A stretch of 64,000 bases of DNA, from IMG/VR virus record IMGVR_UViG_3300043464_002365, positions 1-64,000 of that record. One strand, written 5' to 3'. Source of the stretch: a virus. Position 1 is the stretch's first letter. The number at the start of each line of letters is the position of its first letter. A program made the translations under genes and the position numbers. This document shows positions 1 through 64,000 of the stretch, piece after piece. Under the pieces are notes generated by a model, which saw nothing but the letters and a program-made list of their open reading frames with translations, was not told where the DNA came from and did no database searches.

Positions 1-763
1 GACCTTCACCTATCGCATCATGGACTCCACTGGTGAGTTCCGTCTGATTGCTGACGCTGCTGATGATCTGCCCCGCGCTGACATCAGCCAAGTGGAGAAG
101 AGCATCAACATTCGTTCCTTCGGTGGCAGCTTCGGTTACACCGTGCAGGAACTGCGTGCTGCTCAAATGGCCAACATCGCCCTGGAGCAGCGTCGTGCTG
201 CTGCTGTGCGCCGTGCCTATGAAGAGAAAGTGGAAAGCCTTGCTTTCTTCGGCGAAAGCTCTGTGGGTCTCGCTGGTTTCTTCAACAACTCCACAGTGGA
301 CGTGGTTGCTGCTGATAAGTGGTTCACCACTGCTGGCACCACGGCCCAGGAAATGCTTGAGCTGCTGAACTATGGCGTGACTGCCATCATCAACGGCTCC
401 AAGATGAAGGAACAGCCCGACACCATTCTGCTGTCCTACGCGGATTACAACAAAATCAGCACCACTCGCAACTCCGATTCTTCGGACGTGACCGTGCTGG
501 AATATTTCCTGCGTACCAACCCCTACATCCGTAACGTTGAGCCCATCAACCAGTTGGAAGCCGACAACAGCGTGCTGAATACTGACCGTATGGTTGTGTA
601 CAAGCGTGATCCTGAGAAAGTGCAACTGCACATCCCTCAGCCTCTTGAGCTGTTCCCGCCTCAGCAGCGTGGTCTGGAATTCATCGTTCCTGCTCATGCC
701 CGCGTCGGTGGCGTTGCTCTGTACTATCCCAAGAGCATGATCTACGTGCAGGCCTCTGCCTGA
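1..763 (+). CDS. Major capsid protein (DUF2184/HK97-fold type), 5' truncated by window
   Basis: Frame is open from the window start. Motifs ELRAAQMANIALEQRRAAAVRRAYEE and HARVGGVALYYP are typical of DUF2184 capsids. Highly biased codon usage. Confidence 0.85.
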   Translation, partial: TFTYRIMDSTGEFRLIADAADDLPRADISQVEKSINIRSFGGSFGYTVQELRAAQMANIALEQRRAAAVRRAYEEKVESLAFFGESSVGLAGFFNNSTVDVVAADKWFTTAGTTAQEMLELLNYGVTAIINGSKMKEQPDTILLSYADYNKISTTRNSDSSDVTVLEYFLRTNPYIRNVEPINQLEADNSVLNTDRMVVYKRDPEKVQLHIPQPLELFPPQQRGLEFIVPAHARVGGVALYYPKSMIYVQASA

Positions 764-819
764 GGATAGTTAATCAAGAAGAGGGGCGTTAAGCTATTAG
801 CAATTGTTTCTCTTGAACA

Positions 820-1206
820 ATGCTGATTGCTTATCGTCCCGAACTTGAAAATCCCCCTCGTGATGCAGGGTTTGGCATTATTACCAAGAGCGGGCTCATT
901 CAACTGACGCCTGGTCTTAATCAGGAAATTCCTGATGAGAAATGGAAGGAAGCGAAGGAAAATGGTACGGTCAAGAAGCTTCTTGCTATTGGTGCCATTG
1001 AAGAAATGAAAGAACAAGTGATGGTAGAAGACCTGCCTGAAAATGTTCAAAGCCTTAGCGAACTTCCCCTCACACAAGCCATTCGTGCCATTGAACTCAT
1101 CCATGATCCAGATCGTCTGGGCGATTGGAAGAAAATTGAAGGGCGCGTCCGTGTGAGGAATGCCATTGCAAAGCGCGTTGAAGCTATTCGCATTGGGAAG
1201 GCCTGA
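820..1206 (+). CDS. Hypothetical head-associated protein
   Basis: 128 aa ORF between capsid and connector genes. Confidence 0.6.
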   Translation: MLIAYRPELENPPRDAGFGIITKSGLIQLTPGLNQEIPDEKWKEAKENGTVKKLLAIGAIEEMKEQVMVEDLPENVQSLSELPLTQAIRAIELIHDPDRLGDWKKIEGRVRVRNAIAKRVEAIRIGKA

Positions 1207-1208
1207 TT

Positions 1209-1520
1209 ATGGCAGTCACCTACGCAAGCTTTCTTGAGCGCTTTCCTGAATTCAGTCCACATCCATCTGGCATCGTCAATGGCGCCATTTCAGAAGCTGC
1301 TTACGATGCTTCTAGCGATGTGTTCGGGGATCAAACTGATAGGGCAGTAAAGTTCCTTGCTGCTCATATCATCGCCATTCAACTTGCTCAAATGGGCATT
1401 CAAATTGGTGCCACTGACGGCAAAGTATATGGCGAGGGGCTTGATGCCACTCAATACGGTCAGGAGTTTAAACGAATGACCAACAATCTTCCTCTTTCTT
1501 CTGTTGGGTTTGTCGTGTGA
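1209..1520 (+). CDS. Head-tail connector (DUF4054-like)
   Basis: FLERFPEF, LAAH and TQYGQEF motifs; synteny. Confidence 0.75.
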   Translation: MAVTYASFLERFPEFSPHPSGIVNGAISEAAYDASSDVFGDQTDRAVKFLAAHIIAIQLAQMGIQIGATDGKVYGEGLDATQYGQEFKRMTNNLPLSSVGFVV

Positions 1521-1906
1521 GCAATTATCTAGAGCCACTTGCAAATGCCACCTTGGTGTTTAATGTGGCGTCTGGATATGCGCTTGACAATGAAACTGGA
1601 AATTACGTGCCTGTTGCGACAGGTATTACGTTTTATGCCACGCTGAAACAGAAAAACAACCCGCGTTACGATCAACTCCTTGGGGCTGACATGACTGCCG
1701 TCTACATGGAAGGCAGAATGACCAGCCCTCTTACTTTGTCTGGCGTTACTGTGGGCGATTCTGCTCAGGCCACAATCAATGGAAGAGAGGGGAGGTTTGA
1801 ACTGTTGCCGAACGAACAAATTGCTATTCACTATTGGCAGTTCTTAGGCACGCCAGTCAGGGGAATTTTTAGACTGATTGGCAAAGGAAGCGTGGACAAC
1901 GCTTAA
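1517..1906 (+). CDS. Head closure/adaptor protein
   Basis: Synteny and size (129 aa). Confidence 0.5.
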   Translation: MSNYLEPLANATLVFNVASGYALDNETGNYVPVATGITFYATLKQKNNPRYDQLLGADMTAVYMEGRMTSPLTLSGVTVGDSAQATINGREGRFELLPNEQIAIHYWQFLGTPVRGIFRLIGKGSVDNA

Positions 1907-1933
1907 TTCTCTTCTTCCATTGAGGAATTTCTC

Positions 1934-2512
1934 ATGCTCTACCATCCCACTGAGCTAGTGAAGAGCCAGGACGTGATTGTCCGCGTTGGCTCCATTGGCG
2001 GCACTTCTCGTCCCGTCATCACTCAAAGTGGCGCCACTTTTACTGTTAGCGGCGCTCCCACTCTCTACACTCTGCAAGCTGCCACTACTGCCTCTGTTGC
2101 TTTTAACGATGGCAACCAAGAATTCTACCTGCTGGGCGGCGGCGGTTTCGCTGATAGCGTAATTACCACCAGCCAGGCCACTGCTTCCATCACTTCCTAC
2201 TTCCAGAAGGACGTTGATGGCACTGTGTTCCTGCCCAACAGTTTTGACGAAGCTTTCCAGACAGTTAGCGCTAGTCGTTACGACAAGAACCACGAAGTGT
2301 ACGTGGAGATCAACAAGCAACTTGGCGCTTCGGGCAACACTTACTATTATGATCGCGTGGCCTTCGTCGCTTGCGTGATGAACTACAACGAGAGCTATCC
2401 CGCTGATAACCTCGTGGAAGTGACGTTTGATCTGACCAGCCGTGGTCGCATTGGTATCCACCAAAATGCTTCGGAGACTGGTAGCATCATTCCGACTGCT
2501 CCTAATTCCTGA
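1934..2512 (+). CDS. Major tail tube protein
   Basis: Beta-rich 192 aa ORF ending VEVTFDLTSRG, highly expressed codon bias, followed by a terminator. Confidence 0.75.
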   Translation: MLYHPTELVKSQDVIVRVGSIGGTSRPVITQSGATFTVSGAPTLYTLQAATTASVAFNDGNQEFYLLGGGGFADSVITTSQATASITSYFQKDVDGTVFLPNSFDEAFQTVSASRYDKNHEVYVEINKQLGASGNTYYYDRVAFVACVMNYNESYPADNLVEVTFDLTSRGRIGIHQNASETGSIIPTAPNS

Positions 2513-2535
2513 TTCTTCCATTAAATCTTCGCTAG

Positions 2536-2562
2536 CCTGTCTCCTATGGGGGCAGGCTTTTT
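2536..2562 (+). terminator. Intrinsic terminator after tail tube gene
   Basis: gcctgtctcc-tat-gggggcaggc followed by a T-run. Confidence 0.7.
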
Positions 2563-2974
2563 AATGAACATTTCTCAGCTTCGCGATACGATTACTACGC
2601 TTCTTTCTGCGTCGCCCAATTTGATTGGCACTTATACGCTGCCCAATAACTCAACGATTCCTGCCGTGTATGTAGTGGGAAGGCAAAGCGTGCCAAAGGA
2701 ATGGAAAGTGAAAGGCTTGGAAGTGACCATGAGAGAGTTTCCAGATCGACTTCCTCGTGCGATGGTGGGCATGGTGCAAGTAAATCAACTATGGGAAGTG
2801 AGGCTTGCGCAATTCACTCCTAACAGTACCACATTGAGTGATGCGATGGAAAGAATGGTTAGACGGTTTCCTGATTCCACGCCATCGTACTTTCCTGGCG
2901 ATGACATTGCTTATGAGCAATGCAAGTTTATTGTCCCTGATCGCATCGTCAAGCAGTTGTATCCAGCAATCTAA
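2546..2974 (+). CDS. Tail terminator/completion protein (probable start about 2564)
   Basis: Synteny and size. Confidence 0.5.
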   Translation: MGAGFLMNISQLRDTITTLLSASPNLIGTYTLPNNSTIPAVYVVGRQSVPKEWKVKGLEVTMREFPDRLPRAMVGMVQVNQLWEVRLAQFTPNSTTLSDAMERMVRRFPDSTPSYFPGDDIAYEQCKFIVPDRIVKQLYPAI

Positions 2975-3435
2975 TGGCAGCGATTATCACTGGCGGCAAC
3001 CTCGTCAATCCTGAAGATATTGTCAATAAACTTGCCAAGGCTTTTGAAACTTGGACTCGCTTTGACGTGAATGATCATTTCCGAGACGAGTTTCTTGATG
3101 AGAAGTGGGACTATGGCAGGGACACCAAAAGAAAGAACGGAACGTTCATTCCTGCTGGTCAGCGCGACATTTACGACTTAGGAGATCTCTACAGAAGCGG
3201 GAGGGATAGCTTCGACATCTCTTTGTCATCGTCTAATGCTGAAGCAAGTTGGAACTGGGATGCTACGAATAGCAGTGGTCAGCCTTATGCTCGTTATGTT
3301 CATGATGCGCTAAGAGGAACAAGCGTGCCATACGCAAGACCGTGGACTCAAGACATTGCCATTCCAAGCCGGTTTGAACAAAGCATGATAAAACGACAGC
3401 TTCTGGCCCGCATTCGCACGGCAATGGGCAAATGA
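2974..3435 (+). CDS. Tail completion/neck protein (HK97 gp10-like)
   Basis: RDIYDLGDLYRS, YARYVH and ARPW motifs. Confidence 0.6.
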   Translation: MAAIITGGNLVNPEDIVNKLAKAFETWTRFDVNDHFRDEFLDEKWDYGRDTKRKNGTFIPAGQRDIYDLGDLYRSGRDSFDISLSSSNAEASWNWDATNSSGQPYARYVHDALRGTSVPYARPWTQDIAIPSRFEQSMIKRQLLARIRTAMGK

Positions 3436-3695
3436 AGATTGACTATTTATGGAGCGCAGACAACACTGTTCATGCCATTAATTGTCTCGTCGATGGCACT
3501 GCTTTAGAGGTGGGCATTCTTTGCCTTATTTCCTGTAGGGAAACGACCATTAGAATTGGCAACGACAATCATTCAATGCTGATTGAAGTGCCGCCTGAGT
3601 TTCGTTCTTCCCATGAGCGAGTGAAGGTGTTCAACGCATTGCTTAACATTCTTGATCATGAGCAAATACAGCTTTCTGGTTCAGACCAAAACTGA
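3432..3695 (+). CDS. Hypothetical protein
   Basis: 87 aa ORF with coupled start. Confidence 0.45.
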   Translation: MKIDYLWSADNTVHAINCLVDGTALEVGILCLISCRETTIRIGNDNHSMLIEVPPEFRSSHERVKVFNALLNILDHEQIQLSGSDQN

Positions 3696-4191
3696 AGGTT
3701 ATTTTGAGCTGCTGCCTGAAATTCGCTTGAAGAAATATGGCAGTTGGCTTGTTGCTGAATCCATTGAACAGGAAGAAATCAGCAAGCTGCAAAGTCAAGC
3801 TACCATTCGCGCCGTTCAGCTTGCCAAGCGTATTGCTGCATCGCGGGAAATTCCTCTTGATGAGGCTTTCGCGCTTCTGCAAGGCGGTGGTTCCATCACT
3901 GAAGCTGAACTGCTTTCTGAGTTCACTGAAGAGACTCTGAGCATGATTACCAGCGGCTCGTCGGTGGAAGCCACAAATGCTCGCATGGTCACTGCTTTCA
4001 TTCGTTCTCGCGGGCAGGGTCTCATTGATGGTGAATGGCAAGATCTTGGTGATTGGGAAATTGAAGACACCAAAAACCTACCGCGTAAAGCCATTGCAAA
4101 AGTGGTTGAATTTATTGCTGAAGAGCAAAATGCTGAGACGCAGGAGGCTGTAGAAGCAAAAAAGGCAGCGAAGAGGAATGGCCCTCAGTAG
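3652..4191 (+). CDS. Tail assembly chaperone (gpG-like)
   Basis: Upstream of the tape measure gene; slippery A-AAA-AAG at 4158-4164. Confidence 0.75.
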   Translation: MIMSKYSFLVQTKTEGYFELLPEIRLKKYGSWLVAESIEQEEISKLQSQATIRAVQLAKRIAASREIPLDEAFALLQGGGSITEAELLSEFTEETLSMITSGSSVEATNARMVTAFIRSRGQGLIDGEWQDLGDWEIEDTKNLPRKAIAKVVEFIAEEQNAETQEAVEAKKAAKRNGPQ

Positions 4192-4631
4192 CAGAAAGGC
4201 TTGAAGCGCAAGCCAGGAAGCAGCTTAAGAGCCTGACAGATTGGAACGAAATCTATTTCAGGCTCTCAGCTTCTGACTTTAAAGACGAGCGATGGAGTGC
4301 CAAAAATTTTGGCCTCCAGAAGCTTGATGACGTTAAGCGTGCGCTGAAATATCTTGACCGCCATGACATTGCAAAATACAATGTTGCGAGTGTTGCCGTA
4401 GCCAAGCTTGGCACTATGGCAGCAGGGATGATGGCGGGAAGAAAGAGCAAAGTAAAACCTGAGGATTTCTTGCCGTTTGATACCAAGCAGCTCAAGAAAG
4501 AAGATGGCGTGACAGATGCAAGCTTGATTGTTCTACAGCGTTTAATGAAAACAAGAAGAATGGATGGGCGCGTTATCGCATTGCTTGCCGACGAGATGAA
4601 AGCTTTTGCTGGGCGTAATCAAGAGCAATGA
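4158..4631 (+). CDS. -1 frameshift extension of tail assembly chaperone (gpGT-like)
   Basis: The -1 frame is open from the slippery site (GSEEEWPSVAERLEAQ...) to the stop at 4631. Confidence 0.8.
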   Translation, partial: KKGSEEEWPSVAERLEAQARKQLKSLTDWNEIYFRLSASDFKDERWSAKNFGLQKLDDVKRALKYLDRHDIAKYNVASVAVAKLGTMAAGMMAGRKSKVKPEDFLPFDTKQLKKEDGVTDASLIVLQRLMKTRRMDGRVIALLADEMKAFAGRNQEQ

Positions 4632-4665
4632 TTATAGAATGGAGGGAAAGTAAGCGAAAATTAAA

Positions 4666-7600
4666 ATGGCAGCTCAAGACGCCGAACTGAAGCTTAAGGT
4701 AAGTCTTGACCTAGGATTTTTTAGGCAACAATTAGCAGGGCTTGGACAAGCTGCGGCTGGATACAATCTTCCCGTAAAAGTACAGTTCGATCGGCGCTCT
4801 GTGCAAAATGAGCTTAATGCTCTTGGCGCAAATATTCGACGGAGAAATTACAGGCTAACTGTCGAAACAAATTTATCCGCTGAAATAGCAAAAGCAGATA
4901 CTCTCGCCAGAAAACTTGGAGAGCTTAGCGGAAAGCTTAAAGCAACTCGCGGAGGAGGTGGAGTAGCACAAGGCCGAGAAGCAATATCTCAAATTGAAGA
5001 GGTATTAAGAGGGGGCCTTTCTGGTCGTGTATTTGGCATCCAAAAGGCTCAAGAAAATATTGCAAAGCAAGCAATTTTATCTCGCCTTGAAAAAGCTTCA
5101 TTGAGCAAAGGAGGCTATAACACGGCAGGCCTTGAAAAAATTATTCGTGATCTTGGTGGCACTCCAACCGGCGGTCGCAAGGATTTAGTTGCACAAGCTA
5201 AGAAGCTTGTAGAAGAAAGCAATGGCATTGCAGATGCCGTTTTTGAAAATTTAAAAGATTTGCAAATGAACCTTCGTCCCATTCGTGGACAAGCTCAAAC
5301 GAGCGCTGCTCGTTCAATGCCTAACCTCAATCAGATGTTGGATCGCATTGCAAATCTTACGGAAAATCCTCGTGCAGCACAGCGGATGCTGCGAATGATG
5401 CCCGAAAGCAGGCTCACGACTGATCTTGTTGGAGCGGCAAATAGACAGGCCGCATTTAGAGAGCAATATGGTCCGCAAGGATTTAGGCTCCCTGGCTTTG
5501 GAGGAGCAAAAGCTTTCGATCCATTACTGAAGGCAATTGCTAAAGATTTTTCAGACTATACCAAGACTGTAAATATTACCGATCCGTGGGTTGGGCAAAT
5601 TGGCGATGGCATTCGTCGCATTGTTGCAGTGTCTGCCCAAGCTGCAACTGCCACAACAAAAGCATTGCCTCCCGTGGGAGGCACTACTAGCCCTATGAGC
5701 GCCTTGGAGCGCAGGCTTGCTCAGTCTCGTGGAGCATTGGGAACAGGAGGAGCTGCTGCCGGCTCTTTATTCACCGGTCGCGGACTCGTGAATCCTGGTG
5801 TGTCAATGCTTTCTCCAGTTGGTATTTCTGGGAACTATAGGCAAATGGCCGCTGCTTTAGCAAATCAAGCAGCTAATCCTGTATTGGCACATCGACAAAT
5901 TGCAGACATTGGCTTCGGAGGCGTTCCAACTGCTGCCACGGGGATGTCTGGAGAGGCATTAAATCGGGCTTTGAACCAAGCTTTCCTGCAGCGTCGAGGA
6001 TTGGGTATTGGAGGAGGACAAGCTCTCCCTATCTTCAATGCACCGGGAGTGGCAGTGCAGCAAAACATTCCTGGTATGGCCTATCGAATGGGAGGTGGTG
6101 GACTAGGAGGGTCAATGGGAATGTTCCCAAGTGCGGGAATGATGGGGCCATCAAGCCCATTGACGATCAATGCTCAGAGCAGCATGTTTGGCGGTGGTGG
6201 AGCCATGCCTCCCGGAGGAGGCGGTGGCGGCGCAGGAGGAATGGGCGGCATGGGCGGCTTTGGTCGTGCATTGGGAGGCGTTAATCTTCCTGGAGCAGGA
6301 GCCATTCGTGAACTTGGTGGAGAATTTGCTTTTGCCACACAACAGGTATTGCTTTTTGGTCAAGCGTACAAATTATTGGCATTTGTTCAAAATTTTCCAG
6401 CGCAAGTTGGAGAAGCGGTTAGCCAACTGCAAAGCTTCAGAAATACATTGAATAGCGTTACTGGAAGCGCCGAAGAAGCGGGCGACGCCAATGAATTTAT
6501 TCTTGCGGCAGTTGAAAAATACAATATTCCGTTGCAGTCAGCCCGTGATGGCTTTGTGAAGCTTTTTGCTTCTATGGAGCCAGCCGGATTTGCTGCAGGC
6601 GAAATCCAAAACCTATTTCTTGGTATTACAAAAGCTGCTGCCACTTATGGTTTAAGCGCAGACAAAGTTGATCGTGTAAATTATGCTTTTGCTCAAATGG
6701 CAAGCAAAGGCCAAGTCATGAGCGAAGAGCTTAAGGGACAACTTGGCGATGTACTGCCAGGAGCAATGAGTATTTTCGCTGAAGCTGCTGGCTTTACAGG
6801 TCCAGATGCCATTCAGAAATTCAACAAAGCTCTTGAAGATGGTGTGTACAAAGGCGGCGAAATGCGCAAACTTTTGAAAAACGTAGCGGATGGTATGAAT
6901 AAAGAATTTGGACCTGGCGCAGAAGGGGCTGCGAAAACATTCCAAGGTTCAATCAATCGCATGCAAAATGCAATCAAGAGTTTTTACGAAAGCTTTGAGC
7001 CTGCTGCCATTAGCGTGCTAAATCAAGTGGCAGTACCCTTGGTTAGTACACTAAAGAATATTACAGCCGGCATAAATGCTTATTTTCAGGGGCAAACAGC
7101 AGCTACGCCAGAAGCTCAAAAATTTGCAAATGCCTTGCAAGTAATTGTGCCGGTGATTAGCGGCATCGCTAAGAATGCTGCAATTGTTGCCACTCAATTA
7201 GGATTAATGGCTGGAGTATTTGGCTCTGCTGCCATTCAGATTGGGAGACTATTATCTCTTCCTATAGTTGGCTACCTCGCATCGACTTATGCGCAAGTTT
7301 TAATCCTGACTACTGCTTTTAATTTCCTTGCGAAAAGCGCTATTGGTGCTGCTATAGTTGCAATCTCTCAATTTATCGCGAAGGGCATTGTTTACGCGCA
7401 AGTATCGCTTGGTATGCGTGTTGCCACGCAGCAAACGACCGTAGCAATGTATCAGTTTGGCACAGCAGTACAAACTGTAATGATTAAGACTGTCATTGGG
7501 ATTGCCCTTGTTGCAATTAGTGCTTTAATTGCAAAATTTGTGGAACTTCAGAATGCCATGGCATCAGTGTCTGGCCAATCCAGACAAATGCAAGATGCTG

Positions 7601-10116
7601 CTAAGGCATCCGCAAAAATGGGCGACGTAGCAGGCGTCAAGGAGGCAATCGGAAACATGGAAGATCGAGTGCAAACTTATAAAAAACTTAAAGGAGAGCT
7701 TGATAAAGTAATTGGCGACGAGCATACTTATGGCTTTTACCGTGAAATCCCATCTGCATTGGCGGGAGAATTAATGTCGCTAGGCCTTATAGTAGAAAGT
7801 TCAATGAGAAAAGTCGGGGCCGGATATAAAGTTAAAATAGGCGACTTGCGGGACGCTTATAATTTAGCCACGAAAAATGTTTCCGAATTCAATAAGGCTA
7901 TTGATAGTTCTCAAGCACTTGTTGGTCAAGCACAGAAGAAAAATCAGCAGCTTAAGCAGCAAGGAGTCGTCACAGGAGCGGCGGAAAGCGATCCTAAAGC
8001 GTTAGCAAAAGCCGCAGAAGAAGCCCGCAAGCTTGCTGATGATAAGCGTAAGTACGAAGCTGATTTAATGAAGATTAGCTCTCAGCAAGCTATAAATTTA
8101 AATGAAATGGAGTTTGATCATTGGAAGAATCTACAACAGGCAAAATATGATTTTCTTGAAGCCGGTCAAAATGAATGGATGAGTAGAGAGCTGAAATTCC
8201 AACGCGATCTTCAAGCGATTGAAATTCGCAGAATTGAAGCAATTCGCAAAGCTCGCATTGAAACCGTAAAAGCGGAAACCGATGCGCAAGCAAGCGCTTA
8301 TGTAGCGGGAGATTCCGGCGTTGGCGGAGGTGCCGCTATGTTCGGCGCTACCGGGAGAGTGTTCAATGCTCCTGGCTGGGTGCATGGTCATTTCCAAAAC
8401 ATGAACCGAGAGGCATTGGTTCAAGACACTGTTGAAGTGGTAATGAAGCTTCTGCAGCAAGGCGTTAAGCCTGAATTGGGTAGCGGACAAAAATTCACTA
8501 CTGGAATGCAGCAAGCTCAAGTGGAGCAGCTAGTGCGTCGTGGCATTGCTTCGCATAAATCGTACGCGAGTGGAGTTGGGGCTATTGATGTGTTTGTTCC
8601 GCAGGGGACGCGAGTGCCAGTTGGCTTGTCAGGAGTAAGCAATCTCGGTGGCGCCGCTGGTGTTTCTGGGAATCTACCTCGTGGCACGCAATTAATGCAC
8701 CTCGATCCCAGCTCGCGCTCTGGAGCGACTGGTGCAGTGCCTGCTGGAGTGCCTGCTTCAAGAATAAGAGCAGAAGCGAAGAAGGATTACGCTTCGGCGC
8801 TTGCAAGTCAAGAAGCAATTAATGCGAAAGAAAAAGAAAATCTTGCCACTAAATATGCAAATATTCAGGCGCAGCAAGAGCTTAATGTTCTCATTCGAGA
8901 ATATACTGCTTCCATTATTCCCATAGAGCAGCAAAAGCTGGAAAACACTCTCTTGCAAAATCGTATTAATTTGATTTCATCCGGCGCGTTCGGGGATGCC
9001 CTCGAGACTGAACAGAAAATTGGCGAAGCCAGAGAAAAAGCTGCTCTTGGCGTGCAAATGGCCAACGCTCAAATCGATCAAAATAACAAGCTAGTGAAAG
9101 ATGGAATTATCAAACAAGAAGAGGCAGACAAGCTCAATGCTTCTCAAGTGGAAAAGATTAAGCAGCTCACTCAAGGGCTTGAAGCTTACATCCCATTGTT
9201 AAGAGAAAGGCTGAAGCTTGAGCAATCAAGCGCAGAAGCCACTTTGCGTGGTGAAATCACTCGCGCCACTCCCCTGGGAGGCATGGGACTTTCTGCTGGT
9301 TTTATTGGTCCTGCTAGCGATAGACTTGAGGAGGCGATTGGTCGTGGGGCTACACAAGATGAGGCGTCCCGTTTCGCCGAATTACAGAATCAACTCACTC
9401 TTCTTGAAACAAGAAACGAAGCCATCAAACAGTCCATTTATGGAATTGGCAGTGCTTTCGGAGAAGCCTTGACCATGGGCGTAGCGAGCCTCATTACTGG
9501 CACTGCCACTGCCAAGGAAGTGTTTGCAAGCTTCTTGCAAAGCGTAGGCCAAGCATTGTCTCAGGCAGCTTCGCAAATGATTGCCACTTACATCGCCATT
9601 GGTATTGCGAAACTGTTTGCTGGCCTTGGCGGAGGAGGGGGAAATCCAGCGGGTAGCGGAGGAGGTATTTCGGACAGTCTTCCTGGAATGCGTCAATACG
9701 CAGGAGGCTTTGGAGGAGGTGGAGCACCGGGCTCTATGCCGTTCGCACCGCCTGCATTTGCTAATGGCGGTATTGTTACAGGCCCCACGCTTAGCCTCAT
9801 CGGTGAAGGCAAGTATAACGAAGCAGTTGTACCCCTCCCTGATGGTCGTTCTATCCCTGTGCAGCTCGGTGGACGTTCTGCTCGTGACCTTATGGGCAAC
9901 GGCGCCCCCGGCATGCCTCAGGCGCCTTCTCTCAGCATGAAGTTTGAAACAACTAAGATCAATGGCGTAGAATACGTTAGCCGCGAACAATTAGAGCAGG
10001 CAATGGCAGAAACTCGCCGTGCCTCCATTGCAGGAGGCGCTCAACGAGGCATGTCAATGACTCTTGATAAGATTAAACAAAGCCCCTCCACTCGCTCTAG
10101 CATTGGTATTCGCTGA
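4666..10116 (+). CDS. Tape measure protein (1816 aa) with internal M23-like peptidase domain
   Basis: Tape-measure domain (AFAQMASKGQVMSEELKGQLGD); Ala/Gly-rich; C-terminal FANGGIV...GEG motif. Confidence 0.92.
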   Translation: MAAQDAELKLKVSLDLGFFRQQLAGLGQAAAGYNLPVKVQFDRRSVQNELNALGANIRRRNYRLTVETNLSAEIAKADTLARKLGELSGKLKATRGGGGVAQGREAISQIEEVLRGGLSGRVFGIQKAQENIAKQAILSRLEKASLSKGGYNTAGLEKIIRDLGGTPTGGRKDLVAQAKKLVEESNGIADAVFENLKDLQMNLRPIRGQAQTSAARSMPNLNQMLDRIANLTENPRAAQRMLRMMPESRLTTDLVGAANRQAAFREQYGPQGFRLPGFGGAKAFDPLLKAIAKDFSDYTKTVNITDPWVGQIGDGIRRIVAVSAQAATATTKALPPVGGTTSPMSALERRLAQSRGALGTGGAAAGSLFTGRGLVNPGVSMLSPVGISGNYRQMAAALANQAANPVLAHRQIADIGFGGVPTAATGMSGEALNRALNQAFLQRRGLGIGGGQALPIFNAPGVAVQQNIPGMAYRMGGGGLGGSMGMFPSAGMMGPSSPLTINAQSSMFGGGGAMPPGGGGGGAGGMGGMGGFGRALGGVNLPGAGAIRELGGEFAFATQQVLLFGQAYKLLAFVQNFPAQVGEAVSQLQSFRNTLNSVTGSAEEAGDANEFILAAVEKYNIPLQSARDGFVKLFASMEPAGFAAGEIQNLFLGITKAAATYGLSADKVDRVNYAFAQMASKGQVMSEELKGQLGDVLPGAMSIFAEAAGFTGPDAIQKFNKALEDGVYKGGEMRKLLKNVADGMNKEFGPGAEGAAKTFQGSINRMQNAIKSFYESFEPAAISVLNQVAVPLVSTLKNITAGINAYFQGQTAATPEAQKFANALQVIVPVISGIAKNAAIVATQLGLMAGVFGSAAIQIGRLLSLPIVGYLASTYAQVLILTTAFNFLAKSAIGAAIVAISQFIAKGIVYAQVSLGMRVATQQTTVAMYQFGTAVQTVMIKTVIGIALVAISALIAKFVELQNAMASVSGQSRQMQDAAKASAKMGDVAGVKEAIGNMEDRVQTYKKLKGELDKVIGDEHTYGFYREIPSALAGELMSLGLIVESSMRKVGAGYKVKIGDLRDAYNLATKNVSEFNKAIDSSQALVGQAQKKNQQLKQQGVVTGAAESDPKALAKAAEEARKLADDKRKYEADLMKISSQQAINLNEMEFDHWKNLQQAKYDFLEAGQNEWMSRELKFQRDLQAIEIRRIEAIRKARIETVKAETDAQASAYVAGDSGVGGGAAMFGATGRVFNAPGWVHGHFQNMNREALVQDTVEVVMKLLQQGVKPELGSGQKFTTGMQQAQVEQLVRRGIASHKSYASGVGAIDVFVPQGTRVPVGLSGVSNLGGAAGVSGNLPRGTQLMHLDPSSRSGATGAVPAGVPASRIRAEAKKDYASALASQEAINAKEKENLATKYANIQAQQELNVLIREYTASIIPIEQQKLENTLLQNRINLISSGAFGDALETEQKIGEAREKAALGVQMANAQIDQNNKLVKDGIIKQEEADKLNASQVEKIKQLTQGLEAYIPLLRERLKLEQSSAEATLRGEITRATPLGGMGLSAGFIGPASDRLEEAIGRGATQDEASRFAELQNQLTLLETRNEAIKQSIYGIGSAFGEALTMGVASLITGTATAKEVFASFLQSVGQALSQAASQMIATYIAIGIAKLFAGLGGGGGNPAGSGGGISDSLPGMRQYAGGFGGGGAPGSMPFAPPAFANGGIVTGPTLSLIGEGKYNEAVVPLPDGRSIPVQLGGRSARDLMGNGAPGMPQAPSLSMKFETTKINGVEYVSREQLEQAMAETRRASIAGGAQRGMSMTLDKIKQSPSTRSSIGIR

Positions 10117-10511
10117 TGGCAGTTTTCCCTTCTATTCGCCCCACAGGGCGCTCTTATTCGCCAGGGCAATTTCCCACTAAAACTTATCGCGGACTTTCGG
10201 GGGCCACTGTTAAGCGAGTGTTTGGCAATCGTTCATTTGGGCATGCCATTGATCTTCAGTTTGAAAACATCAGCGACACAAACACGAAAGCTATTCTGGA
10301 TCACTACTACGGACAATTTGGAGGCTACGCTCGCTTCACTCTTCCTGACGCAGTATTTTCGGGCACATCCTCTGGATTGAAGGGTATTCTGCAAGCGCCC
10401 GCCAACATCCTCTGGGAATACGCTGAACCTCCGCAAGTCGAAAGTGTATTCAATGGGAGGAGCACTGTTACAGTGCGATTGATCGGCGAGCTTGACTATT
10501 CTGGCGTTTGA
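10116..10511 (+). CDS. Distal tail protein-like
   Basis: Immediately follows tape measure gene; 131 aa. Confidence 0.6.
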   Translation: MAVFPSIRPTGRSYSPGQFPTKTYRGLSGATVKRVFGNRSFGHAIDLQFENISDTNTKAILDHYYGQFGGYARFTLPDAVFSGTSSGLKGILQAPANILWEYAEPPQVESVFNGRSTVTVRLIGELDYSGV

Positions 10512-11035
10512 TCATGGCCACTACTACTGTTCACATTGCCAACTTTGCCTTCATTCAAACTGCAAACGGACGGAGCCATTACTATCAGAACTATTTCTTT
10601 GGCAAGGATTTTGCTGCCGTAGCAGTGCCTGGCACTGCTAGCCCCGCTTATCGCTTTGCTCCGTTTCGCGCGGAAGGAGCATTGGCCGCATTGAATGGAG
10701 ATAATAGCATTCTGCGCCTACTATTCCCCCATAGTGAATTTACCATTGCGATGGTAGAAGAGGGCAATGGCAATAGACTTAGCCAGCTTTCATTGAAGAC
10801 AGTGTGGATGGCAAGCACTGGTGACATTACAGACTACGCCTCTTATAGTCTTGCTTCTGCTACGGCGCAATACGAAGAGTTTTACGTGGGCGTGGGAGCT
10901 TCATTCGATGATACAACTGTTGAACTCAGATTTCGCTCTGCAATGGACAGTGTAGGAGCAAACTTTCCGCGCCGTACATTCACTTCCAAAAACGTCGGCA
11001 TTTTACCATTGAATGCAGAAGTGAGCTTGCGATGA
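10508..11035 (+). CDS. Minor tail protein (gpL-like)
   Basis: Synteny; C-terminal FPRR motif. Confidence 0.55.
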   Translation: MIMATTTVHIANFAFIQTANGRSHYYQNYFFGKDFAAVAVPGTASPAYRFAPFRAEGALAALNGDNSILRLLFPHSEFTIAMVEEGNGNRLSQLSLKTVWMASTGDITDYASYSLASATAQYEEFYVGVGASFDDTTVELRFRSAMDSVGANFPRRTFTSKNVGILPLNAEVSLR

Positions 11036-11427
11036 TTAACGATTTGATTGGCCTTTCTTACGAGCGCAGGGCTCGTTTTTGCGAAGGAGAAGGCAAGAGC
11101 GATTGTTTTATGCTGGTTTGCGAAGCAAGGCGTCGTCTTGGTCTTTATGATTACGAAGATGATTTTCGATGGGCATACGATAAATATGATTCTGGAAATT
11201 TGCCCATGAGGCGAATCATTAGATGGCTTTTTGAAAATGGCAAAAGGACAAAAGAGCGAGAAGACGGAAACGTAGCAATTCTTCTTCCAATGCCAGGCGG
11301 TGAAATAGCAGTTGGCGTGGCCTATGATGGTGGAATACTTACAGTTTCGCGGGGAGGGCGATCATACTGGTCGCCGTCTTTTCCATCCTTAAAGCTGTTT
11401 AAAATGCTGCCTGATATCAAAGAATGA
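11032..11427 (+). CDS. NlpC/P60-like tail assembly protein (gpK-like)
   Basis: DLIGLSY...SDCFMLV motif. Confidence 0.65.
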   Translation: MINDLIGLSYERRARFCEGEGKSDCFMLVCEARRRLGLYDYEDDFRWAYDKYDSGNLPMRRIIRWLFENGKRTKEREDGNVAILLPMPGGEIAVGVAYDGGILTVSRGGRSYWSPSFPSLKLFKMLPDIKE

Positions 11428-14400
11428 GACGCCTCCTTCCCTACGAACGCGCTCTAATTGATGCTCTTCAAATTTCAGAAGAAGAATATTGGCAATTTTA
11501 TTTGGCGCGATTAAATTATCGCGATAGCAAAGAAGGCACCATCCTTGATGTACGCAATGGCCTAGAAGCGGGAACTATTGCCCTCATTCTCACCATTGTG
11601 GGCACCTTGGCGCAAGTGGGCGCCGCCTTGCTTGCACCAAAGCCTCAAGCTCCTGACCAAACAATGGGGCGACAGTCCCGAAATCAATTCTTTGCCCCAC
11701 GTTACGGCTTTAATTCCTTCCAAGAAGTGGCTCGCTATGGAGAGCCAGTCAATCTCATCTATACCAACATTGACGAGAACAAACTGGCAGGAGGCTTGCG
11801 CGTCAACACGTCTCTTGTTTGGTCTGCCGTTCATAGCTTTGGCACCAGTCAATACATGCAAATGCTTGCAGTGGTGGGCGCTGGCCCTATTCAAAGCTTT
11901 GCCTATGGCCGCACAGCGTTTGGCCAGACGCCATTAAGGGACTTGGCTTCTCAGCGCTACTTTCTTTACGCCAACGAAGGAGAAGGAAGGCTTTTCTTTG
12001 GCGACAAAAAGCTTCCTGGCGACTCTACTCTTGATCCTCTTTATACATCAAGCAGTGATTTAATTTGCAGTGTAATTGATAATGCCTACAACAGAACGCA
12101 AGGTTATAGTCAGGCATTTTCCCCTACCACTAGCTCATCATTAGGGCTGTATGATGTGGTTCCCTTGCGAGTGCAAGTGGAAGACAGAGATGATGAAGGC
12201 AAGTTAAAGCAGGATTCTCTTGGTATCAATGTTTCATCGGGACGAGGAGAATACTGGCCTTCTACATGGCCCACCACGGGAGTGCGCCCCTCTTTCCCTG
12301 CTGGTAATCAACTCACTATTATCTTTGAAGAGGATGATAAAAAACCCACCGATGGAGTAGAGAGAGCTGCTATTGACTTGCGCAGTGCGTACATTGGAAC
12401 CTTTGATTCAGCTAGTACTTATAAAATAGGCGCGGCAAAGTTTAAATTAATTTCCGATGATGTAAAAAATGGCAGTGATATTGAAGGCACGTTTATTTTT
12501 CAATGTTTTGAAAGCGGCGTGTTGTGCGAGGAGGATTATGCTACTCAACGTTACCAGCAAAATGAAGAAGACTTGCGCAGGCAGAAGCGTGAATTTGAAT
12601 CGGCAATTGAAACGTTAAACGCAGAAAAAGGTGCTGCTTTTGCTGAAAGGTTTAAAGGGCCTGGAGCCGATCGGATTGATGCGTTTGAGCGCGAATTAGA
12701 AGAGATTGATAATAACATTGAAAATGCCACTGCTATCCTCAAAGGTGACTTGAGTGGCACCGAGCTATTAAATGTTGTCAGAGACGAAGGTACATTTGGA
12801 GGAATTAGGCGCGACATTGAAACTTTAGAGGAACAGATTAAAAGATTAAACGATGAGATTGAGGCGTTACAAAACGAAATAGACCAGATAAGAGATACTC
12901 CAGCCAATCAAAGAACCAACTCACAGAAGAGACGACTCGATAGCGCAAGAGCTGAAAAAAATACAAAAATTGCAAACAAAAAAGAAAAGAGAATTGAACT
13001 CAGAGACCAATTTGCAAGACTTTCTACTCGTGCAATCGAGCAGGGTTTGTACGACAATAATAAAAATACCAACTTAAAAGAAGAGCGGCGTGCATTAAAA
13101 CAAAGGAAGCGTCGCCTTGAAAATCAGAGAGAAAAAATTGCGGCCACTGTTGAACGAGACTACGCGGCAGAGCAGGCAGCGCAAGCTGCATGGACAAGCC
13201 AATACAATTCTGCAAATAGTAATTTAAATAATACAATCAGGCTACTTAAAGACGAAGATTCCTGGAATGACTATTTCAACACGAAATGTATCGCCAAAGT
13301 GGATGAGATCAGATATGAAGCCGTCACAAAGTGCGAAGTAGTTAATTTTTCTTTTAAAGCTAAAATATTCCAGCGGATTCAGGGACGCATGAATAAATAT
13401 GCGGAAGTGGATCAACAGGGACACAAAGATAGCGACAATGGCGTCCGCAATCGCACCTCAATGTTTTGGCTCTGGTACAAAAAACCAACGGAAACGGAAT
13501 ACAAGCTTGTACCATACGTGTTTGGGGTGAGAAATGGGAAAGAGCTTGACTCCTATGTTAATTTAAGATTTGTTGCGCCTTCTAAGGAGAAATGGCAATT
13601 CAAGCTTGATCCAATTGTCGATCTTGCTGCTGAGCTGCGCACGCACAACTCTGGCAACGATATGCAGATGATTTATTTGCGAACCGCTGGTTATGGGGGA
13701 AGCATTGGCGGACAGCAGTTGTCTTTCGGGAATGGATTTTCGGTTGTTTATCGCGGAAGGAATCCTATAAGCACAATTCGTCGTCGACCGCCATTGAACC
13801 GCACTCCTAAATTTGTCGACGAATGGGGACTCTTTTCACTTCGTAGCGACACTCAGATTTCGTTCTCTTTTGAGAGCGGCCCGGAAATTACATTGGTAGC
13901 CGTTACGGAGCAGCAGAAGCAGCCCTTGACAAGTGATATTTACGATGGGATGTCAATGCTTGGTCTTAATATTTACAGCGGGCAAGGAGTGAGGGATTTG
14001 CGTACACTTAGCACATGGGTGAACAGAGGCAAGAAAGTAAGGAAGTTTTTAGACTTCAATGGTAGTTACGAAGACTCCCCTTCTAGCTCAACAAGTTATG
14101 CTCCTGAGATTTTTCTTGATACAGTGCTAGACGAAGAGAATGGCATCAAAGCTTATGCCAATATTAATGGAATTGACACAAAACAGCTCAGCATTTCTCA
14201 GGCTTTTTGCAAAAAAAATGAACTCTTCATGGACGGAGTGATTGCCGATCCAGGGGCTTGGCGAGAATTCTGGGCAGAAGCAGCTCCCTTTAGCCTGCTT
14301 GAATTTGCGCGCATTGGAGGAAGAGAAACACTAGTTCCCGCTGTGCCTTATGACAGTCTTTACCAAATTTCTAGACAGGTGCGCATTGAGGCTTTGTTTA

Positions 14401-15113
14401 ATCAGGGCAACATACTAGAGGACAGTTACAAGGAAGAGTTTCTTGACTATGGAGATAATACGCAGGACTTGATTGCCACAATTGTTTACAGAGACACGGC
14501 CAATGATAATGTGTTTCCCCAGAACACTAGCGTGCAAATTCACAAGAGTGACCCGGATTTTGTTGAAGCAAACAGTATTCGACAGACGTTTAATTTGTCT
14601 GCTTTTGTAAGCAGCAGAGAACAGGCTATTAAATATGGCAAATTACTTTGCCAGCAAAGACGCTTTTCTCGTCGAGCCATTGAATTCAAGACTTTCCCCA
14701 CTGAAAGCCCTGTTTCGCCTGGTTCATATATTTATGTGCAGCTTGATCAAAATCAATGGGACGACATTAGAAGTGGAATAGTAGAAGAAGATGGTCGTCT
14801 CAATATTCCACTAGCTGAAGATGCCGTAAATGGCTCCTATACAGTATTGCTTTACAACGGCCAAGACAGCCCAACCAAGCTTTCTTCTGTTTCTATTAGT
14901 GATAACCAGTCTTCGTCGCTAACCAGTTATGAGGGATGGCTTTTTGTGCTTGGCACTCAACTGACAACAAAGCGCGTCTTTCGCGTGACAGGAGTGTCCA
15001 TGGAAGAAGAAGGCGAAATTACAATCAGCGCCATTGAGCATCCATGTGATGAGAGTGGGGGCTCTACACTTTCCAAAATTGCTGACTTTGATGATGCTTT
15101 TGCCATTGACTAG
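11424..15113 (+). CDS. Tail tip/hub protein (gpI-gpJ-like) with coiled-coil insertion
   Basis: 1229 aa; ARYGEPVNLIY and ALFNQGNILEDSYK motifs, C-terminal ISAIEH; synteny. Confidence 0.75.
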   Translation: MRRLLPYERALIDALQISEEEYWQFYLARLNYRDSKEGTILDVRNGLEAGTIALILTIVGTLAQVGAALLAPKPQAPDQTMGRQSRNQFFAPRYGFNSFQEVARYGEPVNLIYTNIDENKLAGGLRVNTSLVWSAVHSFGTSQYMQMLAVVGAGPIQSFAYGRTAFGQTPLRDLASQRYFLYANEGEGRLFFGDKKLPGDSTLDPLYTSSSDLICSVIDNAYNRTQGYSQAFSPTTSSSLGLYDVVPLRVQVEDRDDEGKLKQDSLGINVSSGRGEYWPSTWPTTGVRPSFPAGNQLTIIFEEDDKKPTDGVERAAIDLRSAYIGTFDSASTYKIGAAKFKLISDDVKNGSDIEGTFIFQCFESGVLCEEDYATQRYQQNEEDLRRQKREFESAIETLNAEKGAAFAERFKGPGADRIDAFERELEEIDNNIENATAILKGDLSGTELLNVVRDEGTFGGIRRDIETLEEQIKRLNDEIEALQNEIDQIRDTPANQRTNSQKRRLDSARAEKNTKIANKKEKRIELRDQFARLSTRAIEQGLYDNNKNTNLKEERRALKQRKRRLENQREKIAATVERDYAAEQAAQAAWTSQYNSANSNLNNTIRLLKDEDSWNDYFNTKCIAKVDEIRYEAVTKCEVVNFSFKAKIFQRIQGRMNKYAEVDQQGHKDSDNGVRNRTSMFWLWYKKPTETEYKLVPYVFGVRNGKELDSYVNLRFVAPSKEKWQFKLDPIVDLAAELRTHNSGNDMQMIYLRTAGYGGSIGGQQLSFGNGFSVVYRGRNPISTIRRRPPLNRTPKFVDEWGLFSLRSDTQISFSFESGPEITLVAVTEQQKQPLTSDIYDGMSMLGLNIYSGQGVRDLRTLSTWVNRGKKVRKFLDFNGSYEDSPSSSTSYAPEIFLDTVLDEENGIKAYANINGIDTKQLSISQAFCKKNELFMDGVIADPGAWREFWAEAAPFSLLEFARIGGRETLVPAVPYDSLYQISRQVRIEALFNQGNILEDSYKEEFLDYGDNTQDLIATIVYRDTANDNVFPQNTSVQIHKSDPDFVEANSIRQTFNLSAFVSSREQAIKYGKLLCQQRRFSRRAIEFKTFPTESPVSPGSYIYVQLDQNQWDDIRSGIVEEDGRLNIPLAEDAVNGSYTVLLYNGQDSPTKLSSVSISDNQSSSLTSYEGWLFVLGTQLTTKRVFRVTGVSMEEEGEITISAIEHPCDESGGSTLSKIADFDDAFAID

Positions 15114-15158
15114 AGCTATTGCCAAATCTTGTTAGCATAAAGAAAAGCTTTTAAAGCA

Positions 15159-15566
15159 ATGCCTTTTTACACTGGTCGCACCGGCAAGTTGCGTCTTGGG
15201 GGAAGCGAGGTATCGAAGGTGCGCAACTGGACGCTAGATACGTCCGTGAACATGCTGGATACCACAGCGCTAGGGGACACTGCCAACACCTTCACTCCTG
15301 GGCTGTTTAGTGCTACGGGGAGCGCCACTTTGTCCTATTACAATGGCGACACGACGGACGTGACAAATCTTTTAGAAAGAATTACAAAAACTGGTGCCAT
15401 CACGGACACTGATGAAGTGGCTCTCACTTTTGAAGTGGGGAGCGATCAGCTTTTTATTGCTAATGCATTCATTAATAGCGCAAGTGTCACCTCGTCCACA
15501 GACGAACTTACCACAGTATCGTTTAATTTTACCATTAATGGACCGTTGACCACAGTAACCATTTAA
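15159..15566 (+). CDS. Tail-tube-fold protein
   Basis: VRNWTLDTSVNMLDTTALGD and VSFNFTING pattern typical of tail tube folds. Confidence 0.6.
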   Translation: MPFYTGRTGKLRLGGSEVSKVRNWTLDTSVNMLDTTALGDTANTFTPGLFSATGSATLSYYNGDTTDVTNLLERITKTGAITDTDEVALTFEVGSDQLFIANAFINSASVTSSTDELTTVSFNFTINGPLTTVTI

Positions 15567-15588
15567 GACCAGAGAGTTAAATAATCCA

Positions 15589-16437
15589 ATGACTTTTTTT
15601 GTTGGCCATACTGGCGCAGTGAGGCTCCAAAGGGGAGGGGATAATCAGTTTGTCTCGTCAGTTGCCCCAGATGATATCAACACATCGCTAAATCGTTTTG
15701 GCTTTGATGGTGGCGATACAAATTTAATTACGGGAGATTTTGTCTCGTTTTCAACGGACGATGCTCGTGGGCTAGAGTTTTTAGCTTCTGCGCCAGAAGC
15801 CATTAGTGCATTTGTCCACATTAACGCAGCAGGTGGTGTAAGGCTATTTCATAACTTTGCTGACGCAATCAATAACAATCGTGCAGCGGAAATTTCTTTG
15901 TCTAGTTTTAGCGGCGAGCCGTTAAGCATTATCGTTGAAATTCAAGATACTCGACACAACACGCTTGGTTCTGTCACTTCTTTTCAAGTGAATACTGACA
16001 GGGCTGCTCTAGACACCACTAGTCTTAGCGATGTTTTCAGGCAGCAATATTCGGCTGGCCTTCTTAGCGGCGGCGGTAGCATTGAGTGCTTGTTTAGTTA
16101 TGAAACATTAAATGCAGAGGAGGTGCCTTTATTCCTTTTGCAGGTTATTAATCGCCTTGACGTGGGCAGTGCGTTTAAAGCACTGCTATCATTGTCTTCT
16201 GTTGAAAAAATTGCTTCTTTTACAGAGGAGGTTTACTACGACATTGAGGCTGTTGTCACCAGAGCTGGAGTGACGGTTACGGCGGATGCCCTTGTTGCTT
16301 GCTCTATTGACTTTGTAACCACTGGAGAGTTCAAGCTTGTAGTTGGCGCTCCGTCTGATTACATCCTTAAGGAGGATGACGACGCCATCTATCTTGAGCA
16401 AAGCCTTGATTACCTATTGCAGGAAGTAACAGACTGA
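15589..16437 (+). CDS. Structural protein with tail-tube-like C-terminal domain
   Basis: VTSFQVNTDRAALDTTSLSD and SIDFVTTGE resemble the preceding ORF. Confidence 0.55.
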   Translation: MTFFVGHTGAVRLQRGGDNQFVSSVAPDDINTSLNRFGFDGGDTNLITGDFVSFSTDDARGLEFLASAPEAISAFVHINAAGGVRLFHNFADAINNNRAAEISLSSFSGEPLSIIVEIQDTRHNTLGSVTSFQVNTDRAALDTTSLSDVFRQQYSAGLLSGGGSIECLFSYETLNAEEVPLFLLQVINRLDVGSAFKALLSLSSVEKIASFTEEVYYDIEAVVTRAGVTVTADALVACSIDFVTTGEFKLVVGAPSDYILKEDDDAIYLEQSLDYLLQEVTD

Positions 16438-16492
16438 CAATGGTAGCGGTGGTTTAAGATTAGACTATATCTAGAATTGAATCTGCTAAGCA

Positions 16493-19450
16493 ATGGCCGA
16501 TCAGAGAATTACGGAACTCGTCGAACTTTCTCAGGCGGGCGTTGCTTCAAATGACGTTCTACCTATTGTAGACGTTACCGCAAGCCAGACAAAAAAGGTA
16601 CAGGTAAAGAATCTTATTCAGGCAGGCTTTGACCTGGCGGATGCCTCTACTCTTGATATTGCCAAAATTAACCAATCAAGCACTACAAAACTTGGAGCCA
16701 ATGCCATTGGATCTGGTGTTGTCTCCTACGGAAAGATTCAAAATATTTCAGCTACAGACAAAATCCTTGGCAGAGCAAGCGCTGGGTCTGGAACTATAGA
16801 AGAGATTGACTGTACATCTTTTGCTCGTTCTTTTCTGGACGACGCTGATGCTTCTGCAGTTCGTACCACTTTGGGCCTTGGTGCAGTCGCCACTGGCGAC
16901 ACAATTACCACTGCATTGATTGCAGACAGTGGAGTTACGTCAGTAAAAATTGCAGACGGCGCTGTTAGCTTTGCAAAGATTCAATCTATTGCCACTGACA
17001 TTCTTTTAGGGCGCAGCACTGCCGGAAGCGGTGCTGTTGAAGCTATTTCAATGACAGCGGCTGGTCGTGATATTCTTGCTGCCACAGATGTTGCAGCGCA
17101 ACGCACTGCGCTTGGTCTCGGTACGTTAGCCACACAAAGCGGCACCTTTTCGGGGTCATCCTCCGGTACAAATACTGGCGATCAGACAATTACGCTTTCT
17201 GGAGATGTCACTGGCACTGGTACCGCAGGATTTTCTACTACCATCGCAAATTCCGCCGTTACTTCCGCGAAGATTAATGATAGTGCTATCATCACTGCAA
17301 AATTAGACAATGGTGCCGTCACTGGAGTTAAGCTTGCTGACAACTCTTCTTCCATTGTCGCAGGATCTGCGCCCGTAGGAAGCGGGGAATTTATTGGCCA
17401 ACAATGGTTCAACACTAACACTGGATACGAATATTGCTGGACTGGATCTGCATGGCAAAGGCAGTCTGCTCTTTCGTCAATAACTCTTTCGGGAGATGCA
17501 GTTTATAGTTTTGCTACTTTGTATCCAGATAATTACACCGCAGAAGTTGTCGCATCTCTAAGCGAGCAAGTAGCTTCAAGATTTTTTGCTGGTCCTGCGA
17601 GTGGCGCTGCAGACGCTGTGCCCACTTTTCGTGCCATTGCTGCCACTGATCTTCCCGTGGCAACTGGGTCTGGACTGGGGGTGGCACAAGCGGGTTCCGG
17701 TCTTGTTGCCGTAAATGGGGCTTTTAATCATAGTAATACCGTTGCTTCCGGCAGTTATTACAAGGTAACTGTTGATAGTCAAGGCCATGTAAGTGCTGGC
17801 GAAGCTTCTCTTGTTGCGGCTGATATTCCTGGGCTTCCAGCAAGCAAAATCACCACAGGCACCTTTGGTAGTGGGCTAATTGCCGATGATGCGATTCTCG
17901 CGTCTAAGCTTGCTAATTACTCTGTGAGCCAATTTGGCGAAGCTCCGCCAGTGGCTGATTTTATTGGACAATTCTTCTTTAATCCATTGCAGAAGGATTT
18001 ATATCTTTGGGATGGTAACGTTTGGAACCCAGTGGGTATTAGCGTTGGTGAAATTATTTTTGCTGGCACTTATAACGCTAGTGGCAACATTGTTTCCAGC
18101 ACTAGCTCCGATGGTTCAGCCGTTGGCTTCACTATTAATGAAGCTCTGCCTTCACCTTCAAGTGTATTCAATCGGTACTACGTGGTGGTAGATAGTGGCG
18201 GCACTGGCACTTCGCCCGCCCCTGAATCTATCTTGCAGCCGCCCGATATTTTGCTTTGCAATGGTACAGCATGGGTGGAAGTCGATGTAAGCTCCACTTA
18301 TACCGCACAATCAGCTTCAAACGTTGCATTTACTCCTGCCTCTGGTGTTTCAAGCACAACAGTGCAGCTAGCCATTGAGGAAGTGGCAAATGAATCAAGA
18401 AGCGCAAGCAATATTAATGCTGGCGTTCTTGACGAAGCTTATGGAGGAACTGGCACTAATAGCTATACAAAAGGAGACATTTTAGTTGCTTCATCCGGCA
18501 CTGTTTTAACACAACTCACAGTGGGGAGCAACGGGCAGGTCTTAAGAGCTAATAGTTCGGCTGCCGCAGGTGTTGAATGGAGCAACGATTACGTTGGCAC
18601 GGTAACAAATGTCACTGGAAGCGCTCCCATCCAAGTGGCGAATGGTACAACCACTCCTTCGATTAGCGTTACTGCTGCAAGCACTAGCGCGGCTGGTGTT
18701 GTTCAACTTACTGATAGTGTTGGCACTACCAGCTCAGTTCTGGCGGCTACTGCCACCGCAGTGAAGACAGCCAATGATCTTGCTGCCGCAGCACTTCCAA
18801 GGGCGCTAAATAGTGCTCATGTGTTTATTGGTACGGTAAGCAATGTTGCGTCTGGCGTAGCTTTATCTGGCGATGTTTCAATTACCAACTCAGGCGTCAC
18901 TTCTGTTGTTGCTGGCAGCACTAGCACTGCAGGCAAGCTCCAGCTTACTGATAGCACAAGCAGTACAAGTACATCCACTGCGGCCACTCCTAATGCAGTG
19001 AAAACTGCTTACGACTTAGCAAATGCAGCGCTATTAAAATCTGGTGGCACAATGACTGGCGCCATCACTTTTGCCGTTGGTCAAACGATTAGTGGCTATG
19101 CGCAACTTGCCACTGCGCAGAATTTCACCGCTGCGCAACGGGGCTCTGTTGTGAGCGTAGCCGGAAGTGGCACTGTAACCATTGATCTTGCATTGGGGAA
19201 TAATTTTGCCGCTACATTGAGTGGTACGACTACTTTTGCCTTGCCATCTGGACTAACTGCAGGACAAAGCGGCGCACTGGTTTTAAGTCAAGATGGCACT
19301 GGTAGTCGATTGGTTGCTTTCTCTGGCTGGAAGTTTCCTGGAGGAACAGCCCCTACTGCTACTACTACTGCATCGGGAGTGGATGTTGTGGTTTACTACG
19401 TTGAAAGTGCGTCTAGAATTAGCGCACGCATGATTAATGACGTAAAATAA
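16493..19450 (+). CDS. Tail fibre protein
   Basis: 985 aa, S/T/A/G-rich, with VTSAKI repeats and GVVQLTDS...AAT..AVKTA fibre repeats. Confidence 0.85.
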   Translation: MADQRITELVELSQAGVASNDVLPIVDVTASQTKKVQVKNLIQAGFDLADASTLDIAKINQSSTTKLGANAIGSGVVSYGKIQNISATDKILGRASAGSGTIEEIDCTSFARSFLDDADASAVRTTLGLGAVATGDTITTALIADSGVTSVKIADGAVSFAKIQSIATDILLGRSTAGSGAVEAISMTAAGRDILAATDVAAQRTALGLGTLATQSGTFSGSSSGTNTGDQTITLSGDVTGTGTAGFSTTIANSAVTSAKINDSAIITAKLDNGAVTGVKLADNSSSIVAGSAPVGSGEFIGQQWFNTNTGYEYCWTGSAWQRQSALSSITLSGDAVYSFATLYPDNYTAEVVASLSEQVASRFFAGPASGAADAVPTFRAIAATDLPVATGSGLGVAQAGSGLVAVNGAFNHSNTVASGSYYKVTVDSQGHVSAGEASLVAADIPGLPASKITTGTFGSGLIADDAILASKLANYSVSQFGEAPPVADFIGQFFFNPLQKDLYLWDGNVWNPVGISVGEIIFAGTYNASGNIVSSTSSDGSAVGFTINEALPSPSSVFNRYYVVVDSGGTGTSPAPESILQPPDILLCNGTAWVEVDVSSTYTAQSASNVAFTPASGVSSTTVQLAIEEVANESRSASNINAGVLDEAYGGTGTNSYTKGDILVASSGTVLTQLTVGSNGQVLRANSSAAAGVEWSNDYVGTVTNVTGSAPIQVANGTTTPSISVTAASTSAAGVVQLTDSVGTTSSVLAATATAVKTANDLAAAALPRALNSAHVFIGTVSNVASGVALSGDVSITNSGVTSVVAGSTSTAGKLQLTDSTSSTSTSTAATPNAVKTAYDLANAALLKSGGTMTGAITFAVGQTISGYAQLATAQNFTAAQRGSVVSVAGSGTVTIDLALGNNFAATLSGTTTFALPSGLTAGQSGALVLSQDGTGSRLVAFSGWKFPGGTAPTATTTASGVDVVVYYVESASRISARMINDVK

Positions 19451-19460
19451 GGAGAGACAA

Positions 19461-22373
19461 ATGATTCCAGCAAATATTAACGCCCTGTTATTAGGCGAAG
19501 AAGCTGGCGCTGGCGCTGGGTATCAGGTCAGCAGGTCGCTGCGGTTCAACAGCGCTGACTCGTCCTATCTGAGCCGCACCCCCGCATCAGCCGGCAACCG
19601 CAAGACGTGGACCTGGGCGGGGTGGGTGAAGAGGAGTGACCTCAGCGCGTCGTTTCGTCAGTTATTTACCGCTGCCGACAACAACTACGCGCAGAATGGT
19701 TTTGATGATCTTGGCAGGCTCCGTCATTACCCGCTAAACAATGGCAACGCCGCGATCAGAACGGTTGCCTTGTTCCGTGATCCCTCTGCTTGGTATCACA
19801 TTGTTTTTTATACCGACACAACAAATGCAACCGCATCTGACAGGTTACGAATTTACGTTAATGGGGTGCGCCAAGATGTAACTGGCACTTTCCCTAGCCA
19901 AAATCTAGACTTGTCTTTTAATCAGGCTATTGCCCATAATATAGGTCGTTACCATACTGGATCTGAATACTTTTCTGGCTACCTCGCCGACATCCACTTC
20001 ATCGACGGCCAAGCCTTAGACCCCACCAGCTTCGGTGAGTTCTCCGCCACCACCGGCGTGTGGATGCCCAAGGCATACACAGGAACATACGGTACGAATG
20101 GATTCCACCTTGATTTCTCAAATAATGCCTCTGCCGCCGCATTAGGGACGGACACTAGTGGGAATGGGAATACGTGGAATGTCAACAACATGTCAGCCGC
20201 CGCCGGGGTTAACTACGCCAATACATCGACGACTAGCGCTTCATCCGGCACTATCCCGAATGGTGGCACTCCCTACTGGATAGACATACTGCCAACGAAC
20301 GCAAGCCTTGACTACAACGGCACGGGCTTTAGTGTCCACGACAGCAGCCTAGCTAACTATGTCTACTGGGTTGGCGATGAGTACAGCTCAGGAAATGTCA
20401 CACGGGCCAGATTTGACCTTAGAGACTTCCCGAGTATTGCAAACGTTCAGCTTTATATACAGTCCTATTCTGGCTATGTAGACTATAGAGCAAGGTTATT
20501 AGATGCGAGCAAGACTGTAATTGCTGGCACCGATATTGCGCTTACCAGTTACACGCTTAATTGGATAAGCATTCCCGTTAGCGGCGCTCCCAGGTATCTG
20601 GAAATCTACTGCTCCTCTGGTGGGTCGCGGAGGCTTCTCTTATACGCTGTGAGAGTGAATGGTATAACCCTAATAAGTGGCGGGGCTGGTGACATCGACA
20701 GCCTAGTAGACGTTCCCACTAATGGCAGCGAGGTTGACACGGGAAGTGGGGGGCAGGTTAGGGGGAATTATTGCACTTGGAATCCTTTGATCGGAAGCGA
20801 TCAGTTCTTTAACTACTTGGCAAGAAGTTGCACATTCTCCAACGGAAATCTGGACTTTGTTGCCAACTCGGCTAGTAACTTTAGTAGTTGCTTGTCCACT
20901 GTCGGTGTTGCAAGTGGTAAATGGTATGCCGAGCTTTCGGTAACGGTATTTGCAGGTTCAACGTCCTGCGGCTTTGGTTTTATTAACAGCTCGCAGATTA
21001 AAGACATTACTAGCGGTACTTCTCTAGGCTCGGCAGCAGATGGTTACTTGAGGGTAGGCGTTGCGGTATACAACGGCGCTGGTCGCGGAAGCTCTGGTTA
21101 CTCAGCTATAGCGCTAAACGACGTTATTATGCTTGCGCTTGATGTGGGTGCGGGCAAGGCGTGGTTTGGTCGAAACGGAACTTGGGATACCGGTAGCCCT
21201 GCAGTTGGGACGACTCCAACAGTCAGTTTTACGCCTAATGGCTCTTATCTTATTGGTGCTGCCGGGTATGAGTCGTCGGCAGGGACTTTGAACGCAGGTG
21301 CCCGACCCTTCGCCTACACCGCCCCCAGCGGCTTCAAAGCGCTCTGCACGGCCAACCTGCCCGCCCCAGTAGTCACGAAGCCTTCGACGGTGATGGATGT
21401 GAAGCTCTACACGGGCAATGGCAGCACGCAGACGATTTCTGGGTTGGGTTTTAGCCCGGATTTGGTATGGGGTAAGCAGCGCAACGGTACGGCAAGTCAT
21501 GTGTGGATGGATGTCATTCGTGGCACTGGCGTTTATCTTCGTTCCGATCTAACAAATGCAGAATCAGCAAATGCAAATGTCATCACGAGCTTCGATTCCA
21601 ACGGTTTCACGCTTGGCACTAGCTCTGCGCTAAACGGAAGCACAAACTCTTACGCCGCCTGGTGCTGGGACGCCGGCAGCTCCACCGTCACGAACACACA
21701 AGGCTCCATCACTAGTCAGGTGAGGGCTAATGCAAGTGCGGGGTTCTCGATATGCACCTTCACGTTCAATTCCACTGGAACGGTGGGTCACGGACTTGGA
21801 GTTGCGCCTGAGTTCATCATCGTTAAAACACGAGGGACATCAGCTCAGTGGCTCGTATATCACAAATCTCTCGGAACAAGTAAATACATCCGCCTTAGCT
21901 TTACTGGCGAAGCAGTGACTTTTGCTGATGCGTGGAACCCTGTCAATAGCACGGTTTTCCAAATGGAAGCGGGATTGCATACTCTTAGCACCTACGTCGC
22001 CTACTGCTGGGCTCCGGTCGCGGGTTATAGCGCCTTTGGTAGTTACACCGGCAACGGCAGCTCGGATGGGCCGTTTGTGTATACAGGGTTTAGGCCGAGA
22101 TGGGTGATGTGGAAAAGCTCAAGCACTGGTGGCAGCGTCAACTATGACTGGATTATTCAAGACTCAGCTCGGATGGATCGAAATGTTATCCAGACGACTC
22201 GCTTGTCAGCCAACACGGCCAACAGTGAATCCTCAGATGTCTACGTTCCGATTGATTTCCTCTCAAACGGTTTCAAGATGCGAGGAACTGGCGCTGAAGG
22301 CAATGCCAACACTCAAACCTACGTGTGGGCAGCATTTGCCGAATCCCCCTTCGCCTACAGCCGCGCCCGCTAG
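19461..22373 (+). CDS. Receptor-binding/fibre protein with LamG/ConA-like and SPRY-like domains
   Basis: SLRFNS, TWTWAGWVKRS, WYHIV, GKWYAE and repeated YTGNGS modules. Confidence 0.8.
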   Translation: MIPANINALLLGEEAGAGAGYQVSRSLRFNSADSSYLSRTPASAGNRKTWTWAGWVKRSDLSASFRQLFTAADNNYAQNGFDDLGRLRHYPLNNGNAAIRTVALFRDPSAWYHIVFYTDTTNATASDRLRIYVNGVRQDVTGTFPSQNLDLSFNQAIAHNIGRYHTGSEYFSGYLADIHFIDGQALDPTSFGEFSATTGVWMPKAYTGTYGTNGFHLDFSNNASAAALGTDTSGNGNTWNVNNMSAAAGVNYANTSTTSASSGTIPNGGTPYWIDILPTNASLDYNGTGFSVHDSSLANYVYWVGDEYSSGNVTRARFDLRDFPSIANVQLYIQSYSGYVDYRARLLDASKTVIAGTDIALTSYTLNWISIPVSGAPRYLEIYCSSGGSRRLLLYAVRVNGITLISGGAGDIDSLVDVPTNGSEVDTGSGGQVRGNYCTWNPLIGSDQFFNYLARSCTFSNGNLDFVANSASNFSSCLSTVGVASGKWYAELSVTVFAGSTSCGFGFINSSQIKDITSGTSLGSAADGYLRVGVAVYNGAGRGSSGYSAIALNDVIMLALDVGAGKAWFGRNGTWDTGSPAVGTTPTVSFTPNGSYLIGAAGYESSAGTLNAGARPFAYTAPSGFKALCTANLPAPVVTKPSTVMDVKLYTGNGSTQTISGLGFSPDLVWGKQRNGTASHVWMDVIRGTGVYLRSDLTNAESANANVITSFDSNGFTLGTSSALNGSTNSYAAWCWDAGSSTVTNTQGSITSQVRANASAGFSICTFTFNSTGTVGHGLGVAPEFIIVKTRGTSAQWLVYHKSLGTSKYIRLSFTGEAVTFADAWNPVNSTVFQMEAGLHTLSTYVAYCWAPVAGYSAFGSYTGNGSSDGPFVYTGFRPRWVMWKSSSTGGSVNYDWIIQDSARMDRNVIQTTRLSANTANSESSDVYVPIDFLSNGFKMRGTGAEGNANTQTYVWAAFAESPFAYSRAR

Positions 22374-22446
22374 TAGTGAACACGACTTTTATGCTTAATA
22401 CTAATTACAATAATAAAAAGCCTTAACGGCTCAGCATTTCTTGACA

Positions 22447-22989
22447 ATGTTTGTTTACAAGGGACGATCTCTTCCTCTTGACACACCCCTAGACCTTGAT
22501 GGGCTTTTGTTGCCCGCAAATTGGCTAAGGCTCTCGTCACCACAAGACAAGGCAAATGTTGGCATTACAGAAGTTCCAGATTCGCCGGCCCCGCCAGACC
22601 AAAGGTTTTATTGGGGCTGGGACGGCGAAGGGAAAGCTATTCCGAAGGATCATTCACAGTTAGTAGAACAATGGACGCAGCAAACTCGCACAACTGCTAA
22701 TAGCTTACTGGCTCCTACTGATTGGATTATTATTCGCGAATCCGACAATGGCAGTCCGGCTGATCCATTGCTGAAAACTTGGCGAGAAAACCTTCGCCTT
22801 GCTACAGGCGAAAAAAACGCGGCGATTCAGGCTACTGTTGACACTGACGCATTGGCAGCTTATATTACGGGACCAGACTATCCCGTTTGGCCAAGTGACC
22901 CTTATTCTCCTGCTCCTGTTAGCTCTTCTTCTTTTAACGGGCTGGAGTTTATTGGAGATGGCAGCTCGACAGACGGAGGGCTAATTTAA
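22447..22989 (+). CDS. Tail fibre assembly chaperone-like protein
   Basis: PANWLRLSS, LAPTDWIIIR and WP motifs; position after fibre gene. Confidence 0.65.
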   Translation: MFVYKGRSLPLDTPLDLDGLLLPANWLRLSSPQDKANVGITEVPDSPAPPDQRFYWGWDGEGKAIPKDHSQLVEQWTQQTRTTANSLLAPTDWIIIRESDNGSPADPLLKTWRENLRLATGEKNAAIQATVDTDALAAYITGPDYPVWPSDPYSPAPVSSSSFNGLEFIGDGSSTDGGLI

Positions 22990-22991
22990 AG

Positions 22992-23129
22992 ATGGCCGCA
23001 AAAAGCAAGGTTGGAATTAGCGGGCAAAAAATTCACCAACCAAACAAAAGTAAGCGCACACGTCAAGGCAATGGAGCCAATAGCAAACCATCTCATGGAA
23101 GGAAGCTTTCACGAGGGCAAGGCAAATAA
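22992..23129 (+). CDS. Small basic protein (45 aa, ...KRTRQGNG...RGQGK)
   Basis: Below the ORF-track cutoff; translated manually; motif familiar from aquatic phages; followed by a terminator. Confidence 0.65.
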   Translation: MAAKSKVGISGQKIHQPNKSKRTRQGNGANSKPSHGRKLSRGQGK

Positions 23130-23132
23130 CCA

Positions 23133-23157
23133 GGGGCCGAAAGGCCCTTTTTCTTTT
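23133..23157 (+). terminator. Intrinsic terminator
   Basis: gggcc-gaaa-ggccc followed by a T-run. Confidence 0.8.
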
Positions 23158-23188
23158 GCTAGTACAATGGAAGAAAGCATTCTTTTCC

Positions 23189-24412
23189 ATGGGACAAATA
23201 ATTGCAGGCGGCGAGCAGTTTGAAACTCACATTCAAGCTGATTATCGCGGGCAGATTTTAAAGACAGGCCCTGATAGTGGAGCAGTTGATGCTTTTGGGC
23301 GTGCTCGCACGAGCGCTCCCTATACGCTTTTTGATAGCACGATGCGTTACAGCAAGCGTGCCGATCAATGGTTTGATCGCCTTTCCAATGGAGGCGTGGT
23401 CACATATTTAACAAACGAAAGCAGCACTGCTTTGACGACCACCACTGCGTCTGGCGATACAGTGCTGCGTAGAACCAAGCAATACTTCCCGTACCAACCA
23501 GGAAAAAGCATGATGATCATGCAAAGTTTTGCTGGCACCACGCCCGTCTCTGGTCTCATTCAAGAAGTGGGCTTCTTTGATGACCAGAATGGAGTGATGC
23601 TTAGAGCAAGTGGCACTACGCTGCAAATGGTCATCAGAAGCTTCACGTCTGGTACTGTTGTTGAAAACGTAGTTGATCAGTCAGCGTGGAACATTAACAC
23701 TCTTGATTCGCTTGACTTCTCTAAGGCTCAGATTTTCACCGCCGATCTTGAATGGCTTGGCGTGGGGCGAGTGAGGACTGGCTTTGTAATTAACGGCGAG
23801 ATCATTTATTGCCATGAATTCAATCATTACAACACATTGACTAGTGCATATATGACAACGGCTATTTTGCCATTGTCCTATCGCATTCATAATGCTTCTG
23901 CTCAGGCTTCGGGACGCACCATGAAGCAAATTTGCAGCAGCATTCTTAGCGAGGGAGGATATGAGCCAGACGGTGCCGTGTATTCAGTGAATCACGATTT
24001 AAACACTGTTCCAAATACATCTGGGGAGCGCATCACTGCTGGCATCCGCATGGCAAGTGGTCGCACTGGTAATGTCATTCTGCCTGTGAGGATTTCGACT
24101 GCCACTGCTTCTAGTGATGTGGTGTTGTGGCGTTTGCGTTTAAATCCAACGCTTAGTGGAGTGGTGTGGAGCGCTGCGGACAATCAAAGAGGAAACGTAC
24201 AAGTGACAACTAGTGGCACTGCTACAGGCGGCACAGTGGTCGACGCGGGTTTTGTTAGTCAAGGCAGTGCAAATAATTACGACATTGCAGTGGCCATTCG
24301 TCTTGCCTTGGGACAAAATGCTTCTGGCGAAAGCGACACTCTCATCTTGACTGTCGACAGTGCAGTCAGCGCCAAGACTCTTGGCATGATCGGCTGGGTG
24401 GAAATCACTTAA
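23189..24412 (+). CDS. Probable virion structural protein (beta-rich)
   Basis: DAFGRAR, YQPGKS and EWLGVGRVR motifs common in phage proteins. Confidence 0.6.
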   Translation: MGQIIAGGEQFETHIQADYRGQILKTGPDSGAVDAFGRARTSAPYTLFDSTMRYSKRADQWFDRLSNGGVVTYLTNESSTALTTTTASGDTVLRRTKQYFPYQPGKSMMIMQSFAGTTPVSGLIQEVGFFDDQNGVMLRASGTTLQMVIRSFTSGTVVENVVDQSAWNINTLDSLDFSKAQIFTADLEWLGVGRVRTGFVINGEIIYCHEFNHYNTLTSAYMTTAILPLSYRIHNASAQASGRTMKQICSSILSEGGYEPDGAVYSVNHDLNTVPNTSGERITAGIRMASGRTGNVILPVRISTATASSDVVLWRLRLNPTLSGVVWSAADNQRGNVQVTTSGTATGGTVVDAGFVSQGSANNYDIAVAIRLALGQNASGESDTLILTVDSAVSAKTLGMIGWVEIT

Positions 24413-24438
24413 GCTACGGGGGCAATACACCTCTTCCT

Positions 24439-24651
24439 ATGGCCTTTCCTTTTGTTGCAGAGGGCGAATGGTACAAGCAGCAACTTGAGCAGCTCTCCGA
24501 CATTTTTGCAGAGCTGCTAACAGACGATGATCCGGCTATGGCCTGCAAGGCTCTTAGCGAAACCATTGCTTCGTGGGAAGACTACCACGAGAAGGAGCTT
24601 GCTAAATGGAAGCGCCTCAGGATTCTCTTGGGCCTGGCAAGCAATAGGTGA
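24439..24651 (+). CDS. Hypothetical protein
   Basis: 70 aa ORF. Confidence 0.45.
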   Translation: MAFPFVAEGEWYKQQLEQLSDIFAELLTDDDPAMACKALSETIASWEDYHEKELAKWKRLRILLGLASNR

Positions 24652-25021
24652 TTCGCAGTTCCCCGCCTAGTGCTTTCACGGCCTCACTGGCATCTGCTGG
24701 TGGGGCTGTTTCAATGAGCACTGATGGAACAATGGCATTAGGAAGAGGCGTGACGATGGCATCAGGGAAAAGCTTATGGGCTTGTTCGGCCAGAGCGTTT
24801 GCTTTTGTTTCTCGCTCTTCCTTTTCCCATTGTTTCACTAAAATAGCAGCTTGCTGGTCAACTTTCTGCATGACGCCTTTGGTTTTCCACTCTGCCCAGT
24901 CAGGGCGACAATGAGCCATGAGCATTTTGAACCATGGCTTGAAAGCAAGGGACGGCCGTTTTGTAACGGCCCACAAGCCTAGTTCGTAACAGAGTGCATT
25001 AAACCAAGACTGCCAGTTCAT
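24617..25021 (-). CDS. Hypothetical protein (lysis region)
   Basis: 134 aa ORF downstream of the endolysin. Confidence 0.5.
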   Translation of the reverse strand: MNWQSWFNALCYELGLWAVTKRPSLAFKPWFKMLMAHCRPDWAEWKTKGVMQKVDQQAAILVKQWEKEERETKANALAEQAHKLFPDAIVTPLPNAIVPSVLIETAPPADASEAVKALGGELRITYCLPGPRES

Positions 25022-25045
25022 TTGCTATTTGCGAATGGCGAATGA

Positions 25046-25990
25046 TTAACCTTCCTGAAAAATTGAAATATACACTGTGCCTGTTTTCGTCAGAGGCAGA
25101 ATTTTATCGCGAAGATCAATGTTGAACGCACGGCAACAACCATGAGTTGGCACTAGAGGTTGTTTGGGTGCCCATGCACCAGGCCATCCATTTGCGCTTC
25201 CACCACCATGCAAGGCAATTCCTGCTCTGCCATACCGCGCCTCTTGATTTTCTAGCTCAATCATATCAAACGTGTACCAACCATACGCCATTAGCGTACG
25301 GTCATAAGCAGGCTTGTCTCCAACCTTCTCATAGTCCTTGTAGATTTCTCCAATTTTGTAGATTCCAGGAGGACAGTCAGAATTTGTGATCTTCCATTCA
25401 AAATCACTATATTGTCCGCGAGCAAGACAAGGGATTTCCCATAGAAGCTTTCCTTCAAAAGAGAAAGCTTTCATCGTCTCAACGGCATCATTCACAATCA
25501 AATGCGAATCGCCTTTCTTAAAGCCAAAATCTTGCGGACGCTTCTTGGGACCGATCATAGTAACAACAGTGCTCTCAGGAGCATATTCTTTCATGAGCTT
25601 AGACAGTTTTGCTGGATACGCCGGATCAGTGGCATAGCTTTGCTCCTTGAGCATGCGAGCAGCAGCGTAACGATTAGGAGCATGATTAATGCCCTTGAAT
25701 TGACGATAGTCCTTATACCAGCGCGTGACTAAGTATTCAATGCAAGCAGCAAGGCTAGGGAAGTCAATAAAACCAGCTTTGATAGTCACCCACTGACCAT
25801 CGTAAAATTCTTGAGTGGTGGTAGTAGTGCCTTCGCCTTTGGCGCCGATGTAGTTATGCTTGCCAGATGTGTGCTTCCCGAAGCCACTTTCCAAGCAGCA
25901 TTGTGCTGCTACCAGCTCTGGATAGCGAGCACCATATTTACGGGCCGTCTGGAAGCATTCGTCCCAGAAAGCCCGATTAGAAGGCCACAT
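25046..25990 (-). CDS. Endolysin: GH73/glucosaminidase domain plus YkuD-like L,D-transpeptidase domain
   Basis: AAQCCLESGFG, NYIGAKG and YATDPAY (GH73); IALHGGG...THGCCR (YkuD). Confidence 0.8.
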   Translation of the reverse strand: MWPSNRAFWDECFQTARKYGARYPELVAAQCCLESGFGKHTSGKHNYIGAKGEGTTTTTQEFYDGQWVTIKAGFIDFPSLAACIEYLVTRWYKDYRQFKGINHAPNRYAAARMLKEQSYATDPAYPAKLSKLMKEYAPESTVVTMIGPKKRPQDFGFKKGDSHLIVNDAVETMKAFSFEGKLLWEIPCLARGQYSDFEWKITNSDCPPGIYKIGEIYKDYEKVGDKPAYDRTLMAYGWYTFDMIELENQEARYGRAGIALHGGGSANGWPGAWAPKQPLVPTHGCCRAFNIDLRDKILPLTKTGTVYISIFQEG

Positions 25991-25993
25991 GGC

Positions 25994-26137
25994 TCAGTCC
26001 TTAACGCGGAAGATTGCCTTGAGGCCAGTCAGCAGAAGCTGGATGATATTGTTTTCCTTGTAGGGAGTGCGTTCGATAATTTGGTCGGCAGCAGCAACAA
26101 GAATGCCACCAATTACGAACCATTCAATGCCGGTCAT
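25994..26137 (-). CDS. Putative holin/small membrane protein (47 aa)
   Basis: MTGIEWFVIGGILVAAADQII...NNIIQLLL; directly upstream of the endolysin. Confidence 0.55.
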   Translation of the reverse strand: MTGIEWFVIGGILVAAADQIIERTPYKENNIIQLLLTGLKAIFRVKD

Positions 26138-26167
26138 GATGAGAGGCTCAATGGGAATATAAATAGC

Positions 26168-26386
26168 CTAGCGTTCAATCTCTAGGTTTCGTACTCTTGC
26201 TTCCATTTCACTCATCTTGTCTGTGAGCGTAGAAAGCTTCTCTGTGACAGTTTCAATTTGCACTGCCACTCTTGCTTGTTGAGTGCCTACGGCGATAAGC
26301 ATGGCACCTGTTGAAAGCAACATGCCAGCCGTGATGGTGGCTACGAAATTTGCAAGGCCGTCCTTGAAACTGTCCATAGCCGACAA
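26168..26386 (-). CDS. Membrane protein with coiled coil (lysis accessory)
   Basis: N-terminal transmembrane segment plus heptad C-terminus. Confidence 0.5.
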
Positions 26387-26463
26387 TCAATACTCTGATT
26401 CTAGACAAAATTCGCGGGGCATTATTTAGCGTTAAACTATGGTCAAGACAACTAAATAGTGCC

Positions 26464-26946
26464 ATGCCAAGAGCGAATGGTCCTGATGAGCTGCTTTATT
26501 CTCTCATTGAACTTCGCCCTGGAGATGCAAAACGTCGGTTTCGTAAGAGCATTTTTGAAGACTATTTCTTGAGAGGGCCTTTTGGTCAGTGTGCTTGCGC
26601 ATATTGTGGAGAATGGGGAGAAAAGCTTACGATTGACCATATTGTCCCGAAGAGCAAAGGCGGCCCTCACTTTTCGCGTTGGAACATGATTCCAGCATGT
26701 AAAAGCTGCAATTTGAAGAAGGGAGACTTGCCGATGCTTGAATGGTGGCGAGTGCAGCCATTTTGGACGGAGAAGCGCGAAGAAATCTTGCTGGCGTGGG
26801 TGTATTGCAATAGCTTCGTCAGTGCTCACACTGATCAAAAAGATTTGGAAGCATGGTGCGAGAAGAAGGGGCTTGTGTTGCCGCTGCATCAAACAATTGA
26901 GCATGAAAAAGCCCCCTTGTGGGGGCTTTGTTGTAGTGCTGCTTAG
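26464..26946 (+). CDS. HNH endonuclease
   Basis: CAYCG...[12 protein letters not shown]...N...ACKSCN. Confidence 0.9.
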
Positions 26947-27311
26947 CTTTCAACGGGAGCAAACATCACTTGCTTTCCTGGGAGATCGTATCGAATGCCA
27001 GGAACTGGCTCCATTTGATTCGGCATCGGGCAGAATCCTCCTTCGCATTGTTGAGAAGCATTTTCAAGAGCTTCAACTGCTTCTTGTTGTGGCTCGTTTT
27101 CCATATTAAAAATGAGAAGATCAAGATACCAACTGGCTTTCTTCAAATCTTCTAGGCCATTTTTTTCTTCATAGCGCCAAACATATTTCAGAATGTTCCC
27201 TTTCAGGAAGCCCCTAAAGTCGTCTGTGTCCATTGAAGCTTCAATGGCTTCAATACATTCAATACCGCCATTTTTGGCATAGTGACGGGGATGATTCACA
27301 GCGTCAGTCAT
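26943..27311 (-). CDS. DUF3310 family protein
   Basis: [24 protein letters not shown] and [10 protein letters not shown] motifs. Confidence 0.88.
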
Positions 27312-28018
27312 CAGAAAGAAGATTGGTGAAGGTCGAAAGCTTCAAAAGCTTCCTTGAACAATGGACGGGCGAGAGTGGACAAGGCTTGAGCGTAAGCTTG
27401 GATTTCGCCTTGACTGTCAGCCTTATCCCGCAATGAAATGAAATGAAGCAAAGCTTGTAAGCTGCAGGTCCAAGTGAAGGAACTGTACGTCGCCATGGGC
27501 ATGATTCCCCTGGCTTGCTCCTTCGCCACGCCTAGCGTCAGCAGCGCCCTGTAAGCCTGCTTTGCCTGCTCAAGAGCCTTGGCATATTCAATCATTGCCA
27601 CTTGGTTCATGCTGGGCTCCAAGGCGCCGCTGGAAGCTTGCTTATTACTGGCGCTTTGCTGGCGGAATTCACGCGGCATGTAGTACGTGTCATCGTCAGC
27701 TTCGCAGTAGCGAAAGCTTTTCTCATTCCAACCAAGCGTGTCGTTGGCGAACGTGCCACCAATTACATGCTTCCACCATTGCCGACAAACATACAGCGGA
27801 GCTTTCACTTGCCATTTTGTGACCACGCCACGAAATGGACTAGTGTGCTGATGCTTGACGAGATAATTAAGAAGCTTCTGGTCCTTTTCGGACCATTCAC
27901 TACTGGTCTGGTCAAAGCTTTGGCGGGCGTCACAAACAATATCAAGCGAGCTGCCCATCCAATCAATGAGACGCACGAAGCTGATGCCATCCATCAGCGG
28001 ATCCATCTGATTCATCAT
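27311..28018 (-). CDS. thyX: Flavin-dependent thymidylate synthase
   Basis: HTSPF, RQWWKH...WNEKSFRY, KEQARGIMP and LHFISLR...QGEI motifs; start reassigned to MMNQMDP. Confidence 0.9.
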   Translation of the reverse strand: MMNQMDPLMDGISFVRLIDWMGSSLDIVCDARQSFDQTSSEWSEKDQKLLNYLVKHQHTSPFRGVVTKWQVKAPLYVCRQWWKHVIGGTFANDTLGWNEKSFRYCEADDDTYYMPREFRQQSASNKQASSGALEPSMNQVAMIEYAKALEQAKQAYRALLTLGVAKEQARGIMPMATYSSFTWTCSLQALLHFISLRDKADSQGEIQAYAQALSTLARPLFKEAFEAFDLHQSSF

Positions 28019-28224
28019 CAAGTTTTGTCCGTAGCGATGAGAATGCGAAAAGTGATGGCAATTAGGAACCACTGCCAAAAGCCAAGCGTAAAACTTGGAG
28101 CCAGTAGACCCACGCAAGTACTTAACAGCCATGCTCGCAAGCATATGACAGTGAAAATGGCAAGAATTTCTCCTGCAAGTTTGGAGAAATCTTTAAGCAA
28201 GTCGTCAGTTGTTTTGGTAAGCAC
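28018..28224 (-). CDS. Small membrane protein
   Basis: Two hydrophobic segments. Confidence 0.5.
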   Translation of the reverse strand: MLTKTTDDLLKDFSKLAGEILAIFTVICLRAWLLSTCVGLLAPSFTLGFWQWFLIAITFRILIATDKT

Positions 28225-28531
28225 TGGTGATCAGCGAGAGGGGCCGAAGTCGTTGCAAACTGATTGTAGGAGCAATGTCCGTAGCTGAATGCCAGCGTAC
28301 GATTGCTTTCCTGGCCCTGGAGCTTGCATCAAAGCCTTCAATGGTGCCAACAATGGAGGAGGGCATCCACCCAGCGGACGTACGTTGTACGTACACCACA
28401 TCCTGTCCTGGAAGCCATTCATGGTTGCGAGGCGTGCGAGGAAGCTTGTATGGGCGGTAGCCCGTCCCACATCTTACGGCATCCTTCCCATCGTCCACCC
28501 GATAAACAAACCGCTTGCCAAACTGCTGCAT
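28205..28531 (-). CDS. Hypothetical protein
   Basis: 108 aa ORF in the - strand operon. Confidence 0.5.
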   Translation of the reverse strand: MQQFGKRFVYRVDDGKDAVRCGTGYRPYKLPRTPRNHEWLPGQDVVYVQRTSAGWMPSSIVGTIEGFDASSRARKAIVRWHSATDIAPTISLQRLRPLSLITSAYQNN

Positions 28532-28561
28532 GGCTAGGCTAAACGAAACAATGCAAGGACA

Positions 28562-28936
28562 ATGAGCACTTTCTCTATCCCAGTGGGCCTAAAATACAAT
28601 GGTCAAGATTGTATTGGCATTATGGGGCCTTTTGAGCGGAGCATGGAACGAGACTTTGCTCTCGTTGCTAACAAAAAGGCACTGAGCGAATGCAATGACG
28701 TTGACAAGCTGCGAGAAGTGGCTTGCACGATGATGGAGGGCTGGAGCAATATGCAAGAAGCCGTCACGTCGCTCGTGAAAGAGAATCTTGAACTGCGTCA
28801 AGCTATGCAGCTTCAAGAGCGTGATTTGGAAGCCGCTGATGAGCTGCTTGGTGAAGCTGCTGAAGCCGTCACGCAGTTCGCAATGAAGCAGCAATCCGCT
28901 CAAGCCAAAAAGTTTCCTTGGCCGTTTGGGTGGTAA
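28562..28936 (+). CDS. Hypothetical coiled-coil protein
   Basis: 124 aa ORF. Confidence 0.5.
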   Translation: MSTFSIPVGLKYNGQDCIGIMGPFERSMERDFALVANKKALSECNDVDKLREVACTMMEGWSNMQEAVTSLVKENLELRQAMQLQERDLEAADELLGEAAEAVTQFAMKQQSAQAKKFPWPFGW

Positions 28937-29231
28937 GGAGAAACACTTTCCACCCTCCCATTGTTGCTAAGTTGAATTTACGGGCATCTCGTTCATAGCC
29001 CGAGCCGGTTACGTGCCTGCCTCTGCTGAAGGTGCCCCCTTGAATTTCAATGAGACTTTGGGAGGGCAGATGAGCAAAGTCTGCCCTGTAGCGCTTTGAC
29101 CGCTTGCTTTTTGCATAGCGCTCTTGGAAATCAGTCTCCCAAGTTGGCACGTCACTGAATTCTCTAATCAATGGGAGATCAGGGAAATGAGCTTGCCACA
29201 GTCCAAGAAACTGGTCTTCAAGAGCGCTCAC
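28869..29231 (-). CDS. DUF559/Vsr-like endonuclease
   Basis: YRADFA...IEIQGG...GRH...D..KFN...GWKV. Confidence 0.75.
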   Translation of the reverse strand: MSALEDQFLGLWQAHFPDLPLIREFSDVPTWETDFQERYAKSKRSKRYRADFAHLPSQSLIEIQGGTFSRGRHVTGSGYERDARKFNLATMGGWKVFLLTTQTAKETFWLERIAASLRTA

Positions 29232-29234
29232 TGA

Positions 29235-29822
29235 TCAGACGGCAGCAAACGCTACGTTAGCGCCTTGGTTTTGATACTTGCCGTTTCCATAGTCCTGATC
29301 TGCGGCGCCTGAGAGGCGAGCGAACATAACTTGCACGATCCCTTCGTTGGCATAGATGCGAACGGGAAAAGCCAAGGGATTGACAATACAAATAGTGAGA
29401 TGACCAGACCAGCCAGGCTCAATTGGCGTAACGTTAAGAATGGTCCCTTGACGTGCATACGTTGACTTCCCGTCTGTGATGCCCATCACATTGTTAGGCA
29501 TCGAGATGCGCTCAAGGCTAACGCCAAGCGCGTAGGAAAAGGGAGGAAGTACGAAAAACGTGCTGCCGTTTTCTTGACGAGGCTTTTGCTCTTCCATTAG
29601 CTCCGTGTCGAAGCTTTTCACGTCAAGAGGGAAGTCCTTGCTGACGCTGTTGTCGATGACCATGAAGCCTTCCGGGGAAAGACGCAGGTCGTAACCAGCA
29701 TGAGACAGGCCATAAGACAATGCTTTCGTACCATTGTCCAGCTCGCGACGCTTCTCTCCAGTGAAAGGAAAGATGATGTCGTTTTCAGCGAGAATGCTAA
29801 TTTGCTTGTCGTTAAGAAGCAC
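29235..29822 (-). CDS. dcd: dCTP deaminase
   Basis: LSYGLSHAGYDLR, GKSTYAR, TPIEPGWSG and YANEGI...GKYQNQ motifs; GTG start inferred. Confidence 0.9.
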   Translation of the reverse strand: MLLNDKQISILAENDIIFPFTGEKRRELDNGTKALSYGLSHAGYDLRLSPEGFMVIDNSVSKDFPLDVKSFDTELMEEQKPRQENGSTFFVLPPFSYALGVSLERISMPNNVMGITDGKSTYARQGTILNVTPIEPGWSGHLTICIVNPLAFPVRIYANEGIVQVMFARLSGAADQDYGNGKYQNQGANVAFAAV

Positions 29823-30014
29823 TGTTTGAAGAGCGAGAAAACAAGCCCATGGAGAGCCAAACAAGAATCGTGGCAGGCCAAAAGGGCACAGACGGCCAGA
29901 TTGCCTGAACCGCCCATGCCCCTAAACAAGCCAGCCCGAAAGTAATTCCAAGAGCTATGCCTACTGCCAGAAGGTAGATAGCCCAGTCCTTGGAATCTCG
30001 GGAGTGCTTCATTG

Positions 30015-30290
30015 TCAGAAGAGATCGTCGCTAGACGAAGACGAGGAGCTAACGGCTTCGCCGTTTTGCCAGAAGGAAGAATAAGCCTTAGGGCTATTTT
30101 CCATCTTATTGACAGTTACTTGCCCCTTGAAATGAGGAGCAGTGTCCTTGTCACGCTTGTCGTTGTTCCACAGTGCCACGCGGAAGCTGTAGTTTCCTTG
30201 TGCATTGGGACCAGCCTTTTTGGCTGCATTCAGAATGTCGGGGGTGAGATCGACAGTGCCGCTGAAAACGGGAGGATTGCCAGAGGGCAT
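30015..30290 (-). CDS. Putative ssDNA-binding protein
   Basis: P.FSG and P.FKG motifs, acidic DDLF tail, next to exonuclease and annealing genes. Confidence 0.55.
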   Translation of the reverse strand: MPSGNPPVFSGTVDLTPDILNAAKKAGPNAQGNYSFRVALWNNDKRDKDTAPHFKGQVTVNKMENSPKAYSSFWQNGEAVSSSSSSSDDLF

Positions 30291-30361
30291 GTAGTGTTCC
30301 TCAGAAGGAGAGTGGTCGGCCCTGGAGGGGCTCTAGAAGCATAGCGGGAATGAACTGGGAG

Positions 30362-31162
30362 TCAAGCTCCACGGTCCATAGAAATCATTAAGGGGCGTCC
30401 GCCGGGGTAGTGTTCAAAGAAAAACTGCTGCACCTTCTGCACCATGATGCCTGCCTGCATCGCAAGCTCTCCTGCTGAGAGGCTCACGATTTGCGCTTCT
30501 TGGGAATGGCCAGTATCAGGATCATGAATGGCAATGGCGCAATGCGCTTCATTCACTTCGATGTCATACATCTGTTCAATGGCTTGCACATAGGCGCCAA
30601 GCTGCATGCGATAATCGGCTAGCTGTGTATCAGGCTTTTCTTTGTAGCTCGTCTTCCAATCCAGCAAAGCATATTGCCCGCTGTTCATTTTGGCGAGCAT
30701 ATCAAAGGTGCCTGAATAGCCAATTTCTTGCGCAGGATCGTACCAGGCAATGGCACTTTCGACGAGCAATGGACTATCAACGCGCTCAAGAAAACCAACA
30801 ATGCTCTCAAAATAAGGCACGTAGTTTTCGTGAGAATCAAGATGCTCTTGAATGTCTTCGCCGTTCCAGAAATCTTCTAGAACACCGTGAAGCCAATTGC
30901 CTCGATCCACAGCATTACGAGTGCGACGATTAGCCTCTTCATTGCCCACCTTTTTGCGCCAGTTCATTAGCGCTGCAATTTTGCCAGGTGGAGAACACGC
31001 GCTCGCAACAGTCGTCACAGAAGGCAAAACAAACCCTTCTGGAACATTTGGAAAATCGTTCAGCAGATAGTAGCGCTTTTTCTGAATTTGGAGCCGGTTG
31101 GGTTCGTAGCGGGGAAATGCTGGCATTTGGAGGGAGGTAAGGCATAGATCGTAACAGGCCAT
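30362..31162 (-). CDS. PD-(D/E)xK exonuclease (Cas4/RecB-like)
   Basis: PSVTTV, RGNWLH, YSGTFD, LLDWKTS and QLGAY motifs. Confidence 0.85.
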   Translation of the reverse strand: MACYDLCLTSLQMPAFPRYEPNRLQIQKKRYYLLNDFPNVPEGFVLPSVTTVASACSPPGKIAALMNWRKKVGNEEANRRTRNAVDRGNWLHGVLEDFWNGEDIQEHLDSHENYVPYFESIVGFLERVDSPLLVESAIAWYDPAQEIGYSGTFDMLAKMNSGQYALLDWKTSYKEKPDTQLADYRMQLGAYVQAIEQMYDIEVNEAHCAIAIHDPDTGHSQEAQIVSLSAGELAMQAGIMVQKVQQFFFEHYPGGRPLMISMDRGA

Positions 31163-31370
31163 GTTTAGTCATGGCTTGAGATGTGGGAACTCAGTTCGTA
31201 TTCAAGGCTGAAAGCTTTGTCGCCGACACTTTGAATGTCGGTTTCAAGTTCGCCCAAGAAGTTCAAAAGCCTTTCAATGCTCACGCCATTTTCTCCCATT
31301 AAGCGCTCAGCCATAATACGCCCAAGAGGTGACAGCAATGTGGAGCTGAGCACTGTTTCTTTGTTGGTTT

Positions 31371-31721
31371 TCATTTTTCGTTCATGTCCCAGAAATAGTC
31401 GCAGCCCTCTTCGTCGCATGGAGGCGCAGCGAAATAGCTCTGCCAACGATCTGCAGGCGCCATGTAACGCCAACAATTTTCTTTAACAGGGCATTCGTCC
31501 CCCGAGCACATTGCAATGTCAGGCATGAGAATAGTCCGAGCAGTTTGACGAAGAAATTGCTTGTCAACAAGAGGATGGTTAGCAATGGCTTCAAGAACAG
31601 CAGCAATGCGACGATCACTGCTAAGCGTGTCTTCAGGAAAGCTCCAGAATGCTTCATGACAAGCATCAATCAGAGAGCGATGATTGCGCACGCTTTTCTT
31701 CCATTGTTTCGTATTCTTCAA
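31371..31721 (-). CDS. Hypothetical protein with C-terminal Cys-rich domain
   Basis: PDIAMC...CP.KENCWRY. Confidence 0.5.
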   Translation of the reverse strand: MKNTKQWKKSVRNHRSLIDACHEAFWSFPEDTLSSDRRIAAVLEAIANHPLVDKQFLRQTARTILMPDIAMCSGDECPVKENCWRYMAPADRWQSYFAAPPCDEEGCDYFWDMNEK

Positions 31722-32066
31722 CCATGGTCGCCATCGCAGACATTATTGAAGTTTCAAAGAAACCGCAGGCCAAAACAAACTGCTTGAAATGCTCGACGAT
31801 TTCAGGGCAATAGATGTTATGGAACGAATAGGAAACTTTTGTTTCCCCTTCTTCGTGAAGAAAAGTGAAACGGCTCATGGGACTATCAAGGAAAGGATTG
31901 CCAGAATTGACAGGGCAAGGATTAGGCATGTGAAGGTAACGAGAAGGAACAAACCGAGGGGGTCATTCGCCAAATAGCTTGGCAGGAAGCTCAGTAACGG
32001 GAAGGAGATCATCATCAAGACAAATGGTTCCAGCAAAGGCCCGTGCTAGGCGGGCCGCTGCCAGAT

Positions 32067-33005
32067 CTACTGCTTTTTTGCCACGAAAGCTTTCATGCCT
32101 TCAACAATGGCAGCAGTGTCCTCAAGCCCACGAACAAGGGAAATTTCCTCTGTCATTTCAGCCTTGCTGATGACAACTTCCTGCTCCTTTGCCCATAGTG
32201 TCATCATTGCTGCGACGACGTTTCCGAAGGCTTGCCAGCTTTTGATTTCTGTGGCGCGAGCAAGTCCAATACTTTCAAGAGCAGCTTTGCCTGCAGCCAT
32301 AGAAGCTTTCTCGTCGGCATAGTTCAAAGGATTGGCTTTGCACACTGCCGTAAGAGCTGCCTTTGCATCGAAGGGTTCAGCGGACCCTGTATCAGCGGCG
32401 GCAACAGGCCCCTCGCCTCCAGCAGCAGCAGCGCTTTCCTTAGGGGCAGTCTTCGTGCGTGCAGGCGTCTTGAGCGTGTCCTGCTGCAGCTTTGGCGCTT
32501 CTTCCTTGGGGATGTCCTCTCCGGCATAGAGCCGAAGACCAAGGCCCGTGAACGTAGCAATGGCTTTGACACTGGCACGTTGGATGTTGTCGCTGATTGC
32601 ACGACCATCGAGCTGCTGAATGGAATTATGCTTCCTGTCCATTACGGGGAAGACAAGTGCAGGAGTGCGACGCACGCCGTCCGTGAGATAGGGGCGAAGG
32701 ATGAATGCACCAGGCTCGCCAAAGACGGGCCATCCAATAGTTTTCTCCTCAAATGCTACGAACAGCGTTGGGAAATGCTCCTTCAGATAGCGAAAGGCAA
32801 AAGGCCAAGACAGATAGGAAAGACCTTTGTAGTCCTTCTCGATGTGAGGGCCAATATCGGGGGTGTCATAAGCAGCACGAAAAGCTTCTGCAGTAATTTC
32901 CAGCGGCGTGAAAATACCAAGAGCGCGTTCTGTCATTGCTTGTTTTGCGGAGTCTTCCATGCTGGAAAAGTCGGAAGGGGAATAAGTGAGAAAGGTGTGG
33001 TTCAT
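32067..33005 (-). CDS. Sak/DUF1071-like ssDNA annealing protein
   Basis: GLSYLSW, PVMDRKHNS and QRA.VKAIA..GLGL.LYAGED motifs. Confidence 0.85.
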   Translation of the reverse strand: MNHTFLTYSPSDFSSMEDSAKQAMTERALGIFTPLEITAEAFRAAYDTPDIGPHIEKDYKGLSYLSWPFAFRYLKEHFPTLFVAFEEKTIGWPVFGEPGAFILRPYLTDGVRRTPALVFPVMDRKHNSIQQLDGRAISDNIQRASVKAIATFTGLGLRLYAGEDIPKEEAPKLQQDTLKTPARTKTAPKESAAAAGGEGPVAAADTGSAEPFDAKAALTAVCKANPLNYADEKASMAAGKAALESIGLARATEIKSWQAFGNVVAAMMTLWAKEQEVVISKAEMTEEISLVRGLEDTAAIVEGMKAFVAKKQ

Positions 33006-33746
33006 TCTTCAAGAAAAGCGAAATGCCAATCAATAAGATACTCTTCGCTTTCTTCATCAAACGAAAGATTCAGGCCAACCACGGCCACGCCAGTATCAGA
33101 GAGAAAGCAATCAAGGCAATGAAGCACATCATGGTCCATTTGCTTCATGCGAGCATGAAGCTCAGACATGGTGAGATTAGGCGTTTCCATCATCCCAAAT
33201 GCGCCACTGCTTTATAGCCGAAGCCAGAATGATTGTATTCGCCATACATAATGACAAACATTTTGCTTGGGCTCTCGTTTTTGGTGATGAGGCTATCACC
33301 AGGCAGAGGCCAATCGTTAATCACTCTCACGTCAGTGGGATCTTCCAAGTACTCAGGATCGTAATTCTCAGAAATCACTCCCTCTTCCCAAAGGAGCTTC
33401 ACTTCCGTGTCGGCATGCTCAAGAAGAAACTCTTCGCAAGCAAGCTTAAGCTGGGAAACTTTCATGGTCAGTCGTTATAGAAGATGATGCCAAAGAAGCT
33501 GTCGGGAGAAGGTTGTTGAACATCTTCTTCATCCATTGGAATACCAGGAAGCTCGTCGGAATCTCCGTTCAAAATGCGAAACTTAATCGAATGAGCGTCG
33601 CTTTCTTTCTCTACGTCAAATGCGTAGCTATGGGAATAAGCGCTGATGTTAATGTCGCCATATTTCTCAATTGCTTTTTGCAATTGCTCAATCAACTTTG
33701 TAGCCTTCATAGTCCTCGATTTCGGAAACGATGGAATGGTCTTCAA
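33002..33746 (-). CDS. Three small acidic hypothetical ORFs (33002-33193, 33190-33465, 33468-33746)
   Basis: Tightly packed ORFs. Confidence 0.45.
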
Positions 33747-33933
33747 CTAAAGAGAAAGCACCGTCACAAAGAACTGTGTTTCCTTCCCATGGAGAAGTGG
33801 TGCGAATGAGACGCTCCACTGTCTCACTAAGGCTCAATCGTGCTTCATGGGCAATGTCCTTGAGATGAGTGTAGGCGGTGTCAGTGATGGTGAAGTGGCG
33901 GCTTTTCTTGGGCTCGCCGTGGTCAACGGTCAT
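33688..33933 (-). CDS. Ribbon-helix-helix-like DNA-binding protein
   Basis: RHFTITDTAYTHLKDIA...SLSETVERLIR. Confidence 0.55.
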   Translation of the reverse strand: MTVDHGEPKKSRHFTITDTAYTHLKDIAHEARLSLSETVERLIRTTSPWEGNTVLCDGAFSLVEDHSIVSEIEDYEGYKVD

Positions 33934-34023
33934 AGAACAAAGGGCCGAGAAGGTAGCCGATGCTGAAGCCAATAATGGCGGGCAGCCAAAGCTCCATGGT
34001 TTTGTCTTGCGAGGGACATGGCC

Positions 34024-34051
34024 AATATAGCCGTTATGGCCAGCCCGTCAA
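34024..34051 (-). promoter_or_regulatory. Sigma70-type promoter of the leftward operon
   Basis: TTGACG-N16-TATATT on the - strand. Confidence 0.55.
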
Positions 34052-34069
34052 GGCTCAGCAACAGAAGCG

Positions 34070-34120
34070 CTCGTTAAGAATTGTGAACGCCTTGCAGCAG
34101 CAAGATTCTGGTGCTAGAAC
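34070..34120 (+). promoter_or_regulatory. HLR1-like repeat promoter of primase-helicase
   Basis: CTCGTTAA-GA-ATTGTGAA, 27 nt, then TAGAAC (weaker copy). Confidence 0.4.
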
Positions 34121-34141
34121 GGCCCCATCTCACATCTCTCC

Positions 34142-36190
34142 ATGGCCTTCTCCATCCTTGACCACCTTGAGCAACTGGAGCCAAGTAACGAGCCAGGGAA
34201 ATACCACTGCCCTGCATGCGGTGGCAACGATTTCACAATCAATAAAAACACTGAGGCGTACAACTGCTGGCATGACACCAGCCCTGCTCACCGCGCTGAA
34301 ATCCGCGATGCACTAGCTCCTCTCACCAGATGGGAGAAGCCGTCTCGTGAAGCCGGCAACTATTCGTTTGTCTACAAAAATAACCATGGAAAGGAAGTGG
34401 TTATTGTTCATCGTGATGACACTTCAGGCTCCAAAAAGATTTGGCAAGACTTTCCCACTATTGACAAAAATGAGAAGGGCCATAAAACCCAGCTCAAGGA
34501 AATCAAGGCAAATGTTCTTCCCTATCGTTATGACGATGCAATAGCAAAGAGCGAAGAAACAGGTCTGCCCATTTTTATTGTCGAAGGCGAACTCACTTGC
34601 GAAGCAGTGTGGATGCTCGACATTCCCTGCATCACGTTTCTTGGAGGCAGTAAACAATATCGCACTAATGGTGACTATTCAAGCCTATTCCGCAACAGGA
34701 AGCTTGTACTTTGTCCTGATCGTGACGAGCAGGGCGTTGGCTTCATGGCAGAAATTGCCAATGATAATCCTGGGGCAAGTTGGCTTTATGCAGATCCTCG
34801 TTCATGGGAATGGGACAATCTCCCTTCAGGGAATGGCTACGACTTAGGCGACTACATTGAAGAAGGCGTCACCAAAGACGATCTCCTTTCCTCCATTGTT
34901 TCCAAAAGCAGGCACCAAGGGCAAGACGGCAAACCTGCCTATGAGGAGATCATTGCCACCATCGAAAACTTTGTTGGCCTCTACGCCAATGACTCTCGCA
35001 TTGCTTATGAAACCAGCAATTGGCTAGAGCAACGTGGCGTAAAGATGAGCCAGCAAAATGTTGACAAGATCATTGCTGAAGCCAAAGACCGCATCTATGG
35101 CAGGGAAGAGCTTGAAAGTATTGACGCTCTTTCCATTGCCAATGCTGACAAAGCCCGTGAATGGCTCATTGCTGGCATTATCCCTTTGGGCAGCGTCACG
35201 CTACTTGCTGCAGGCGGTGGCACTGGTAAATCAACTGTGGCTTACAACTGGGCTCTTCATATTGGTCTTGGCACGAAATGGAGCGGACGCCGTTGCATGA
35301 AAGGTAAAACTTTGGTTTGTCAAAGTGACGAGCCTCTCATCGACACCAGCGAAAAGCTTTCCGTGATTGGCTATCAAGACACTCCGCTGGCGCCTGGCAC
35401 CATTGAATTCTGGGAAACTTGGCGCTTTGCCCATATGAAACAGCTTGAAGACTACGTGAGAAAGGAGCGTCCGCTGTTCGTAGTGATTGATAGCCTCACT
35501 GCTTGCCTTGCTGGCATGGACGTGGATATGGTGAAGAGCAATGCAGGCGATGTTATCTACGGCTTGCGCGATCTCGCCAATACCTATCGCTGTTCGATTC
35601 TCATCCTCCACCATCTCAACAAGAACGGAGGCCTCCGCGACTCAACTAGCTTCGTCGACAACGTGAGTGAAGTGGTGAAGCTCACTCGTTCTGAAAGCTT
35701 CGATCCGAATGAATTTATGCTCGAATGGATGAAGAGCCGGAGTGGTCTCACGGGCAAGCACGTGCTGAAACGTGACAATCTCACCTATGGCTGGCATTAC
35801 GCTGGGCCGCTGGGTGGTTCTCTGGAAGAGCTTGATCGAGTGGTGAACGTAGTGGAGATGCGCAAGACGGAGCGCTTCACTAAGCAACAAGTGGCTGGGC
35901 TATCAGGAAGCTTTGAAACTGGCCCTACTGGCAAGATGCTGGAAGTGGCCAGGAGGCAAGGCTTGATTAGCAGCAGCTTTGTTGTTGGTCCCAATGGAGA
36001 GCGCGAGCGTCTCTACCATTCTTGGGACTACGTTGAGCCTGAGCTTGATTTTCAGGAAGTTTCAAAAGAAGCTGAAAAGGAGCCTGATAATGAAATTCCC
36101 GCTCAGGAACAAGCTCCGCAAGAAGAACCTGCTCCCATGTTGACAAATGAAAATCTTCCCGTAAGGGAAGAGGATCACGATTTCTTCTGA
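34142..36190 (+). CDS. Primase-helicase (Zn finger, TOPRIM, RepA/AAA_25-type helicase)
   Basis: CPACG; IVEGE...PDRDEQG; Walker A AGGGTGKS; VVIDSL; ILHHLNK. Confidence 0.88.
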   Translation: MAFSILDHLEQLEPSNEPGKYHCPACGGNDFTINKNTEAYNCWHDTSPAHRAEIRDALAPLTRWEKPSREAGNYSFVYKNNHGKEVVIVHRDDTSGSKKIWQDFPTIDKNEKGHKTQLKEIKANVLPYRYDDAIAKSEETGLPIFIVEGELTCEAVWMLDIPCITFLGGSKQYRTNGDYSSLFRNRKLVLCPDRDEQGVGFMAEIANDNPGASWLYADPRSWEWDNLPSGNGYDLGDYIEEGVTKDDLLSSIVSKSRHQGQDGKPAYEEIIATIENFVGLYANDSRIAYETSNWLEQRGVKMSQQNVDKIIAEAKDRIYGREELESIDALSIANADKAREWLIAGIIPLGSVTLLAAGGGTGKSTVAYNWALHIGLGTKWSGRRCMKGKTLVCQSDEPLIDTSEKLSVIGYQDTPLAPGTIEFWETWRFAHMKQLEDYVRKERPLFVVIDSLTACLAGMDVDMVKSNAGDVIYGLRDLANTYRCSILILHHLNKNGGLRDSTSFVDNVSEVVKLTRSESFDPNEFMLEWMKSRSGLTGKHVLKRDNLTYGWHYAGPLGGSLEELDRVVNVVEMRKTERFTKQQVAGLSGSFETGPTGKMLEVARRQGLISSSFVVGPNGERERLYHSWDYVEPELDFQEVSKEAEKEPDNEIPAQEQAPQEEPAPMLTNENLPVREEDHDFF

Positions 36191-36274
36191 CGCTTCGCAA
36201 TAGGAGGGAGGCTCTAACATAGCCTCCCTGCTGCCTACCGTAGCGGGCAGCTTTCTTCAGTATAGACCAAGAAG

Positions 36275-36301
36275 AAAGGGGCCATCAGGCCCCTTTGCTT
36301 T
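36275..36301 (+). terminator. Intrinsic terminator
   Basis: aaaggggcc-atca-ggccccttt. Confidence 0.65.
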
Positions 36302-36757
36302 ACCTAATTGCGCTTGCCTTTGAAGCTTTGAGCGTCTATCAGTTTTTGGAATTCTTCTTCCTCTTTGCCTTTGCCATACAGCCAAGCCTTAGTGCTCTGA
36401 CCAGGCTTCGGACCATTTCGCGGTAGCTTGACGATTTTGTAATCCTTGAATTCTTCGTTCATAGTTCAGTTGGCGACAGAGTGGACAATGGAGCTGAGGG
36501 ATGAGGCGAGGATCGCTGTACTTGTGCCTGATTAGCCATTCGGTGATGGCTTCCTTGTCCATGGGGAAATCGGATGAGGCAATGCCATCATGCCGCCGAC
36601 CAGATCCGTCTCTGCTTTGTCTTGTGCCAGGAGAAGAAGCTGCACACAACCTCTTGATTTTGCCTCAAACTCCCTTTACCCTCACCACAGGTCTAGCCAA
36701 GTGTCGCAAGCCCATCAGCGATGGCTCCTTAGCGCATAGGCATGGCCAGCCAGGGCT

Positions 36758-36782
36758 AGCGTAGCCCCCAAGGGCGGAGCGT
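36758..36782 (+). repeat. 25-bp repeat, exact inverted copy at 52481-52505
   Basis: AGCGTAGCCCCCAAGGGCGGAGCGT; core AGCCCCCAAGGGCG also at about 36870 (+) and 52422 (-). Confidence 0.9.
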
Positions 36783-36961
36783 TCATTCATAAGGCCAAGA
36801 TCAACTATCAACAACGATCAAAGCCAAACGATGCCTAAAACCTCCGCAATGCCGCTCTAGCCAGAGTGGAGCCCCCAAGGGCGTAACGTTCAGACAAAAG
36901 GCATAGGAAACCTTCAACTGAACAAAATACGCTTAACATTGCAAAGGAAACTTCCAGCGCA

Positions 36962-37622
36962 ATGCTTCTCCCGCCTAAGCCCGTAGATAAACTCCCTCTG
37001 CTGGAGCACAATGGAGCAGAAATCCTGCCTATTGTTCATCACGGTTTTTCAAAGCCTGCTAAAGGCCAACAACCAGCATCACGAACGCTCTATGGAGCCC
37101 GTGATAATAATGGAGAGCGCCATTGGCGCTCTAGCTTGCACGAAATCCAGCAATTGATTGATAGTGGTTTCGCAGTGCAGGAGCAGGCAAATGCGTGAAT
37201 TCTGCACCAACCCCAAGGATTGCATGGCTCTCGCTTACGAGCGTGAGGCTGAACATGAAATGGACGCTCGCGGACTAGATGCTGCCTATGCAGAAATCGT
37301 CGATAGCTTCCACAAAGAAATGGAAGAATTCGTCCGAAAGTACTGTCCTAAAAAGCTGAACGATTTTGATGATTTGTTAGAAAAAGCCTTCTGGCAGTAT
37401 CATTGATCGAGGAGAAACGGGGCGCTTGGTGCGCCCCTTTGCTTAGCTATGGAAACTATCGCGCCATTGTCCGAGGCTGAATGGGAGGAGCTTTGCATGC
37501 TCAAGAAAGCAATTGATGATGGTCCGGCCACTGTCGTGGCCTCTCGCATGGAGCGTTTCACTGAATTGTTTGTTCGTACTCTCCATGGAAAAGGAGATAC
37601 AATGCGAGGAGCAAAACAATAA
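36962..37622 (+). CDS. Three small hypothetical ORFs (36962-37198, about 37191-37406, 37449-37622)
   Basis: Last ORF translated manually: METIAPLSEAEWEEL...ERFTELFVRTLHGKGD, a cyanophage-type small protein. Confidence 0.5.
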
Positions 37623-37625
37623 ACA

Positions 37626-38381
37626 ATGCCTCGTCCAGAAATTGAATTTGCCACGCCCGAAGAGGAAGAAGCTTATGCAAGAAAAGCTTTAACAAAAGCA
37701 GGCGTACCAATTACGCAGTATGAAGCCATTCGTGAGCATAAATCAAGGGGCGGCACACATGGCGCTGGCATTTATACCAAGGAAATGCTTGGCGTAAGGC
37801 GATGGATGGTGCAAGAATTATTGGCAGCAAAGATGAGCAATCGTCAGATTGCAAATGTTTTGCAGCTAAGCAAAGAAACAGTCAATGGAGACAGGCATTT
37901 CAATAGGGATCTTTACACGCAGGAAATTCTGAAGAATCAAGACACGCACAGGGCGCGTCTCCTCAAGGAGCAGATGGACCTCAAGGAGCTTGCATTGGCA
38001 AGCTTTGAAACTAGTAAGCGCAAGAAGACAGTCACCATCATGGACGGCGGTGACGATGGCAGTAAGGAAATGGTGAAGATAGAAGAAAGCGCTGGCGATG
38101 CGTCCTTTCTCAACGTGGCCAAGAATTCTTTGGTGGAGCAAGCAAAGCTCCTGGGGCTGAACGAAATCAAGCCTGTAGAAAACCAAGACACCTCCTATCG
38201 AACGTTCCTGAAAGACCTTTCCTCCACCATTGAAAAGGAGAAGGAAGCGAAGGCTACGGAAGAACGACGTGGCAATTCTCTCCTTGCGTCTGCTGAGACC
38301 ATCAGCTTTGATGCCGAACCAGAAAGCGAGCCCCTTCCTGAAGCCATGCCTTTACAAACAATTAATGAAGATGATTATTGA
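37626..38381 (+). CDS. HTH protein, candidate terminase small subunit
   Basis: MSNRQIANVLQLSKETV HTH, helical body, AKLLGL motif. Confidence 0.5.
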   Translation: MPRPEIEFATPEEEEAYARKALTKAGVPITQYEAIREHKSRGGTHGAGIYTKEMLGVRRWMVQELLAAKMSNRQIANVLQLSKETVNGDRHFNRDLYTQEILKNQDTHRARLLKEQMDLKELALASFETSKRKKTVTIMDGGDDGSKEMVKIEESAGDASFLNVAKNSLVEQAKLLGLNEIKPVENQDTSYRTFLKDLSSTIEKEKEAKATEERRGNSLLASAETISFDAEPESEPLPEAMPLQTINEDDY

Positions 38382-38406
38382 CAATGGCGCCTTGAGGCGC
38401 CATTAT
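38378..38406 (+). promoter_or_regulatory. Sigma70 promoter with palindromic spacer
   Basis: TTGACA-N17-CATTAT overlapping aatggcgcc-ttga-ggcgccatt. Confidence 0.65.
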
Positions 38407-39614
38407 TGACGAAACGCTTCCTTGCATTGGATCAATTCGCCTCCGTTGACGATTTCCTGCGCCAAGCAGTGGCAGCCAAAGACGGCAAACGTGAAGCCAT
38501 CAGCAAAAGCATCTCCCCTGGCCTGCAGGATCATGGCACCGTAGGCATTCCGCCAAAACTGGCCTCCTCCATAGAAGCCATGCTCCAGAAGCACGGCGAT
38601 GAAACCTACAGGCAAATTGCCCTGTTCTGCCTGGGCAAGTGGTTTGAGCTGCACATTGGCATGTTCGAGGAGCTGATTGGCGAGGAGCCCAGCATGGCCT
38701 GCTCATGTTTGATGGACGCCACACGCATTGCAGACGCTCTCCATCTCCTTTCGGAAATCAATAGCATTGGAGGCGACGGCGGATGGAAGCCCATGCTTGA
38801 AGAAACGCTCAGTCAGCACATTCTTGAAGAGCTTGAGGAGGAATGTTGGTAATGGCATCTTCTTGTCGCACCTATTTAATCACTACTTACGAAGGAAAGA
38901 AAATCGCCCTTGGGGCGATTTCTGCAAAACAAGCTGAACACTTCATGCTTGCAATGCGCCCTGACGTAAAGATTGCAATGATCGAGGAGATTCCTCCGCT
39001 TCCTGAAGATCCCAAATTATGACTTTCTCTTTCCATTGCACTGATGCCACTGGCCATCTTCGACTAGGACAGTTTTGTTTTCAATGGAGGAATAGTTTTC
39101 TCCTTGGCACAATGTATGACGGCTTTGGTGAAAGCAAAATCACCATTGGTTCACGCTCCTTTAATTTCGGACAGTTTCGTTTCGCCTAACCATGGACATC
39201 CAGCTCTCATTTGTTGAAGAGCATTCACTGCCTCGCATGGTACACATTTGCATTCCGCCTCAACTTCAAGAAGACGTGAGGGCCTTGGCAATGGAAGAGC
39301 CTCCCATTCATCCAGCATGGCGTAAGGCTCAAGCCAAGGGCAGGCATTTTGTCATTGCCACGAACGAGCTGGATGACATTACGGAGCTAGCCGACTTTGC
39401 CCGCACCAACATTGAGGAGCCAGAAGAGCCTCTGAGCAAGCCAAAGCGCCAGGCCTATCAAATCCTCTTGGACCGCGCCTTCAGGCATGCTGAGCTAGAG
39501 CCTATGGGCGCTTGCCATGCCATTGCCACGAAATGGAGGGAGCAGCCTTTGCCATGCCAGAAGAATCTCAGTATTGCCACGCAGGCATTGCGACACCCAA
39601 TCAGGCCTTTGTAA
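38406..39614 (+). CDS. Hypothetical ORFs (38406-38852, 38852-39022, 39019-39189, 39192-39614)
   Basis: Coupled or closely spaced ORFs. Confidence 0.45.
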
Positions 39615-39661
39615 CGATTTGTTAACGGCCCCCTTGATGGGGGCCTTTTTGCTGACATACT
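39608..39661 (+). promoter_or_regulatory. HLR1-like repeat, embedded terminator hairpin and -10 box
   Basis: TTTGTAAC-GA-TTTGTTAA; ggccccc-ttgat-gggggcc-ttttt; CATACT. Confidence 0.65.
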
Positions 39662-40345
39662 TTGCTCATGCGACGGCGAACGTCGCTAGTCCTCCGCTTT
39701 TCCATCGTGACCACCACGTTCAGCCACACCCTTCCCGATCAGCCCATCTGCGCCTATAAGGATGGAGAATTGGCGATGTTCTTCGGCCAGCCAATGGTGA
39801 CGCGCAGTTTCTCCATGGGAGACCTGCAAGAGTTTATTTGCACTATTGAAAAGGCTATTGATGAAGAGCCTAATTTTGTGCAACAAATGGCTCTTGAGCG
39901 CATTCGTTCTGCGTTCATTGTGAGCCTTGACATGCTCAAGGAGAATCATGAAGAGCTTCAGAAAGAGGCTCCACTCGGTGCCGACTTCGAGGAATACCTG
40001 ATGAACTACAACAACGCTGTCAAAGGAGGCCAACTGTGAGCACGCCCAAAGACACACTTACGGACGCTATTTTTGAATACTTTGATAATGACAATGGCGA
40101 TCAGCTCGTTAAAGATCTCGCGGAATTGTTGGCGAAAGATAGGGATCATCATCTTAGGAAATTTCGCGCTCTCTCTCATGCCTACGAGCAACTCTTTGGC
40201 CAATCATTCTGAGCTTGATTATGACCACGACAAGCGAAGCGTGATGCAACTCACTACTGCGAAGCTTGAGCGCAGGCTTCAATACTGGCGAGAGAAAGAG
40301 CAGGAGGAAATCCTTAAGCGCTATCGCCTCATCACTTCCATCTAG
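39662..40345 (+). CDS. Small hypothetical early ORFs
   Basis: 39662-40039 and following short ORFs. Confidence 0.4.
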
Positions 40346-40382
40346 CCAAATTGCCAATTTCTACACACTACGAGATTCAACA

Positions 40383-41205
40383 ATGACTCAAGAACACCCG
40401 ATCAATCCACCGCCTGAGTTGGTGCGTGAGTGGGCGACTACTAACGGAACTAGCTACGAAGATCTTTCTGCTTTGTGTCAAAACATCGCCACCCAAGCCG
40501 TCCAATGGGGCGCAGATCAGGAGCTGGAGGCGTGTTGTGAGTGGCTGCGCAGCAAGGACATTCTGGAACCTGCCATTGACGCCCTTCGCGCCGACCGCCG
40601 CCCCAAGCCGCCGAGCTTGAAGGAGCTGGCGCTTGCTCTTGTTGAGCAGCACGAAGACGGTTGGCGGCCGTCACCCAAGGATTGGGACACCATCCGCCGC
40701 GCACTGGAGGCGCTGCCCGATGGCTAAACCTCTCTCCCCCACCGCTCGCGCAGTCCTAGATGCCGCCTACCGGCGCATGGACGACAATCCGCACAACGAG
40801 GTAGAGGCAACGCTTGCCGCCGCCCTGCGAGCTGCTGTTGAGCAGGTGATGCCGGAAGTCGTAAACGCTGTTGGAGATGAGCACGATGACGCTCGCCGTG
40901 ACCAGTGGTTTCGCATCCGGTGCAAATTCCTTGCCATCGCTGATGAGCTTGAAGCCCAGTAGTCAGACCCACTAATGAACCCACAAGAAGCAGGCTTTGA
41001 CGGCGCCGAGGGCATCCGCCTAAACCACCCAGCTCTACCCAATGGAGGCATTTATAGGCTTCGACGAAACATCAATCCGCCTTGGGAATATGACAAGGAT
41101 TGCCGCAATCAACTTGTATGGCAAGAATCAGAACCGCCTCATCTCTTTTATTGCAACAGCGATGGCGAGTGGTTTGAACTGTCATTTATACCAATCCAGC
41201 GTTAG
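40383..41205 (+). CDS. GC-richer block of three ORFs (40383-40727, 40720-40962, 40975-41205)
   Basis: MTQEHPINPPPELV...WGADQELEACCEWL and MAKPLSPTARAVLDA families; TAGTCAG-N3-CACT at the last two stop codons. Confidence 0.6.
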
Positions 41206-41271
41206 TCAGGCTCACTGAGAGTTTTGCTAATTATCAGGATTTCCAATAAACGCCATTTATCAAGAATCCTG

Positions 41272-41439
41272 CTAAAGCCCCTCAAGGGGCTTTTTCTTTG
41301 TCCACGTAGTATCACCAGGCAATGGTTCAGTGGCATATTCAAACGTATCGTAATCTGGTTCATTACGAGGGTCATAAACCTCCCCGCTTGCCATCCATCG
41401 CTTAAGCCTTTCTCTTTCCTGCTCCGCAGAAAGTTTCAT
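41272..41439 (-). CDS. Small hypothetical protein (55 aa, MKLSAEQERERLKRW...)
   Basis: Manual translation; AGGAG Shine-Dalgarno. Confidence 0.55.
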   Translation of the reverse strand: MKLSAEQERERLKRWMASGEVYDPRNEPDYDTFEYATEPLPGDTTWTKKKPLEGL

Positions 41440-41510
41440 AACAATCTCCTAGCCCTTTAAGCATAGGCAAAAGAAAAGGGGCCTTACAGCCCCTTCCCTT
41501 TACATCCTCC

Positions 41511-41617
41511 GATGCCTCTGTCCCTAAAGATACAAGGGAGATGATGCGCCTCGCAGGAGACCATGCAAAAACTCCTTGGCTAAACCATACGGTTTCGCCC
41601 GCATCATCAGAGGCGTC
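41511..41617. ncRNA. Candidate multi-stem structured RNA
   Basis: Nested stems gatgcctctg/cagaggcgtc, gatgatgcg/cgcatcatc, tccct/aggga, aggag/ctcct, aaacc/ggttt. Confidence 0.5.
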
Positions 41618-41784
41618 CACCCTCGCGGCCCGCCCGAAGACGAGAGCAGCAATTAAGCCGCCAGGACCGAATGCTCAAAAATCATAACATGCTTTGTCCG
41701 CTCGGCAGTAACGGCTGATTCCATGGCACAATGGGCATTGCCTTGTCGGAGACGACATGGCCCTCGCTAGTTCTTTCGTACTAA

Positions 41785-42135
41785 TTGATGAAACGATTCC
41801 TTTTCTCTCTCCTGCTGCTATGCCCTATCCAGGCGCAAGCAGCTCTTGAATGTGGCTATGCCTCTCATTACGGCATTGGCGACGGCTACCACGGTCAGCG
41901 TGCTGCTGACGGCTCTCGCTTCGATGCCTACGGTCGCACTGCCGCCCACCCATGGCTTCCATTTGGCACGCAATTGCGTGTGAAGAATCGCAACAATGGG
42001 AAGTCAGTGACGGTGACAGTCACAGACAGAGGCCCATACTACGGAGGCCGCATCTTGGACTTGTCCTACGGCAGCTTCGCTCGCATTGCTTCCCCTTCTC
42101 AAGGCGAAGCGTCCATCTGTATCTCAAGATTATGA
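41785..42135 (+). CDS. RlpA-like (DPBB) lytic transglycosylase with signal peptide
   Basis: ASHYG, TAAHPWLPFGT, VTVTDRGPY and LDLSYGSF motifs. Confidence 0.88.
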   Translation: MMKRFLFSLLLLCPIQAQAALECGYASHYGIGDGYHGQRAADGSRFDAYGRTAAHPWLPFGTQLRVKNRNNGKSVTVTVTDRGPYYGGRILDLSYGSFARIASPSQGEASICISRL

Positions 42136-42297
42136 AAGACGTAGCTTCATTCCTTTTGCTCACCTTCGTCTTTGGGCTTGGTGCCTTTGCCATTGTTGCT
42201 TCTCCCAATGTGATGGCAAACAAAGAAGGCTTGACAAAGTGCATGCAGCTCCATCCTGAGCGCTACTGCCGCATTGCAAATGGCTTTCCCGCAAAGC

Positions 42298-42327
42298 TTG
42301 ACAGCTCTGCTCAGTAGGCTCTACACT
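42298..42327 (+). promoter_or_regulatory. Sigma70 promoter
   Basis: TTGACA-N18-TACACT. Confidence 0.55.
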
Positions 42328-42405
42328 CTCCCTGGATGACGGACGGGGCTTCCTACGCGGGAGCTCTTCTTTCCTCCTTGTTCTTTCGCTGGCGACAGGC
42401 TCCTC

Positions 42406-42684
42406 ATGGACAAAACCTCCCGCATTAAACAGTTCATTTTCAATGCTGGCCACAGCATTGTTTCTGTGGAATTCATCAAGGCTGATGGTTCTGTGCGTAA
42501 GCTTCAATTCAATCCTTGGGACACCAAGGAAATCAAAGGCACGGGCACAGCAGTGAAGAAGCCCAGCATCGTGCGTTGTCGTGATTTCTCCATTGCTCGC
42601 AAAGAAGGAGAAGGCGCTTGGCGCTCGTTTGATTGTGAGCGCGTGACAAGCATCAAAGCCAACGGTCAAACCCTCGTCTTCTGA
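42406..42684 (+). CDS. WYL-like/SH3-fold phage protein
   Basis: VEFIKADGSVR...WRSF motif. Confidence 0.6.
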   Translation: MDKTSRIKQFIFNAGHSIVSVEFIKADGSVRKLQFNPWDTKEIKGTGTAVKKPSIVRCRDFSIARKEGEGAWRSFDCERVTSIKANGQTLVF

Positions 42685-43127
42685 AATAATGCCCCTCTCT
42701 CGTACTCAACAAGCCATTGCCAAAATGGTTTCCAATAATGCTCGCCACAAGTGGCAAGATTACAGTTCTGATGATCGCTCTTCTGCTCGCTCTTTTATTC
42801 TTTCCCGTGCTAGTAAACCCGCTCATAAAGAAAAGAAAGAATTGCTTTTGACGCTTGCAAATGCTTTGCAAGATGACATCTGGAAGGTGCTTTGACCATG
42901 GGAAAGAAACTGTACGTCGTCGAAATTAACTACCAGGCTTATGTCTGGGCCGAAGACGATTGCGAAGCTGAAGATTTTGCCAACGAAATTGTTTCCACCG
43001 AGAAGCCGTCTATCTGGTCTCAAGAAGTGGAAGTAGGCAAAAATCCTTTGTCTTGGCAACAACATTGCCTGGTTTATACCGATGGCCCAGAAATTGAAAT
43101 TAGCAGAATTTTTGCGGGTGACGCTTA

Positions 43128-43319
43128 ATGGGAACAAAGGATAACAGGCGAGCAGTATTTGCCTTGGCAGCAAAATATGACTTTGTTCTCCAGCGTGAAA
43201 AAAATCACTATGTGTTCAAACATCCTTCTGGCAAGATATTTTGCACAAGTAAAAGCACTTTAGACACGCGCTTTTTGAGAAACGTTGAAAGCTTTATTAA
43301 ACGCACTCTTGCTTCCTAG
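43128..43319 (+). CDS. HicA-like protein
   Basis: FVLQREKNHYVFKHPSG...D.R..RN pattern; 63 aa, basic. Confidence 0.55.
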   Translation: MGTKDNRRAVFALAAKYDFVLQREKNHYVFKHPSGKIFCTSKSTLDTRFLRNVESFIKRTLAS

Positions 43320-43330
43320 TCTTCAAAACC

Positions 43331-43702
43331 ATGCTTTCCCTCCTTCTCGCAACTGCACTGCCCGAACTGCCTCCTGTGCAGCAACAAGCTCTCACTAAAG
43401 AAGAAGCGCTCTTGGAGCGCATCATCAAAGAAGGGCAAACTGCCACTGAGCGCAAATTCGGCGACTGCCACTACGCCTGGGGCTCTTGGAAGCTTTCTTC
43501 TGATGGCGTGAGAACCACAACGCGCCAATGCAAAGATGAAAGCGCTCACACGCCAGTGTCAATTGCCGTTAGTTGCCCGCTCTTGAAAGTGAACGTGCTC
43601 CAGGACAAGCAATGGCAGGGCTGGCGTAGTCCAGTGGCAAAAGGCGCAAAACCAGGAGAAGCCAATATGGTGGCTGCTCTCTGCGCCAACGTCACTAACT
43701 AG
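43331..43702 (+). CDS. Secreted/periplasmic hypothetical protein
   Basis: Hydrophobic N-terminus, four Cys. Confidence 0.5.
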   Translation: MLSLLLATALPELPPVQQQALTKEEALLERIIKEGQTATERKFGDCHYAWGSWKLSSDGVRTTTRQCKDESAHTPVSIAVSCPLLKVNVLQDKQWQGWRSPVAKGAKPGEANMVAALCANVTN

Positions 43703-43703
43703 C

Positions 43704-43755
43704 TTTGTAAAGCTTTGTAACAGGCCCCGGAAACGGGGCCTTTCTTCTGTATTGT
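43704..43755 (+). promoter_or_regulatory. HLR1-like repeat, hairpin and -10 box
   Basis: TTTGTAAA-GC-TTTGTAAC, 28 nt, TATTGT. Confidence 0.75.
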
Positions 43756-43774
43756 TCCTAAGTGTTCGGCAGCG

Positions 43775-44292
43775 ATGCCCCTCCAAATGGCAACCATCCC
43801 CACCATCCACCTCAACGGCACCGGCTTCACTACACTGCGAGATGAATACGCCGCTGCTTACGATGCCATCGAAAAGGCAATGGAAACACTTGCTGCAGCC
43901 ACTCTCAATGGGCGCGATTACTATCCGCAGGAACCTGGCGCTTATTACAAGGCTCGCGCTGAGCGTGATGAAGCCCTAGACAAGCTTCGTGATGCCAGTA
44001 TTTACGTTGGCGAAATGCTCGCTGGCATTTGTGACCAGCAACGCTGATTTCTAGACTAGGGGCCATTAGGCCCCTTTTCATGCCTTTCCCCATTGGAACC
44101 CTCGTTGATCTCTACGATTCAGGCTTTAAACAATGGAGAGGCGAATACACAGTGGTGAAGATATATCCTGAAACTGGCTTGCATAAGATCAAAAACACCA
44201 AAACTAATAGTCAGCAATTCGTCAGCGAAGACAAGCTCCGTATGGGCCGGCTCCGGCCTTTTCGCATGGATTGCCTTTATGAAGGTTTGTAA
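43775..44292 (+). CDS. Two small early ORFs (43775-44047, 44080-44292)
   Basis: PTIHLNGT...NGRDYYPQ family; SH3-like second ORF. Confidence 0.55.
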
Positions 44293-44327
44293 CAAGCCTC
44301 GTTGAGCGGGGCATGGTGTTGTATTGT
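44276..44327 (+). promoter_or_regulatory. HLR1-like repeat and -10 box
   Basis: TTTATGAA-GG-TTTGTAAC, 28 nt, TATTGT. Confidence 0.7.
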
Positions 44328-44369
44328 TCTCTGCATGGGCAGCGATGCCCCCTCGTTAAGGAACCAACC

Positions 44370-44750
44370 ATGGCAATCATCAACCACTCCGTCGATCAGC
44401 TCACCGGTCCTGGCTACTGGACTAAGTTCGAGGGGCTTGAGCGAATCAAGATCACTATCACTGTGCCCAACTGGCACGAGCCTTTCCCCACTCAGCAAAG
44501 AGCTGGTGCCGCCAATCCTCGCGAGCTTGAGCTGATTGGCCTGCTGCACGTTTGCCAGAGCTGGTATATCAATGGTCCCGTGATGGATCAATGGACTATT
44601 AGCACGCTCTCTGGCCCCATCAAGGTGCCTGCTGGCACCCGCATTGTTTCTGAGCCTGTGCCTGAGAAATGGGCAGCATGGGAGCAGGAAGCCAGCGAAG
44701 GCACCAAGCAGTGGTGGGCCTATTCCAACGGTCGCACGGCCTTCTGTTAA
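44370..44750 (+). CDS. Hypothetical early protein
   Basis: AAGGA Shine-Dalgarno plus MAIINHS. Confidence 0.55.
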   Translation: MAIINHSVDQLTGPGYWTKFEGLERIKITITVPNWHEPFPTQQRAGAANPRELELIGLLHVCQSWYINGPVMDQWTISTLSGPIKVPAGTRIVSEPVPEKWAAWEQEASEGTKQWWAYSNGRTAFC

Positions 44751-44795
44751 GCATTGTTACAAAGGGGCGGAAACGCCCCGCTTCTTTTCTATTGT
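44743..44795 (+). promoter_or_regulatory. HLR1-like repeat, hairpin and -10 box
   Basis: TCTGTTAA-GC-ATTGTTAC, 29 nt, TATTGT. Confidence 0.7.
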
Positions 44796-44816
44796 TCCTT
44801 TGTTCGCAACCAAACC

Positions 44817-46146
44817 ATGCACCGCACCATCGAAGGCCACAGAGAAGATCCGTATTTGGCCAAGCTTGAAGCTGATCGCCAAGCCCAGCACAGCGGCTAT
44901 GGCGTGCAATCTTATCTGTGTGCTGATGGCTCCATAAAGTGGGAAGCCTATGGATGGGAGCGCATGACTGAATTCCAGCTCCACACCACTTCCTACGGCT
45001 TGTTTGACCACAAATGGCAAGCCGAACAGTATTTCAACTCCATCATCAACGGCTGACCATGAACCCCTCCATTAAACAAGCTTGGACCGAAGCTCTTCGT
45101 TCTGGTGATTATCAGCAAGGCAGAGAAAACCTTTGCAGCAATGGCAAATTCTGCTGCCTTGGTGTGCTGACTGATCTCTATATCAAGGAGACCAACCAGC
45201 AATGGCACCATAATGTTGGTGGTTTCTACAGCTTTGAAACTGAAGGAGGCGTTTTGCCTTTTTCAGTGCAGCAATGGGCAGGACTTGATGCGCCCAATCC
45301 TTACATTACTGGCTTTCATCTCACTTCTTGGAATGATGAAGTTGGCACAAGCTTTGAAGAAATTGCCGATCTAATTGAGGCGCATTTGTGAACAATTCTC
45401 AACTCGCCCTCTCCATCAATCAACGCAACATCTACTTGCATTATTTAGCCCACAAGAAAAAGCATGGAGATGAGCCATGCAAGGCTCCAAAATGTCCTTT
45501 ACAAGGAAACAGACTTGTAGACCATTTGAAGGCAATGGAAAAGCTCGAAGAGCGAGGATTCATTCGCCTTATTCGTCGCTCTGACGATTACCTTTCTTGG
45601 ATCATTGTTTCTCCTTAAAGCCATGCCTTTTCCCGTTTCTTTTGTTTCAGAAGATGAATATGGCGTGCCTTATGCAGCACACACTTTCTCTTCCATTGAA
45701 GAACTCTACGATGAAATTAGAGCTTTAGAAGAGCTGCTTGGTGAAAGCTCTGTTAGCAGGGGCTACATCATTCAAGCTGCCCTAGATCAGCTCAAACAGC
45801 TTGCTCACGAAATCGAAGACGAACCACTCTCCACTTACGACCAATGATCACCACCATCAAAACGCACCAAGACAATGGCCCTTACTTTGATGCCACCAAG
45901 GGCAGTTACCAAGCAGCCACGCTCCAGCAGCTCATCTTTCACATTCGGCTTGCAATGGAGGACAGAGAGCATGTCATTGGCGTGTACGGGCCTGATGGGG
46001 CCTGTAAGGGCATTTGGCAGCTCGACATCGAAGGGCATGTGGACAGCGCAGGCGACAGCATCGTGGACCATGAAGGCTACGAGCTGCTACGCCCTGACAC
46101 TAGGGAGCAATGGATGTGGGGCAGGCTTCAGGAGCAACTAGCCTGA
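44817..46146 (+). CDS. Operon of five small early ORFs
   Basis: Includes the W.EALRSG.Y.QG...FCCLGV family (45059-45391). Confidence 0.55.
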
Positions 46147-46190
46147 TTTAGGAACATCTTTGATGCTTCTTTCCTGAACCCTATTCAGGC

Positions 46191-46242
46191 ATTGTTAAGC
46201 TTTGTGAACCAAGGGCATCCAGGCCCCTTTCTGCTGTATTGT
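46191..46242 (+). promoter_or_regulatory. HLR1-like repeat, hairpin and -10 box
   Basis: ATTGTTAA-GC-TTTGTGAA, 28 nt, TATTGT. Confidence 0.7.
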
Positions 46243-46285
46243 TTTCTTGTTGGGCGAGATCCCGACAGCCCTTTGCTTCCCCACC

Positions 46286-47189
46286 ATGGAATTCCTTGTT
46301 AACGCTGGCGGCCTCCTCATTAAGCACGATGAAGAGCAGCTTCTTTCTCTCATTGCTCAGTTCATCAATGAAGGCAAGCCTGGCTGCGGCTTCTTCATCA
46401 AAGGTGTGGGCTGCATTGCTAAGCACGAAGATGGCCAGATGATGATGGGCCGCACCATTGAAACTGTTAGCCGTCTCTTCAATAAGACCAGCGACGACAT
46501 TATGCACACTGTCAAGCACTGGGCTTCCGAGGCTGCTTGATTAAGCAAGGGGCGCCTAAAGCGCCCCGTTCTCCCCCTATTAAAATCATGCAAGACGCTA
46601 TTAACATTCTCGCCATCAGCAAGAAAGGCAAAAGCCGTATTGGCACCAAGATCACTCTTGGCATTGTTGAGCAGGATCATCACGACAAGCTTTTTGTAGT
46701 GTTTCCTGAACTAAATCAATGTCGATGGATAAAGAAGGATAATGATCCTGATTTTTGCATTATTGGAGATGATTGACCATGGGAACAAATTATTATCTTC
46801 ATGCTCCAAAATGCCTTCATTGCGGCAAAGAAGAAAAGCTCCCTTTACATCTTGGCAAAAGCTCTTATGGCTGGTGTTTCGGCCTCCACGTCTATCCAGA
46901 AAACGCGCTAAATAACTGGCAGGAAATGTGGAGTCATATTGATTATTTAACGCAAGAAAAAGACTATGAAATAAGAGATGAATATGGTGATTTTGTTGAT
47001 AATGGAGAGTTCTTCTCTATCGTCTGGGACAGGAGCGGCAAGCCTGGTAGACTTTTCGACAAGAAATGGCTAAGGGATAACTATGCAGAGATAGGTCCTT
47101 ACGGTCTTGCCAGACATGCTTTACTTGCAGGGCATTGCATAGGCCATGGTAAAGGGCCTTTTGATTACATCATTGGAGAATTCTCTTGA
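46286..47189 (+). CDS. Three small early ORFs
   Basis: Includes the MGTNYY...LHLGKSS.GW.F family (46779-47189). Confidence 0.55.
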
Positions 47190-47536
47190 ACAAAAAGCTT
47201 CGCCAAGCTTTTGAAAGCACCGTCCTTCTTTCTTCGGGCTCCCCATGGGAGCCTTCTTCTTTGCCTTGTTTTGTTATCTCTGCTTGCTGCCCCTACAGTC
47301 TGCCCTTTGACCCTGCCCGTGACTCTGCTCTTCACCACGAAATGAAAGACTGGCTGGAGCTACTAGGCGCATCTCATGAGGAGATCATTGGGCAATCGCC
47401 TGACGGAGCCTGGCAAGAGCCTTGCTGGGCTATTTATGGCATCACAGAAGGCCAAGCGAAGCGCTTGGGCAGGCTGTACCAGCAATGGGCAGTGTTTCGC
47501 TTTGACGAGCAGGGGAGAACAGTATTGGCTTGTTGA
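47186..47536 (+). CDS. DUF3293-like protein
   Basis: ISA..P.S, G.SPDG.W.EP and LGR.YQQ.AVF motifs. Confidence 0.65.
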   Translation: MNKKLRQAFESTVLLSSGSPWEPSSLPCFVISACCPYSLPFDPARDSALHHEMKDWLELLGASHEEIIGQSPDGAWQEPCWAIYGITEGQAKRLGRLYQQWAVFRFDEQGRTVLAC

Positions 47537-47622
47537 AAGCAAAATAATTGTTAGCATGGCGAAACATCGCGAGACTGGCATCTCGTGACGTTTCTAACCA
47601 CTACCAAAGGAGCAGTTTGGCC

Positions 47623-48201
47623 ATGGCTGAACATAAGCATAGCAGCGTGCCTGCAGGGTTTAAGGAGATCCCTGGGTATGACGGACGCTATTTCATTAAT
47701 GAGAAGGGCGACGTGTGGAGCGTAGCCAAATCAAGGCTCATGAGCCCACAGACGGACGCCACTCATCCTTATCCATGGGTGCTACTAATAAAACCCGACA
47801 AGAAAAAGCAGCCAACTACTGTTTATTTTTTAATGCGTCTTACATGGATGCCTCATGCTCCAGGTGAGGTTGGAATAGGGGCCAACAAGTGGTGCATCAA
47901 CCACAAAGACGGAAATAAGCTCAATAGCTCATTGGATAATTTGGAATGGGTGACGAATTCTCAGAATGCTAAGCACGCATGGGAGAATGGATTGCAAGCA
48001 AAAGGTATCGACAAGAAAAACGCTATCTTCACTTCTATTGACGTGACACTAATCCGCTTGCGAGTGAAATACGGAGAAAGTGCCTATTCAGTAGCGAAAG
48101 AATACAATTGCGCTTATGGCACTATCAAGAAAATGTGTCGCTTTGAGAGCTGGAAACATCAAGACGGTAATCTTAACGGACGGATCCGACCAGCATCCTA
48201 A
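47623..48201 (+). CDS. NUMOD4-HNH homing endonuclease
   Basis: FKEIPGYDGRY.I...G.V; INHKDGNKLN...NLEWVT.SQN..HA. Confidence 0.88.
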   Translation: MAEHKHSSVPAGFKEIPGYDGRYFINEKGDVWSVAKSRLMSPQTDATHPYPWVLLIKPDKKKQPTTVYFLMRLTWMPHAPGEVGIGANKWCINHKDGNKLNSSLDNLEWVTNSQNAKHAWENGLQAKGIDKKNAIFTSIDVTLIRLRVKYGESAYSVAKEYNCAYGTIKKMCRFESWKHQDGNLNGRIRPAS

Positions 48202-48202
48202 A

Positions 48203-48307
48203 AGACCCGGCTGGCTCGGTATCAGACCCGGCTGGCTCGGTATCAGACCCGGCTGGCTCGGTATCAGACCCGGCTGGCTCGGTATCAGACCCGGCTGGCT
48301 CGGTATC
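48203..48307 (+). repeat. Five perfect 21-bp tandem repeats
   Basis: AGACCCGGCTGGCTCGGTATC x5. Confidence 0.95.
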
Positions 48308-48510
48308 ACCTTTCTTTTATATAATTTCATCTCATCATCACATCATAACGCTGTCGTTATATGCCTTTATGCGCATATGCCGATATCGTTGTATGCGCAT
48401 AGCCGCATAGTAGTACAGACGTACTATAGTACAAACGTACTAGCCTGAGGCGAGGGCGATTCCCGGTTCTCCGGTGGGGAATGGGGAAAATATACCCTAC
48501 CTGGCAGCCG

Positions 48511-48692
48511 TAAATATAGCCTACTGGTGGCGGCCTTAAGAGAGGCTCACTTGTGACCATGCTAAGAGAGGCTCACTTGTGACCATGCTAAGTGAGGCTC
48601 ACTTGTGGCCGCGCTAAGTGAGGCTCACTTGTGGCCGTGCTAGTTGTCTCCTACTGGTGACGGCCTTAAAAGTAAGCCACTGGTGGCGCGCT
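48511..48692 (+). repeat. Seven 26-bp degenerate tandem repeats
   Basis: For example TAAG(A/T)GAGGCTCACTTGTG(A/G)CC..GC; consensus TAR-N8-YACT. Confidence 0.9.
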
Positions 48693-48772
48693 GATTCTTT
48701 CTGCCTACTGGCGCGATTCTGCCGAGCTTCAGTGAGACCAACTGCTGCGCGTTGCTGTCTGCCGCATGGCCT

Positions 48773-48868
48773 TAGGTGAGCCTCACTGCGCAGCACTAGG
48801 TGAGCCCTACTGTTTAGCGTTAATTGTCTCTCACTGTTTAGCGCTAGTTGAGCCCTACTGTTTAGCCC
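48773..48868 (+). repeat. Four 24-bp degenerate tandem repeats
   Basis: TAGGTGAGCCCTACTGTTTAGCG-type units with the same TAR-N8-YACT core. Confidence 0.85.
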
Positions 48869-49152
48869 TAAGTGTAGATATTTCAATACGTAACGCCGCT
48901 GGCAGTTATGGCGCTTCCAATGGTATGGGCGCTGATTGTTGCGGATTGTTGCAGCAGCGGATTGTCTTGCGGGTTCCGTGATACGCGCGTACGCGCGATC
49001 ATCTTTCTGCTGAGCACTGCGCGCAGTCTCTCCCCATTGATAAGCCTGGCTTTTCATTGCGTCGCGGATCGGGCACTGATAAGCGTACTGGCTAATCTCC
49101 CGCCAAATCAGCGTTGACTGATCGCCCGTGCTTATCGCAGGCGCTTTGCCCC

Positions 49153-49200
49153 TTTGCAAACGCTTGTGGGGCCTGTAGTGTTCCCTCAGAACCTTGAAAA
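49153..49200 (+). promoter_or_regulatory. Sigma70 promoter followed by rrn-type boxA
   Basis: TTGCAA-N16-TAGTGT; GAACCTTGAAAA at 49189-49200. Confidence 0.65.
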
Positions 49201-49235
49201 CCGAAAAGCAACGACATCGAACGCCGCAAGCGTTC

Positions 49236-49292
49236 GCGCGCGGGCCCTTTGTGGTTGCCGTGATGGCGCGGGGTCGACTCCCGCTGTGCGCT
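49236..49292 (+). ncRNA. Mini tRNA-like element
   Basis: 7-bp acceptor-like stem GCGCGCG/UGUGCGC stacked on T-arm GCGGG-GUCGACU-CCCGC. Confidence 0.55.
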
Positions 49293-49330
49293 TTGCCGGC
49301 TTTTGCCGGCCCTTCCCCTCTCTTTTATCT

Positions 49331-50083
49331 ATGGCTACCCTCTCGCACACTGCTGCGCTCCTCCTCTCCTCTCTGGAGACGGCAGAGCGTCCTAACGGTT
49401 CTCTCTTCCTCCGTCTCTCCTCCTCTGCTCCTAGTTGGGCTTCTTCTGTGATTAGAGAAGCTCACTTAGGCGAGCTCCCTAATGACTCTCGCTATGAGCT
49501 CATCAAAGACGCTCTCTCGGCTCTCTCTGATGGCGCCTTCTCTGATGAGGAGGAGGCTATCGACTCGATTGATGAGCTCTCTCTCGATCTCGTGCCACAC
49601 AGAACCACGGAGCTCCTCCAGTGGTTTGCTGATCACGCGAACCGCCTCTCCTCCTGCGATGAGGCTCTAGAAAGTGGCCGCATCTCTGATCTCTGCTCCT
49701 ATGAGCTCCTCTCTGAAGGGTTCCGCGTGGGAGCTGAGGAGATGCTCTCCTCGCTTATCTCCTCTCTAGAGGAGGAGCGTCTCTCAGTGTTCAATCCTGA
49801 CACTGATAGTCAGCTCCTCTTAGGCGACTCCCACGGGATATATATCCCCAAGCTCTGGGCCGATGGACTGGAGGATGAGGAGGAGGCAGAGTCCTATTCC
49901 GTCTCCTGGGAGGACGTCCTCATCTGTCAAGCTGGCCCAGACTCTGAGAACTACTGGCAAGCATGGGACGCAATCCTCCGCGATGCTCTCTGGAATGAAA
50001 ACGGAGAGGATTGGCGCCTCCTGCAGAATGGCGATCTCTGGGCTGTTCGCTCTGACGTAGAGATTCCTGAGGATGCATTCTGA
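49331..50083 (+). CDS. Acidic Ocr-like DNA-mimic (anti-restriction) protein with extra C-terminal domain
   Basis: AIDSIDELSLDLVPHRTTELLQWFA resembles T7 Ocr [25 protein letters not shown]; very D/E-rich. Confidence 0.6.
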   Translation: MATLSHTAALLLSSLETAERPNGSLFLRLSSSAPSWASSVIREAHLGELPNDSRYELIKDALSALSDGAFSDEEEAIDSIDELSLDLVPHRTTELLQWFADHANRLSSCDEALESGRISDLCSYELLSEGFRVGAEEMLSSLISSLEEERLSVFNPDTDSQLLLGDSHGIYIPKLWADGLEDEEEAESYSVSWEDVLICQAGPDSENYWQAWDAILRDALWNENGEDWRLLQNGDLWAVRSDVEIPEDAF

Positions 50084-50268
50084 TGAGACGGCTCTCCCTC
50101 TCCTCTCGTGAGGCTCTCTACGTCCTATGGGCTCTAGAGGAGGCTCTCCTCATCTCAGAACCTGAGGAGGAGGAGCTCCTCCTCTCTCTCATCTCTCGTT
50201 TGAACGGAGCCGCAGCCCCATTCTCCTCTGCCTCTGCCTCTCGCTCTCGCTCCTCCTCCCATGCCTGA
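50083..50268 (+). CDS. Small Leu/Ser/Glu-rich protein
   Basis: Start coupled to the previous stop. Confidence 0.45.
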   Translation: MRRLSLSSREALYVLWALEEALLISEPEEEELLLSLISRLNGAAAPFSSASASRSRSSSHA

Positions 50269-50308
50269 CGCTCTCTCCTCTCTCTACTCTGCCTCTCCTC
50301 TCTTTACC

Positions 50309-51187
50309 ATGCTCCTCTCCTCTCCTCTCCTTGACAACGTACGGGCTCTCTCTGGGCTCTCTGGCTCCTTTTACTTTTACGAACCACGGCAGGAGATTGT
50401 CAGCTCCTCCGACTACTGTTCTCCCATTGAATGGCGACAACCATCACCCAATGAGGCAGAGTCTCTCGGACTGGGAGAGCTCTCCTCCTACTCTTTGGAG
50501 CTCTGCCGAGAGCTCGGCTCCTCTGTCACCAAAATCACGCCAGAGGAGGCAGTAGAGCTCCTCTGTGAGCGCAAGCTATGGCAACGGTGCTCGCTCCTCT
50601 GGCTCCCGTCTTACTGTATGGGAGGAGACTACTGCGGCTCTACTCACCACGTGGCTAACGCTCGCTATCTCTTGCGCCAGTTCTCCTCGCCAGAGCTCAG
50701 AGAATGCAACGGAGGCTATGGGAGTCAAGGTGTCATTGTTGACCCTCGCTATCTCTCAGAGGAGCTCCTAGAACTCCTGCAGAGTCTTGAGAACTATCCC
50801 GTTCTCTGTGAGGATGAGCTCTCCTCCTACGAACTAGAACTACAGAACGAAACCTGGGATCACACAATCCGCAGAGAATGGGAGAGAGCTCTAGAGAGCG
50901 CTCTCTCCTCTCTCCTCTCAGACAATGAGGAGCTCGCAGAGAATGCAGTAGAGAGCCTCTCAGAGGATGCCCTGTTCTCTCTGTTCTCTCATTGTGCCGA
51001 GCTCTCTAATACCTACTGGGAGGCAGAGAGCGGAACTACTGTCTATATAGACATTGATCGCATCGCTCAGAGCCTCTCCTCAGAGCTCCTCCTAGAGCTC
51101 CTACAAGAGAGCCTCTCCTCTCAGTTCTCCCAGGCTCTACAGCCTCTCCTAGCCTCCTCTCAGCTCTCCCTGGAGCTCGCAGGCTGA
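50309..51187 (+). CDS. Acidic early protein (possible DNA mimic)
   Basis: GGDYCGS and LENYPVLCEDELS..E.E...E.W motifs; very Glu-rich. Confidence 0.55.
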   Translation: MLLSSPLLDNVRALSGLSGSFYFYEPRQEIVSSSDYCSPIEWRQPSPNEAESLGLGELSSYSLELCRELGSSVTKITPEEAVELLCERKLWQRCSLLWLPSYCMGGDYCGSTHHVANARYLLRQFSSPELRECNGGYGSQGVIVDPRYLSEELLELLQSLENYPVLCEDELSSYELELQNETWDHTIRREWERALESALSSLLSDNEELAENAVESLSEDALFSLFSHCAELSNTYWEAESGTTVYIDIDRIAQSLSSELLLELLQESLSSQFSQALQPLLASSQLSLELAG

Positions 51188-51197
51188 TACTCCCTGG

Positions 51198-51225
51198 CAG
51201 GCTCTCTCCTCAGTGAGAGAGCCTG
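51198..51225 (+). terminator. Hairpin closing the CT-rich cassette
   Basis: caggctctctc-ctcagt-gagagagcctg. Confidence 0.6.
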
Positions 51226-51313
51226 TTCTCTGTGAAAAGTGGGAGCATCTCATCAATTCTCATTGAGTCTCACTTTGATTCTCAATAACGCCGCTTATTG
51301 AGAACGCTCTCCT

Positions 51314-51366
51314 TTTGTAACGTATTGTGAAACGGTAGCAACGGATGCAGACGTATGGAGTAGTGT
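51314..51366 (+). promoter_or_regulatory. HLR1-like repeat and -10 box with no downstream ORF
   Basis: TTTGTAAC-GT-ATTGTGAA, 29 nt, TAGTGT. Confidence 0.6.
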
Positions 51367-51475
51367 ACGCTAGGGAGCAGTAGAAAGGCCGCCAGTGGTT
51401 TTGGGGCTGCGGTATATGCTCCGAAATGTGGCGCTAAAAATGATACAGAATTTTCACTTTCCTAAGTATAAATAC

Positions 51476-52066
51476 TCACCAATTGCACAAATGTTCTTGT
51501 GCTTTTAATTCGCGCCACCAAGTATGTGACCGCCCTTGTCCGCGTTGGCAAGGAAGTTGTCCTGGCCACCAATATGCATTTTTAGAAACGTTTTGAGAAG
51601 CTTCTAGTACCATAAGATTTGCTGGTACATGCAAGCCACAAACGAAATCATTTTGCAATGGCACGATATGATCCACATGGAAAGACTGATCAGTAGCTTG
51701 TTCGAGCCATTCAGCGTGAAGATAATGAGCCTGCATTTGTTTTCTCATCTCACCCTTTCTAGCCCACGCGGGGCAAGCATTAAGTTTTTGAGCTTCTCTT
51801 AAGCGACTTTTAGCACGCTCTTTGCCAGGGTTTTCTTTTCTCCAGCGTTTAACTCTTGCTCTGACAGTTTCTGCGCAACGTTTTCCATATTCACGATTCC
51901 TAATGCGTTCTTTTTCACGATTTGCTTCTCTATAAGCTGCCCGTGATTTTTTATTGCAAGCTATGCACTCATTGCTTTTTCCGTCTGTCAGCTTGATGTC
52001 GCGATAGAACTCCGTAAATGCTTTGAATGTCCTGCATTTAACACAGGCCTTAATTCCACTCATCAC
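51476..52066 (-). CDS. HNH endonuclease
   Basis: CVKC...CIAC; HVDHIVPLQ...VCGLHVPANL...N.SK. Confidence 0.88.
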   Translation of the reverse strand: MMSGIKACVKCRTFKAFTEFYRDIKLTDGKSNECIACNKKSRAAYREANREKERIRNREYGKRCAETVRARVKRWRKENPGKERAKSRLREAQKLNACPAWARKGEMRKQMQAHYLHAEWLEQATDQSFHVDHIVPLQNDFVCGLHVPANLMVLEASQNVSKNAYWWPGQLPCQRGQGRSHTWWRELKAQEHLCNW

Positions 52067-52480
52067 TTTGAAACTGCTCTGTAAATTTTAACCGGCAAAA
52101 CCCAGCGGCACTATGCCGAAAGCAAGTCGAAGACGCCGCTTGAGGCATCTCTAGAGATCTCAGACAATTAGCTAGACCAATGGAGGCGCCCAAGCGCCGT
52201 AATGACGAACAAAGGCCAGTACAAGACAATTCGCACCCTCTCTTCTCCATTGTTTTCTTTCTGTGAAAGGCGGCCCTAAGGCCGCTGCTCTAGCTTTTTT
52301 GTATTGCCACTGTTTTTTAGCCTTTCCCCGGCAGCGACCACAATTTCAGCGACCCATCACATAAGTCTGGGACAGCTTTTCTAGTACGGGCCTTTTATTT
52401 TCGCCGCTTGTCTAGATGCCTCGCCCTTGGGGGCTCAGCGTGTCTAGCTTTTCGCGGCTAGTTGGGCCTTTTGTCAGTAG

Positions 52481-52505
52481 ACGCTCCGCCCTTGGGGGCT
52501 ACGCT
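52481..52505 (-). repeat. Inverted copy of the 36758-36782 repeat
   Basis: Exact reverse complement, 25/25. Confidence 0.9.
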
Positions 52506-52668
52506 CGCTTGATGCGCTGACTGAAGGAGCGTCGTCTAGCCAGGAAGCTGCATCTAGCCCGTATGAGGCAGCAGCTTCGCTTACGTCTATCGTAACTCAC
52601 GCTGTTGGGAGTTGTTTTGTCCCTGTTGTCCCGATCCTGTTATGATGAGGGCTCTCAGCGGAGCAAGC

Positions 52669-53364
52669 ATGGTCCAGCCAAAGGAAAAGAAGCGCAAAAC
52701 AGAGGGCTGGGTGTATTTCGTTCAATGGGCGAGCATGCCCTATCACGTGAAAATCGGCTTCTCCACGTCACCAGGAGAACGCTTCGCATCGTTCCTCACG
52801 TCATCGCCAGACACGCTGATCGTCGTCAAGGCTTTTGAAGCCAATCGAGACGATGAGCAGGATCTTCACGAGCGTTTTGACAATTCTCGCCATGCTGGCG
52901 AATGGTTCCACCTTTCCATGGCAATCAAAAAATATCTTGAGAATGAAGCTCCTTGTCAAACGCTGGAGGCGAAGATTAAATTTGGCAATAGGAACGAAAG
53001 TCGCATTCAGTGGACGCCAATGCGACCAGGGCTGGCTCAGTCTCTCGAAAAGCTGCATCAAGAGAAACGCCTGCCTCGCTATGTGAAGAATGCTCGAACG
53101 TTTGTGCTGTGGGCCATTGGAGACATTGAGGCTTGTGATTATTTTGCCACTTCCAATGCCATTATTCACCACGAAGCCAATCGTGACGCCTATCAAGCCA
53201 AAACTGTTTATAACCAACTGATTGCGCTGGAGGAAGAGGAAATGATTATGAAAAAGCCTGGCAAAACATTTGCCTTGCTTCCGAAAGGAGAGAGTGAGCT
53301 AATTGCAGCAGAGAAGGAGAATGCGAAGAAACGCAAAAGCGCACGAAGCTTAAGGCTTGATTAA
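52669..53364 (+). CDS. T5orf172/GIY-YIG-like domain protein with C-terminal winged helix
   Basis: GWVYFVQ...VKIGFS..P.ER...E..LHERF...GEWF. Confidence 0.75.
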   Translation: MVQPKEKKRKTEGWVYFVQWASMPYHVKIGFSTSPGERFASFLTSSPDTLIVVKAFEANRDDEQDLHERFDNSRHAGEWFHLSMAIKKYLENEAPCQTLEAKIKFGNRNESRIQWTPMRPGLAQSLEKLHQEKRLPRYVKNARTFVLWAIGDIEACDYFATSNAIIHHEANRDAYQAKTVYNQLIALEEEEMIMKKPGKTFALLPKGESELIAAEKENAKKRKSARSLRLD

Positions 53365-53695
53365 AAAGAAAGTTTGTATTAAATGCTGCTTTTCTTTCCA
53401 TGGAAAAGAACTAGCGTGAGATGATCTTCGCAAAGCTTCTATGTGGGGCCTTCCTGATCGCCAGCCATTTAATATTGGCCCGTATAAATTGTGGCCATGT
53501 TTTAGCAAGCCAGAATTTCAATGGTTTTCTGCTATTGATGGCAAGCCTTATTATTTTCGTACGACCAACGAAGCTAAATTATTTATTAAGGACTTGCTGG
53601 CCATGGACGATGCAGAAGGGCTTTGCGACTAAGACCGTTTGCGCTAGCCTGCCTTAGTTGATTCTCGGGGGACCATGGTCCCCTTTTGTCGTCTT

Positions 53696-55126
53696 ATGAA
53701 GCTGAAGGAAAAGGCAAAATGTGAGCCGATTGCCCGGACGGGGCGCGTGCAAAACTGGATGGATGATCCTGATGGGCGTCTTCCGGTGAGCTGCGCCGTA
53801 ATGGTCGTAGATGATTCAATGGAAGGGCCGAATGGTATTGAAGCATCATGGCGCTTCACTTCTCATGGTCTTCGTAATGGTGCCGGCGTAGCTATTCATC
53901 TTTCCAATCTTCGTCCTCGTGGTCAAGAGAATGGTAAAGGCCTCACTGCATCTGGCCCTTGTTCTTTTGGCAAGATTTATTCCACTCTTAATGAAGTGAT
54001 TCGTCGCGGCGGGAAATTTAAGAACGGCGCGGTTGTTTTACATCTTGATTACGACCATCCCGACGCCATGGAATTTGTTTCCATGACCAGGGCGGAATTG
54101 CAATGGGCAAAGCGTGCCATCAATGTTGATGAGCAATTCTTTGAGAAGACCACTCCAGAATTTCGCGCTGCATTGATTAAGGCGATTGGCAATGGTGATG
54201 TGTGGCTAGTAAAAAAGAAATACAACGCCAAGGGGGAACGCGTTTATTTTCAAGTTTGTCTGGAGGTAGCAATGCCTTCTCGTGGAACTTGCCTGCTTGA
54301 ACATGTAAATATGGGCGCTTGCTCCATTGATAATCTTGAAGGCGCATTTATTGCTGGCATGACAGAATTGTGCCAGCTTCATGCTCGCACTGGTGTAGGC
54401 AAAAGCAGCGAATACCTTTCGCCGGAAGTTGACAAACAAGTTGGTCTCGGCGTGCTGGGCCTGGCCAATTTTCTTTCCATCCATGGAATTAGCTACAAAG
54501 AGTTTGGCGAAGCCCTTGATGCTTTCCTGATGGACGATCCACATCCCTGGGCGCATTATTGGACAGATACCGTGGCCGGAAAAGCCGTCCACGCTCTGTA
54601 TAAGGGCATTGATAGCGCTGCTGACATTGCTCGTGAGCATGGAATGGAACGGGCTTTTGCCATTGCTCCTACTGCATCATGCTCCTATCGCTACCTCGAC
54701 ACTCGTGGCTTTACGACAGCCCCTGAAATCGCTCCTCCCATTGATCGCCTTGTGGATCGCGACAGCGAAACCATGGGCGTTGAGCGCTTTGAATATGGTC
54801 CGGTGGAAATCGCAGAGGAGGTGGGCTGGACTGCTTTCCGTAAAGTAGCAGATGGCATTTGCACTCTTCTCCATCGCACTGGCTTGTTCCATGGTTATTC
54901 CATGAACTGGTGGTCTGACATGGTTTCTTGCGACGAAGCTTTTATCAGGGAATGGCTTGACAGTCCTCAAACTTCTGTTTATTACGCTCTTCAAGTGCAA
55001 GCTGGCACTCAGGCTAAAGACGATGTTGGAGTAGACTTGGAAGAAAGTCTGAGCGATTTCTTCTCTATTGAAGAGACAGAAAGCTGCTCACTGGACGGAG
55101 GATTCTGCGCAGCATGTGCTGAGTAG
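53696..55126 (+). CDS. nrdA: Ribonucleotide reductase large subunit (short cyanophage type)
   Basis: LPVSC, TCLLEHVN, GLGVLG, AIAPTASCS, SVYY and C-terminal CAAC motifs. Confidence 0.85.
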   Translation: MKLKEKAKCEPIARTGRVQNWMDDPDGRLPVSCAVMVVDDSMEGPNGIEASWRFTSHGLRNGAGVAIHLSNLRPRGQENGKGLTASGPCSFGKIYSTLNEVIRRGGKFKNGAVVLHLDYDHPDAMEFVSMTRAELQWAKRAINVDEQFFEKTTPEFRAALIKAIGNGDVWLVKKKYNAKGERVYFQVCLEVAMPSRGTCLLEHVNMGACSIDNLEGAFIAGMTELCQLHARTGVGKSSEYLSPEVDKQVGLGVLGLANFLSIHGISYKEFGEALDAFLMDDPHPWAHYWTDTVAGKAVHALYKGIDSAADIAREHGMERAFAIAPTASCSYRYLDTRGFTTAPEIAPPIDRLVDRDSETMGVERFEYGPVEIAEEVGWTAFRKVADGICTLLHRTGLFHGYSMNWWSDMVSCDEAFIREWLDSPQTSVYYALQVQAGTQAKDDVGVDLEESLSDFFSIEETESCSLDGGFCAACAE

Positions 55127-55195
55127 TCTCCGTAAATTAATGGGCAGCTTTTGCTGCCCTTTGTTGTCTCTTTTCACCATCGTTTTGTAATTAAA

Positions 55196-55921
55196 ATGGC
55201 AGTTCTGGATTATTTTTCGGCAGTTGCTCGTAAGCGCCCTTGGGATGCAGTGCCTGTAACCAAGGGCGAATTTGTTGCCGGTTCGGAAGAAACTATTTTC
55301 CGGGCTTTGGCTATTCGTCATCTTGAACTGCCCGTGAAGGACATGCTGCTGGAAGGGCTTCAGCGCGAGCTTCCTAATACGCCTGGCCTCATTGAGAGCA
55401 TTGAAAGCAACATGACCGATGAGGAGCGGCATGACAGGGCTCTTGGCTTTGTCACCGATGCCCATGGCGTAGACGAAAAGGCCGAAAAGGAAGCCTTTAA
55501 GATTCGCCAAGCATGGATTGATCACCCCGCCCACCCTATTGCAAAAGTGGCAACTATTGAGCGGAGCCTATTCTTCACTATTCTTCCTTTCTTCCGGTTC
55601 AACGGAGACAAAGGACTGCGCACAGTGGCGAGCGACATCTCTAGGGATGAAATTTGCCACTCGTTTTGTAATACTAAAATCTGTGAAGAAGCCGGTGAAA
55701 AATATGGCGAGAGCTTGAACAAGCTTCGCAAGATGACAGCACTGTGGATTTATGACAAACTTGGTTCTTCGTCCAATAAATATCTGGACAAAGATTTTTG
55801 GTTGCGTCAAAGCGATGCGCTGTTCGTAAGCGGCAAGGCGCCTGAACTTAACGAAACAAGGGCTAGTACGATGCCCAGCTTTTTTGAATGTAATGCGCTA
55901 AATTTGCCACAATATGGTTGA
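55196..55921 (+). CDS. nrdB: Ribonucleotide reductase small subunit (ferritin-like)
   Basis: Two ExxH motifs (DEERH, DEICH); adjacent to nrdA; C-terminal FF...Y. Confidence 0.75.
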   Translation: MAVLDYFSAVARKRPWDAVPVTKGEFVAGSEETIFRALAIRHLELPVKDMLLEGLQRELPNTPGLIESIESNMTDEERHDRALGFVTDAHGVDEKAEKEAFKIRQAWIDHPAHPIAKVATIERSLFFTILPFFRFNGDKGLRTVASDISRDEICHSFCNTKICEEAGEKYGESLNKLRKMTALWIYDKLGSSSNKYLDKDFWLRQSDALFVSGKAPELNETRASTMPSFFECNALNLPQYG

Positions 55922-55970
55922 GCAGGCCTTCCCGACTTATCTCGGCAGGGTTTGATGCTATATTGACCAA

Positions 55971-56231
55971 GTTCCCGCTCTGCGTTAGCATCGGGCAGAT
56001 AGAGCCTAAGCCTCTGAAGCGATTAGCACTTGTTAATCGCTTCACGCTTAGGCCATCACCTCCCTCCATTGCTCTGTCGATGGAGAGCAGCCAGTTCTGA
56101 GGTCCGACGTTAGTTCGGGGTGCCTTTCCTGGTTTGCGTGATTCGCCCCCAAGCTTAGCTCTCAAACGGAAACCAATTTGTTGGCGCCAACAAAATGGTC
56201 TCTAGAGATGATGCTCAAACAGGGGGCTCCC
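55971..56231 (+). ncRNA. Candidate structured ncRNA(s)
   Basis: Long stems gcctaagc/gcttaggc, tgaagcgatta/taatcgcttca, tttgttg/caacaaa; extended -10 TGCTATATT upstream. Confidence 0.55.
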
Positions 56232-56300
56232 GGCCCTGAAGTGTTGGTACACGCTAGGCAGATAGCCTAGAATTCCGTGGTTCGATTCCCGGCAGCGCCT
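56232..56300 (+). tRNA. Degenerate tRNA-like gene, nominal anticodon GAU (Ile)
   Basis: GGCCCUG/CAGCGCC acceptor with one mismatch, GUGU-UGGU-ACAC D-arm, CUAGG-CAGAUAG-CCUAG anticodon arm, GGUUCGAUUCC T-loop; A33, A8, bulged T-stem. Confidence 0.6.
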
Positions 56301-56301
56301 T

Positions 56302-56882
56302 ATGGCTCGCTATCGCATTATTGAGAAGCCTTCTTTTGCGGATCCAAGCAAGCCCGTTTTTACAGTGGAGAAGAAGGTTTGGTTCTGGTGGGAATACGCT
56401 GGGCTATTTTGCACGTTTGCGGAAGCCTTTAAGCGTGGGCTTGAGCTGCAAGAAGCCGATAGGAAAGGCGTGGTAAAAACCAGAGTGGTGGAAGAGTTCA
56501 ACTAATGATTCCGACTCCTGACCGTGAATTGGTGCTGCGATGGATGGAAAGCAGTGGAGGCTTTGATGTGGTTGATATTGTTCAGCAAGTTGCCACAAAA
56601 GCCGCTGCTTGGGGATGGATACAGGCCGAGCCAGGCAAGACCACAAGGATAAGCGATCGCCCTAATCACTTAAGAATTGGTGATGTATGGGAATTTGAGA
56701 CAGAGGTAAAAGAGAAGGGAAAAATGAAGCCCAAGACAATGCAATGGCGCGTTGTTCAATGGCACCCTGGAGAGATGGCTTGGCAGCTTCAATCGTTAGA
56801 CGGAAAATATTTTGAGTATCTATTAACGCATGCTCCTCAGTATGAGGATATGAAATTTATCTGCGCCGGAGAAATGCAATGA
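56302..56882 (+). CDS. Two hypothetical ORFs (56302-56505, 56505-56882)
   Basis: Coupled ORFs. Confidence 0.5.
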
Positions 56883-57451
56883 GTGCCTTCGTCATCGCAG
56901 ACACCCATTTCGGGCACGTCAAAAGCTTGTCTTTCATCACGCCTGACGGTTCCCCATTGCGTCCGTTTTCTTCATGCGAGGAAATGGACGAAACCATGGT
57001 GGAACGATGGAACGCAAAAGTAGGCAAGCGTGATACGATTTACCACCTTGGTGACGTGGTCATTCCTCGCGCAAGCTTAAAGATTCTGGATCGTCTCAAT
57101 GGAAGAAAGATTCTCATTCGCGGAAATCACGACTTGGGGCGCTTGTCTGATTTCTCAAAGTATTTTGAGGACGTAAGAGGAGCGTTCTTTCATAATGGTG
57201 ATTCCACCATGAGAGGAGGCCTAATCTTCACTCATATTCCCGTCCACCCATCGTGCCTTCAAGGGCATTATTTGGGAAATGTACATGGCCATCTCCATTG
57301 TCATCAAATCATCACTGACGGGCAAGTAGACAGGCGGTATTTCAATGCCTGCGTCGAACGCAACAATTTTGCTCCTGTAGCATTTGAAGATATAAAAGCC
57401 TTCTTTAAGGGCGATGACGGAACGCAGAACGTTCAACACGCCCCTGCGTGA
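56879..57451 (+). CDS. Calcineurin-like metallophosphoesterase
   Basis: DTHFGH, HLGD, RGNHD, THIP and HGHLH motifs. Confidence 0.9.
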   Translation: MSAFVIADTHFGHVKSLSFITPDGSPLRPFSSCEEMDETMVERWNAKVGKRDTIYHLGDVVIPRASLKILDRLNGRKILIRGNHDLGRLSDFSKYFEDVRGAFFHNGDSTMRGGLIFTHIPVHPSCLQGHYLGNVHGHLHCHQIITDGQVDRRYFNACVERNNFAPVAFEDIKAFFKGDDGTQNVQHAPA

Positions 57452-57801
57452 GCCGCTCAATCCCATCATTTATCAATCGTTGCGGGCTATTGACTGGCAC
57501 AATGCCCAGTATTTTCTCACCATGGACCAGTGGCATCTTGAAAAAGCTGCCATCATTAGGCAGTATGTAACAGAACTAAAGGCTTGGATTTATGAGCAGG
57601 AAGAGTGCGTGGAGAATTTGGGCAAAGGCTTTGGGAGAAAAGGCAAGCAAGCATGATCACGAAGCAGACAAAGTGGCGCTGATTCGCACATTGATCTTCG
57701 CATCGTATTTAATCACTAATATTGCCATCGTGACCAACGCTTGGCGGCATTGGGAGAAGCAACCTTTGAGTTGTATTCAGGCAATAAAAAAGGGAGCTTA
57801 A
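57414..57801 (+). CDS. Two small cyanophage-type ORFs (57414-57656, 57592-57801)
   Basis: FNTPLREP.NPII and WRIWAKALGEKAS..D.EAD motifs. Confidence 0.55.
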
Positions 57802-58034
57802 GCTCCCTTCAGGAAAGGCCGAGGAGTAGAGCTAGGAAAACAAGTCCTCCTCCTTTGTGTTCTTTATTCTTCTGTTGCTTTTGCCTTTTGCGAGAGTCGC
57901 GCGAACACTGACGCAGCATAGACATCTTGCCGCCACGTTTTCGTGGTTGCAAAGGGCGAAATTTTCGTGCCATGGAAAGACGAGGAAAAGGGGGGCTTAC
58001 GCCCCTGCGACATTACAACAAGACTCGCGCCATG

Positions 58035-58154
58035 TCAAAACCAATGAGGCTTGGGCACGTAAGCGACGCCACGATAAACGAGGCTTGCATGTTGTGCTTC
58101 ACGCAGGCGAGCTGCTTTCTCAAGCTGTCGCTTGATGAGGGCGAGTGGGTTCAT
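58035..58154 (-). CDS. DUF4278-family small protein (39 aa)
   Basis: LVYRGVAY motif; directly downstream of the riboswitch. Confidence 0.75.
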   Translation of the reverse strand: MNPLALIKRQLEKAARLREAQHASLVYRGVAYVPKPHWF

Positions 58155-58170
58155 GATGGTTCCCGATGAT

Positions 58171-58220
58171 GCTGGTCCCGTTCCGTACCAGCTAGTCATG
58201 CGCCCCTTGAGGGGTGAACG
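58171..58220 (-). ncRNA. Glutamine-II (Downstream-peptide) riboswitch
   Basis: CGUUCA-CCCC-UCAA-GGGG-CGCA...GCUGGU-ACGGAACG-GG-ACCAGC with pseudoknot; TACACT -10 box upstream. Confidence 0.85.
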
Positions 58221-58429
58221 TACCATCAGTGTAGCAAAGGGGAGGCTAGAGGAAGTTGAGGGCGCCGAGCGGGGCTTCAGTCCGCTTTTGTACGACATTT
58301 CAGAGCAGGTCGGCCTGCTCCCCTCTTCCCCTGGGGGAACAATGGCGCCTGAAACCATTGTTCCTTTTGAACTAACGCTGGCCAGCGTGCTTCGCGAAAG
58401 CTCCAAAAGCATAGCATGGTTTCGTGGGT

Positions 58430-58696
58430 TCAAACGTCATATTCTCTACAGGATTGATCTTGGGGATGGGCGCGGCAGTAGTCATCAAAGCTGTCCTCTC
58501 CATCGTGAACAGCCTGTTCAAGCAAGGCAATTTGCTTAATGCGTTTGATGTGCGCCTGAAGCTTTGGCAGGAGAGTGGGCACGTAAAGATGTTCAGCAGC
58601 AAGAAGCTGCAAAGCAGTTTGTCTGTTTGAACTGCCGCATTCAAGCAGGGACACAAGAAACTTTGCCTCCTGCATAGTTAAATCGTTGCTCTTCAT
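58430..58696 (-). CDS. Hypothetical protein with CP12-like C-terminus
   Basis: Ends FDDYCRAHPQDQSCREYDV. Confidence 0.55.
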   Translation of the reverse strand: MKSNDLTMQEAKFLVSLLECGSSNRQTALQLLAAEHLYVPTLLPKLQAHIKRIKQIALLEQAVHDGEDSFDDYCRAHPQDQSCREYDV

Positions 58697-58727
58697 TCCA
58701 TAGCAGAACTATTGTTTGAAAATCATA

Positions 58728-60098
58728 CTAGGAGATAAGGCTTTCAATCCAGCCAATGTCATCATCTTTACTTGCGGCAAGAATGGCACCTGCCATTGCA
58801 AACGCTAAGTCATCAATTCCAGAAGCTTTACCGCCAGTCACGCTCCATTGTCCACTGGGCTTGTAGATAACAGTGAGGTTTTTGAGCTGCATAATTGCTT
58901 TTTCATGGCGATATAAATTAATTTGTCCTGCATTGAACAATTCTCGCATCTTGCTGAATGCTTTCATCTTGGAGCTAACAGTCCAAGTGAGTTCCGTGAT
59001 GGGAAGGTCGCTTGCCAAGCTTTGAATGGTGCCAGCGCTGTTGAACTGGTCCATCACAATGGTGTCGAAGACGTACAGACGGTGCTGCTCTTTAATCCAA
59101 TCTTCCACTGCATTAATATTCACCTCCATTCTTCCATTGATTTCAAAATCAGCCACGAAAGAGTGGAATTTGTCAACGACTAGCGTGCCGTTTTCGTAAT
59201 GCACAATACAAGCAGTGTAGTCGTCACGGCCAACGCCACCACGGGCGGGGTCAAGGGCAAGAACGTAAGCGCCTTGGAATTCAGGACGGGGAGGCAGGGC
59301 TGCACGCATGTCGTCAATACATGCGTCAACAACATCGCTGGCAACGAGGGCGGAGAGATTGGTAGTAAACTGAGCTGCATATTCCACCTTAAATTTTTCA
59401 GGATCTCGCGCTCTTTCGGCGTCAAGAAAGTCCTGGGAAATATTAGGATTCATCACCCAAGTTGGATGATTCTCAGCAATCATAAATGGAAATCTTCCAG
59501 AACTTGCCTCTTGGAAGTGCTGATAAAAAATACCACCGTCTAACCATGGAGAAGAAAGCTCAAGAATGCGTCCTTTGCCGCCAAACTGAGCGATGGCGGG
59601 TGAAAGTGCGTCATAAATGCCCCTGCCGCCGCTATTTGCGTCTCCTTCGGTGGCGAAGGCAAGCTCGTCAAATACAGCGCCTGCGCAAGCTAGGCCGCGA
59701 GCAGCGCGTCCAGATGTAGGCACCGCCTTGAACACGCATCCATTGCTGATTTCAATGATGTCCGCAGTTTCGCGGACAATCTCTTGGGCAAAGGGGCTAT
59801 CAAGAATTAATTGACGGATGTTATTTAATGCAATACGCGCCTGGTCTTGCGAGTTGGCCACCGCAACAATGTACCATTTTTCGCCCTTTCTCACCTTGCG
59901 CCTGTAATCTTCTTCAAGTACAAAGCACATGTAAACGCAAGCGACTGCCGCCATTAGTGTTTTGCCACTACGTCTTCCCAGTGCCCACACTGCAGTGGAT
60001 ATTCCAGGGCGGAAAAAATTATCAAGAAGCTCTGCTTGTTTTGGATAAAGAGAAAGCTTTAGCGCGTGACGCGCAAAGTCTGAGCATCGCAGTGTCAT
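58728..60098 (-). CDS. terL: Terminase large subunit
   Basis: GRRSGKT Walker A, AVFDELAF Walker B, LSSP, ALDPA and DDLAFA nuclease motifs. Confidence 0.92.
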   Translation of the reverse strand: MTLRCSDFARHALKLSLYPKQAELLDNFFRPGISTAVWALGRRSGKTLMAAVACVYMCFVLEEDYRRKVRKGEKWYIVAVANSQDQARIALNNIRQLILDSPFAQEIVRETADIIEISNGCVFKAVPTSGRAARGLACAGAVFDELAFATEGDANSGGRGIYDALSPAIAQFGGKGRILELSSPWLDGGIFYQHFQEASSGRFPFMIAENHPTWVMNPNISQDFLDAERARDPEKFKVEYAAQFTTNLSALVASDVVDACIDDMRAALPPRPEFQGAYVLALDPARGGVGRDDYTACIVHYENGTLVVDKFHSFVADFEINGRMEVNINAVEDWIKEQHRLYVFDTIVMDQFNSAGTIQSLASDLPITELTWTVSSKMKAFSKMRELFNAGQINLYRHEKAIMQLKNLTVIYKPSGQWSVTGGKASGIDDLAFAMAGAILAASKDDDIGWIESLIS

Positions 60099-60099
60099 T

Positions 60100-60813
60100 T
60101 TAATTGTTGCAAATTTGAGCCTTCCATCCACGATGCACGTTACGATCTCCCCGTGCTACCGCCCTTATTGCGCGAGGATCAAGGCCGTGCTCGTTGCAGA
60201 AGGCAGACAATCGTTCTGGGGTGTGAATTTCCCCAGCAGGACTAATAAGTCTATAAATATGTCTTGCGCGTGAAAGTGATAATTTTTCTTTTGTTTCTTC
60301 CGAGGTTACGCGACCCATTCCAGCAAGCGCGATTTTGCGCTTATGGTCTTCAGACAGCTCTCTTCCCTTGGCGGCTCTTGATATCTTAAGTCTTGTCTCT
60401 ATCGAGATTTCTCTACCTTTTTGGCTTTGAGACATTTTCTGTCTTGTTTCTTGGCTGCACTTCCTCCCTGTATGCAATTCAATTAGGGCCAGCCTCCTTT
60501 CTTCCGATAGTACAGCCCCCGATGGCCCTTTACCCCCATCGCAAAGGTTGCGAAGAACCCCGCGTCCTTTGTCAATTCGCCCATACAACGCAATGCAGTA
60601 TTTTTCAAGACGAAAAGCTTCCTCCTCTGTTAGACCTTCTTGAATGAAAACAATAAATTCTTTAGAACGCGGGGCTTTAATGGTTCTTTTATTGGAAAAA
60701 GCCCTCCTATCTTTGCCTTTACCGATGTAATACGGAGTGTACTTTGCGCCAAACGAAGAGTCGCTGCTCCTCAAATAAGCGTAAACATAATAAGGGCAAT
60801 CAGACTTTTTCAT
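60100..60813 (-). CDS. GIY-YIG homing endonuclease with NUMOD3 repeats
   Basis: YYVYAYLR...PYYIGKG...R; NL.DGG.G; repeated SEETK.K.S. Confidence 0.85.
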   Translation of the reverse strand: MKKSDCPYYVYAYLRSSDSSFGAKYTPYYIGKGKDRRAFSNKRTIKAPRSKEFIVFIQEGLTEEEAFRLEKYCIALYGRIDKGRGVLRNLCDGGKGPSGAVLSEERRLALIELHTGRKCSQETRQKMSQSQKGREISIETRLKISRAAKGRELSEDHKRKIALAGMGRVTSEETKEKLSLSRARHIYRLISPAGEIHTPERLSAFCNEHGLDPRAIRAVARGDRNVHRGWKAQICNN

Positions 60814-61300
60814 TGATAACAAGAGAGGAGATGTCGCGCAGTTCATGCTGCGGCACGAAATAAGCAGGACGCCCTTTGGCAGGGTCCGCCCAATACCGAG
60901 GCTGCATCGCGTCTTGACCTAGGCACCACCCGCGAATAATAATATCTTCTTCGATGGTGACAAGAACTAGTTTCTTCCGAGGATTTTCGTCTTTCTGGAC
61001 AATCAGATCGCGGCTGTGTCCTTTTCTGGTTTTTACGTCAATCATGCCAGGCAGATCACAAGATCCCCTCACTGCCATTGTTTCACTGTATAACCAGTTC
61101 TTTAGCCCCAGAAAGGACGCTACAGCCATTTCTCCAGTTGAGCCCAGTACATGAGCCTCCAGCGCCTTGTTTCCAAGCGCGGGAGCGCCATTGCGTCCAC
61201 GAAGGCCGCGCTGCTCATTCAGGGACTGCCTTCTGTGCGCCTCCTTTAAAGCCAATGCTTTCTCTTGTTGTGTCAGGATGACACTGGCCAAGCTTGACAT
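60800..61300 (-). CDS. Hypothetical protein with restriction-endonuclease-like motif
   Basis: GEMAVA..L...D....IDVKT. Confidence 0.5.
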   Translation of the reverse strand: MSSLASVILTQQEKALALKEAHRRQSLNEQRGLRGRNGAPALGNKALEAHVLGSTGEMAVASFLGLKNWLYSETMAVRGSCDLPGMIDVKTRKGHSRDLIVQKDENPRKKLVLVTIEEDIIIRGWCLGQDAMQPRYWADPAKGRPAYFVPQHELRDISSLVINEKV

Positions 61301-61364
61301 GTGAACGCGGCTGATGCGGCCATCATAGCCGCTAGACTCGGTATAAGGCAACCATTGTGGTCAG

Positions 61365-63452
61365 ATGTCAGAAGAAGCAGTAGATCTTGGACATGCAAGA
61401 GCTGATGGTATTCGCTCTGACGGACTCGCGAACGTCTTAACGGGAATGAACACCGCCCGTGACAAAAGCCAATACACTAAAACTACAGCCACTGTTTTTC
61501 TTGCGCAAGAAGAACTAGAAAATCTTTATGGTGAATGGCTTCCTCGTCGTATTGTTGACATTTATGCTGATCAAGCCACTCGCAAAGGCTTCAAAGTATT
61601 GTTTGGCGGAGAAGGCGTTAGGGCCGAAGAAGTGCAGGGCATTGAGCAAGTAATTGAAGACCTATACATCCTTGAACAGCTCAACCTCGCAGCCAAAAAC
61701 TCCCGCCTTTATGGGGGTGCTTGTCTACTTCTTTTTATTGACGATGGGCGTCCCGCTTATATGCCTGTCGATAAACGGAATATCCGTCGCATCGAAGACA
61801 TTGAGTGTTTGGACCGATGGCAAATTGCGCCCGTTATTAATGAAGAAAACCTCTACGACTATTCAAAAGCCAATTATTATCAGATCATCTCTGGTGATTT
61901 AATTAACCAGCCACAGCTCACTTATATCCACAAGGATAGGATTCTTCGCTTTGACGGGGATTGGCTGCCCTATCGCGTTCGGCAAAGGAATTATGGATGG
62001 GGTATGAGCAGCTTGCAAACTGTTTATGACAGCTTCCGCCATTATTGGACTGGCCTGAACTCGGCAGCAACTCTCCTGACGGAGTTTGATATTTTTGTGC
62101 ATAAAGTGAGGGGACTTGCGGCAATGCTTGCTGCTGGCAAGGAAAGCTCCATCCGTGACCGTCTGCAAGTGAACGATATGAGCAAGAGCATTTATCGCGG
62201 CTATGCAATTGACGCTGAGAAAGAAGAGCTGGAATTCATTAGTCGCAACTTTGGTGGCATTGGAGAAATCTTAGAAAAGCTACGCGTTGATATTATTGGC
62301 GCCAGCAAGATTCCTCACACTGTTTTGTTTGGTGAAAGCCCTGGAGGACTGGGCTCTACTGGCCGCAGTGAAGAGCGTGATTTTGCAAAGACACTAGCCG
62401 ATTATCAAAGCGTCCATTTCAAGCGGCCCATCAAAAAGCTGATGGAACTGATCATGCTTAGCAAAGAAGGACCGACCAAAGGAGAATTGCCTGAATCATG
62501 GCGCATCTCCTTTAATCCATTGTTCGAGCTTAATGAGCGCGAAATGGCTGACGTACGGGCGCGTGTGGCGGCTGTAGACGGCCGTTACATCCAGCTTGGC
62601 GTACTGAGTCCCAAGGAGGTGGCGGATGCCCGTTATGGCGGTTCTGAGTGGAGCATGGAGCTTACGCTTGACCCGTCCGTAGTGCGGGAACTTCCCACTC
62701 AAGCCGGGGGTGGTTCCACTCAGGATGGGGGTGGTTCTGGAAAGATGGCAGTGCCTCCTGGTGGCCGCGATCCCATGAATGAGGAGAATGGCACGCTTCC
62801 CATGGACGGGAGCAGGGAAGTGACAGACTCAGCTTCGCTTCATCTGTCGGGCGATCTTGAGAAAGTGCGTGGCGACGTAAAATTCACGGACGAAGCATTG
62901 CATTCACGAGCAGTGAGTGCCGCTAAAGCTAAGTTCAAAGTGTGGCCGTCTGCTTATGCCAGCGGCTACGTCGTGCAACAGTACAAGCAAATGTACAAAA
63001 AGAAGCATGGCTCGCTGAGCGGAGCTTTCAAGAGCGACGAACAGGAGCTTCATGCCGATGATCTTGATAAGTGGTTTAAGGAGAAATGGGTGAGGATTGG
63101 CGCTAATGGCGAAATCCTTGGTCCATGTGGCGCTCGTGAAGAGAAAGAAGGCAAGCCCAAGTGCCTTCCCGAAGCCAAAGCTCAAGCCATGAGCAAAGAA
63201 GAACGGCAAACAATTGTGGCTCGCAAGCGCAAAGCCGATCCCAATCCAGAACGTAAAGGGCCAGCAAAGAATGTCAGCAGCAAAGTGGATGCGCTTGAGC
63301 CCATGAAAGTGGAAGGTCTCATCCTTTCTGACGTGGACGAAGCATCGCTGATTAGTCCAGAAGACATTGACGCTGCATTGAATCAATGGAAGGAGGAAGC
63401 TCCTGAGCGTTTCAAGGATATTCTGGAGGCTGAAGATGCAAGGCCTGAATGA
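61365..63452 (+). CDS. Portal protein (DUF1073-type) with C-terminal extension
   Basis: DGLANVLTG, RLYGGA, ASKIPHTVLFGESPGGL and FNPLF motifs. Confidence 0.85.
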   Translation: MSEEAVDLGHARADGIRSDGLANVLTGMNTARDKSQYTKTTATVFLAQEELENLYGEWLPRRIVDIYADQATRKGFKVLFGGEGVRAEEVQGIEQVIEDLYILEQLNLAAKNSRLYGGACLLLFIDDGRPAYMPVDKRNIRRIEDIECLDRWQIAPVINEENLYDYSKANYYQIISGDLINQPQLTYIHKDRILRFDGDWLPYRVRQRNYGWGMSSLQTVYDSFRHYWTGLNSAATLLTEFDIFVHKVRGLAAMLAAGKESSIRDRLQVNDMSKSIYRGYAIDAEKEELEFISRNFGGIGEILEKLRVDIIGASKIPHTVLFGESPGGLGSTGRSEERDFAKTLADYQSVHFKRPIKKLMELIMLSKEGPTKGELPESWRISFNPLFELNEREMADVRARVAAVDGRYIQLGVLSPKEVADARYGGSEWSMELTLDPSVVRELPTQAGGGSTQDGGGSGKMAVPPGGRDPMNEENGTLPMDGSREVTDSASLHLSGDLEKVRGDVKFTDEALHSRAVSAAKAKFKVWPSAYASGYVVQQYKQMYKKKHGSLSGAFKSDEQELHADDLDKWFKEKWVRIGANGEILGPCGAREEKEGKPKCLPEAKAQAMSKEERQTIVARKRKADPNPERKGPAKNVSSKVDALEPMKVEGLILSDVDEASLISPEDIDAALNQWKEEAPERFKDILEAEDARPE

Positions 63453-64000
63453 TCTATCAACGTTCGCTGCCGCTCTTGAACTGCGTCTTGATGAATCCTC
63501 ATGGCGCTACGACCCCGTTGCTGGCCGTTATCGCGGAAGTAACGGACGCTTCCTTAGTCAGTCTGCCGTTGAAGCTTTGGTTGATGGTCGAATTAACAAG
63601 CTTGGCACTTTGCTACGTCGTCTTACAAACATGCTTAGCAACGGCGATATTACGCTGGTTCAATGGCAGGAAAGCGTAAGGGAAGCGCTTAAGCTTGCGC
63701 ATGTACAAGCAGCAATCATTGGCAATGGTGGCAGGGACAATATGCAGGCTTCAGACTGGGGCCGCATCGGTCAGCGCCTTCGTGCGGAATACCGTTATCT
63801 GGAGGGTTTTGCTCGCGATCTTCTGGCTGGGAGCATTTCTACTCCCATGGCTATTGCTCGTATCGGCATGTATGCTCAAGCTGTGCGAGGTTCTTACTGG
63901 GAAGGCAGTGCAATTCGTCAAGAGCGACAAGGCTATAGCCTGATGCGCCGTATCCTCGATCCCCAAGCGAAGCATTGCGAGGACTGCGTACGTTTTGCTG
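63436..64000 (+). CDS. Head morphogenesis/minor capsid protein, 3' truncated
   Basis: Manual translation MQGLNDLST...HCEDC, open to the window end; follows portal. Confidence 0.65.
   Translation, partial: MQGLNDLSTFAAALELRLDESSWRYDPVAGRYRGSNGRFLSQSAVEALVDGRINKLGTLLRRLTNMLSNGDITLVQWQESVREALKLAHVQAAIIGNGGRDNMQASDWGRIGQRLRAEYRYLEGFARDLLAGSISTPMAIARIGMYAQAVRGSYWEGSAIRQERQGYSLMRRILDPQAKHCEDCVRFA

Follow-up and report, generated by a model that had tools for sequence, protein, structure and literature searches.

The activating-class HLR1 promoters of the NblS/Hik33-RpaB regulon, such as the photosystem I promoters (psaAB, psaD and others) of Synechocystis 6803 and S. elongatus 7942, carry two KTTACAWW-type direct repeats of 8 bp, 2 nt apart, whose centre lies some 50 nt ahead of the start, and have no -35 element. 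RpaB is known to activate psaA and psaD, which have been identified as its targets in Synechocystis and, through ChIP-seq, in S. elongatus. Tandem 8-mers on a 10-bp period are typically bound by dimers of OmpR-family regulators. Activating HLR1 sites are centred from -66 to -45 relative to the start, with a peak near -51, and activation through them requires phospho-RpaB (PMC6525291, PMC13421787). A second -35-less design, used by cyanobacteria and cyanophages alike, is the NtcA-activated class II promoter, in which a host global regulator likewise sits upstream of TAnnnT; PMC3898017 places the NtcA site at -41.5. The PeSL cassettes of T4-like phages (PMC2839356, PMC4122927) are small terminator-plus-promoter composites repeated between ORFans in a variable region, each with a full sigma-70 consensus promoter that includes a -35 and an AT-rich upstream region, and with its stem-loop beside the promoter. 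With reference to Riediger et al. 2018, PMC6525291 states that HLR1 sites exist in cyanophage genomes; our literature search found only passing mention of these and no report of promoter families such as the one described below.

The window, 64,000 nucleotides of IMG/VR virus record IMGVR_UViG_3300043464_002365, comes from a cyanosiphovirus whose genome is complete at 73.9 kb and which is kin to Synechococcus phage S-CBS4. Because S-CBS4, the closest isolate, infects Synechococcus CB0101, the host is probably a picocyanobacterium. The features concerned are as follows, with mismatches counted against the literature HLR1 consensus.

34024..34051, - strand, leftward sigma-70-type promoter, canonical TTGACG, 16 nt, TATATT (10/12 matches)
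34070..34120, + strand, cassette 1, 5' of the primase-helicase gene; repeat 34070-34087, 4 mismatches
34142..36190, + strand, primase-helicase gene, downstream of cassette 1
39608..39661, + strand, cassette 2; repeat 39608-39625, 1 mismatch; -10 CATACT 39656-39661
39668..46540, + strand, small-gene block, the units downstream of cassettes 2-6
39668-40039, 43775/43787-44047, 44370-44750, 44817-45056 and 46286-46540, + strand, first genes after cassettes 2-6
43704..43755, + strand, cassette 3; repeat 43704-43721, exact HLR1 reverse complement; -10 TATTGT 43750-43755
44276..44327, + strand, cassette 4; repeat 44276-44293, 2 mismatches; -10 TATTGT 44322-44327
44743..44795, + strand, cassette 5; repeat 44743-44760, 3 mismatches; -10 TATTGT 44790-44795
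46191..46242, + strand, cassette 6; repeat 46191-46208, 2 mismatches; -10 TATTGT 46237-46242
51314..51366, + strand, site 7; repeat 51314-51331, 1 mismatch; -10-like TAGTGT 51361-51366

All seven direct repeats described by the first-pass annotation were recovered, all on the + strand, and in this phage and two complete relatives the repeats lie on the gene strand throughout. The pattern WTTGTDAM-N2-WTTGTDAM, with at most two mismatches, has 11 matches, against 3.25 +/- 1.8 in shuffled sequence, and none of 100 shuffles reached 11. The period is exactly 10 bp in 7/7 sites and in 43/43 family members. Mismatches to the literature HLR1 number 0, 1, 1, 2, 2, 3 and 4, two or fewer at five of the seven; the perfect match claimed at 43704 is indeed the reverse complement of KTTACAWW-N2-KTTACAWW. 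Searched alone, the literature consensus finds 3 sites with up to one mismatch (0.07 expected) and 6 with up to two (1.38 expected), and five of those six belong to the seven, all on the + strand. From repeat to hexamer the distances are 27, 30, 28, 28, 29, 28 and 29 nt, within the 27-30 nt given at first; the hexamers read as then listed, TATTGT four times and TAGTGT, CATACT and TAGAAC once each. TATTGT is an unusual -10 box. The claim that no -35 is recognisable also holds, for the best candidates 16-18 nt 5' of the hexamers match at 1-4 of six positions, with a chance mean of 2.4, and none stands above chance. If transcription starts 7 nt after the -10, both -10 boxes and starts being predicted from sequence, the repeats are centred at -48.5 to -51.5, within the published activating window.

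The spacer, treated at first as a plain 27-30 nt, holds a feature that was overlooked. Between repeat and -10 there is mostly a GC-rich hairpin followed by a T-run, usually the terminator of the upstream gene, and on this reading the units are thus terminator-in-promoter cassettes. The terminator hairpin, with its T-run, occupies 39627-39645 in cassette 2, 43722-43741 in cassette 3 and 44764-44779 in cassette 5; hairpins occur at ~44296-44312 in cassette 4, in small form at ~34091-34104 in cassette 1 and in weak form at ~46213-46226 in cassette 6. The earlier term "intergenic" is loose, as the TAA stop of the upstream ORF falls inside the repeat at 39608 (ORF 39192-39614), at 44276 (ORF 44080-44292, within the proximal half-site) and at 44743.

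The scan of related phages that the first-pass annotation had proposed found 43 distinct cassettes and conserved spacing: a hexamer follows at 26-32 nt in 37/43 (mode 28), and reads TATTGT in 25/37. The hairpin folds at or below -8 kcal/mol in 30/43 cassettes, against 5% of control 27-mers, and is maintained across the family despite many different stem sequences. Cassette 2 is kept in L005, L006, L008 and L013, cassette 4 in L015, L163 and L194, and cassette 5 in L011 and L166. A variant of cassette 2 in L004 and L015 has a spacer about 10 nt longer, and the S-CBS4 site also has longer spacing, as at host psaD. Sites of this kind are few or absent in the more distant relatives (L014 and most of S-CBS4).

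Two members of the family are weaker than first drawn. At 34070, a weak HLR1, the distal half-site is poor and only the proximal one, ATTGTGAA, is good, being perfect; an extended -10, TGC-TAGAAC, lies at 34112-34120. Cassette 1 is kept in close relatives, with compensatory hairpin changes and with TGCTAGAAC/TGCTACAAC conserved, and is missing in relatives with 74-77% primase-helicase identity. At 51314 the repeat and about 20 nt are kept in G001, G005 and L194, and the TAGTGT lies in an insertion present only in G000, without counterpart in relatives; no + strand gene follows, the next gene being that of endonuclease VII (51476-52066, - strand). This site is doubtful as a promoter.

Cassette 1 precedes a gene whose product matches AAA_25 (E 6.6e-26) and phrog_239, DNA primase/helicase (E 2e-33), with 57.5% identity to S-CBS4 gp082. 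For the five genes that follow cassettes 2-6, Pfam and PHROG searches gave no family and no recognisable function. The leftward promoter at 34024..34051, divergent from cassette 1, serves the exonuclease / Sak annealing-protein operon, and its -35 is conserved in close relatives.

Host promoters were compared directly. Upstream of psaA, a sense-strand repeat, 27-32 nt and then TAnnnT occur in 65/75 cyanobacteria, and the antisense arrangement in 3/75; the repeats of those 65 stand 29-32 nt from the -10 box. In Cyanobium/Synechococcus the psaA promoter reads GGATTGAA-CC-TTTGTAAC, with a 30-nt spacer and -10 TATACT, and TTTGTAAC is also a half-site of the phage. At psaD the repeat has the same orientation and lies 39-41 nt before the -10, one helical turn more, in 25/29 Cyanobiaceae genomes. 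The matrix comparison suggested earlier was run with host psaA/psaD repeats only, and the phage sites rank 2 (cassette 6), 7, 12, 17, 26, 36 and 106 of 147,718 positions. In motif, geometry and conservation the cassettes form one family, identical in design to the host psaA/psaD promoters. Unlike host HLR1 promoters, they stand ahead of replication and ORFan genes, not of genes for photosynthesis, contain a terminator hairpin nested in the spacer, use TATTGT rather than TATAAT, TATACT or TATGCT as -10, and are nearer consensus. The HLR1 sites reported before in cyanophages are said to lie at phage copies of hli and psbA, in the repressing position, whereas here they occupy the activating position, form a whole promoter family and belong to a phage without such genes; a search for psbA/psbD and hli found none in this phage, as had been claimed of its photosynthesis genes. 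NtcA sites differ in being inverted (GTA-N8-TAC) and centred at -41.5 (PMC3898017), where the phage has direct repeats at -50.

We regard it as probable that the cassettes are activator-dependent promoters for host RNA polymerase that copy the cyanobacterial photosystem I promoter design and are activated by RpaB. As far as sequence and comparison reach, the RpaB/HLR1 promoter family proposed at first stands in its -35-less form, its HLR1-type site and its activating position, and it shares orientation and spacing with psaA/psaD; we infer RpaB binding, the positions of the starts, which way regulation runs and the timing of the genes, assumed at first to be early. A phosphorylated dimer of host RpaB would bind the two 8-bp direct repeats on their 10-bp period and, from about 50 nt upstream of the start, recruit RNA polymerase to the -10, mostly TATTGT, without a -35 partner. 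As no particular sequence would be required in the approximately 28 nt that separate the activator site from the -10, the phage may use them for the intrinsic terminator of the preceding gene; with the terminator nested there, each cassette would close one transcription unit and open the next under RpaB control. In this way transcription would start into the primase-helicase gene and into five small ORFans. Transcription would be on while RpaB is phosphorylated and DNA-bound, in low or moderate light with an oxidised acceptor side, and would fall when RpaB is released under high light or redox stress. Promoters built like those of host photosystem I, RpaB site included, probably tie phage transcription to the photosynthetic state of the host. 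One possible purpose is light gating of infection, and another is the borrowing of a strong, constitutively active PSI-type promoter design.

Light governs cyanophage infection in adsorption, replication and diel transcript rhythms, and we know of no established molecular link from host photosynthetic state to phage promoters. The cassettes offer a concrete candidate: an 18-bp site of host-regulator type, in fixed position, at about six promoters of a phage without photosynthesis genes. Were RpaB to activate them, the replication genes of the phage would respond to the redox signal of NblS-RpaB. The nesting of terminator in promoter makes a compact and insulated unit of expression, which cyanobacterial synthetic biology might use.

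A strict two-half-site pattern has 4 matches in 14 Mb of five picocyanobacterial genomes against 3 in the control, which is chance level; the phage sites are therefore nearer consensus than typical host sites, and they are nearer it than the host psaA/psaD sites as well. This fits strong RpaB sites and would also fit a different reader. Such a reader might be a phage-encoded DNA-binding protein, either a middle-gene activator or a stoperator-like repressor occupying every unit, in which case the likeness to HLR1 is coincidental or convergent. Phage sites far nearer a perfect repeat than host sites would suit it, as would the fewer sites in distant relatives, expected if site and factor co-evolve. 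The phage has a 251-aa protein (37626-38381) with weak GerE/HTH_38 matches and faint HTH or sigma-region-4-like hints, which could bind DNA, and in clusters resembling it a minority of the proteins have HTH_23 or Sigma70_r4. However, a six-frame search of the whole phage genome for the OmpR-type winged helix (Trans_reg_C) found none, while controls were detected, and the tandem 8-mers and their period are those of OmpR-family dimers. A phage factor also leaves unexplained the orientation, half-site and spacing shared with host psaA/psaD, and a repressor would be expected to cover the -35/-10 rather than to have its site centred at -50. We consider this explanation unlikely.

At equal stringency the phage has about 80 such sites per Mb, and host-type genomes about 0.3 per Mb. 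It is conceivable, if improbable, that a phage lacking psbA and hli steers the host light response by DNA sites alone, through redox-tied transcription together with titration of phospho-RpaB by near-consensus boxes that multiply as its genomes replicate. The sites would then stand in for the psbA and hli of other cyanophages, and the host would enter a state resembling that of high light, with hli, psbA and nblA up and PSI down. It is likewise improbable that the repeats are mainly decoys, high-affinity sites whose number grows with phage DNA replication and which drain phospho-RpaB from the host chromosome, with promoter activity secondary; the high-light regulon (hli, psbA, nblA) would then be de-repressed and PSI genes turned down. 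The density, the closeness to consensus relative to host psaA/psaD sites, the absence of the phage's own psbA and hli, and site 51314, a conserved repeat without a conserved promoter, all agree with decoys; but seven copies in a genome are few, and a decoy needs neither fixed orientation nor the 27-30 nt to a -10 seen in 37/43 members, which argues for promoter function.

Cyanophages carry Pho-box- and NtcA-type promoters, and the cyanobacterial Pho box consists of 8-bp repeats on an 11-bp period. Neither signal was found in the cassettes: a Pho box (PhoB/SphR) does not agree with a period of exactly 10 bp, not 11, in the seven sites and 43 family members, nor the NtcA site GTA-N8-TAC with direct repeats that have TAA, TTA or TGA at positions 15-17 and their centre at -50. 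That RpaA (clock output), PhoB/SphR or NtcA reads the site, making the genes follow clock, phosphate or nitrogen status instead of light and redox, is very improbable despite those phage promoters and despite RpaA and RpaB having some target promoters in common, where they compete (PMC13421787), given that five sites agree with the literature HLR1 consensus to within 0-2 mismatches and that the architecture in common belongs to PSI genes, themselves targets of RpaB.

The cassettes also differ from PeSL cassettes, having a putative activator site in place of the -35 and the stem-loop inside the promoter; a full sigma-70 promoter of PeSL type was not found, with no -35 above chance. They resemble PeSL in being small composites of terminator and promoter that recur between ORFans in a variable region. 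A few breakpoints in the homology to relatives coincide with cassettes. Homology blocks shared with three relatives begin at 43703/43704, at cassette 3. Overall, 9/106 block ends fall no more than 15 nt from a cassette, where 3.9 would be expected (binomial P ~0.016, with subjects that are not independent); the enrichment is modest, and many other block ends coincide with ordinary gene borders. Some cassettes appear chimeric.

Seven direct repeats, each a pair of 8-mers set 2 nt apart, had been proposed in the first-pass annotation as elements of phage promoters that lack a -35 box and are built on HLR1 (KTTACAWW-N2-KTTACAWW), the site of the host OmpR-family light/redox regulator RpaB. All seven repeats lie at the coordinates originally reported and on the + strand, the hexamers and the 27-30 nt spacers are as described, and no -35 better than chance was found 16-18 nt upstream of the hexamers.

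34070, + strand: cassette 1 (repeat, spacer and -10), before the primase-helicase gene
39608, + strand: cassette 2
43704, + strand: cassette 3, an exact match to the published HLR1 consensus
44276, + strand: cassette 4
44743, + strand: cassette 5
46191, + strand: cassette 6
51314, + strand: site 7

The published consensus is independent of the phage sites. Allowing at most one mismatch, it finds three sites against 0.07 expected; allowing two, it finds six against 1.38 expected, and five of the six are among the sites listed, on the + strand. The degenerate pattern of the first-pass annotation (WTTGTDAM-N2-WTTGTDAM) has 11 matches with up to two mismatches, against 3.25 +/- 1.8 in shuffled sequence. 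If transcription is assumed to start 7 nt past the -10, the repeats are centred from -48.5 to -51.5; activating-class HLR1 sites range from -66 to -45, with a peak near -51 (PMC6525291; PMC13421787).

The complete virus record is a single sequence of 73,876 bp (CheckV completeness 100%), of which the window covers the initial 64 kb. It has no nucleotide-level match among 50,697 phage records, and its kinship to the closest isolate, the siphovirus S-CBS4 of Synechococcus sp. CB0101, is at the protein level only; the primase-helicase (682 aa; AAA_25; phrog_239) is 57.5% identical to S-CBS4 gp082. The two phages share a gene order of tape measure and tail genes, a leftward exonuclease/Sak operon, the rightward primase-helicase, and then many small genes. 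Because of this protein kinship and matching gene order, the host is likely to be a cyanobacterium, and probably a picocyanobacterium. In IMG/VR, 14 relatives have a primase-helicase 56-100% identical to that of this phage; two of these relatives are complete genomes bearing terminal repeats. The RNR gene proved a poor route to a host genome: it matched just two MAG contigs, labelled Verrucomicrobia / Methylacidiphilales, that are probably mis-binned phage DNA. Phage-like RNR contigs L017 and L018 sit inside MAGs labelled Verrucomicrobia or Methylacidiphilales, and psaA contigs L020, L031, L067, L072 and L098 in MAGs labelled Methylophilaceae, Mesorhizobium, Salipiger, Pimelobacter and Sphingobacterium; mistakes in the binning of public MAGs most likely account for such odd labels. 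The sole tRNA of the window is a tRNA-Ile (GAT) at 56232-56300.

Photosystem I (PSI) genes bear HLR1 at an activating position (PMC6525291; PMC13421787). Eighty cyanobacterial psaA loci were fetched, with a short PsaA peptide serving as search key only; the comparison drew on the fetched DNA alone, and 75 loci gave usable upstream regions. On the sense strand, 65 of the 75 carry the repeat (proximal half-site nTT(G/A)TnA(A/C)) followed after 27-32 nt by TAnnnT, and the identical pattern occurs on the antisense strand in three. A stringent psaA-type pattern fails as a finder of psaD sites (1 of 29); on inspection, the psaD repeat proved to have diverged and to lie farther upstream than that of psaA, by one helical turn.

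Repeats, spacers and -10 hexamers of host PSI promoters
psaA, Cyanobium/Synechococcus: GGATTGAA-CC-TTTGTAAC; 30 nt; TATACT or TATGCT
psaA, filamentous and other forms: ATTTTGAA-TT-ATTGTTAA; 30-31 nt; TATAAT
psaD, 25 of 29 Cyanobiaceae genomes: AATGTTGA-CG-GGTGTGAA, oriented as in psaA; 39-41 nt; TAGCTT or TACTTT

The commonest phage half-site is TTTGTAAC, as in Cyanobium/Synechococcus psaA, and host psaA pairs one good half-site with a weak one, as does phage site 34070. The longer, psaD-like spacing also occurs at S-CBS4 site 68654 (41 nt) and in the variant of cassette 2 in contigs L004 and L015. S-CBS4 has a further site at about 67090. A matrix made from the host psaA and psaD repeats alone ranks the seven sites 2, 7, 12, 17, 26, 36 and 106 of 147,718 positions in the phage genome. 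A strict two-half-site pattern performs at chance level in five picocyanobacterial genomes; host sites are too degenerate to be found in this way. With at most one mismatch the pattern has six matches in the 74 kb phage, against four in the 14 Mb of those genomes (control pattern, three), and those four have no telling downstream genes. The phage sites approach the consensus more closely than the PSI sites of the host do. Such a contrast fits selection for strong activator binding, and a decoy role is also conceivable.

The proposal that these promoters are wired to RpaB holds in part: at the comparative level, likeness to host psaA and psaD argues for it strongly, and we consider RpaB-dependent activation of the phage promoters reasonably probable. 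As had been reported, the phage has no photosynthesis gene among those sought (psbA/psbD and hli). No OmpR-type winged-helix domain was detected in any frame of the phage genome, using a search that gave signal in control genomes. A phage-encoded factor that reads the repeats is kept alive by a 251-aa protein (37626-38381), whose inherited label of 'RNase E' (S-CBS4 homologue; phrog_645) is unsupported in this analysis. It gives a faint helix-turn-helix hint (GerE, E 0.0012, below cut-off), a minority of members in its look-alike clusters have HTH_23 or Sigma70_r4, and no solved structural relative was found; such a factor would, however, leave the identity with host PSI promoters unexplained. 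As to the purpose of a PSI-like design, promoter strength is as simple a candidate as coupling to light, since PSI-type promoters are highly active in ordinary growth light. A Pho-box reading is rejected because the Pho box has a period of 11 bp, from which the phage repeat differs. NtcA is rejected likewise, its site being an inverted repeat centred at -41.5 (PMC3898017), whereas the phage repeats are direct and lie further upstream.

The promoter layout first described stands for the repeat, the spacer length and the hexamer; it overlooked a hairpin within the spacer. At sites 39608, 43704, 44276 and 44743 this hairpin is GC-rich (-10.8 to -17.7 kcal/mol), with a T-run after it in three of the four; that at 46191 is weaker (-7.0 kcal/mol). 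In three cassettes the repeat contains the TAA stop of the preceding gene, and the hairpins look like intrinsic terminators of that gene. We gathered 43 distinct cassettes from the phage and its relatives. A -10-like hexamer stands 26-32 nt past the repeat in 37 of the 43 (mode 28), and it is TATTGT in 25 of these 37. Spacers fold at -8 kcal/mol or below in 30 of the 43 cassettes, against 5% of control 27-mers. The repeat and -10 are conserved as sequence, while hairpin stems differ widely among cassettes; it is therefore the hairpin structure that is kept, not its sequence. The hairpin, stop and spacing data therefore give a unit that runs stop codon, activator box, putative terminator, -10, short leader, next gene. 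Because their folding energies are no better than those of control 45-mers, no claim is made for the leader hairpins that recur by eye directly past the -10, some with GCGA-type loops. No Rfam family was found in 33-57 kb. PMC6525291 mentions in passing that HLR1 has been reported from cyanophage genomes, and our literature search found no paper tying RpaB to families of cyanophage promoters; what appears new is the predicted use of HLR1-type activated promoters, with a terminator nested inside, on phage replication and ORFan genes.

Two sites are weaker. Site 34070 has four mismatches to published HLR1, all except one in the distal half-site; the proximal half-site is perfect. It lies opposite a divergent promoter region, with no co-directional upstream gene, and has only a small hairpin, with compensatory changes among relatives. 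The conserved TGCTAGAAC of this site reads like an extended -10, with TGn ahead of the hexamer, and in relatives with 74-77% primase-helicase identity the region upstream of that gene is unrelated. The stretch 34024-34087 holds, besides this repeat, a divergent leftward sigma-70 promoter (TTGACG, 16 nt, TATATT), and the repeat is ~61 nt upstream of where transcription from that promoter would start. This distance, too, is within the activating window, so a single RpaB site might act in both directions. Within the start of the primase-helicase gene, on the - strand at 34232-34249, GTTTTTAT-TG-ATTGTGAA is followed after 28 nt by TATTTC and ranks first with the host-derived matrix; this may be a chance match or else an RpaB-type promoter, antisense or leftward. 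At 51314, the repeat and ~20 nt beyond it are kept in three relatives, but TAGTGT falls in an insertion private to this phage; in the relatives the usual distance from the repeat brings no hexamer, and the next gene is on the opposite strand. The site may be a small-RNA promoter, or an RpaB site without a promoter. Past it, between convergent genes, is a conserved non-coding block (51366-51515) in which GGGGCTGCGGTATATGCTCCGAAA and the palindrome AGTATAAATACT are shared with relatives; the block also has a terminator-like hairpin (51485-51502). It may be a small RNA; Rfam has no match for it. A weak repeat-like TTTGTGAA-CA-ATTCTCAA, without hairpin or -10, occurs at 45385-45402, where ORFs 45014-45391 and 45388-45618 join, and may be a decayed cassette.

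Cassettes also coincide with some possible joints of mosaicism. Homology blocks with three relatives start exactly at 43703/43704, block ends lie at 44284/44287, 44761 and 44800, and certain relatives have cassettes that look chimeric, their box matching one cassette of this phage and their hairpin or leader a different one. Block ends at cassettes number 9 of 106 against 3.9 expected, a modest excess among non-independent subjects, and many ends are ordinary gene borders. The likeness to the promoter-early stem-loop (PeSL) cassettes of T4-like phages (PMC2839356, PMC4122927) is therefore functional and partial only; PeSL cassettes have a full sigma-70 promoter as hallmark, unlike those described here.

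A composite-pattern scan of IMG/VR returned at least 119 stretches, mostly AT-rich contigs in which chance matches are likely, and yielded five further relatives and three unrelated groups of contigs bearing half-site arrays. For L156, the one array contig that was followed further, no placement among cyanophages could be made. Arrays occur in L156:3235-3290, L136:8160-8280, L159, L161, L165 and L171, which have no protein in common with the phage, and take the form of TTTGTAACTG in four to five tandem copies, 52-bp units with TTTGTAAT/TTTGTAAA, or paired TTTGTAAC/ATTGTTAC boxes.

Follow-up and report, generated by a model that had tools for sequence, protein, structure and literature searches.

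The idea built on phages T5 and T7 is that the first DNA to enter the cell must escape restriction until pre-early proteins act. In T5 this idea is attached to the first-step-transfer region, and in T7 gene 0.3, which is the first gene of its unit and lies downstream of repeats and of a leader of host type, encodes the acidic DNA mimic Ocr. Strand-specific composition tied to transcription is the subject of Szybalski's transcription-direction rule, by which mRNA-synonymous strands are loaded with purines. Here, we describe a transcription unit in an S-CBS4-like cyanosiphovirus, a Synechococcus phage, that can be set beside these systems. Its first gene, g1, follows repeats and a host-type leader as gene 0.3 does, and the g1 product is predicted to share the fold and the acidic, DNA-mimic type of Ocr. 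The phage is, unlike T7, a siphovirus, and CT/GA recoding of this kind is not known to us from the early region of T7. The locus shares with the T5 region the idea of leading DNA that escapes restriction, but the loss of sites is small here, and a site that the phage strongly avoids is clustered in the region. In contrast to purine loading, the sense strand of the unit is 58-71% pyrimidine.

The window that we analyzed is the 64,000-nucleotide stretch at positions 1 to 64,000 of IMG/VR record IMGVR_UViG_3300043464_002365, a linear record of 73.9 kb with arbitrary ends in which the cassette lies at 49-51 kb. A scan of the whole 73,876-bp genome for CT, TC, GA, and AG steps returned a sole island, at 49261-51340, in which these steps account for 46% of the total versus 26% elsewhere. 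The island is one unit that consists of a pyrimidine-rich leader, the genes g1, g2, and g3, and a hairpin (Table 1). A preliminary description had read three consecutive genes as written in CTC, TCY, and GAG codons, and both the plus-strand open reading frames and the codon counts confirmed this. Relative to 14 long genes of the same genome, which served as the reference codon set, CTC rises from 14% to 73% of Leu codons, TCC plus TCT from 33% to 76% of Ser codons, and GAG from 32% to 83% of Glu codons. The reference genes favor CTT (36%), GAA (68%), and AGC (31%), as had been described, and the remaining genes of the phage manage without the CT/GA alphabet. Codons favored in GC-rich Synechococcus (CTG, GCG, CCG, and AGC) are avoided in the island. 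The reported skew of the proteins was also found, with Leu, Ser, and Glu making up 45% of cassette residues versus 22% elsewhere, whereas Lys, Thr, Asn, and Ile are down (Lys, 0.6% versus 4.6%). In addition, Glu seldom precedes codons that start with T, and both the composition and the residue order of the proteins are bent to the alphabet rule. The account of the cassette as low-complexity DNA agrees with its 4-mer entropy, since the three lowest entropy windows of the 64 kb are located in it (6.9-7.3; mean 7.60, sd 0.11). An assembly artefact is ruled out by recurrence of the island across over 12 independent IMG/VR contigs and by the metagenomic protein homologues of g1 and of g3, which number over 150 in either case. 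The observation is thus confirmed and is stronger than first stated.

Table 1. Features of the CT/GA unit and its upstream region (window coordinates; residue numbers for the domains of g1)
Feature	Position	Strand	Description
Tandem-repeat arrays	48203..48871	.	21 bp x5, 26 bp x4-5, 24 bp x3
boxA GAACCTTGAAAA	49189..49200	+	~130 nt upstream of g1
Leader	49261..49330	+	untranslated, 69% C+T, 4% A; island start
g1	49331-50083	+	250 aa, net charge -39
g1, first domain	residues 51-156		predicted Ocr-like DNA mimic
g1, second domain	residues 157-250		phrog_21544
g2	50083..50268	+	61 aa, 56% Leu/Ser/Glu
g3	50261..51187	+	308 aa, acidic, net charge -33
Hairpin CAGGCTCTCTC...GAGAGAGCCTG	51198..51225	+	terminator-like, built from CTCTC/GAGAG; island end

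The choice of synonymous codons within the island depends on the neighboring base. Before T, Ser is encoded by TCC 173 times and by TCT 23 times, whereas before C the counts are 36 for TCC and 172 for TCT (p=1.4e-50 for the flip). Similarly, Ala before C is GCT in 122 of 142 cases, Arg before G is AGA in 62 of 99, and Leu takes CTC in 481 of 591 instances with a pyrimidine next versus 40 of 183 with G next. The pairs TCC/TCT, GCC/GCT, and GAC/GAT all switch with the next base, and each such pair is normally read by a single tRNA. Since codon choice follows the next base, it does not reflect tRNA adaptation. Conserved residues were compared between alleles at 45-62% protein identity. Codon identity was 0.52-0.53 versus the 0.45-0.46 expected from usage alone, and this small excess indicates that synonymous sites are saturated between alleles. 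Yet the alphabet is kept in every allele, and the bias is therefore actively maintained.

All relatives with a full g1 (51-94% identity) carry the island, once per relative, with the leader and the terminator as its edges. The cassette is accessory and S-CBS4 lacks it. Whether homologues outside leading regions lack the bias had been named as a check, and the C-terminal domain of g1 has homologues outside the island that do: those in L034 (38% identity) and in the jumbo phage CBB show no bias and have ordinary composition. The CBB homologue lies within the 22-kb terminal repeat of that phage. Searches of the cassette against cultured phages by blastn and tblastn gave no match at E<=1e-3, and among cultured phages only the C-terminal domain of g1 found weak matches, in jumbo phages. 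Taken together, the signature is confined to one unit, is context dependent, is maintained across diverged alleles, and is missing from homologues elsewhere. The earlier proposal that selection acts on the nucleic acid, and not on the protein or the tRNA pool alone, is upheld by the neighbor-dependent codons, the saturation, the biased untranslated leaders, and the unbiased homologues.

The AF2 model of g1 has a pLDDT of 92, and residues 51-156 superimpose on 1s7z_A with Z 7.9 and an rmsd of 2.9 A over 103 of 106 residues, although the fold is helical and the Z is below 8. Among 48,161 chains 1s7z_A was the top match to g1, and the runner-up reached Z 4.8. A Foldseek search of g1 against the PDB did not recover the Ocr match, none of 56 g1 family members match the Pfam ocr family, and hhalign of g1 with T7 Ocr gave E 0.03 and a probability of 1.6%, with the register that the structural superposition also gave. 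The protein is thus similar to Ocr in predicted fold while standing outside the Ocr family by Pfam and by sequence. The acidic character is shared, with 25 Asp plus Glu against 7 Lys plus Arg in residues 51-156 of g1 and 34 against 6 in T7 Ocr. Unlike Ocr, g1 bears an N-terminal hairpin and a second acidic domain. A homodimer was predicted with a median ipSAE of 0.69 over three runs (best control, 0.00); in calibration, this mark was attained by 20 of 30 proteins with a solved pair structure but by just 1 of 23 whose structures are single chains. The contacts agreed 100% across the three runs, the partner pLDDT was 91, and the interface spans residues 91-127, a segment that aligns with Ocr residues ~48-81. 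It should be noted that this prediction may be partly a reflection of likeness to the solved Ocr dimer. Based on these models, g1 is predicted to carry the Ocr fold and to form an acidic homodimer, and the cassette is plausibly an anti-restriction operon because of that fold. This assignment would extend Ocr-like DNA mimics to cyanosiphoviruses.

g2 contains an 18-bp palindrome, GAGGAGGAGCTCCTCCTC, which encodes EEELLL. g3 has a conserved core (W..GDYCG..H..N) and 162 homologues were found for it. Its AF2 model has a pLDDT of 84.5; there was no PDB sequence match, no Foldseek match, and no Atlas lead, and the best VIA Z of 4.8 involves C-terminal helices only, so no fold match is convincing. 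Upstream, the tandem-repeat arrays are iteron- or operator-like, adjoin the operon, and lie outside the CT/GA alphabet; the relatives L002 and L005 have different arrays of 25-26 bp at the same location. Between the arrays and g1 is GAACCTTGAAAA, an exact match to the boxA of the cyanobacterial 16S-23S spacer, as the motif is named in the cyanobacterial ITS (10.1101/2021.01.08.426015), and the only one in the window. The exact 12-mer also precedes g1 in L001, L003, and L008, despite their differing leaders. From its sequence, this element matches the rrn/lambda-type boxA consensus and is a candidate antitermination leader. A sigma-70 scan upstream of g1 found no promoter, and an Rfam search of 47.5-52 kb returned nothing credible. 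At the other end, the preliminary description of a terminator built from ctctc and gagag holds for this window; a hairpin follows g3 in the relatives too, and it is CT/GA-built in only some of them.

The reading that we prefer, at somewhat less than an even chance, is that the unit serves an S-CBS4-like Synechococcus siphovirus as an accessory anti-restriction operon and that its sense transcript is under selection. The asymmetry of the sense strand extends into the untranslated leaders and points to the transcript; we infer that selection targets the sense transcript and not duplex DNA. Untranslated leaders have 57-71% pyrimidine on the sense strand in six of eight relatives, the L009 leader of 660 nt is 10% A, and from -30 to +40 of g1 just 13-16 of 70 nt are purine in seven of eight relatives. 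All seven homopyrimidine runs of at least 15 nt in the island are on the sense strand, where AAA is depleted to 0.15 and TTT to 0.45. No Shine-Dalgarno sequence is present in the g1 leader. The unit is ordered as a boxA leader, a purine-poor start region free of a Shine-Dalgarno sequence, g1, g2, g3, and the hairpin, and it is probably expressed early and in quantity, as suggested by boxA and the analogy to T7. The whole unit, leader included, is written in an alphabet poor in A, in which CT/TC and GA/AG steps alternate, with each synonymous base fitted to the first base of the next codon. In the mechanism that we propose, the resulting mRNA would be pyrimidine-loaded, poor in A/U words, and able to pair with itself through GAG:CUC; it would initiate translation independently of a Shine-Dalgarno sequence and would expose less single-stranded, A/U-rich sequence to endoribonucleases, for example cyanobacterial RNase E. 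That enzyme cleaves RNA in single-stranded stretches that have A at positions -3/-4 and U at +2 (PMC8682795), and another report describes host RNase E as taking part in cyanophage infection and RNA duplexes as shielding transcripts from it (PMC3113571). Consistent with a self-pairing transcript, the minimum free energy of the mRNA is below that of synonymous and dinucleotide shuffles (z -2.3 to -3.3).

Several results fit the preferred transcript-level reading less well. The A-N3-U clamp of RNase E is not depleted beyond composition (z -1.7), and folding of the g1 start region is only slightly weaker than that of other genes (-12.5 versus -16.1±6.3). The strand asymmetry of the coding part could be a mere consequence of choosing Leu and Ser over purine-coded residues. 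The ordinary codons of the other phage genes and the low sequence likeness of g1 to Ocr also count against this reading. The contrast between GAGCTC and CTCGAG described below is a signal of the duplex-DNA type, which leaves it unexplained by an RNA reading. Separately, S-CBS4 gp086, annotated 'RNase E', was taken up as a lead and dropped, as the presumed counterpart ORF in the window gave only a weak HTH match. A broader formulation, to which we give tentative weight and which is perhaps more doubtful than not, is that of an undescribed adaptation in which a counter-defense operon has been rewritten, in codons and in residue order, into a (CU)n/(GA)n alphabet that is kept by a specific nucleic-acid reader, with the island as a sanctuary for GAGCTC. 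The reader could, for example, be an escape from sequence-directed RNA or DNA defense, or the mRNA could be self-pairing, nuclease-resistant, or condensate-forming.

The explanation originally offered was that a first-entering cassette sheds recognition sites for restriction, BREX, or other duplex-DNA defenses until the Ocr-like protein is made. We regard this as unlikely. The word space of the island is indeed significantly smaller. The cassette holds 37.5% of 6-mers versus 52.4±1.6% in random windows (a 28% fall) and 15.6% of 3+N6+4 bipartite, Type-I-like words versus 19.2±0.3% (a 19% fall). Of 604 REBASE-type site types, the cassette has 310; random windows contain 342±13, recoding of its proteins with normal codons gives 359±11, and synonymous shuffling that retains the codon usage of the cassette gives 356±9, which indicates some extra site avoidance. 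In addition, CpG is at 0.56 of expectation, and CTCGAG is absent despite 86 Leu-Glu pairs. The gain is nonetheless small, with 10-28% of possible recognition words lost, and the total number of sites rises to 1279 from 1007. The claim that the collapse would remove most restriction and BREX sites is consequently not supported, and of the predicted depletion against shuffled controls only the modest loss of site types stands.

The distribution of single words also weighs against site removal. GAGCTC, estimated by hand at about 19 copies, occurs exactly 19 times in 49320-51230, versus a single copy in the 62 kb that make up the rest of the window and two copies in the remaining 72 kb of the genome, where it ranks second among avoided hexamers (22 expected). 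Because of GAGCTC, palindromes that the phage avoids are 15x denser in the cassette than in the rest (12.9 versus 0.85 per kb). The rest of the genome avoids palindromes strongly, 29 of the 64 six-base palindromes having four or fewer copies, and the island shares this avoidance for CTCGAG and most others. Outside the island, however, avoidance proceeds word by word with complexity kept, so Type II palindromes are purged there free of any alphabet collapse, whereas in the island the alphabet as a whole has changed and GAGCTC escapes the avoidance. A search of the genome for DNA methyltransferase families came up empty, and the phage relies on site avoidance, which favors the restriction-escape explanation; the lack of such families also argues against self-methylation as the reason that GAGCTC is tolerated. 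Position offers hints in favor of restriction escape, in that the ends of the S-CBS4 GenBank record map to the cassette position (a hint only) and the terminal repeat of CBB houses the homologue noted above, but a relative with direct terminal repeats has its island 7.4 kb from the contig start; the Ocr likeness of g1 is in line with this explanation as well. Against it, shielding 1.9 kb would be useful only if the other 72 kb remained outside the cell, and a duplex model does not predict the sense-strand asymmetry of the leader.

A signal at the DNA level is a further explanation, and its chance of being correct also appears low. Here, homopurine·homopyrimidine blocks beside the iteron-like region would confer special mechanical or structural properties, such as a low R-loop tendency of a heavily transcribed unit next to an origin, H-DNA, protein coating, or a packaging or entry signal, and GAGCTC would be tolerated or used as a binding word in the island and excluded elsewhere. 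The excess of CT/TC/GA/AG steps, the density of homopyrimidine runs of at least 15 nt (3.4 versus 0.22 per kb), GC and AT skews that are among the most negative of the window, and the constant presence of tandem-repeat arrays just upstream are as expected from such a signal. GAGCTC is also restricted to islands across the lineage, but inside them it is merely at compositional expectation (85 seen, 86 expected). Palindromes of at least 10 bp are 2-4x enriched, but the enrichment is modest against synonymous shuffles (z 2.1) and is largely due to conserved peptides such as EEELLL. Perfect (CT)n tracts stop at n=4.

It is quite improbable that the alphabet is an evolutionary by-product, either of homogenized codons that keep diverged alleles recombinable, so that the module would spread and be reshuffled among phages, or of a local mutational or slippage bias in low-complexity DNA. 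In favor of such an origin, the relative L003 is 94% identical in g1 and 59% in g3, L001 is 55% and 84%, and from this discordance we conclude that g1 and g3 alleles assort independently. The alleles of g3 are themselves mosaic, with a breakpoint near residue 35, with the N-terminal 35 residues grouping with one allele set and the remainder with another. Gene content varies as well (g2 is present in some relatives and absent from L001 and L008, and L007 has an extra gene), metagenomic contigs commonly break inside the island, and the phage encodes a Sak-like annealase. However, integration of a module is set by its flanks and not by its interior. Slippage of CT units would destroy the reading frame, and there are no long, slippable perfect tandem repeats in the island, where TRF returned short, imperfect arrays only. 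The proteins are conserved, their globular folds are modeled with confidence, and no known source would sustain a mutational bias for so long in one transcription unit.

Ordinary codon adaptation (codons preferred by the host, for rapid translation early in infection) or a foreign donor signature might be read from the GC content (56% in the island versus 49% in the phage), from the accessory status of the cassette, and from the loss of tRNA expression as a resistance route in marine Synechococcus (PMC11726456). It is the least probable explanation and is largely refuted by the next-base flips, by the same bias in untranslated leaders, and by the saturation of synonymous sites, across which a donor signature would have decayed. 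The avoidance of CTG, GCG, CCG, and AGC in the island also speaks against it. Other ideas were set aside: to our knowledge cyanobacteria lack Rho, which removes Rho loading on YC-rich RNA; nitrogen saving would amount to ~5% per nucleotide; avoidance of UV dimers runs against the rise in CT/TC steps; and CRISPR PAM avoidance was considered and likewise set aside.

The usual accounts of synonymous sites in phage genes invoke tRNA supply, biased mutation, or avoidance of individual words. In this family of uncultured cyanophages, a whole counter-defense operon is kept in a reduced alphabet, and the effect is extreme, flipping a codon pair from 173:23 to 36:172 on the identity of the next base and reshaping the composition and order of the proteins. 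Something selects on the nucleic acid itself, and probably not by the removal of restriction sites; for theories of restriction avoidance, the exemption of GAGCTC is a sharp and testable anomaly. Identification of what reads the alphabet would uncover a layer of the arms race between phages and marine and estuarine Synechococcus that operates on nucleic acids, and the alphabet would then become a sequence signature for spotting early anti-defense operons in metagenomes.

The IMG/VR virus record (73,876 bp, of which the window is positions 1-64000) is that of a siphovirus. Its recognizable genes encode a tape measure protein (1816 aa), a portal, a large terminase, an endolysin, a primase/helicase, a Sak-like annealase, a ribonucleotide reductase (RNR), and several homing-type endonucleases. 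Among cultured phages, Synechococcus phage S-CBS4 is the nearest relative (66% identity in the portal). A scan for CT, TC, GA, and AG steps returned one island in the entire genome, which extends from ∼70 nt before the start codon of g1 to just beyond the hairpin after g3. The three genes of this cassette (g1, g2, and g3) are located between small plus-strand genes and the RNR gene.

Features of the CT/GA cassette and its surroundings, in window coordinates
Feature	Position	Strand	Remark
HNH/NUMOD4 homing-endonuclease gene	47548-48201		
Three adjoining tandem-repeat arrays	48203-48871		21 bp x5 (perfect), 26 bp x4-5, 24 bp x3
Inverted motifs	49036-49140		TGATAAGC ... GCTTATC
boxA copy	49189-49200		GAACCTTGAAAA, exact match to cyanobacterial rRNA-spacer boxA
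CT/GA island	49261-51340		
g1 ORF	49331-50083	+	
First TATATA palindrome	49835-49848		GGGATATATATCCC, codes for GIYIP
g2 ORF	50083-50268	+	
g3 ORF	50261-51187	+	
Second TATATA palindrome	51040-51053		TGTCTATATAGACA
Endonuclease VII-like gene	51476-52066	-	
GIY-YIG/T5orf172 gene	52612-53364		
RNR large-subunit gene	53675-55921		
Second RNR-region ORF	55151		256 aa
Large terminase region	58728-61351	-	
ORF with NUMOD3 motif	60100-60846		
Portal gene	61365	+	

The preliminary description held that the three genes are written in CTC, TCC/TCT, and GAG codons, and the counts agree. CTC makes up 73% of Leu codons in the cassette and 14% in the long genes of the same genome, TCC and TCT together 76% and 33% of Ser codons, and GAG 83% and 32% of Glu codons. 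The CTT, GAA, and AGC preference ascribed to the rest of the genome was seen in the long genes, the manual count of about 19 GAGCTC sites is matched by 19 in the cassette, and the k-mer entropy minima of the window fall in the island. The encoded proteins are skewed as claimed, with Leu, Ser, and Glu forming 45% of residues as compared to 22% elsewhere, and Lys 0.6%. The pattern described is genuine, extreme in statistical terms, and conserved. The otherwise A/T-poor island also contains two 14-bp perfect palindromes centered on TATATA, the first of which occurs in L004 and L008, though not in every related phage locus.

Nine cassettes were pooled and every synonymous codon was tabulated against the first base of the following codon. 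Before T, Ser is written TCC 173 times and TCT 23 times, and before C it is written TCT 172 times and TCC 36 times (p = 1.4e-50). Ala before C is GCT in 122 of 142 cases; Asp is GAC before T (66/95) and GAT before C (46/66) or G (87/125); Gly and Arg before G are GGA (65/106) and AGA (62/99); and Leu is CTC in 481 of 591 cases before a pyrimidine and in 40 of 183 before G. Since codon choice tracks the next base, the third base is chosen to yield CT, TC, AG, or GA at codon junctions, and the junctions TT, CC, CG, and GT are shunned. The bias operates on oligonucleotides rather than on codons. The junction rule also molds the protein sequence: a T-starting codon follows Glu in 49 of 651 cases, where such codons are ∼1/4 of all codons, and EL dipeptides are over-represented while ES and SE are under-represented.

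All relatives that have a complete g1 (51-94% identity) carry the island, where CTC accounts for 43-79% of Leu codons (background 4-31%) and GAG for 79-100% of Glu codons (background 22-64%). The bias weakens at 37% identity (L010/L011). Alleles with 45-62% protein identity share a fraction of 0.52-0.53 of their codons at conserved residues, and usage alone predicts 0.45-0.46. Synonymous sites have thus completely turned over within the permitted alphabet, so that the bias cannot be due to shared ancestry and is actively maintained. Selection on the nucleic acid, as first proposed, is backed by this retention and by the next-base rule. Where the g1 C-terminal domain has homologs beyond such cassettes, these are unbiased and of normal amino-acid make-up. 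One such homolog comes from another phage contig, L034 (38% identity), and one from the Pectobacterium jumbo phage vB_PcaM_CBB (17042-17374, in its 22,456-bp terminal "redundant repeat"). The latter, a remote homolog, stands two genes from a DUF932 protein, and the domain family may be a general marker of early or terminal regions. An assembly artifact was ruled out by the >150 metagenomic homologs each of g1 and g3 and by the presence of this island, with the same neighborhood, in >12 IMG/VR contigs drawn from different samples. Alleles of g1 and g3 assort independently, and g3 is itself mosaic.

Selection may act on the sense transcript and not on the duplex DNA. The transcript is indicated because the island matches a single transcription unit, the asymmetry is specific to the sense strand with untranslated leaders included, AAA is depleted to 0.15 on that strand (TTT 0.45), all long homopyrimidine runs lie on it, and the natural mRNAs have more stable folds than their synonymous or dinucleotide shuffles do (z -2.3 to -3.3). 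On this compositional support, we tentatively favor a transcript-level reading. Cyanobacterial RNase E cuts A/U-rich single-stranded RNA (PMC8682795), and two further sources indicate that host RNase E matters in cyanophage infection (PMC3113571, PMC9692554). The A-N3-U clamp of RNase E shows no depletion in the island beyond base content. The leaders are A-poor and, in six of eight cassettes, 57-71% pyrimidine on the sense strand; that of one relative is 660 nt long with 10% A. Of the 70 bases between -30 and +40 at the start of g1, only 13-16 are purines in seven of eight cassettes, and no Shine-Dalgarno sequence was found in this region.

Further upstream, the boxA copy, a motif identified as such in 10.1101/2021.01.08.426015, occurs once in the window and recurs ahead of g1 in three relatives with otherwise different leaders. 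Tandem-repeat arrays always lie upstream of the unit, with sequences that vary among relatives. Here, the 26-bp and 24-bp units are mutually inverted (core GAGGCTCAC / GTGAGCCTC), relatives carry other arrays of 25-26 bp at this position, and the arrays may function as an origin or operator array or may be end repeats. The region separating them from boxA contains inverted motifs, and GATAAG/CTTATC motifs stand at the equivalent place in L002, L003, L005, L007, and L009 despite differing surroundings. They could serve as a regulator-binding site.

The preliminary description had instead proposed that the alphabet would strip most restriction/BREX sites from a first-injected segment. We counted 604 distinct REBASE-type recognition sequences (Biopython) and found 310 site types in the cassette (1279 sites in total), 342 ± 13 in random genome windows (1007), 359 ± 11 for the same proteins in background codons (1093), and 356 ± 9 in synonymous shuffles with the cassette's own codon usage (1396). 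Coverage of all 6-mers drops from 52.4% to 37.5%, and that of bipartite 3+N6+4 space from 19.2% to 15.6%. The loss is real, but at ∼10-28% it is not the removal of "most" sites. No DNA methyltransferase was found in the phage genome. Avoidance of six-base palindromes is very strong outside the island, where 29 of 64 are kept low (≤4 copies each, ∼17 expected), with zero copies of CAGCTG, CCCGGG, CCGCGG, GTGCAC, and TTCGAA and one of CTCGAG. Others are abundant, such as AAGCTT (108 copies, where composition predicts 18) and CCATGG, TTGCAA, and AGCGCT (46-53). GAGCTC has one copy in the rest of the window and two across the remaining 72 kb of the genome, and it ranks second in depletion among hexamers outside the island (2 vs 22 expected, maximal-order Markov model). 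It is also depleted in S-CBS4 (1 vs 19) and in relatives' flanks (7 vs 34), and undepleted in phage Syn5 (36 vs 26). Within islands, GAGCTC is at compositional expectation (85 vs 86) and encodes 95 of 132 Glu-Leu pairs. Its mirror palindrome, CTCGAG, is absent from ∼20 kb of islands; none of 86 Leu-Glu pairs uses it, CTA GAG or CTG GAG appearing instead, and CTC GAT is permitted. The island therefore respects one ban of the restriction type and escapes another, which argues against a simple site-removal purpose. That purpose is not supported as proposed, and selection for site removal from the duplex is unlikely. To our knowledge, neither the CT/GA alphabet nor the GAGCTC exemption has a described precedent.

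A role in DNA structure or binding is similarly unlikely, and a by-product of recombination or mutation is less likely still. Codon adaptation or foreign origin is highly improbable, as the choice flips with the next base within pairs such as TCC/TCT, which normally share one tRNA, so tRNA adaptation is unable to explain the rule.

With regard to genome position, the record ends are arbitrary. In one relative with terminal repeats the island lies 7.4 kb from the contig start, and both ends of the S-CBS4 GenBank record fall exactly at the place the cassette occupies here, between small early genes and the RNR gene. Many metagenomic contigs begin or stop in the island or within ∼350 bp of it (L005, L006/L032, L010, L031, and L033), which could reflect physical ends, low-complexity assembly trouble, or population micro-diversity. 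The HNH/NUMOD4 gene is missing from the otherwise collinear L003, whose DNA is 92% identical up to 47543 and picks up again at 48282; the gene is a recent insertion adjoining the cassette. The other flank carries the endonuclease VII-like and GIY-YIG/T5orf172 genes. The RNR large-subunit gene looks short or split, with a 483-aa ORF matching only parts of the RNR barrel followed by the 256-aa ORF, and may be interrupted by a mobile element or intein. The large terminase points away from the portal gene, and the NUMOD3 ORF after it suggests a further homing-type endonuclease beside the packaging genes.

The predicted fold of g1 is confident (pLDDT 92), and its net charge is -39. Residues 51-156 superpose on T7 Ocr (Z 7.9, rmsd 2.9 Å, 103 of 106 residues aligned), with the runner-up at Z 4.8. 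A Foldseek search against the PDB did not recover the Ocr match, and a Pfam search gave none; a weak profile alignment places the same segments in register, with a VPH motif common to both. A symmetric dimer is predicted via residues 91-127 (ipSAE 0.69, best control 0.00; three of three runs agree in contacts, pLDDT 91). In the calibration of the prediction tool, 20 of 30 proteins whose structures were solved as pairs attained this mark, as did 1 of 23 solved as single chains. Residues 91-127 align with the dimer-interface part of Ocr. The g3 protein (net charge -33, pLDDT 84.5) had no convincing relative by structure or sequence search, g2 is a 61-aa peptide found in some cassettes only, and one relative's cassette includes an additional small acidic gene. 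The predicted structure thus places the fold of T7 Ocr in a cyanosiphovirus, where the operon is a putative Ocr-type early anti-restriction unit, of a known type but new to such a phage.
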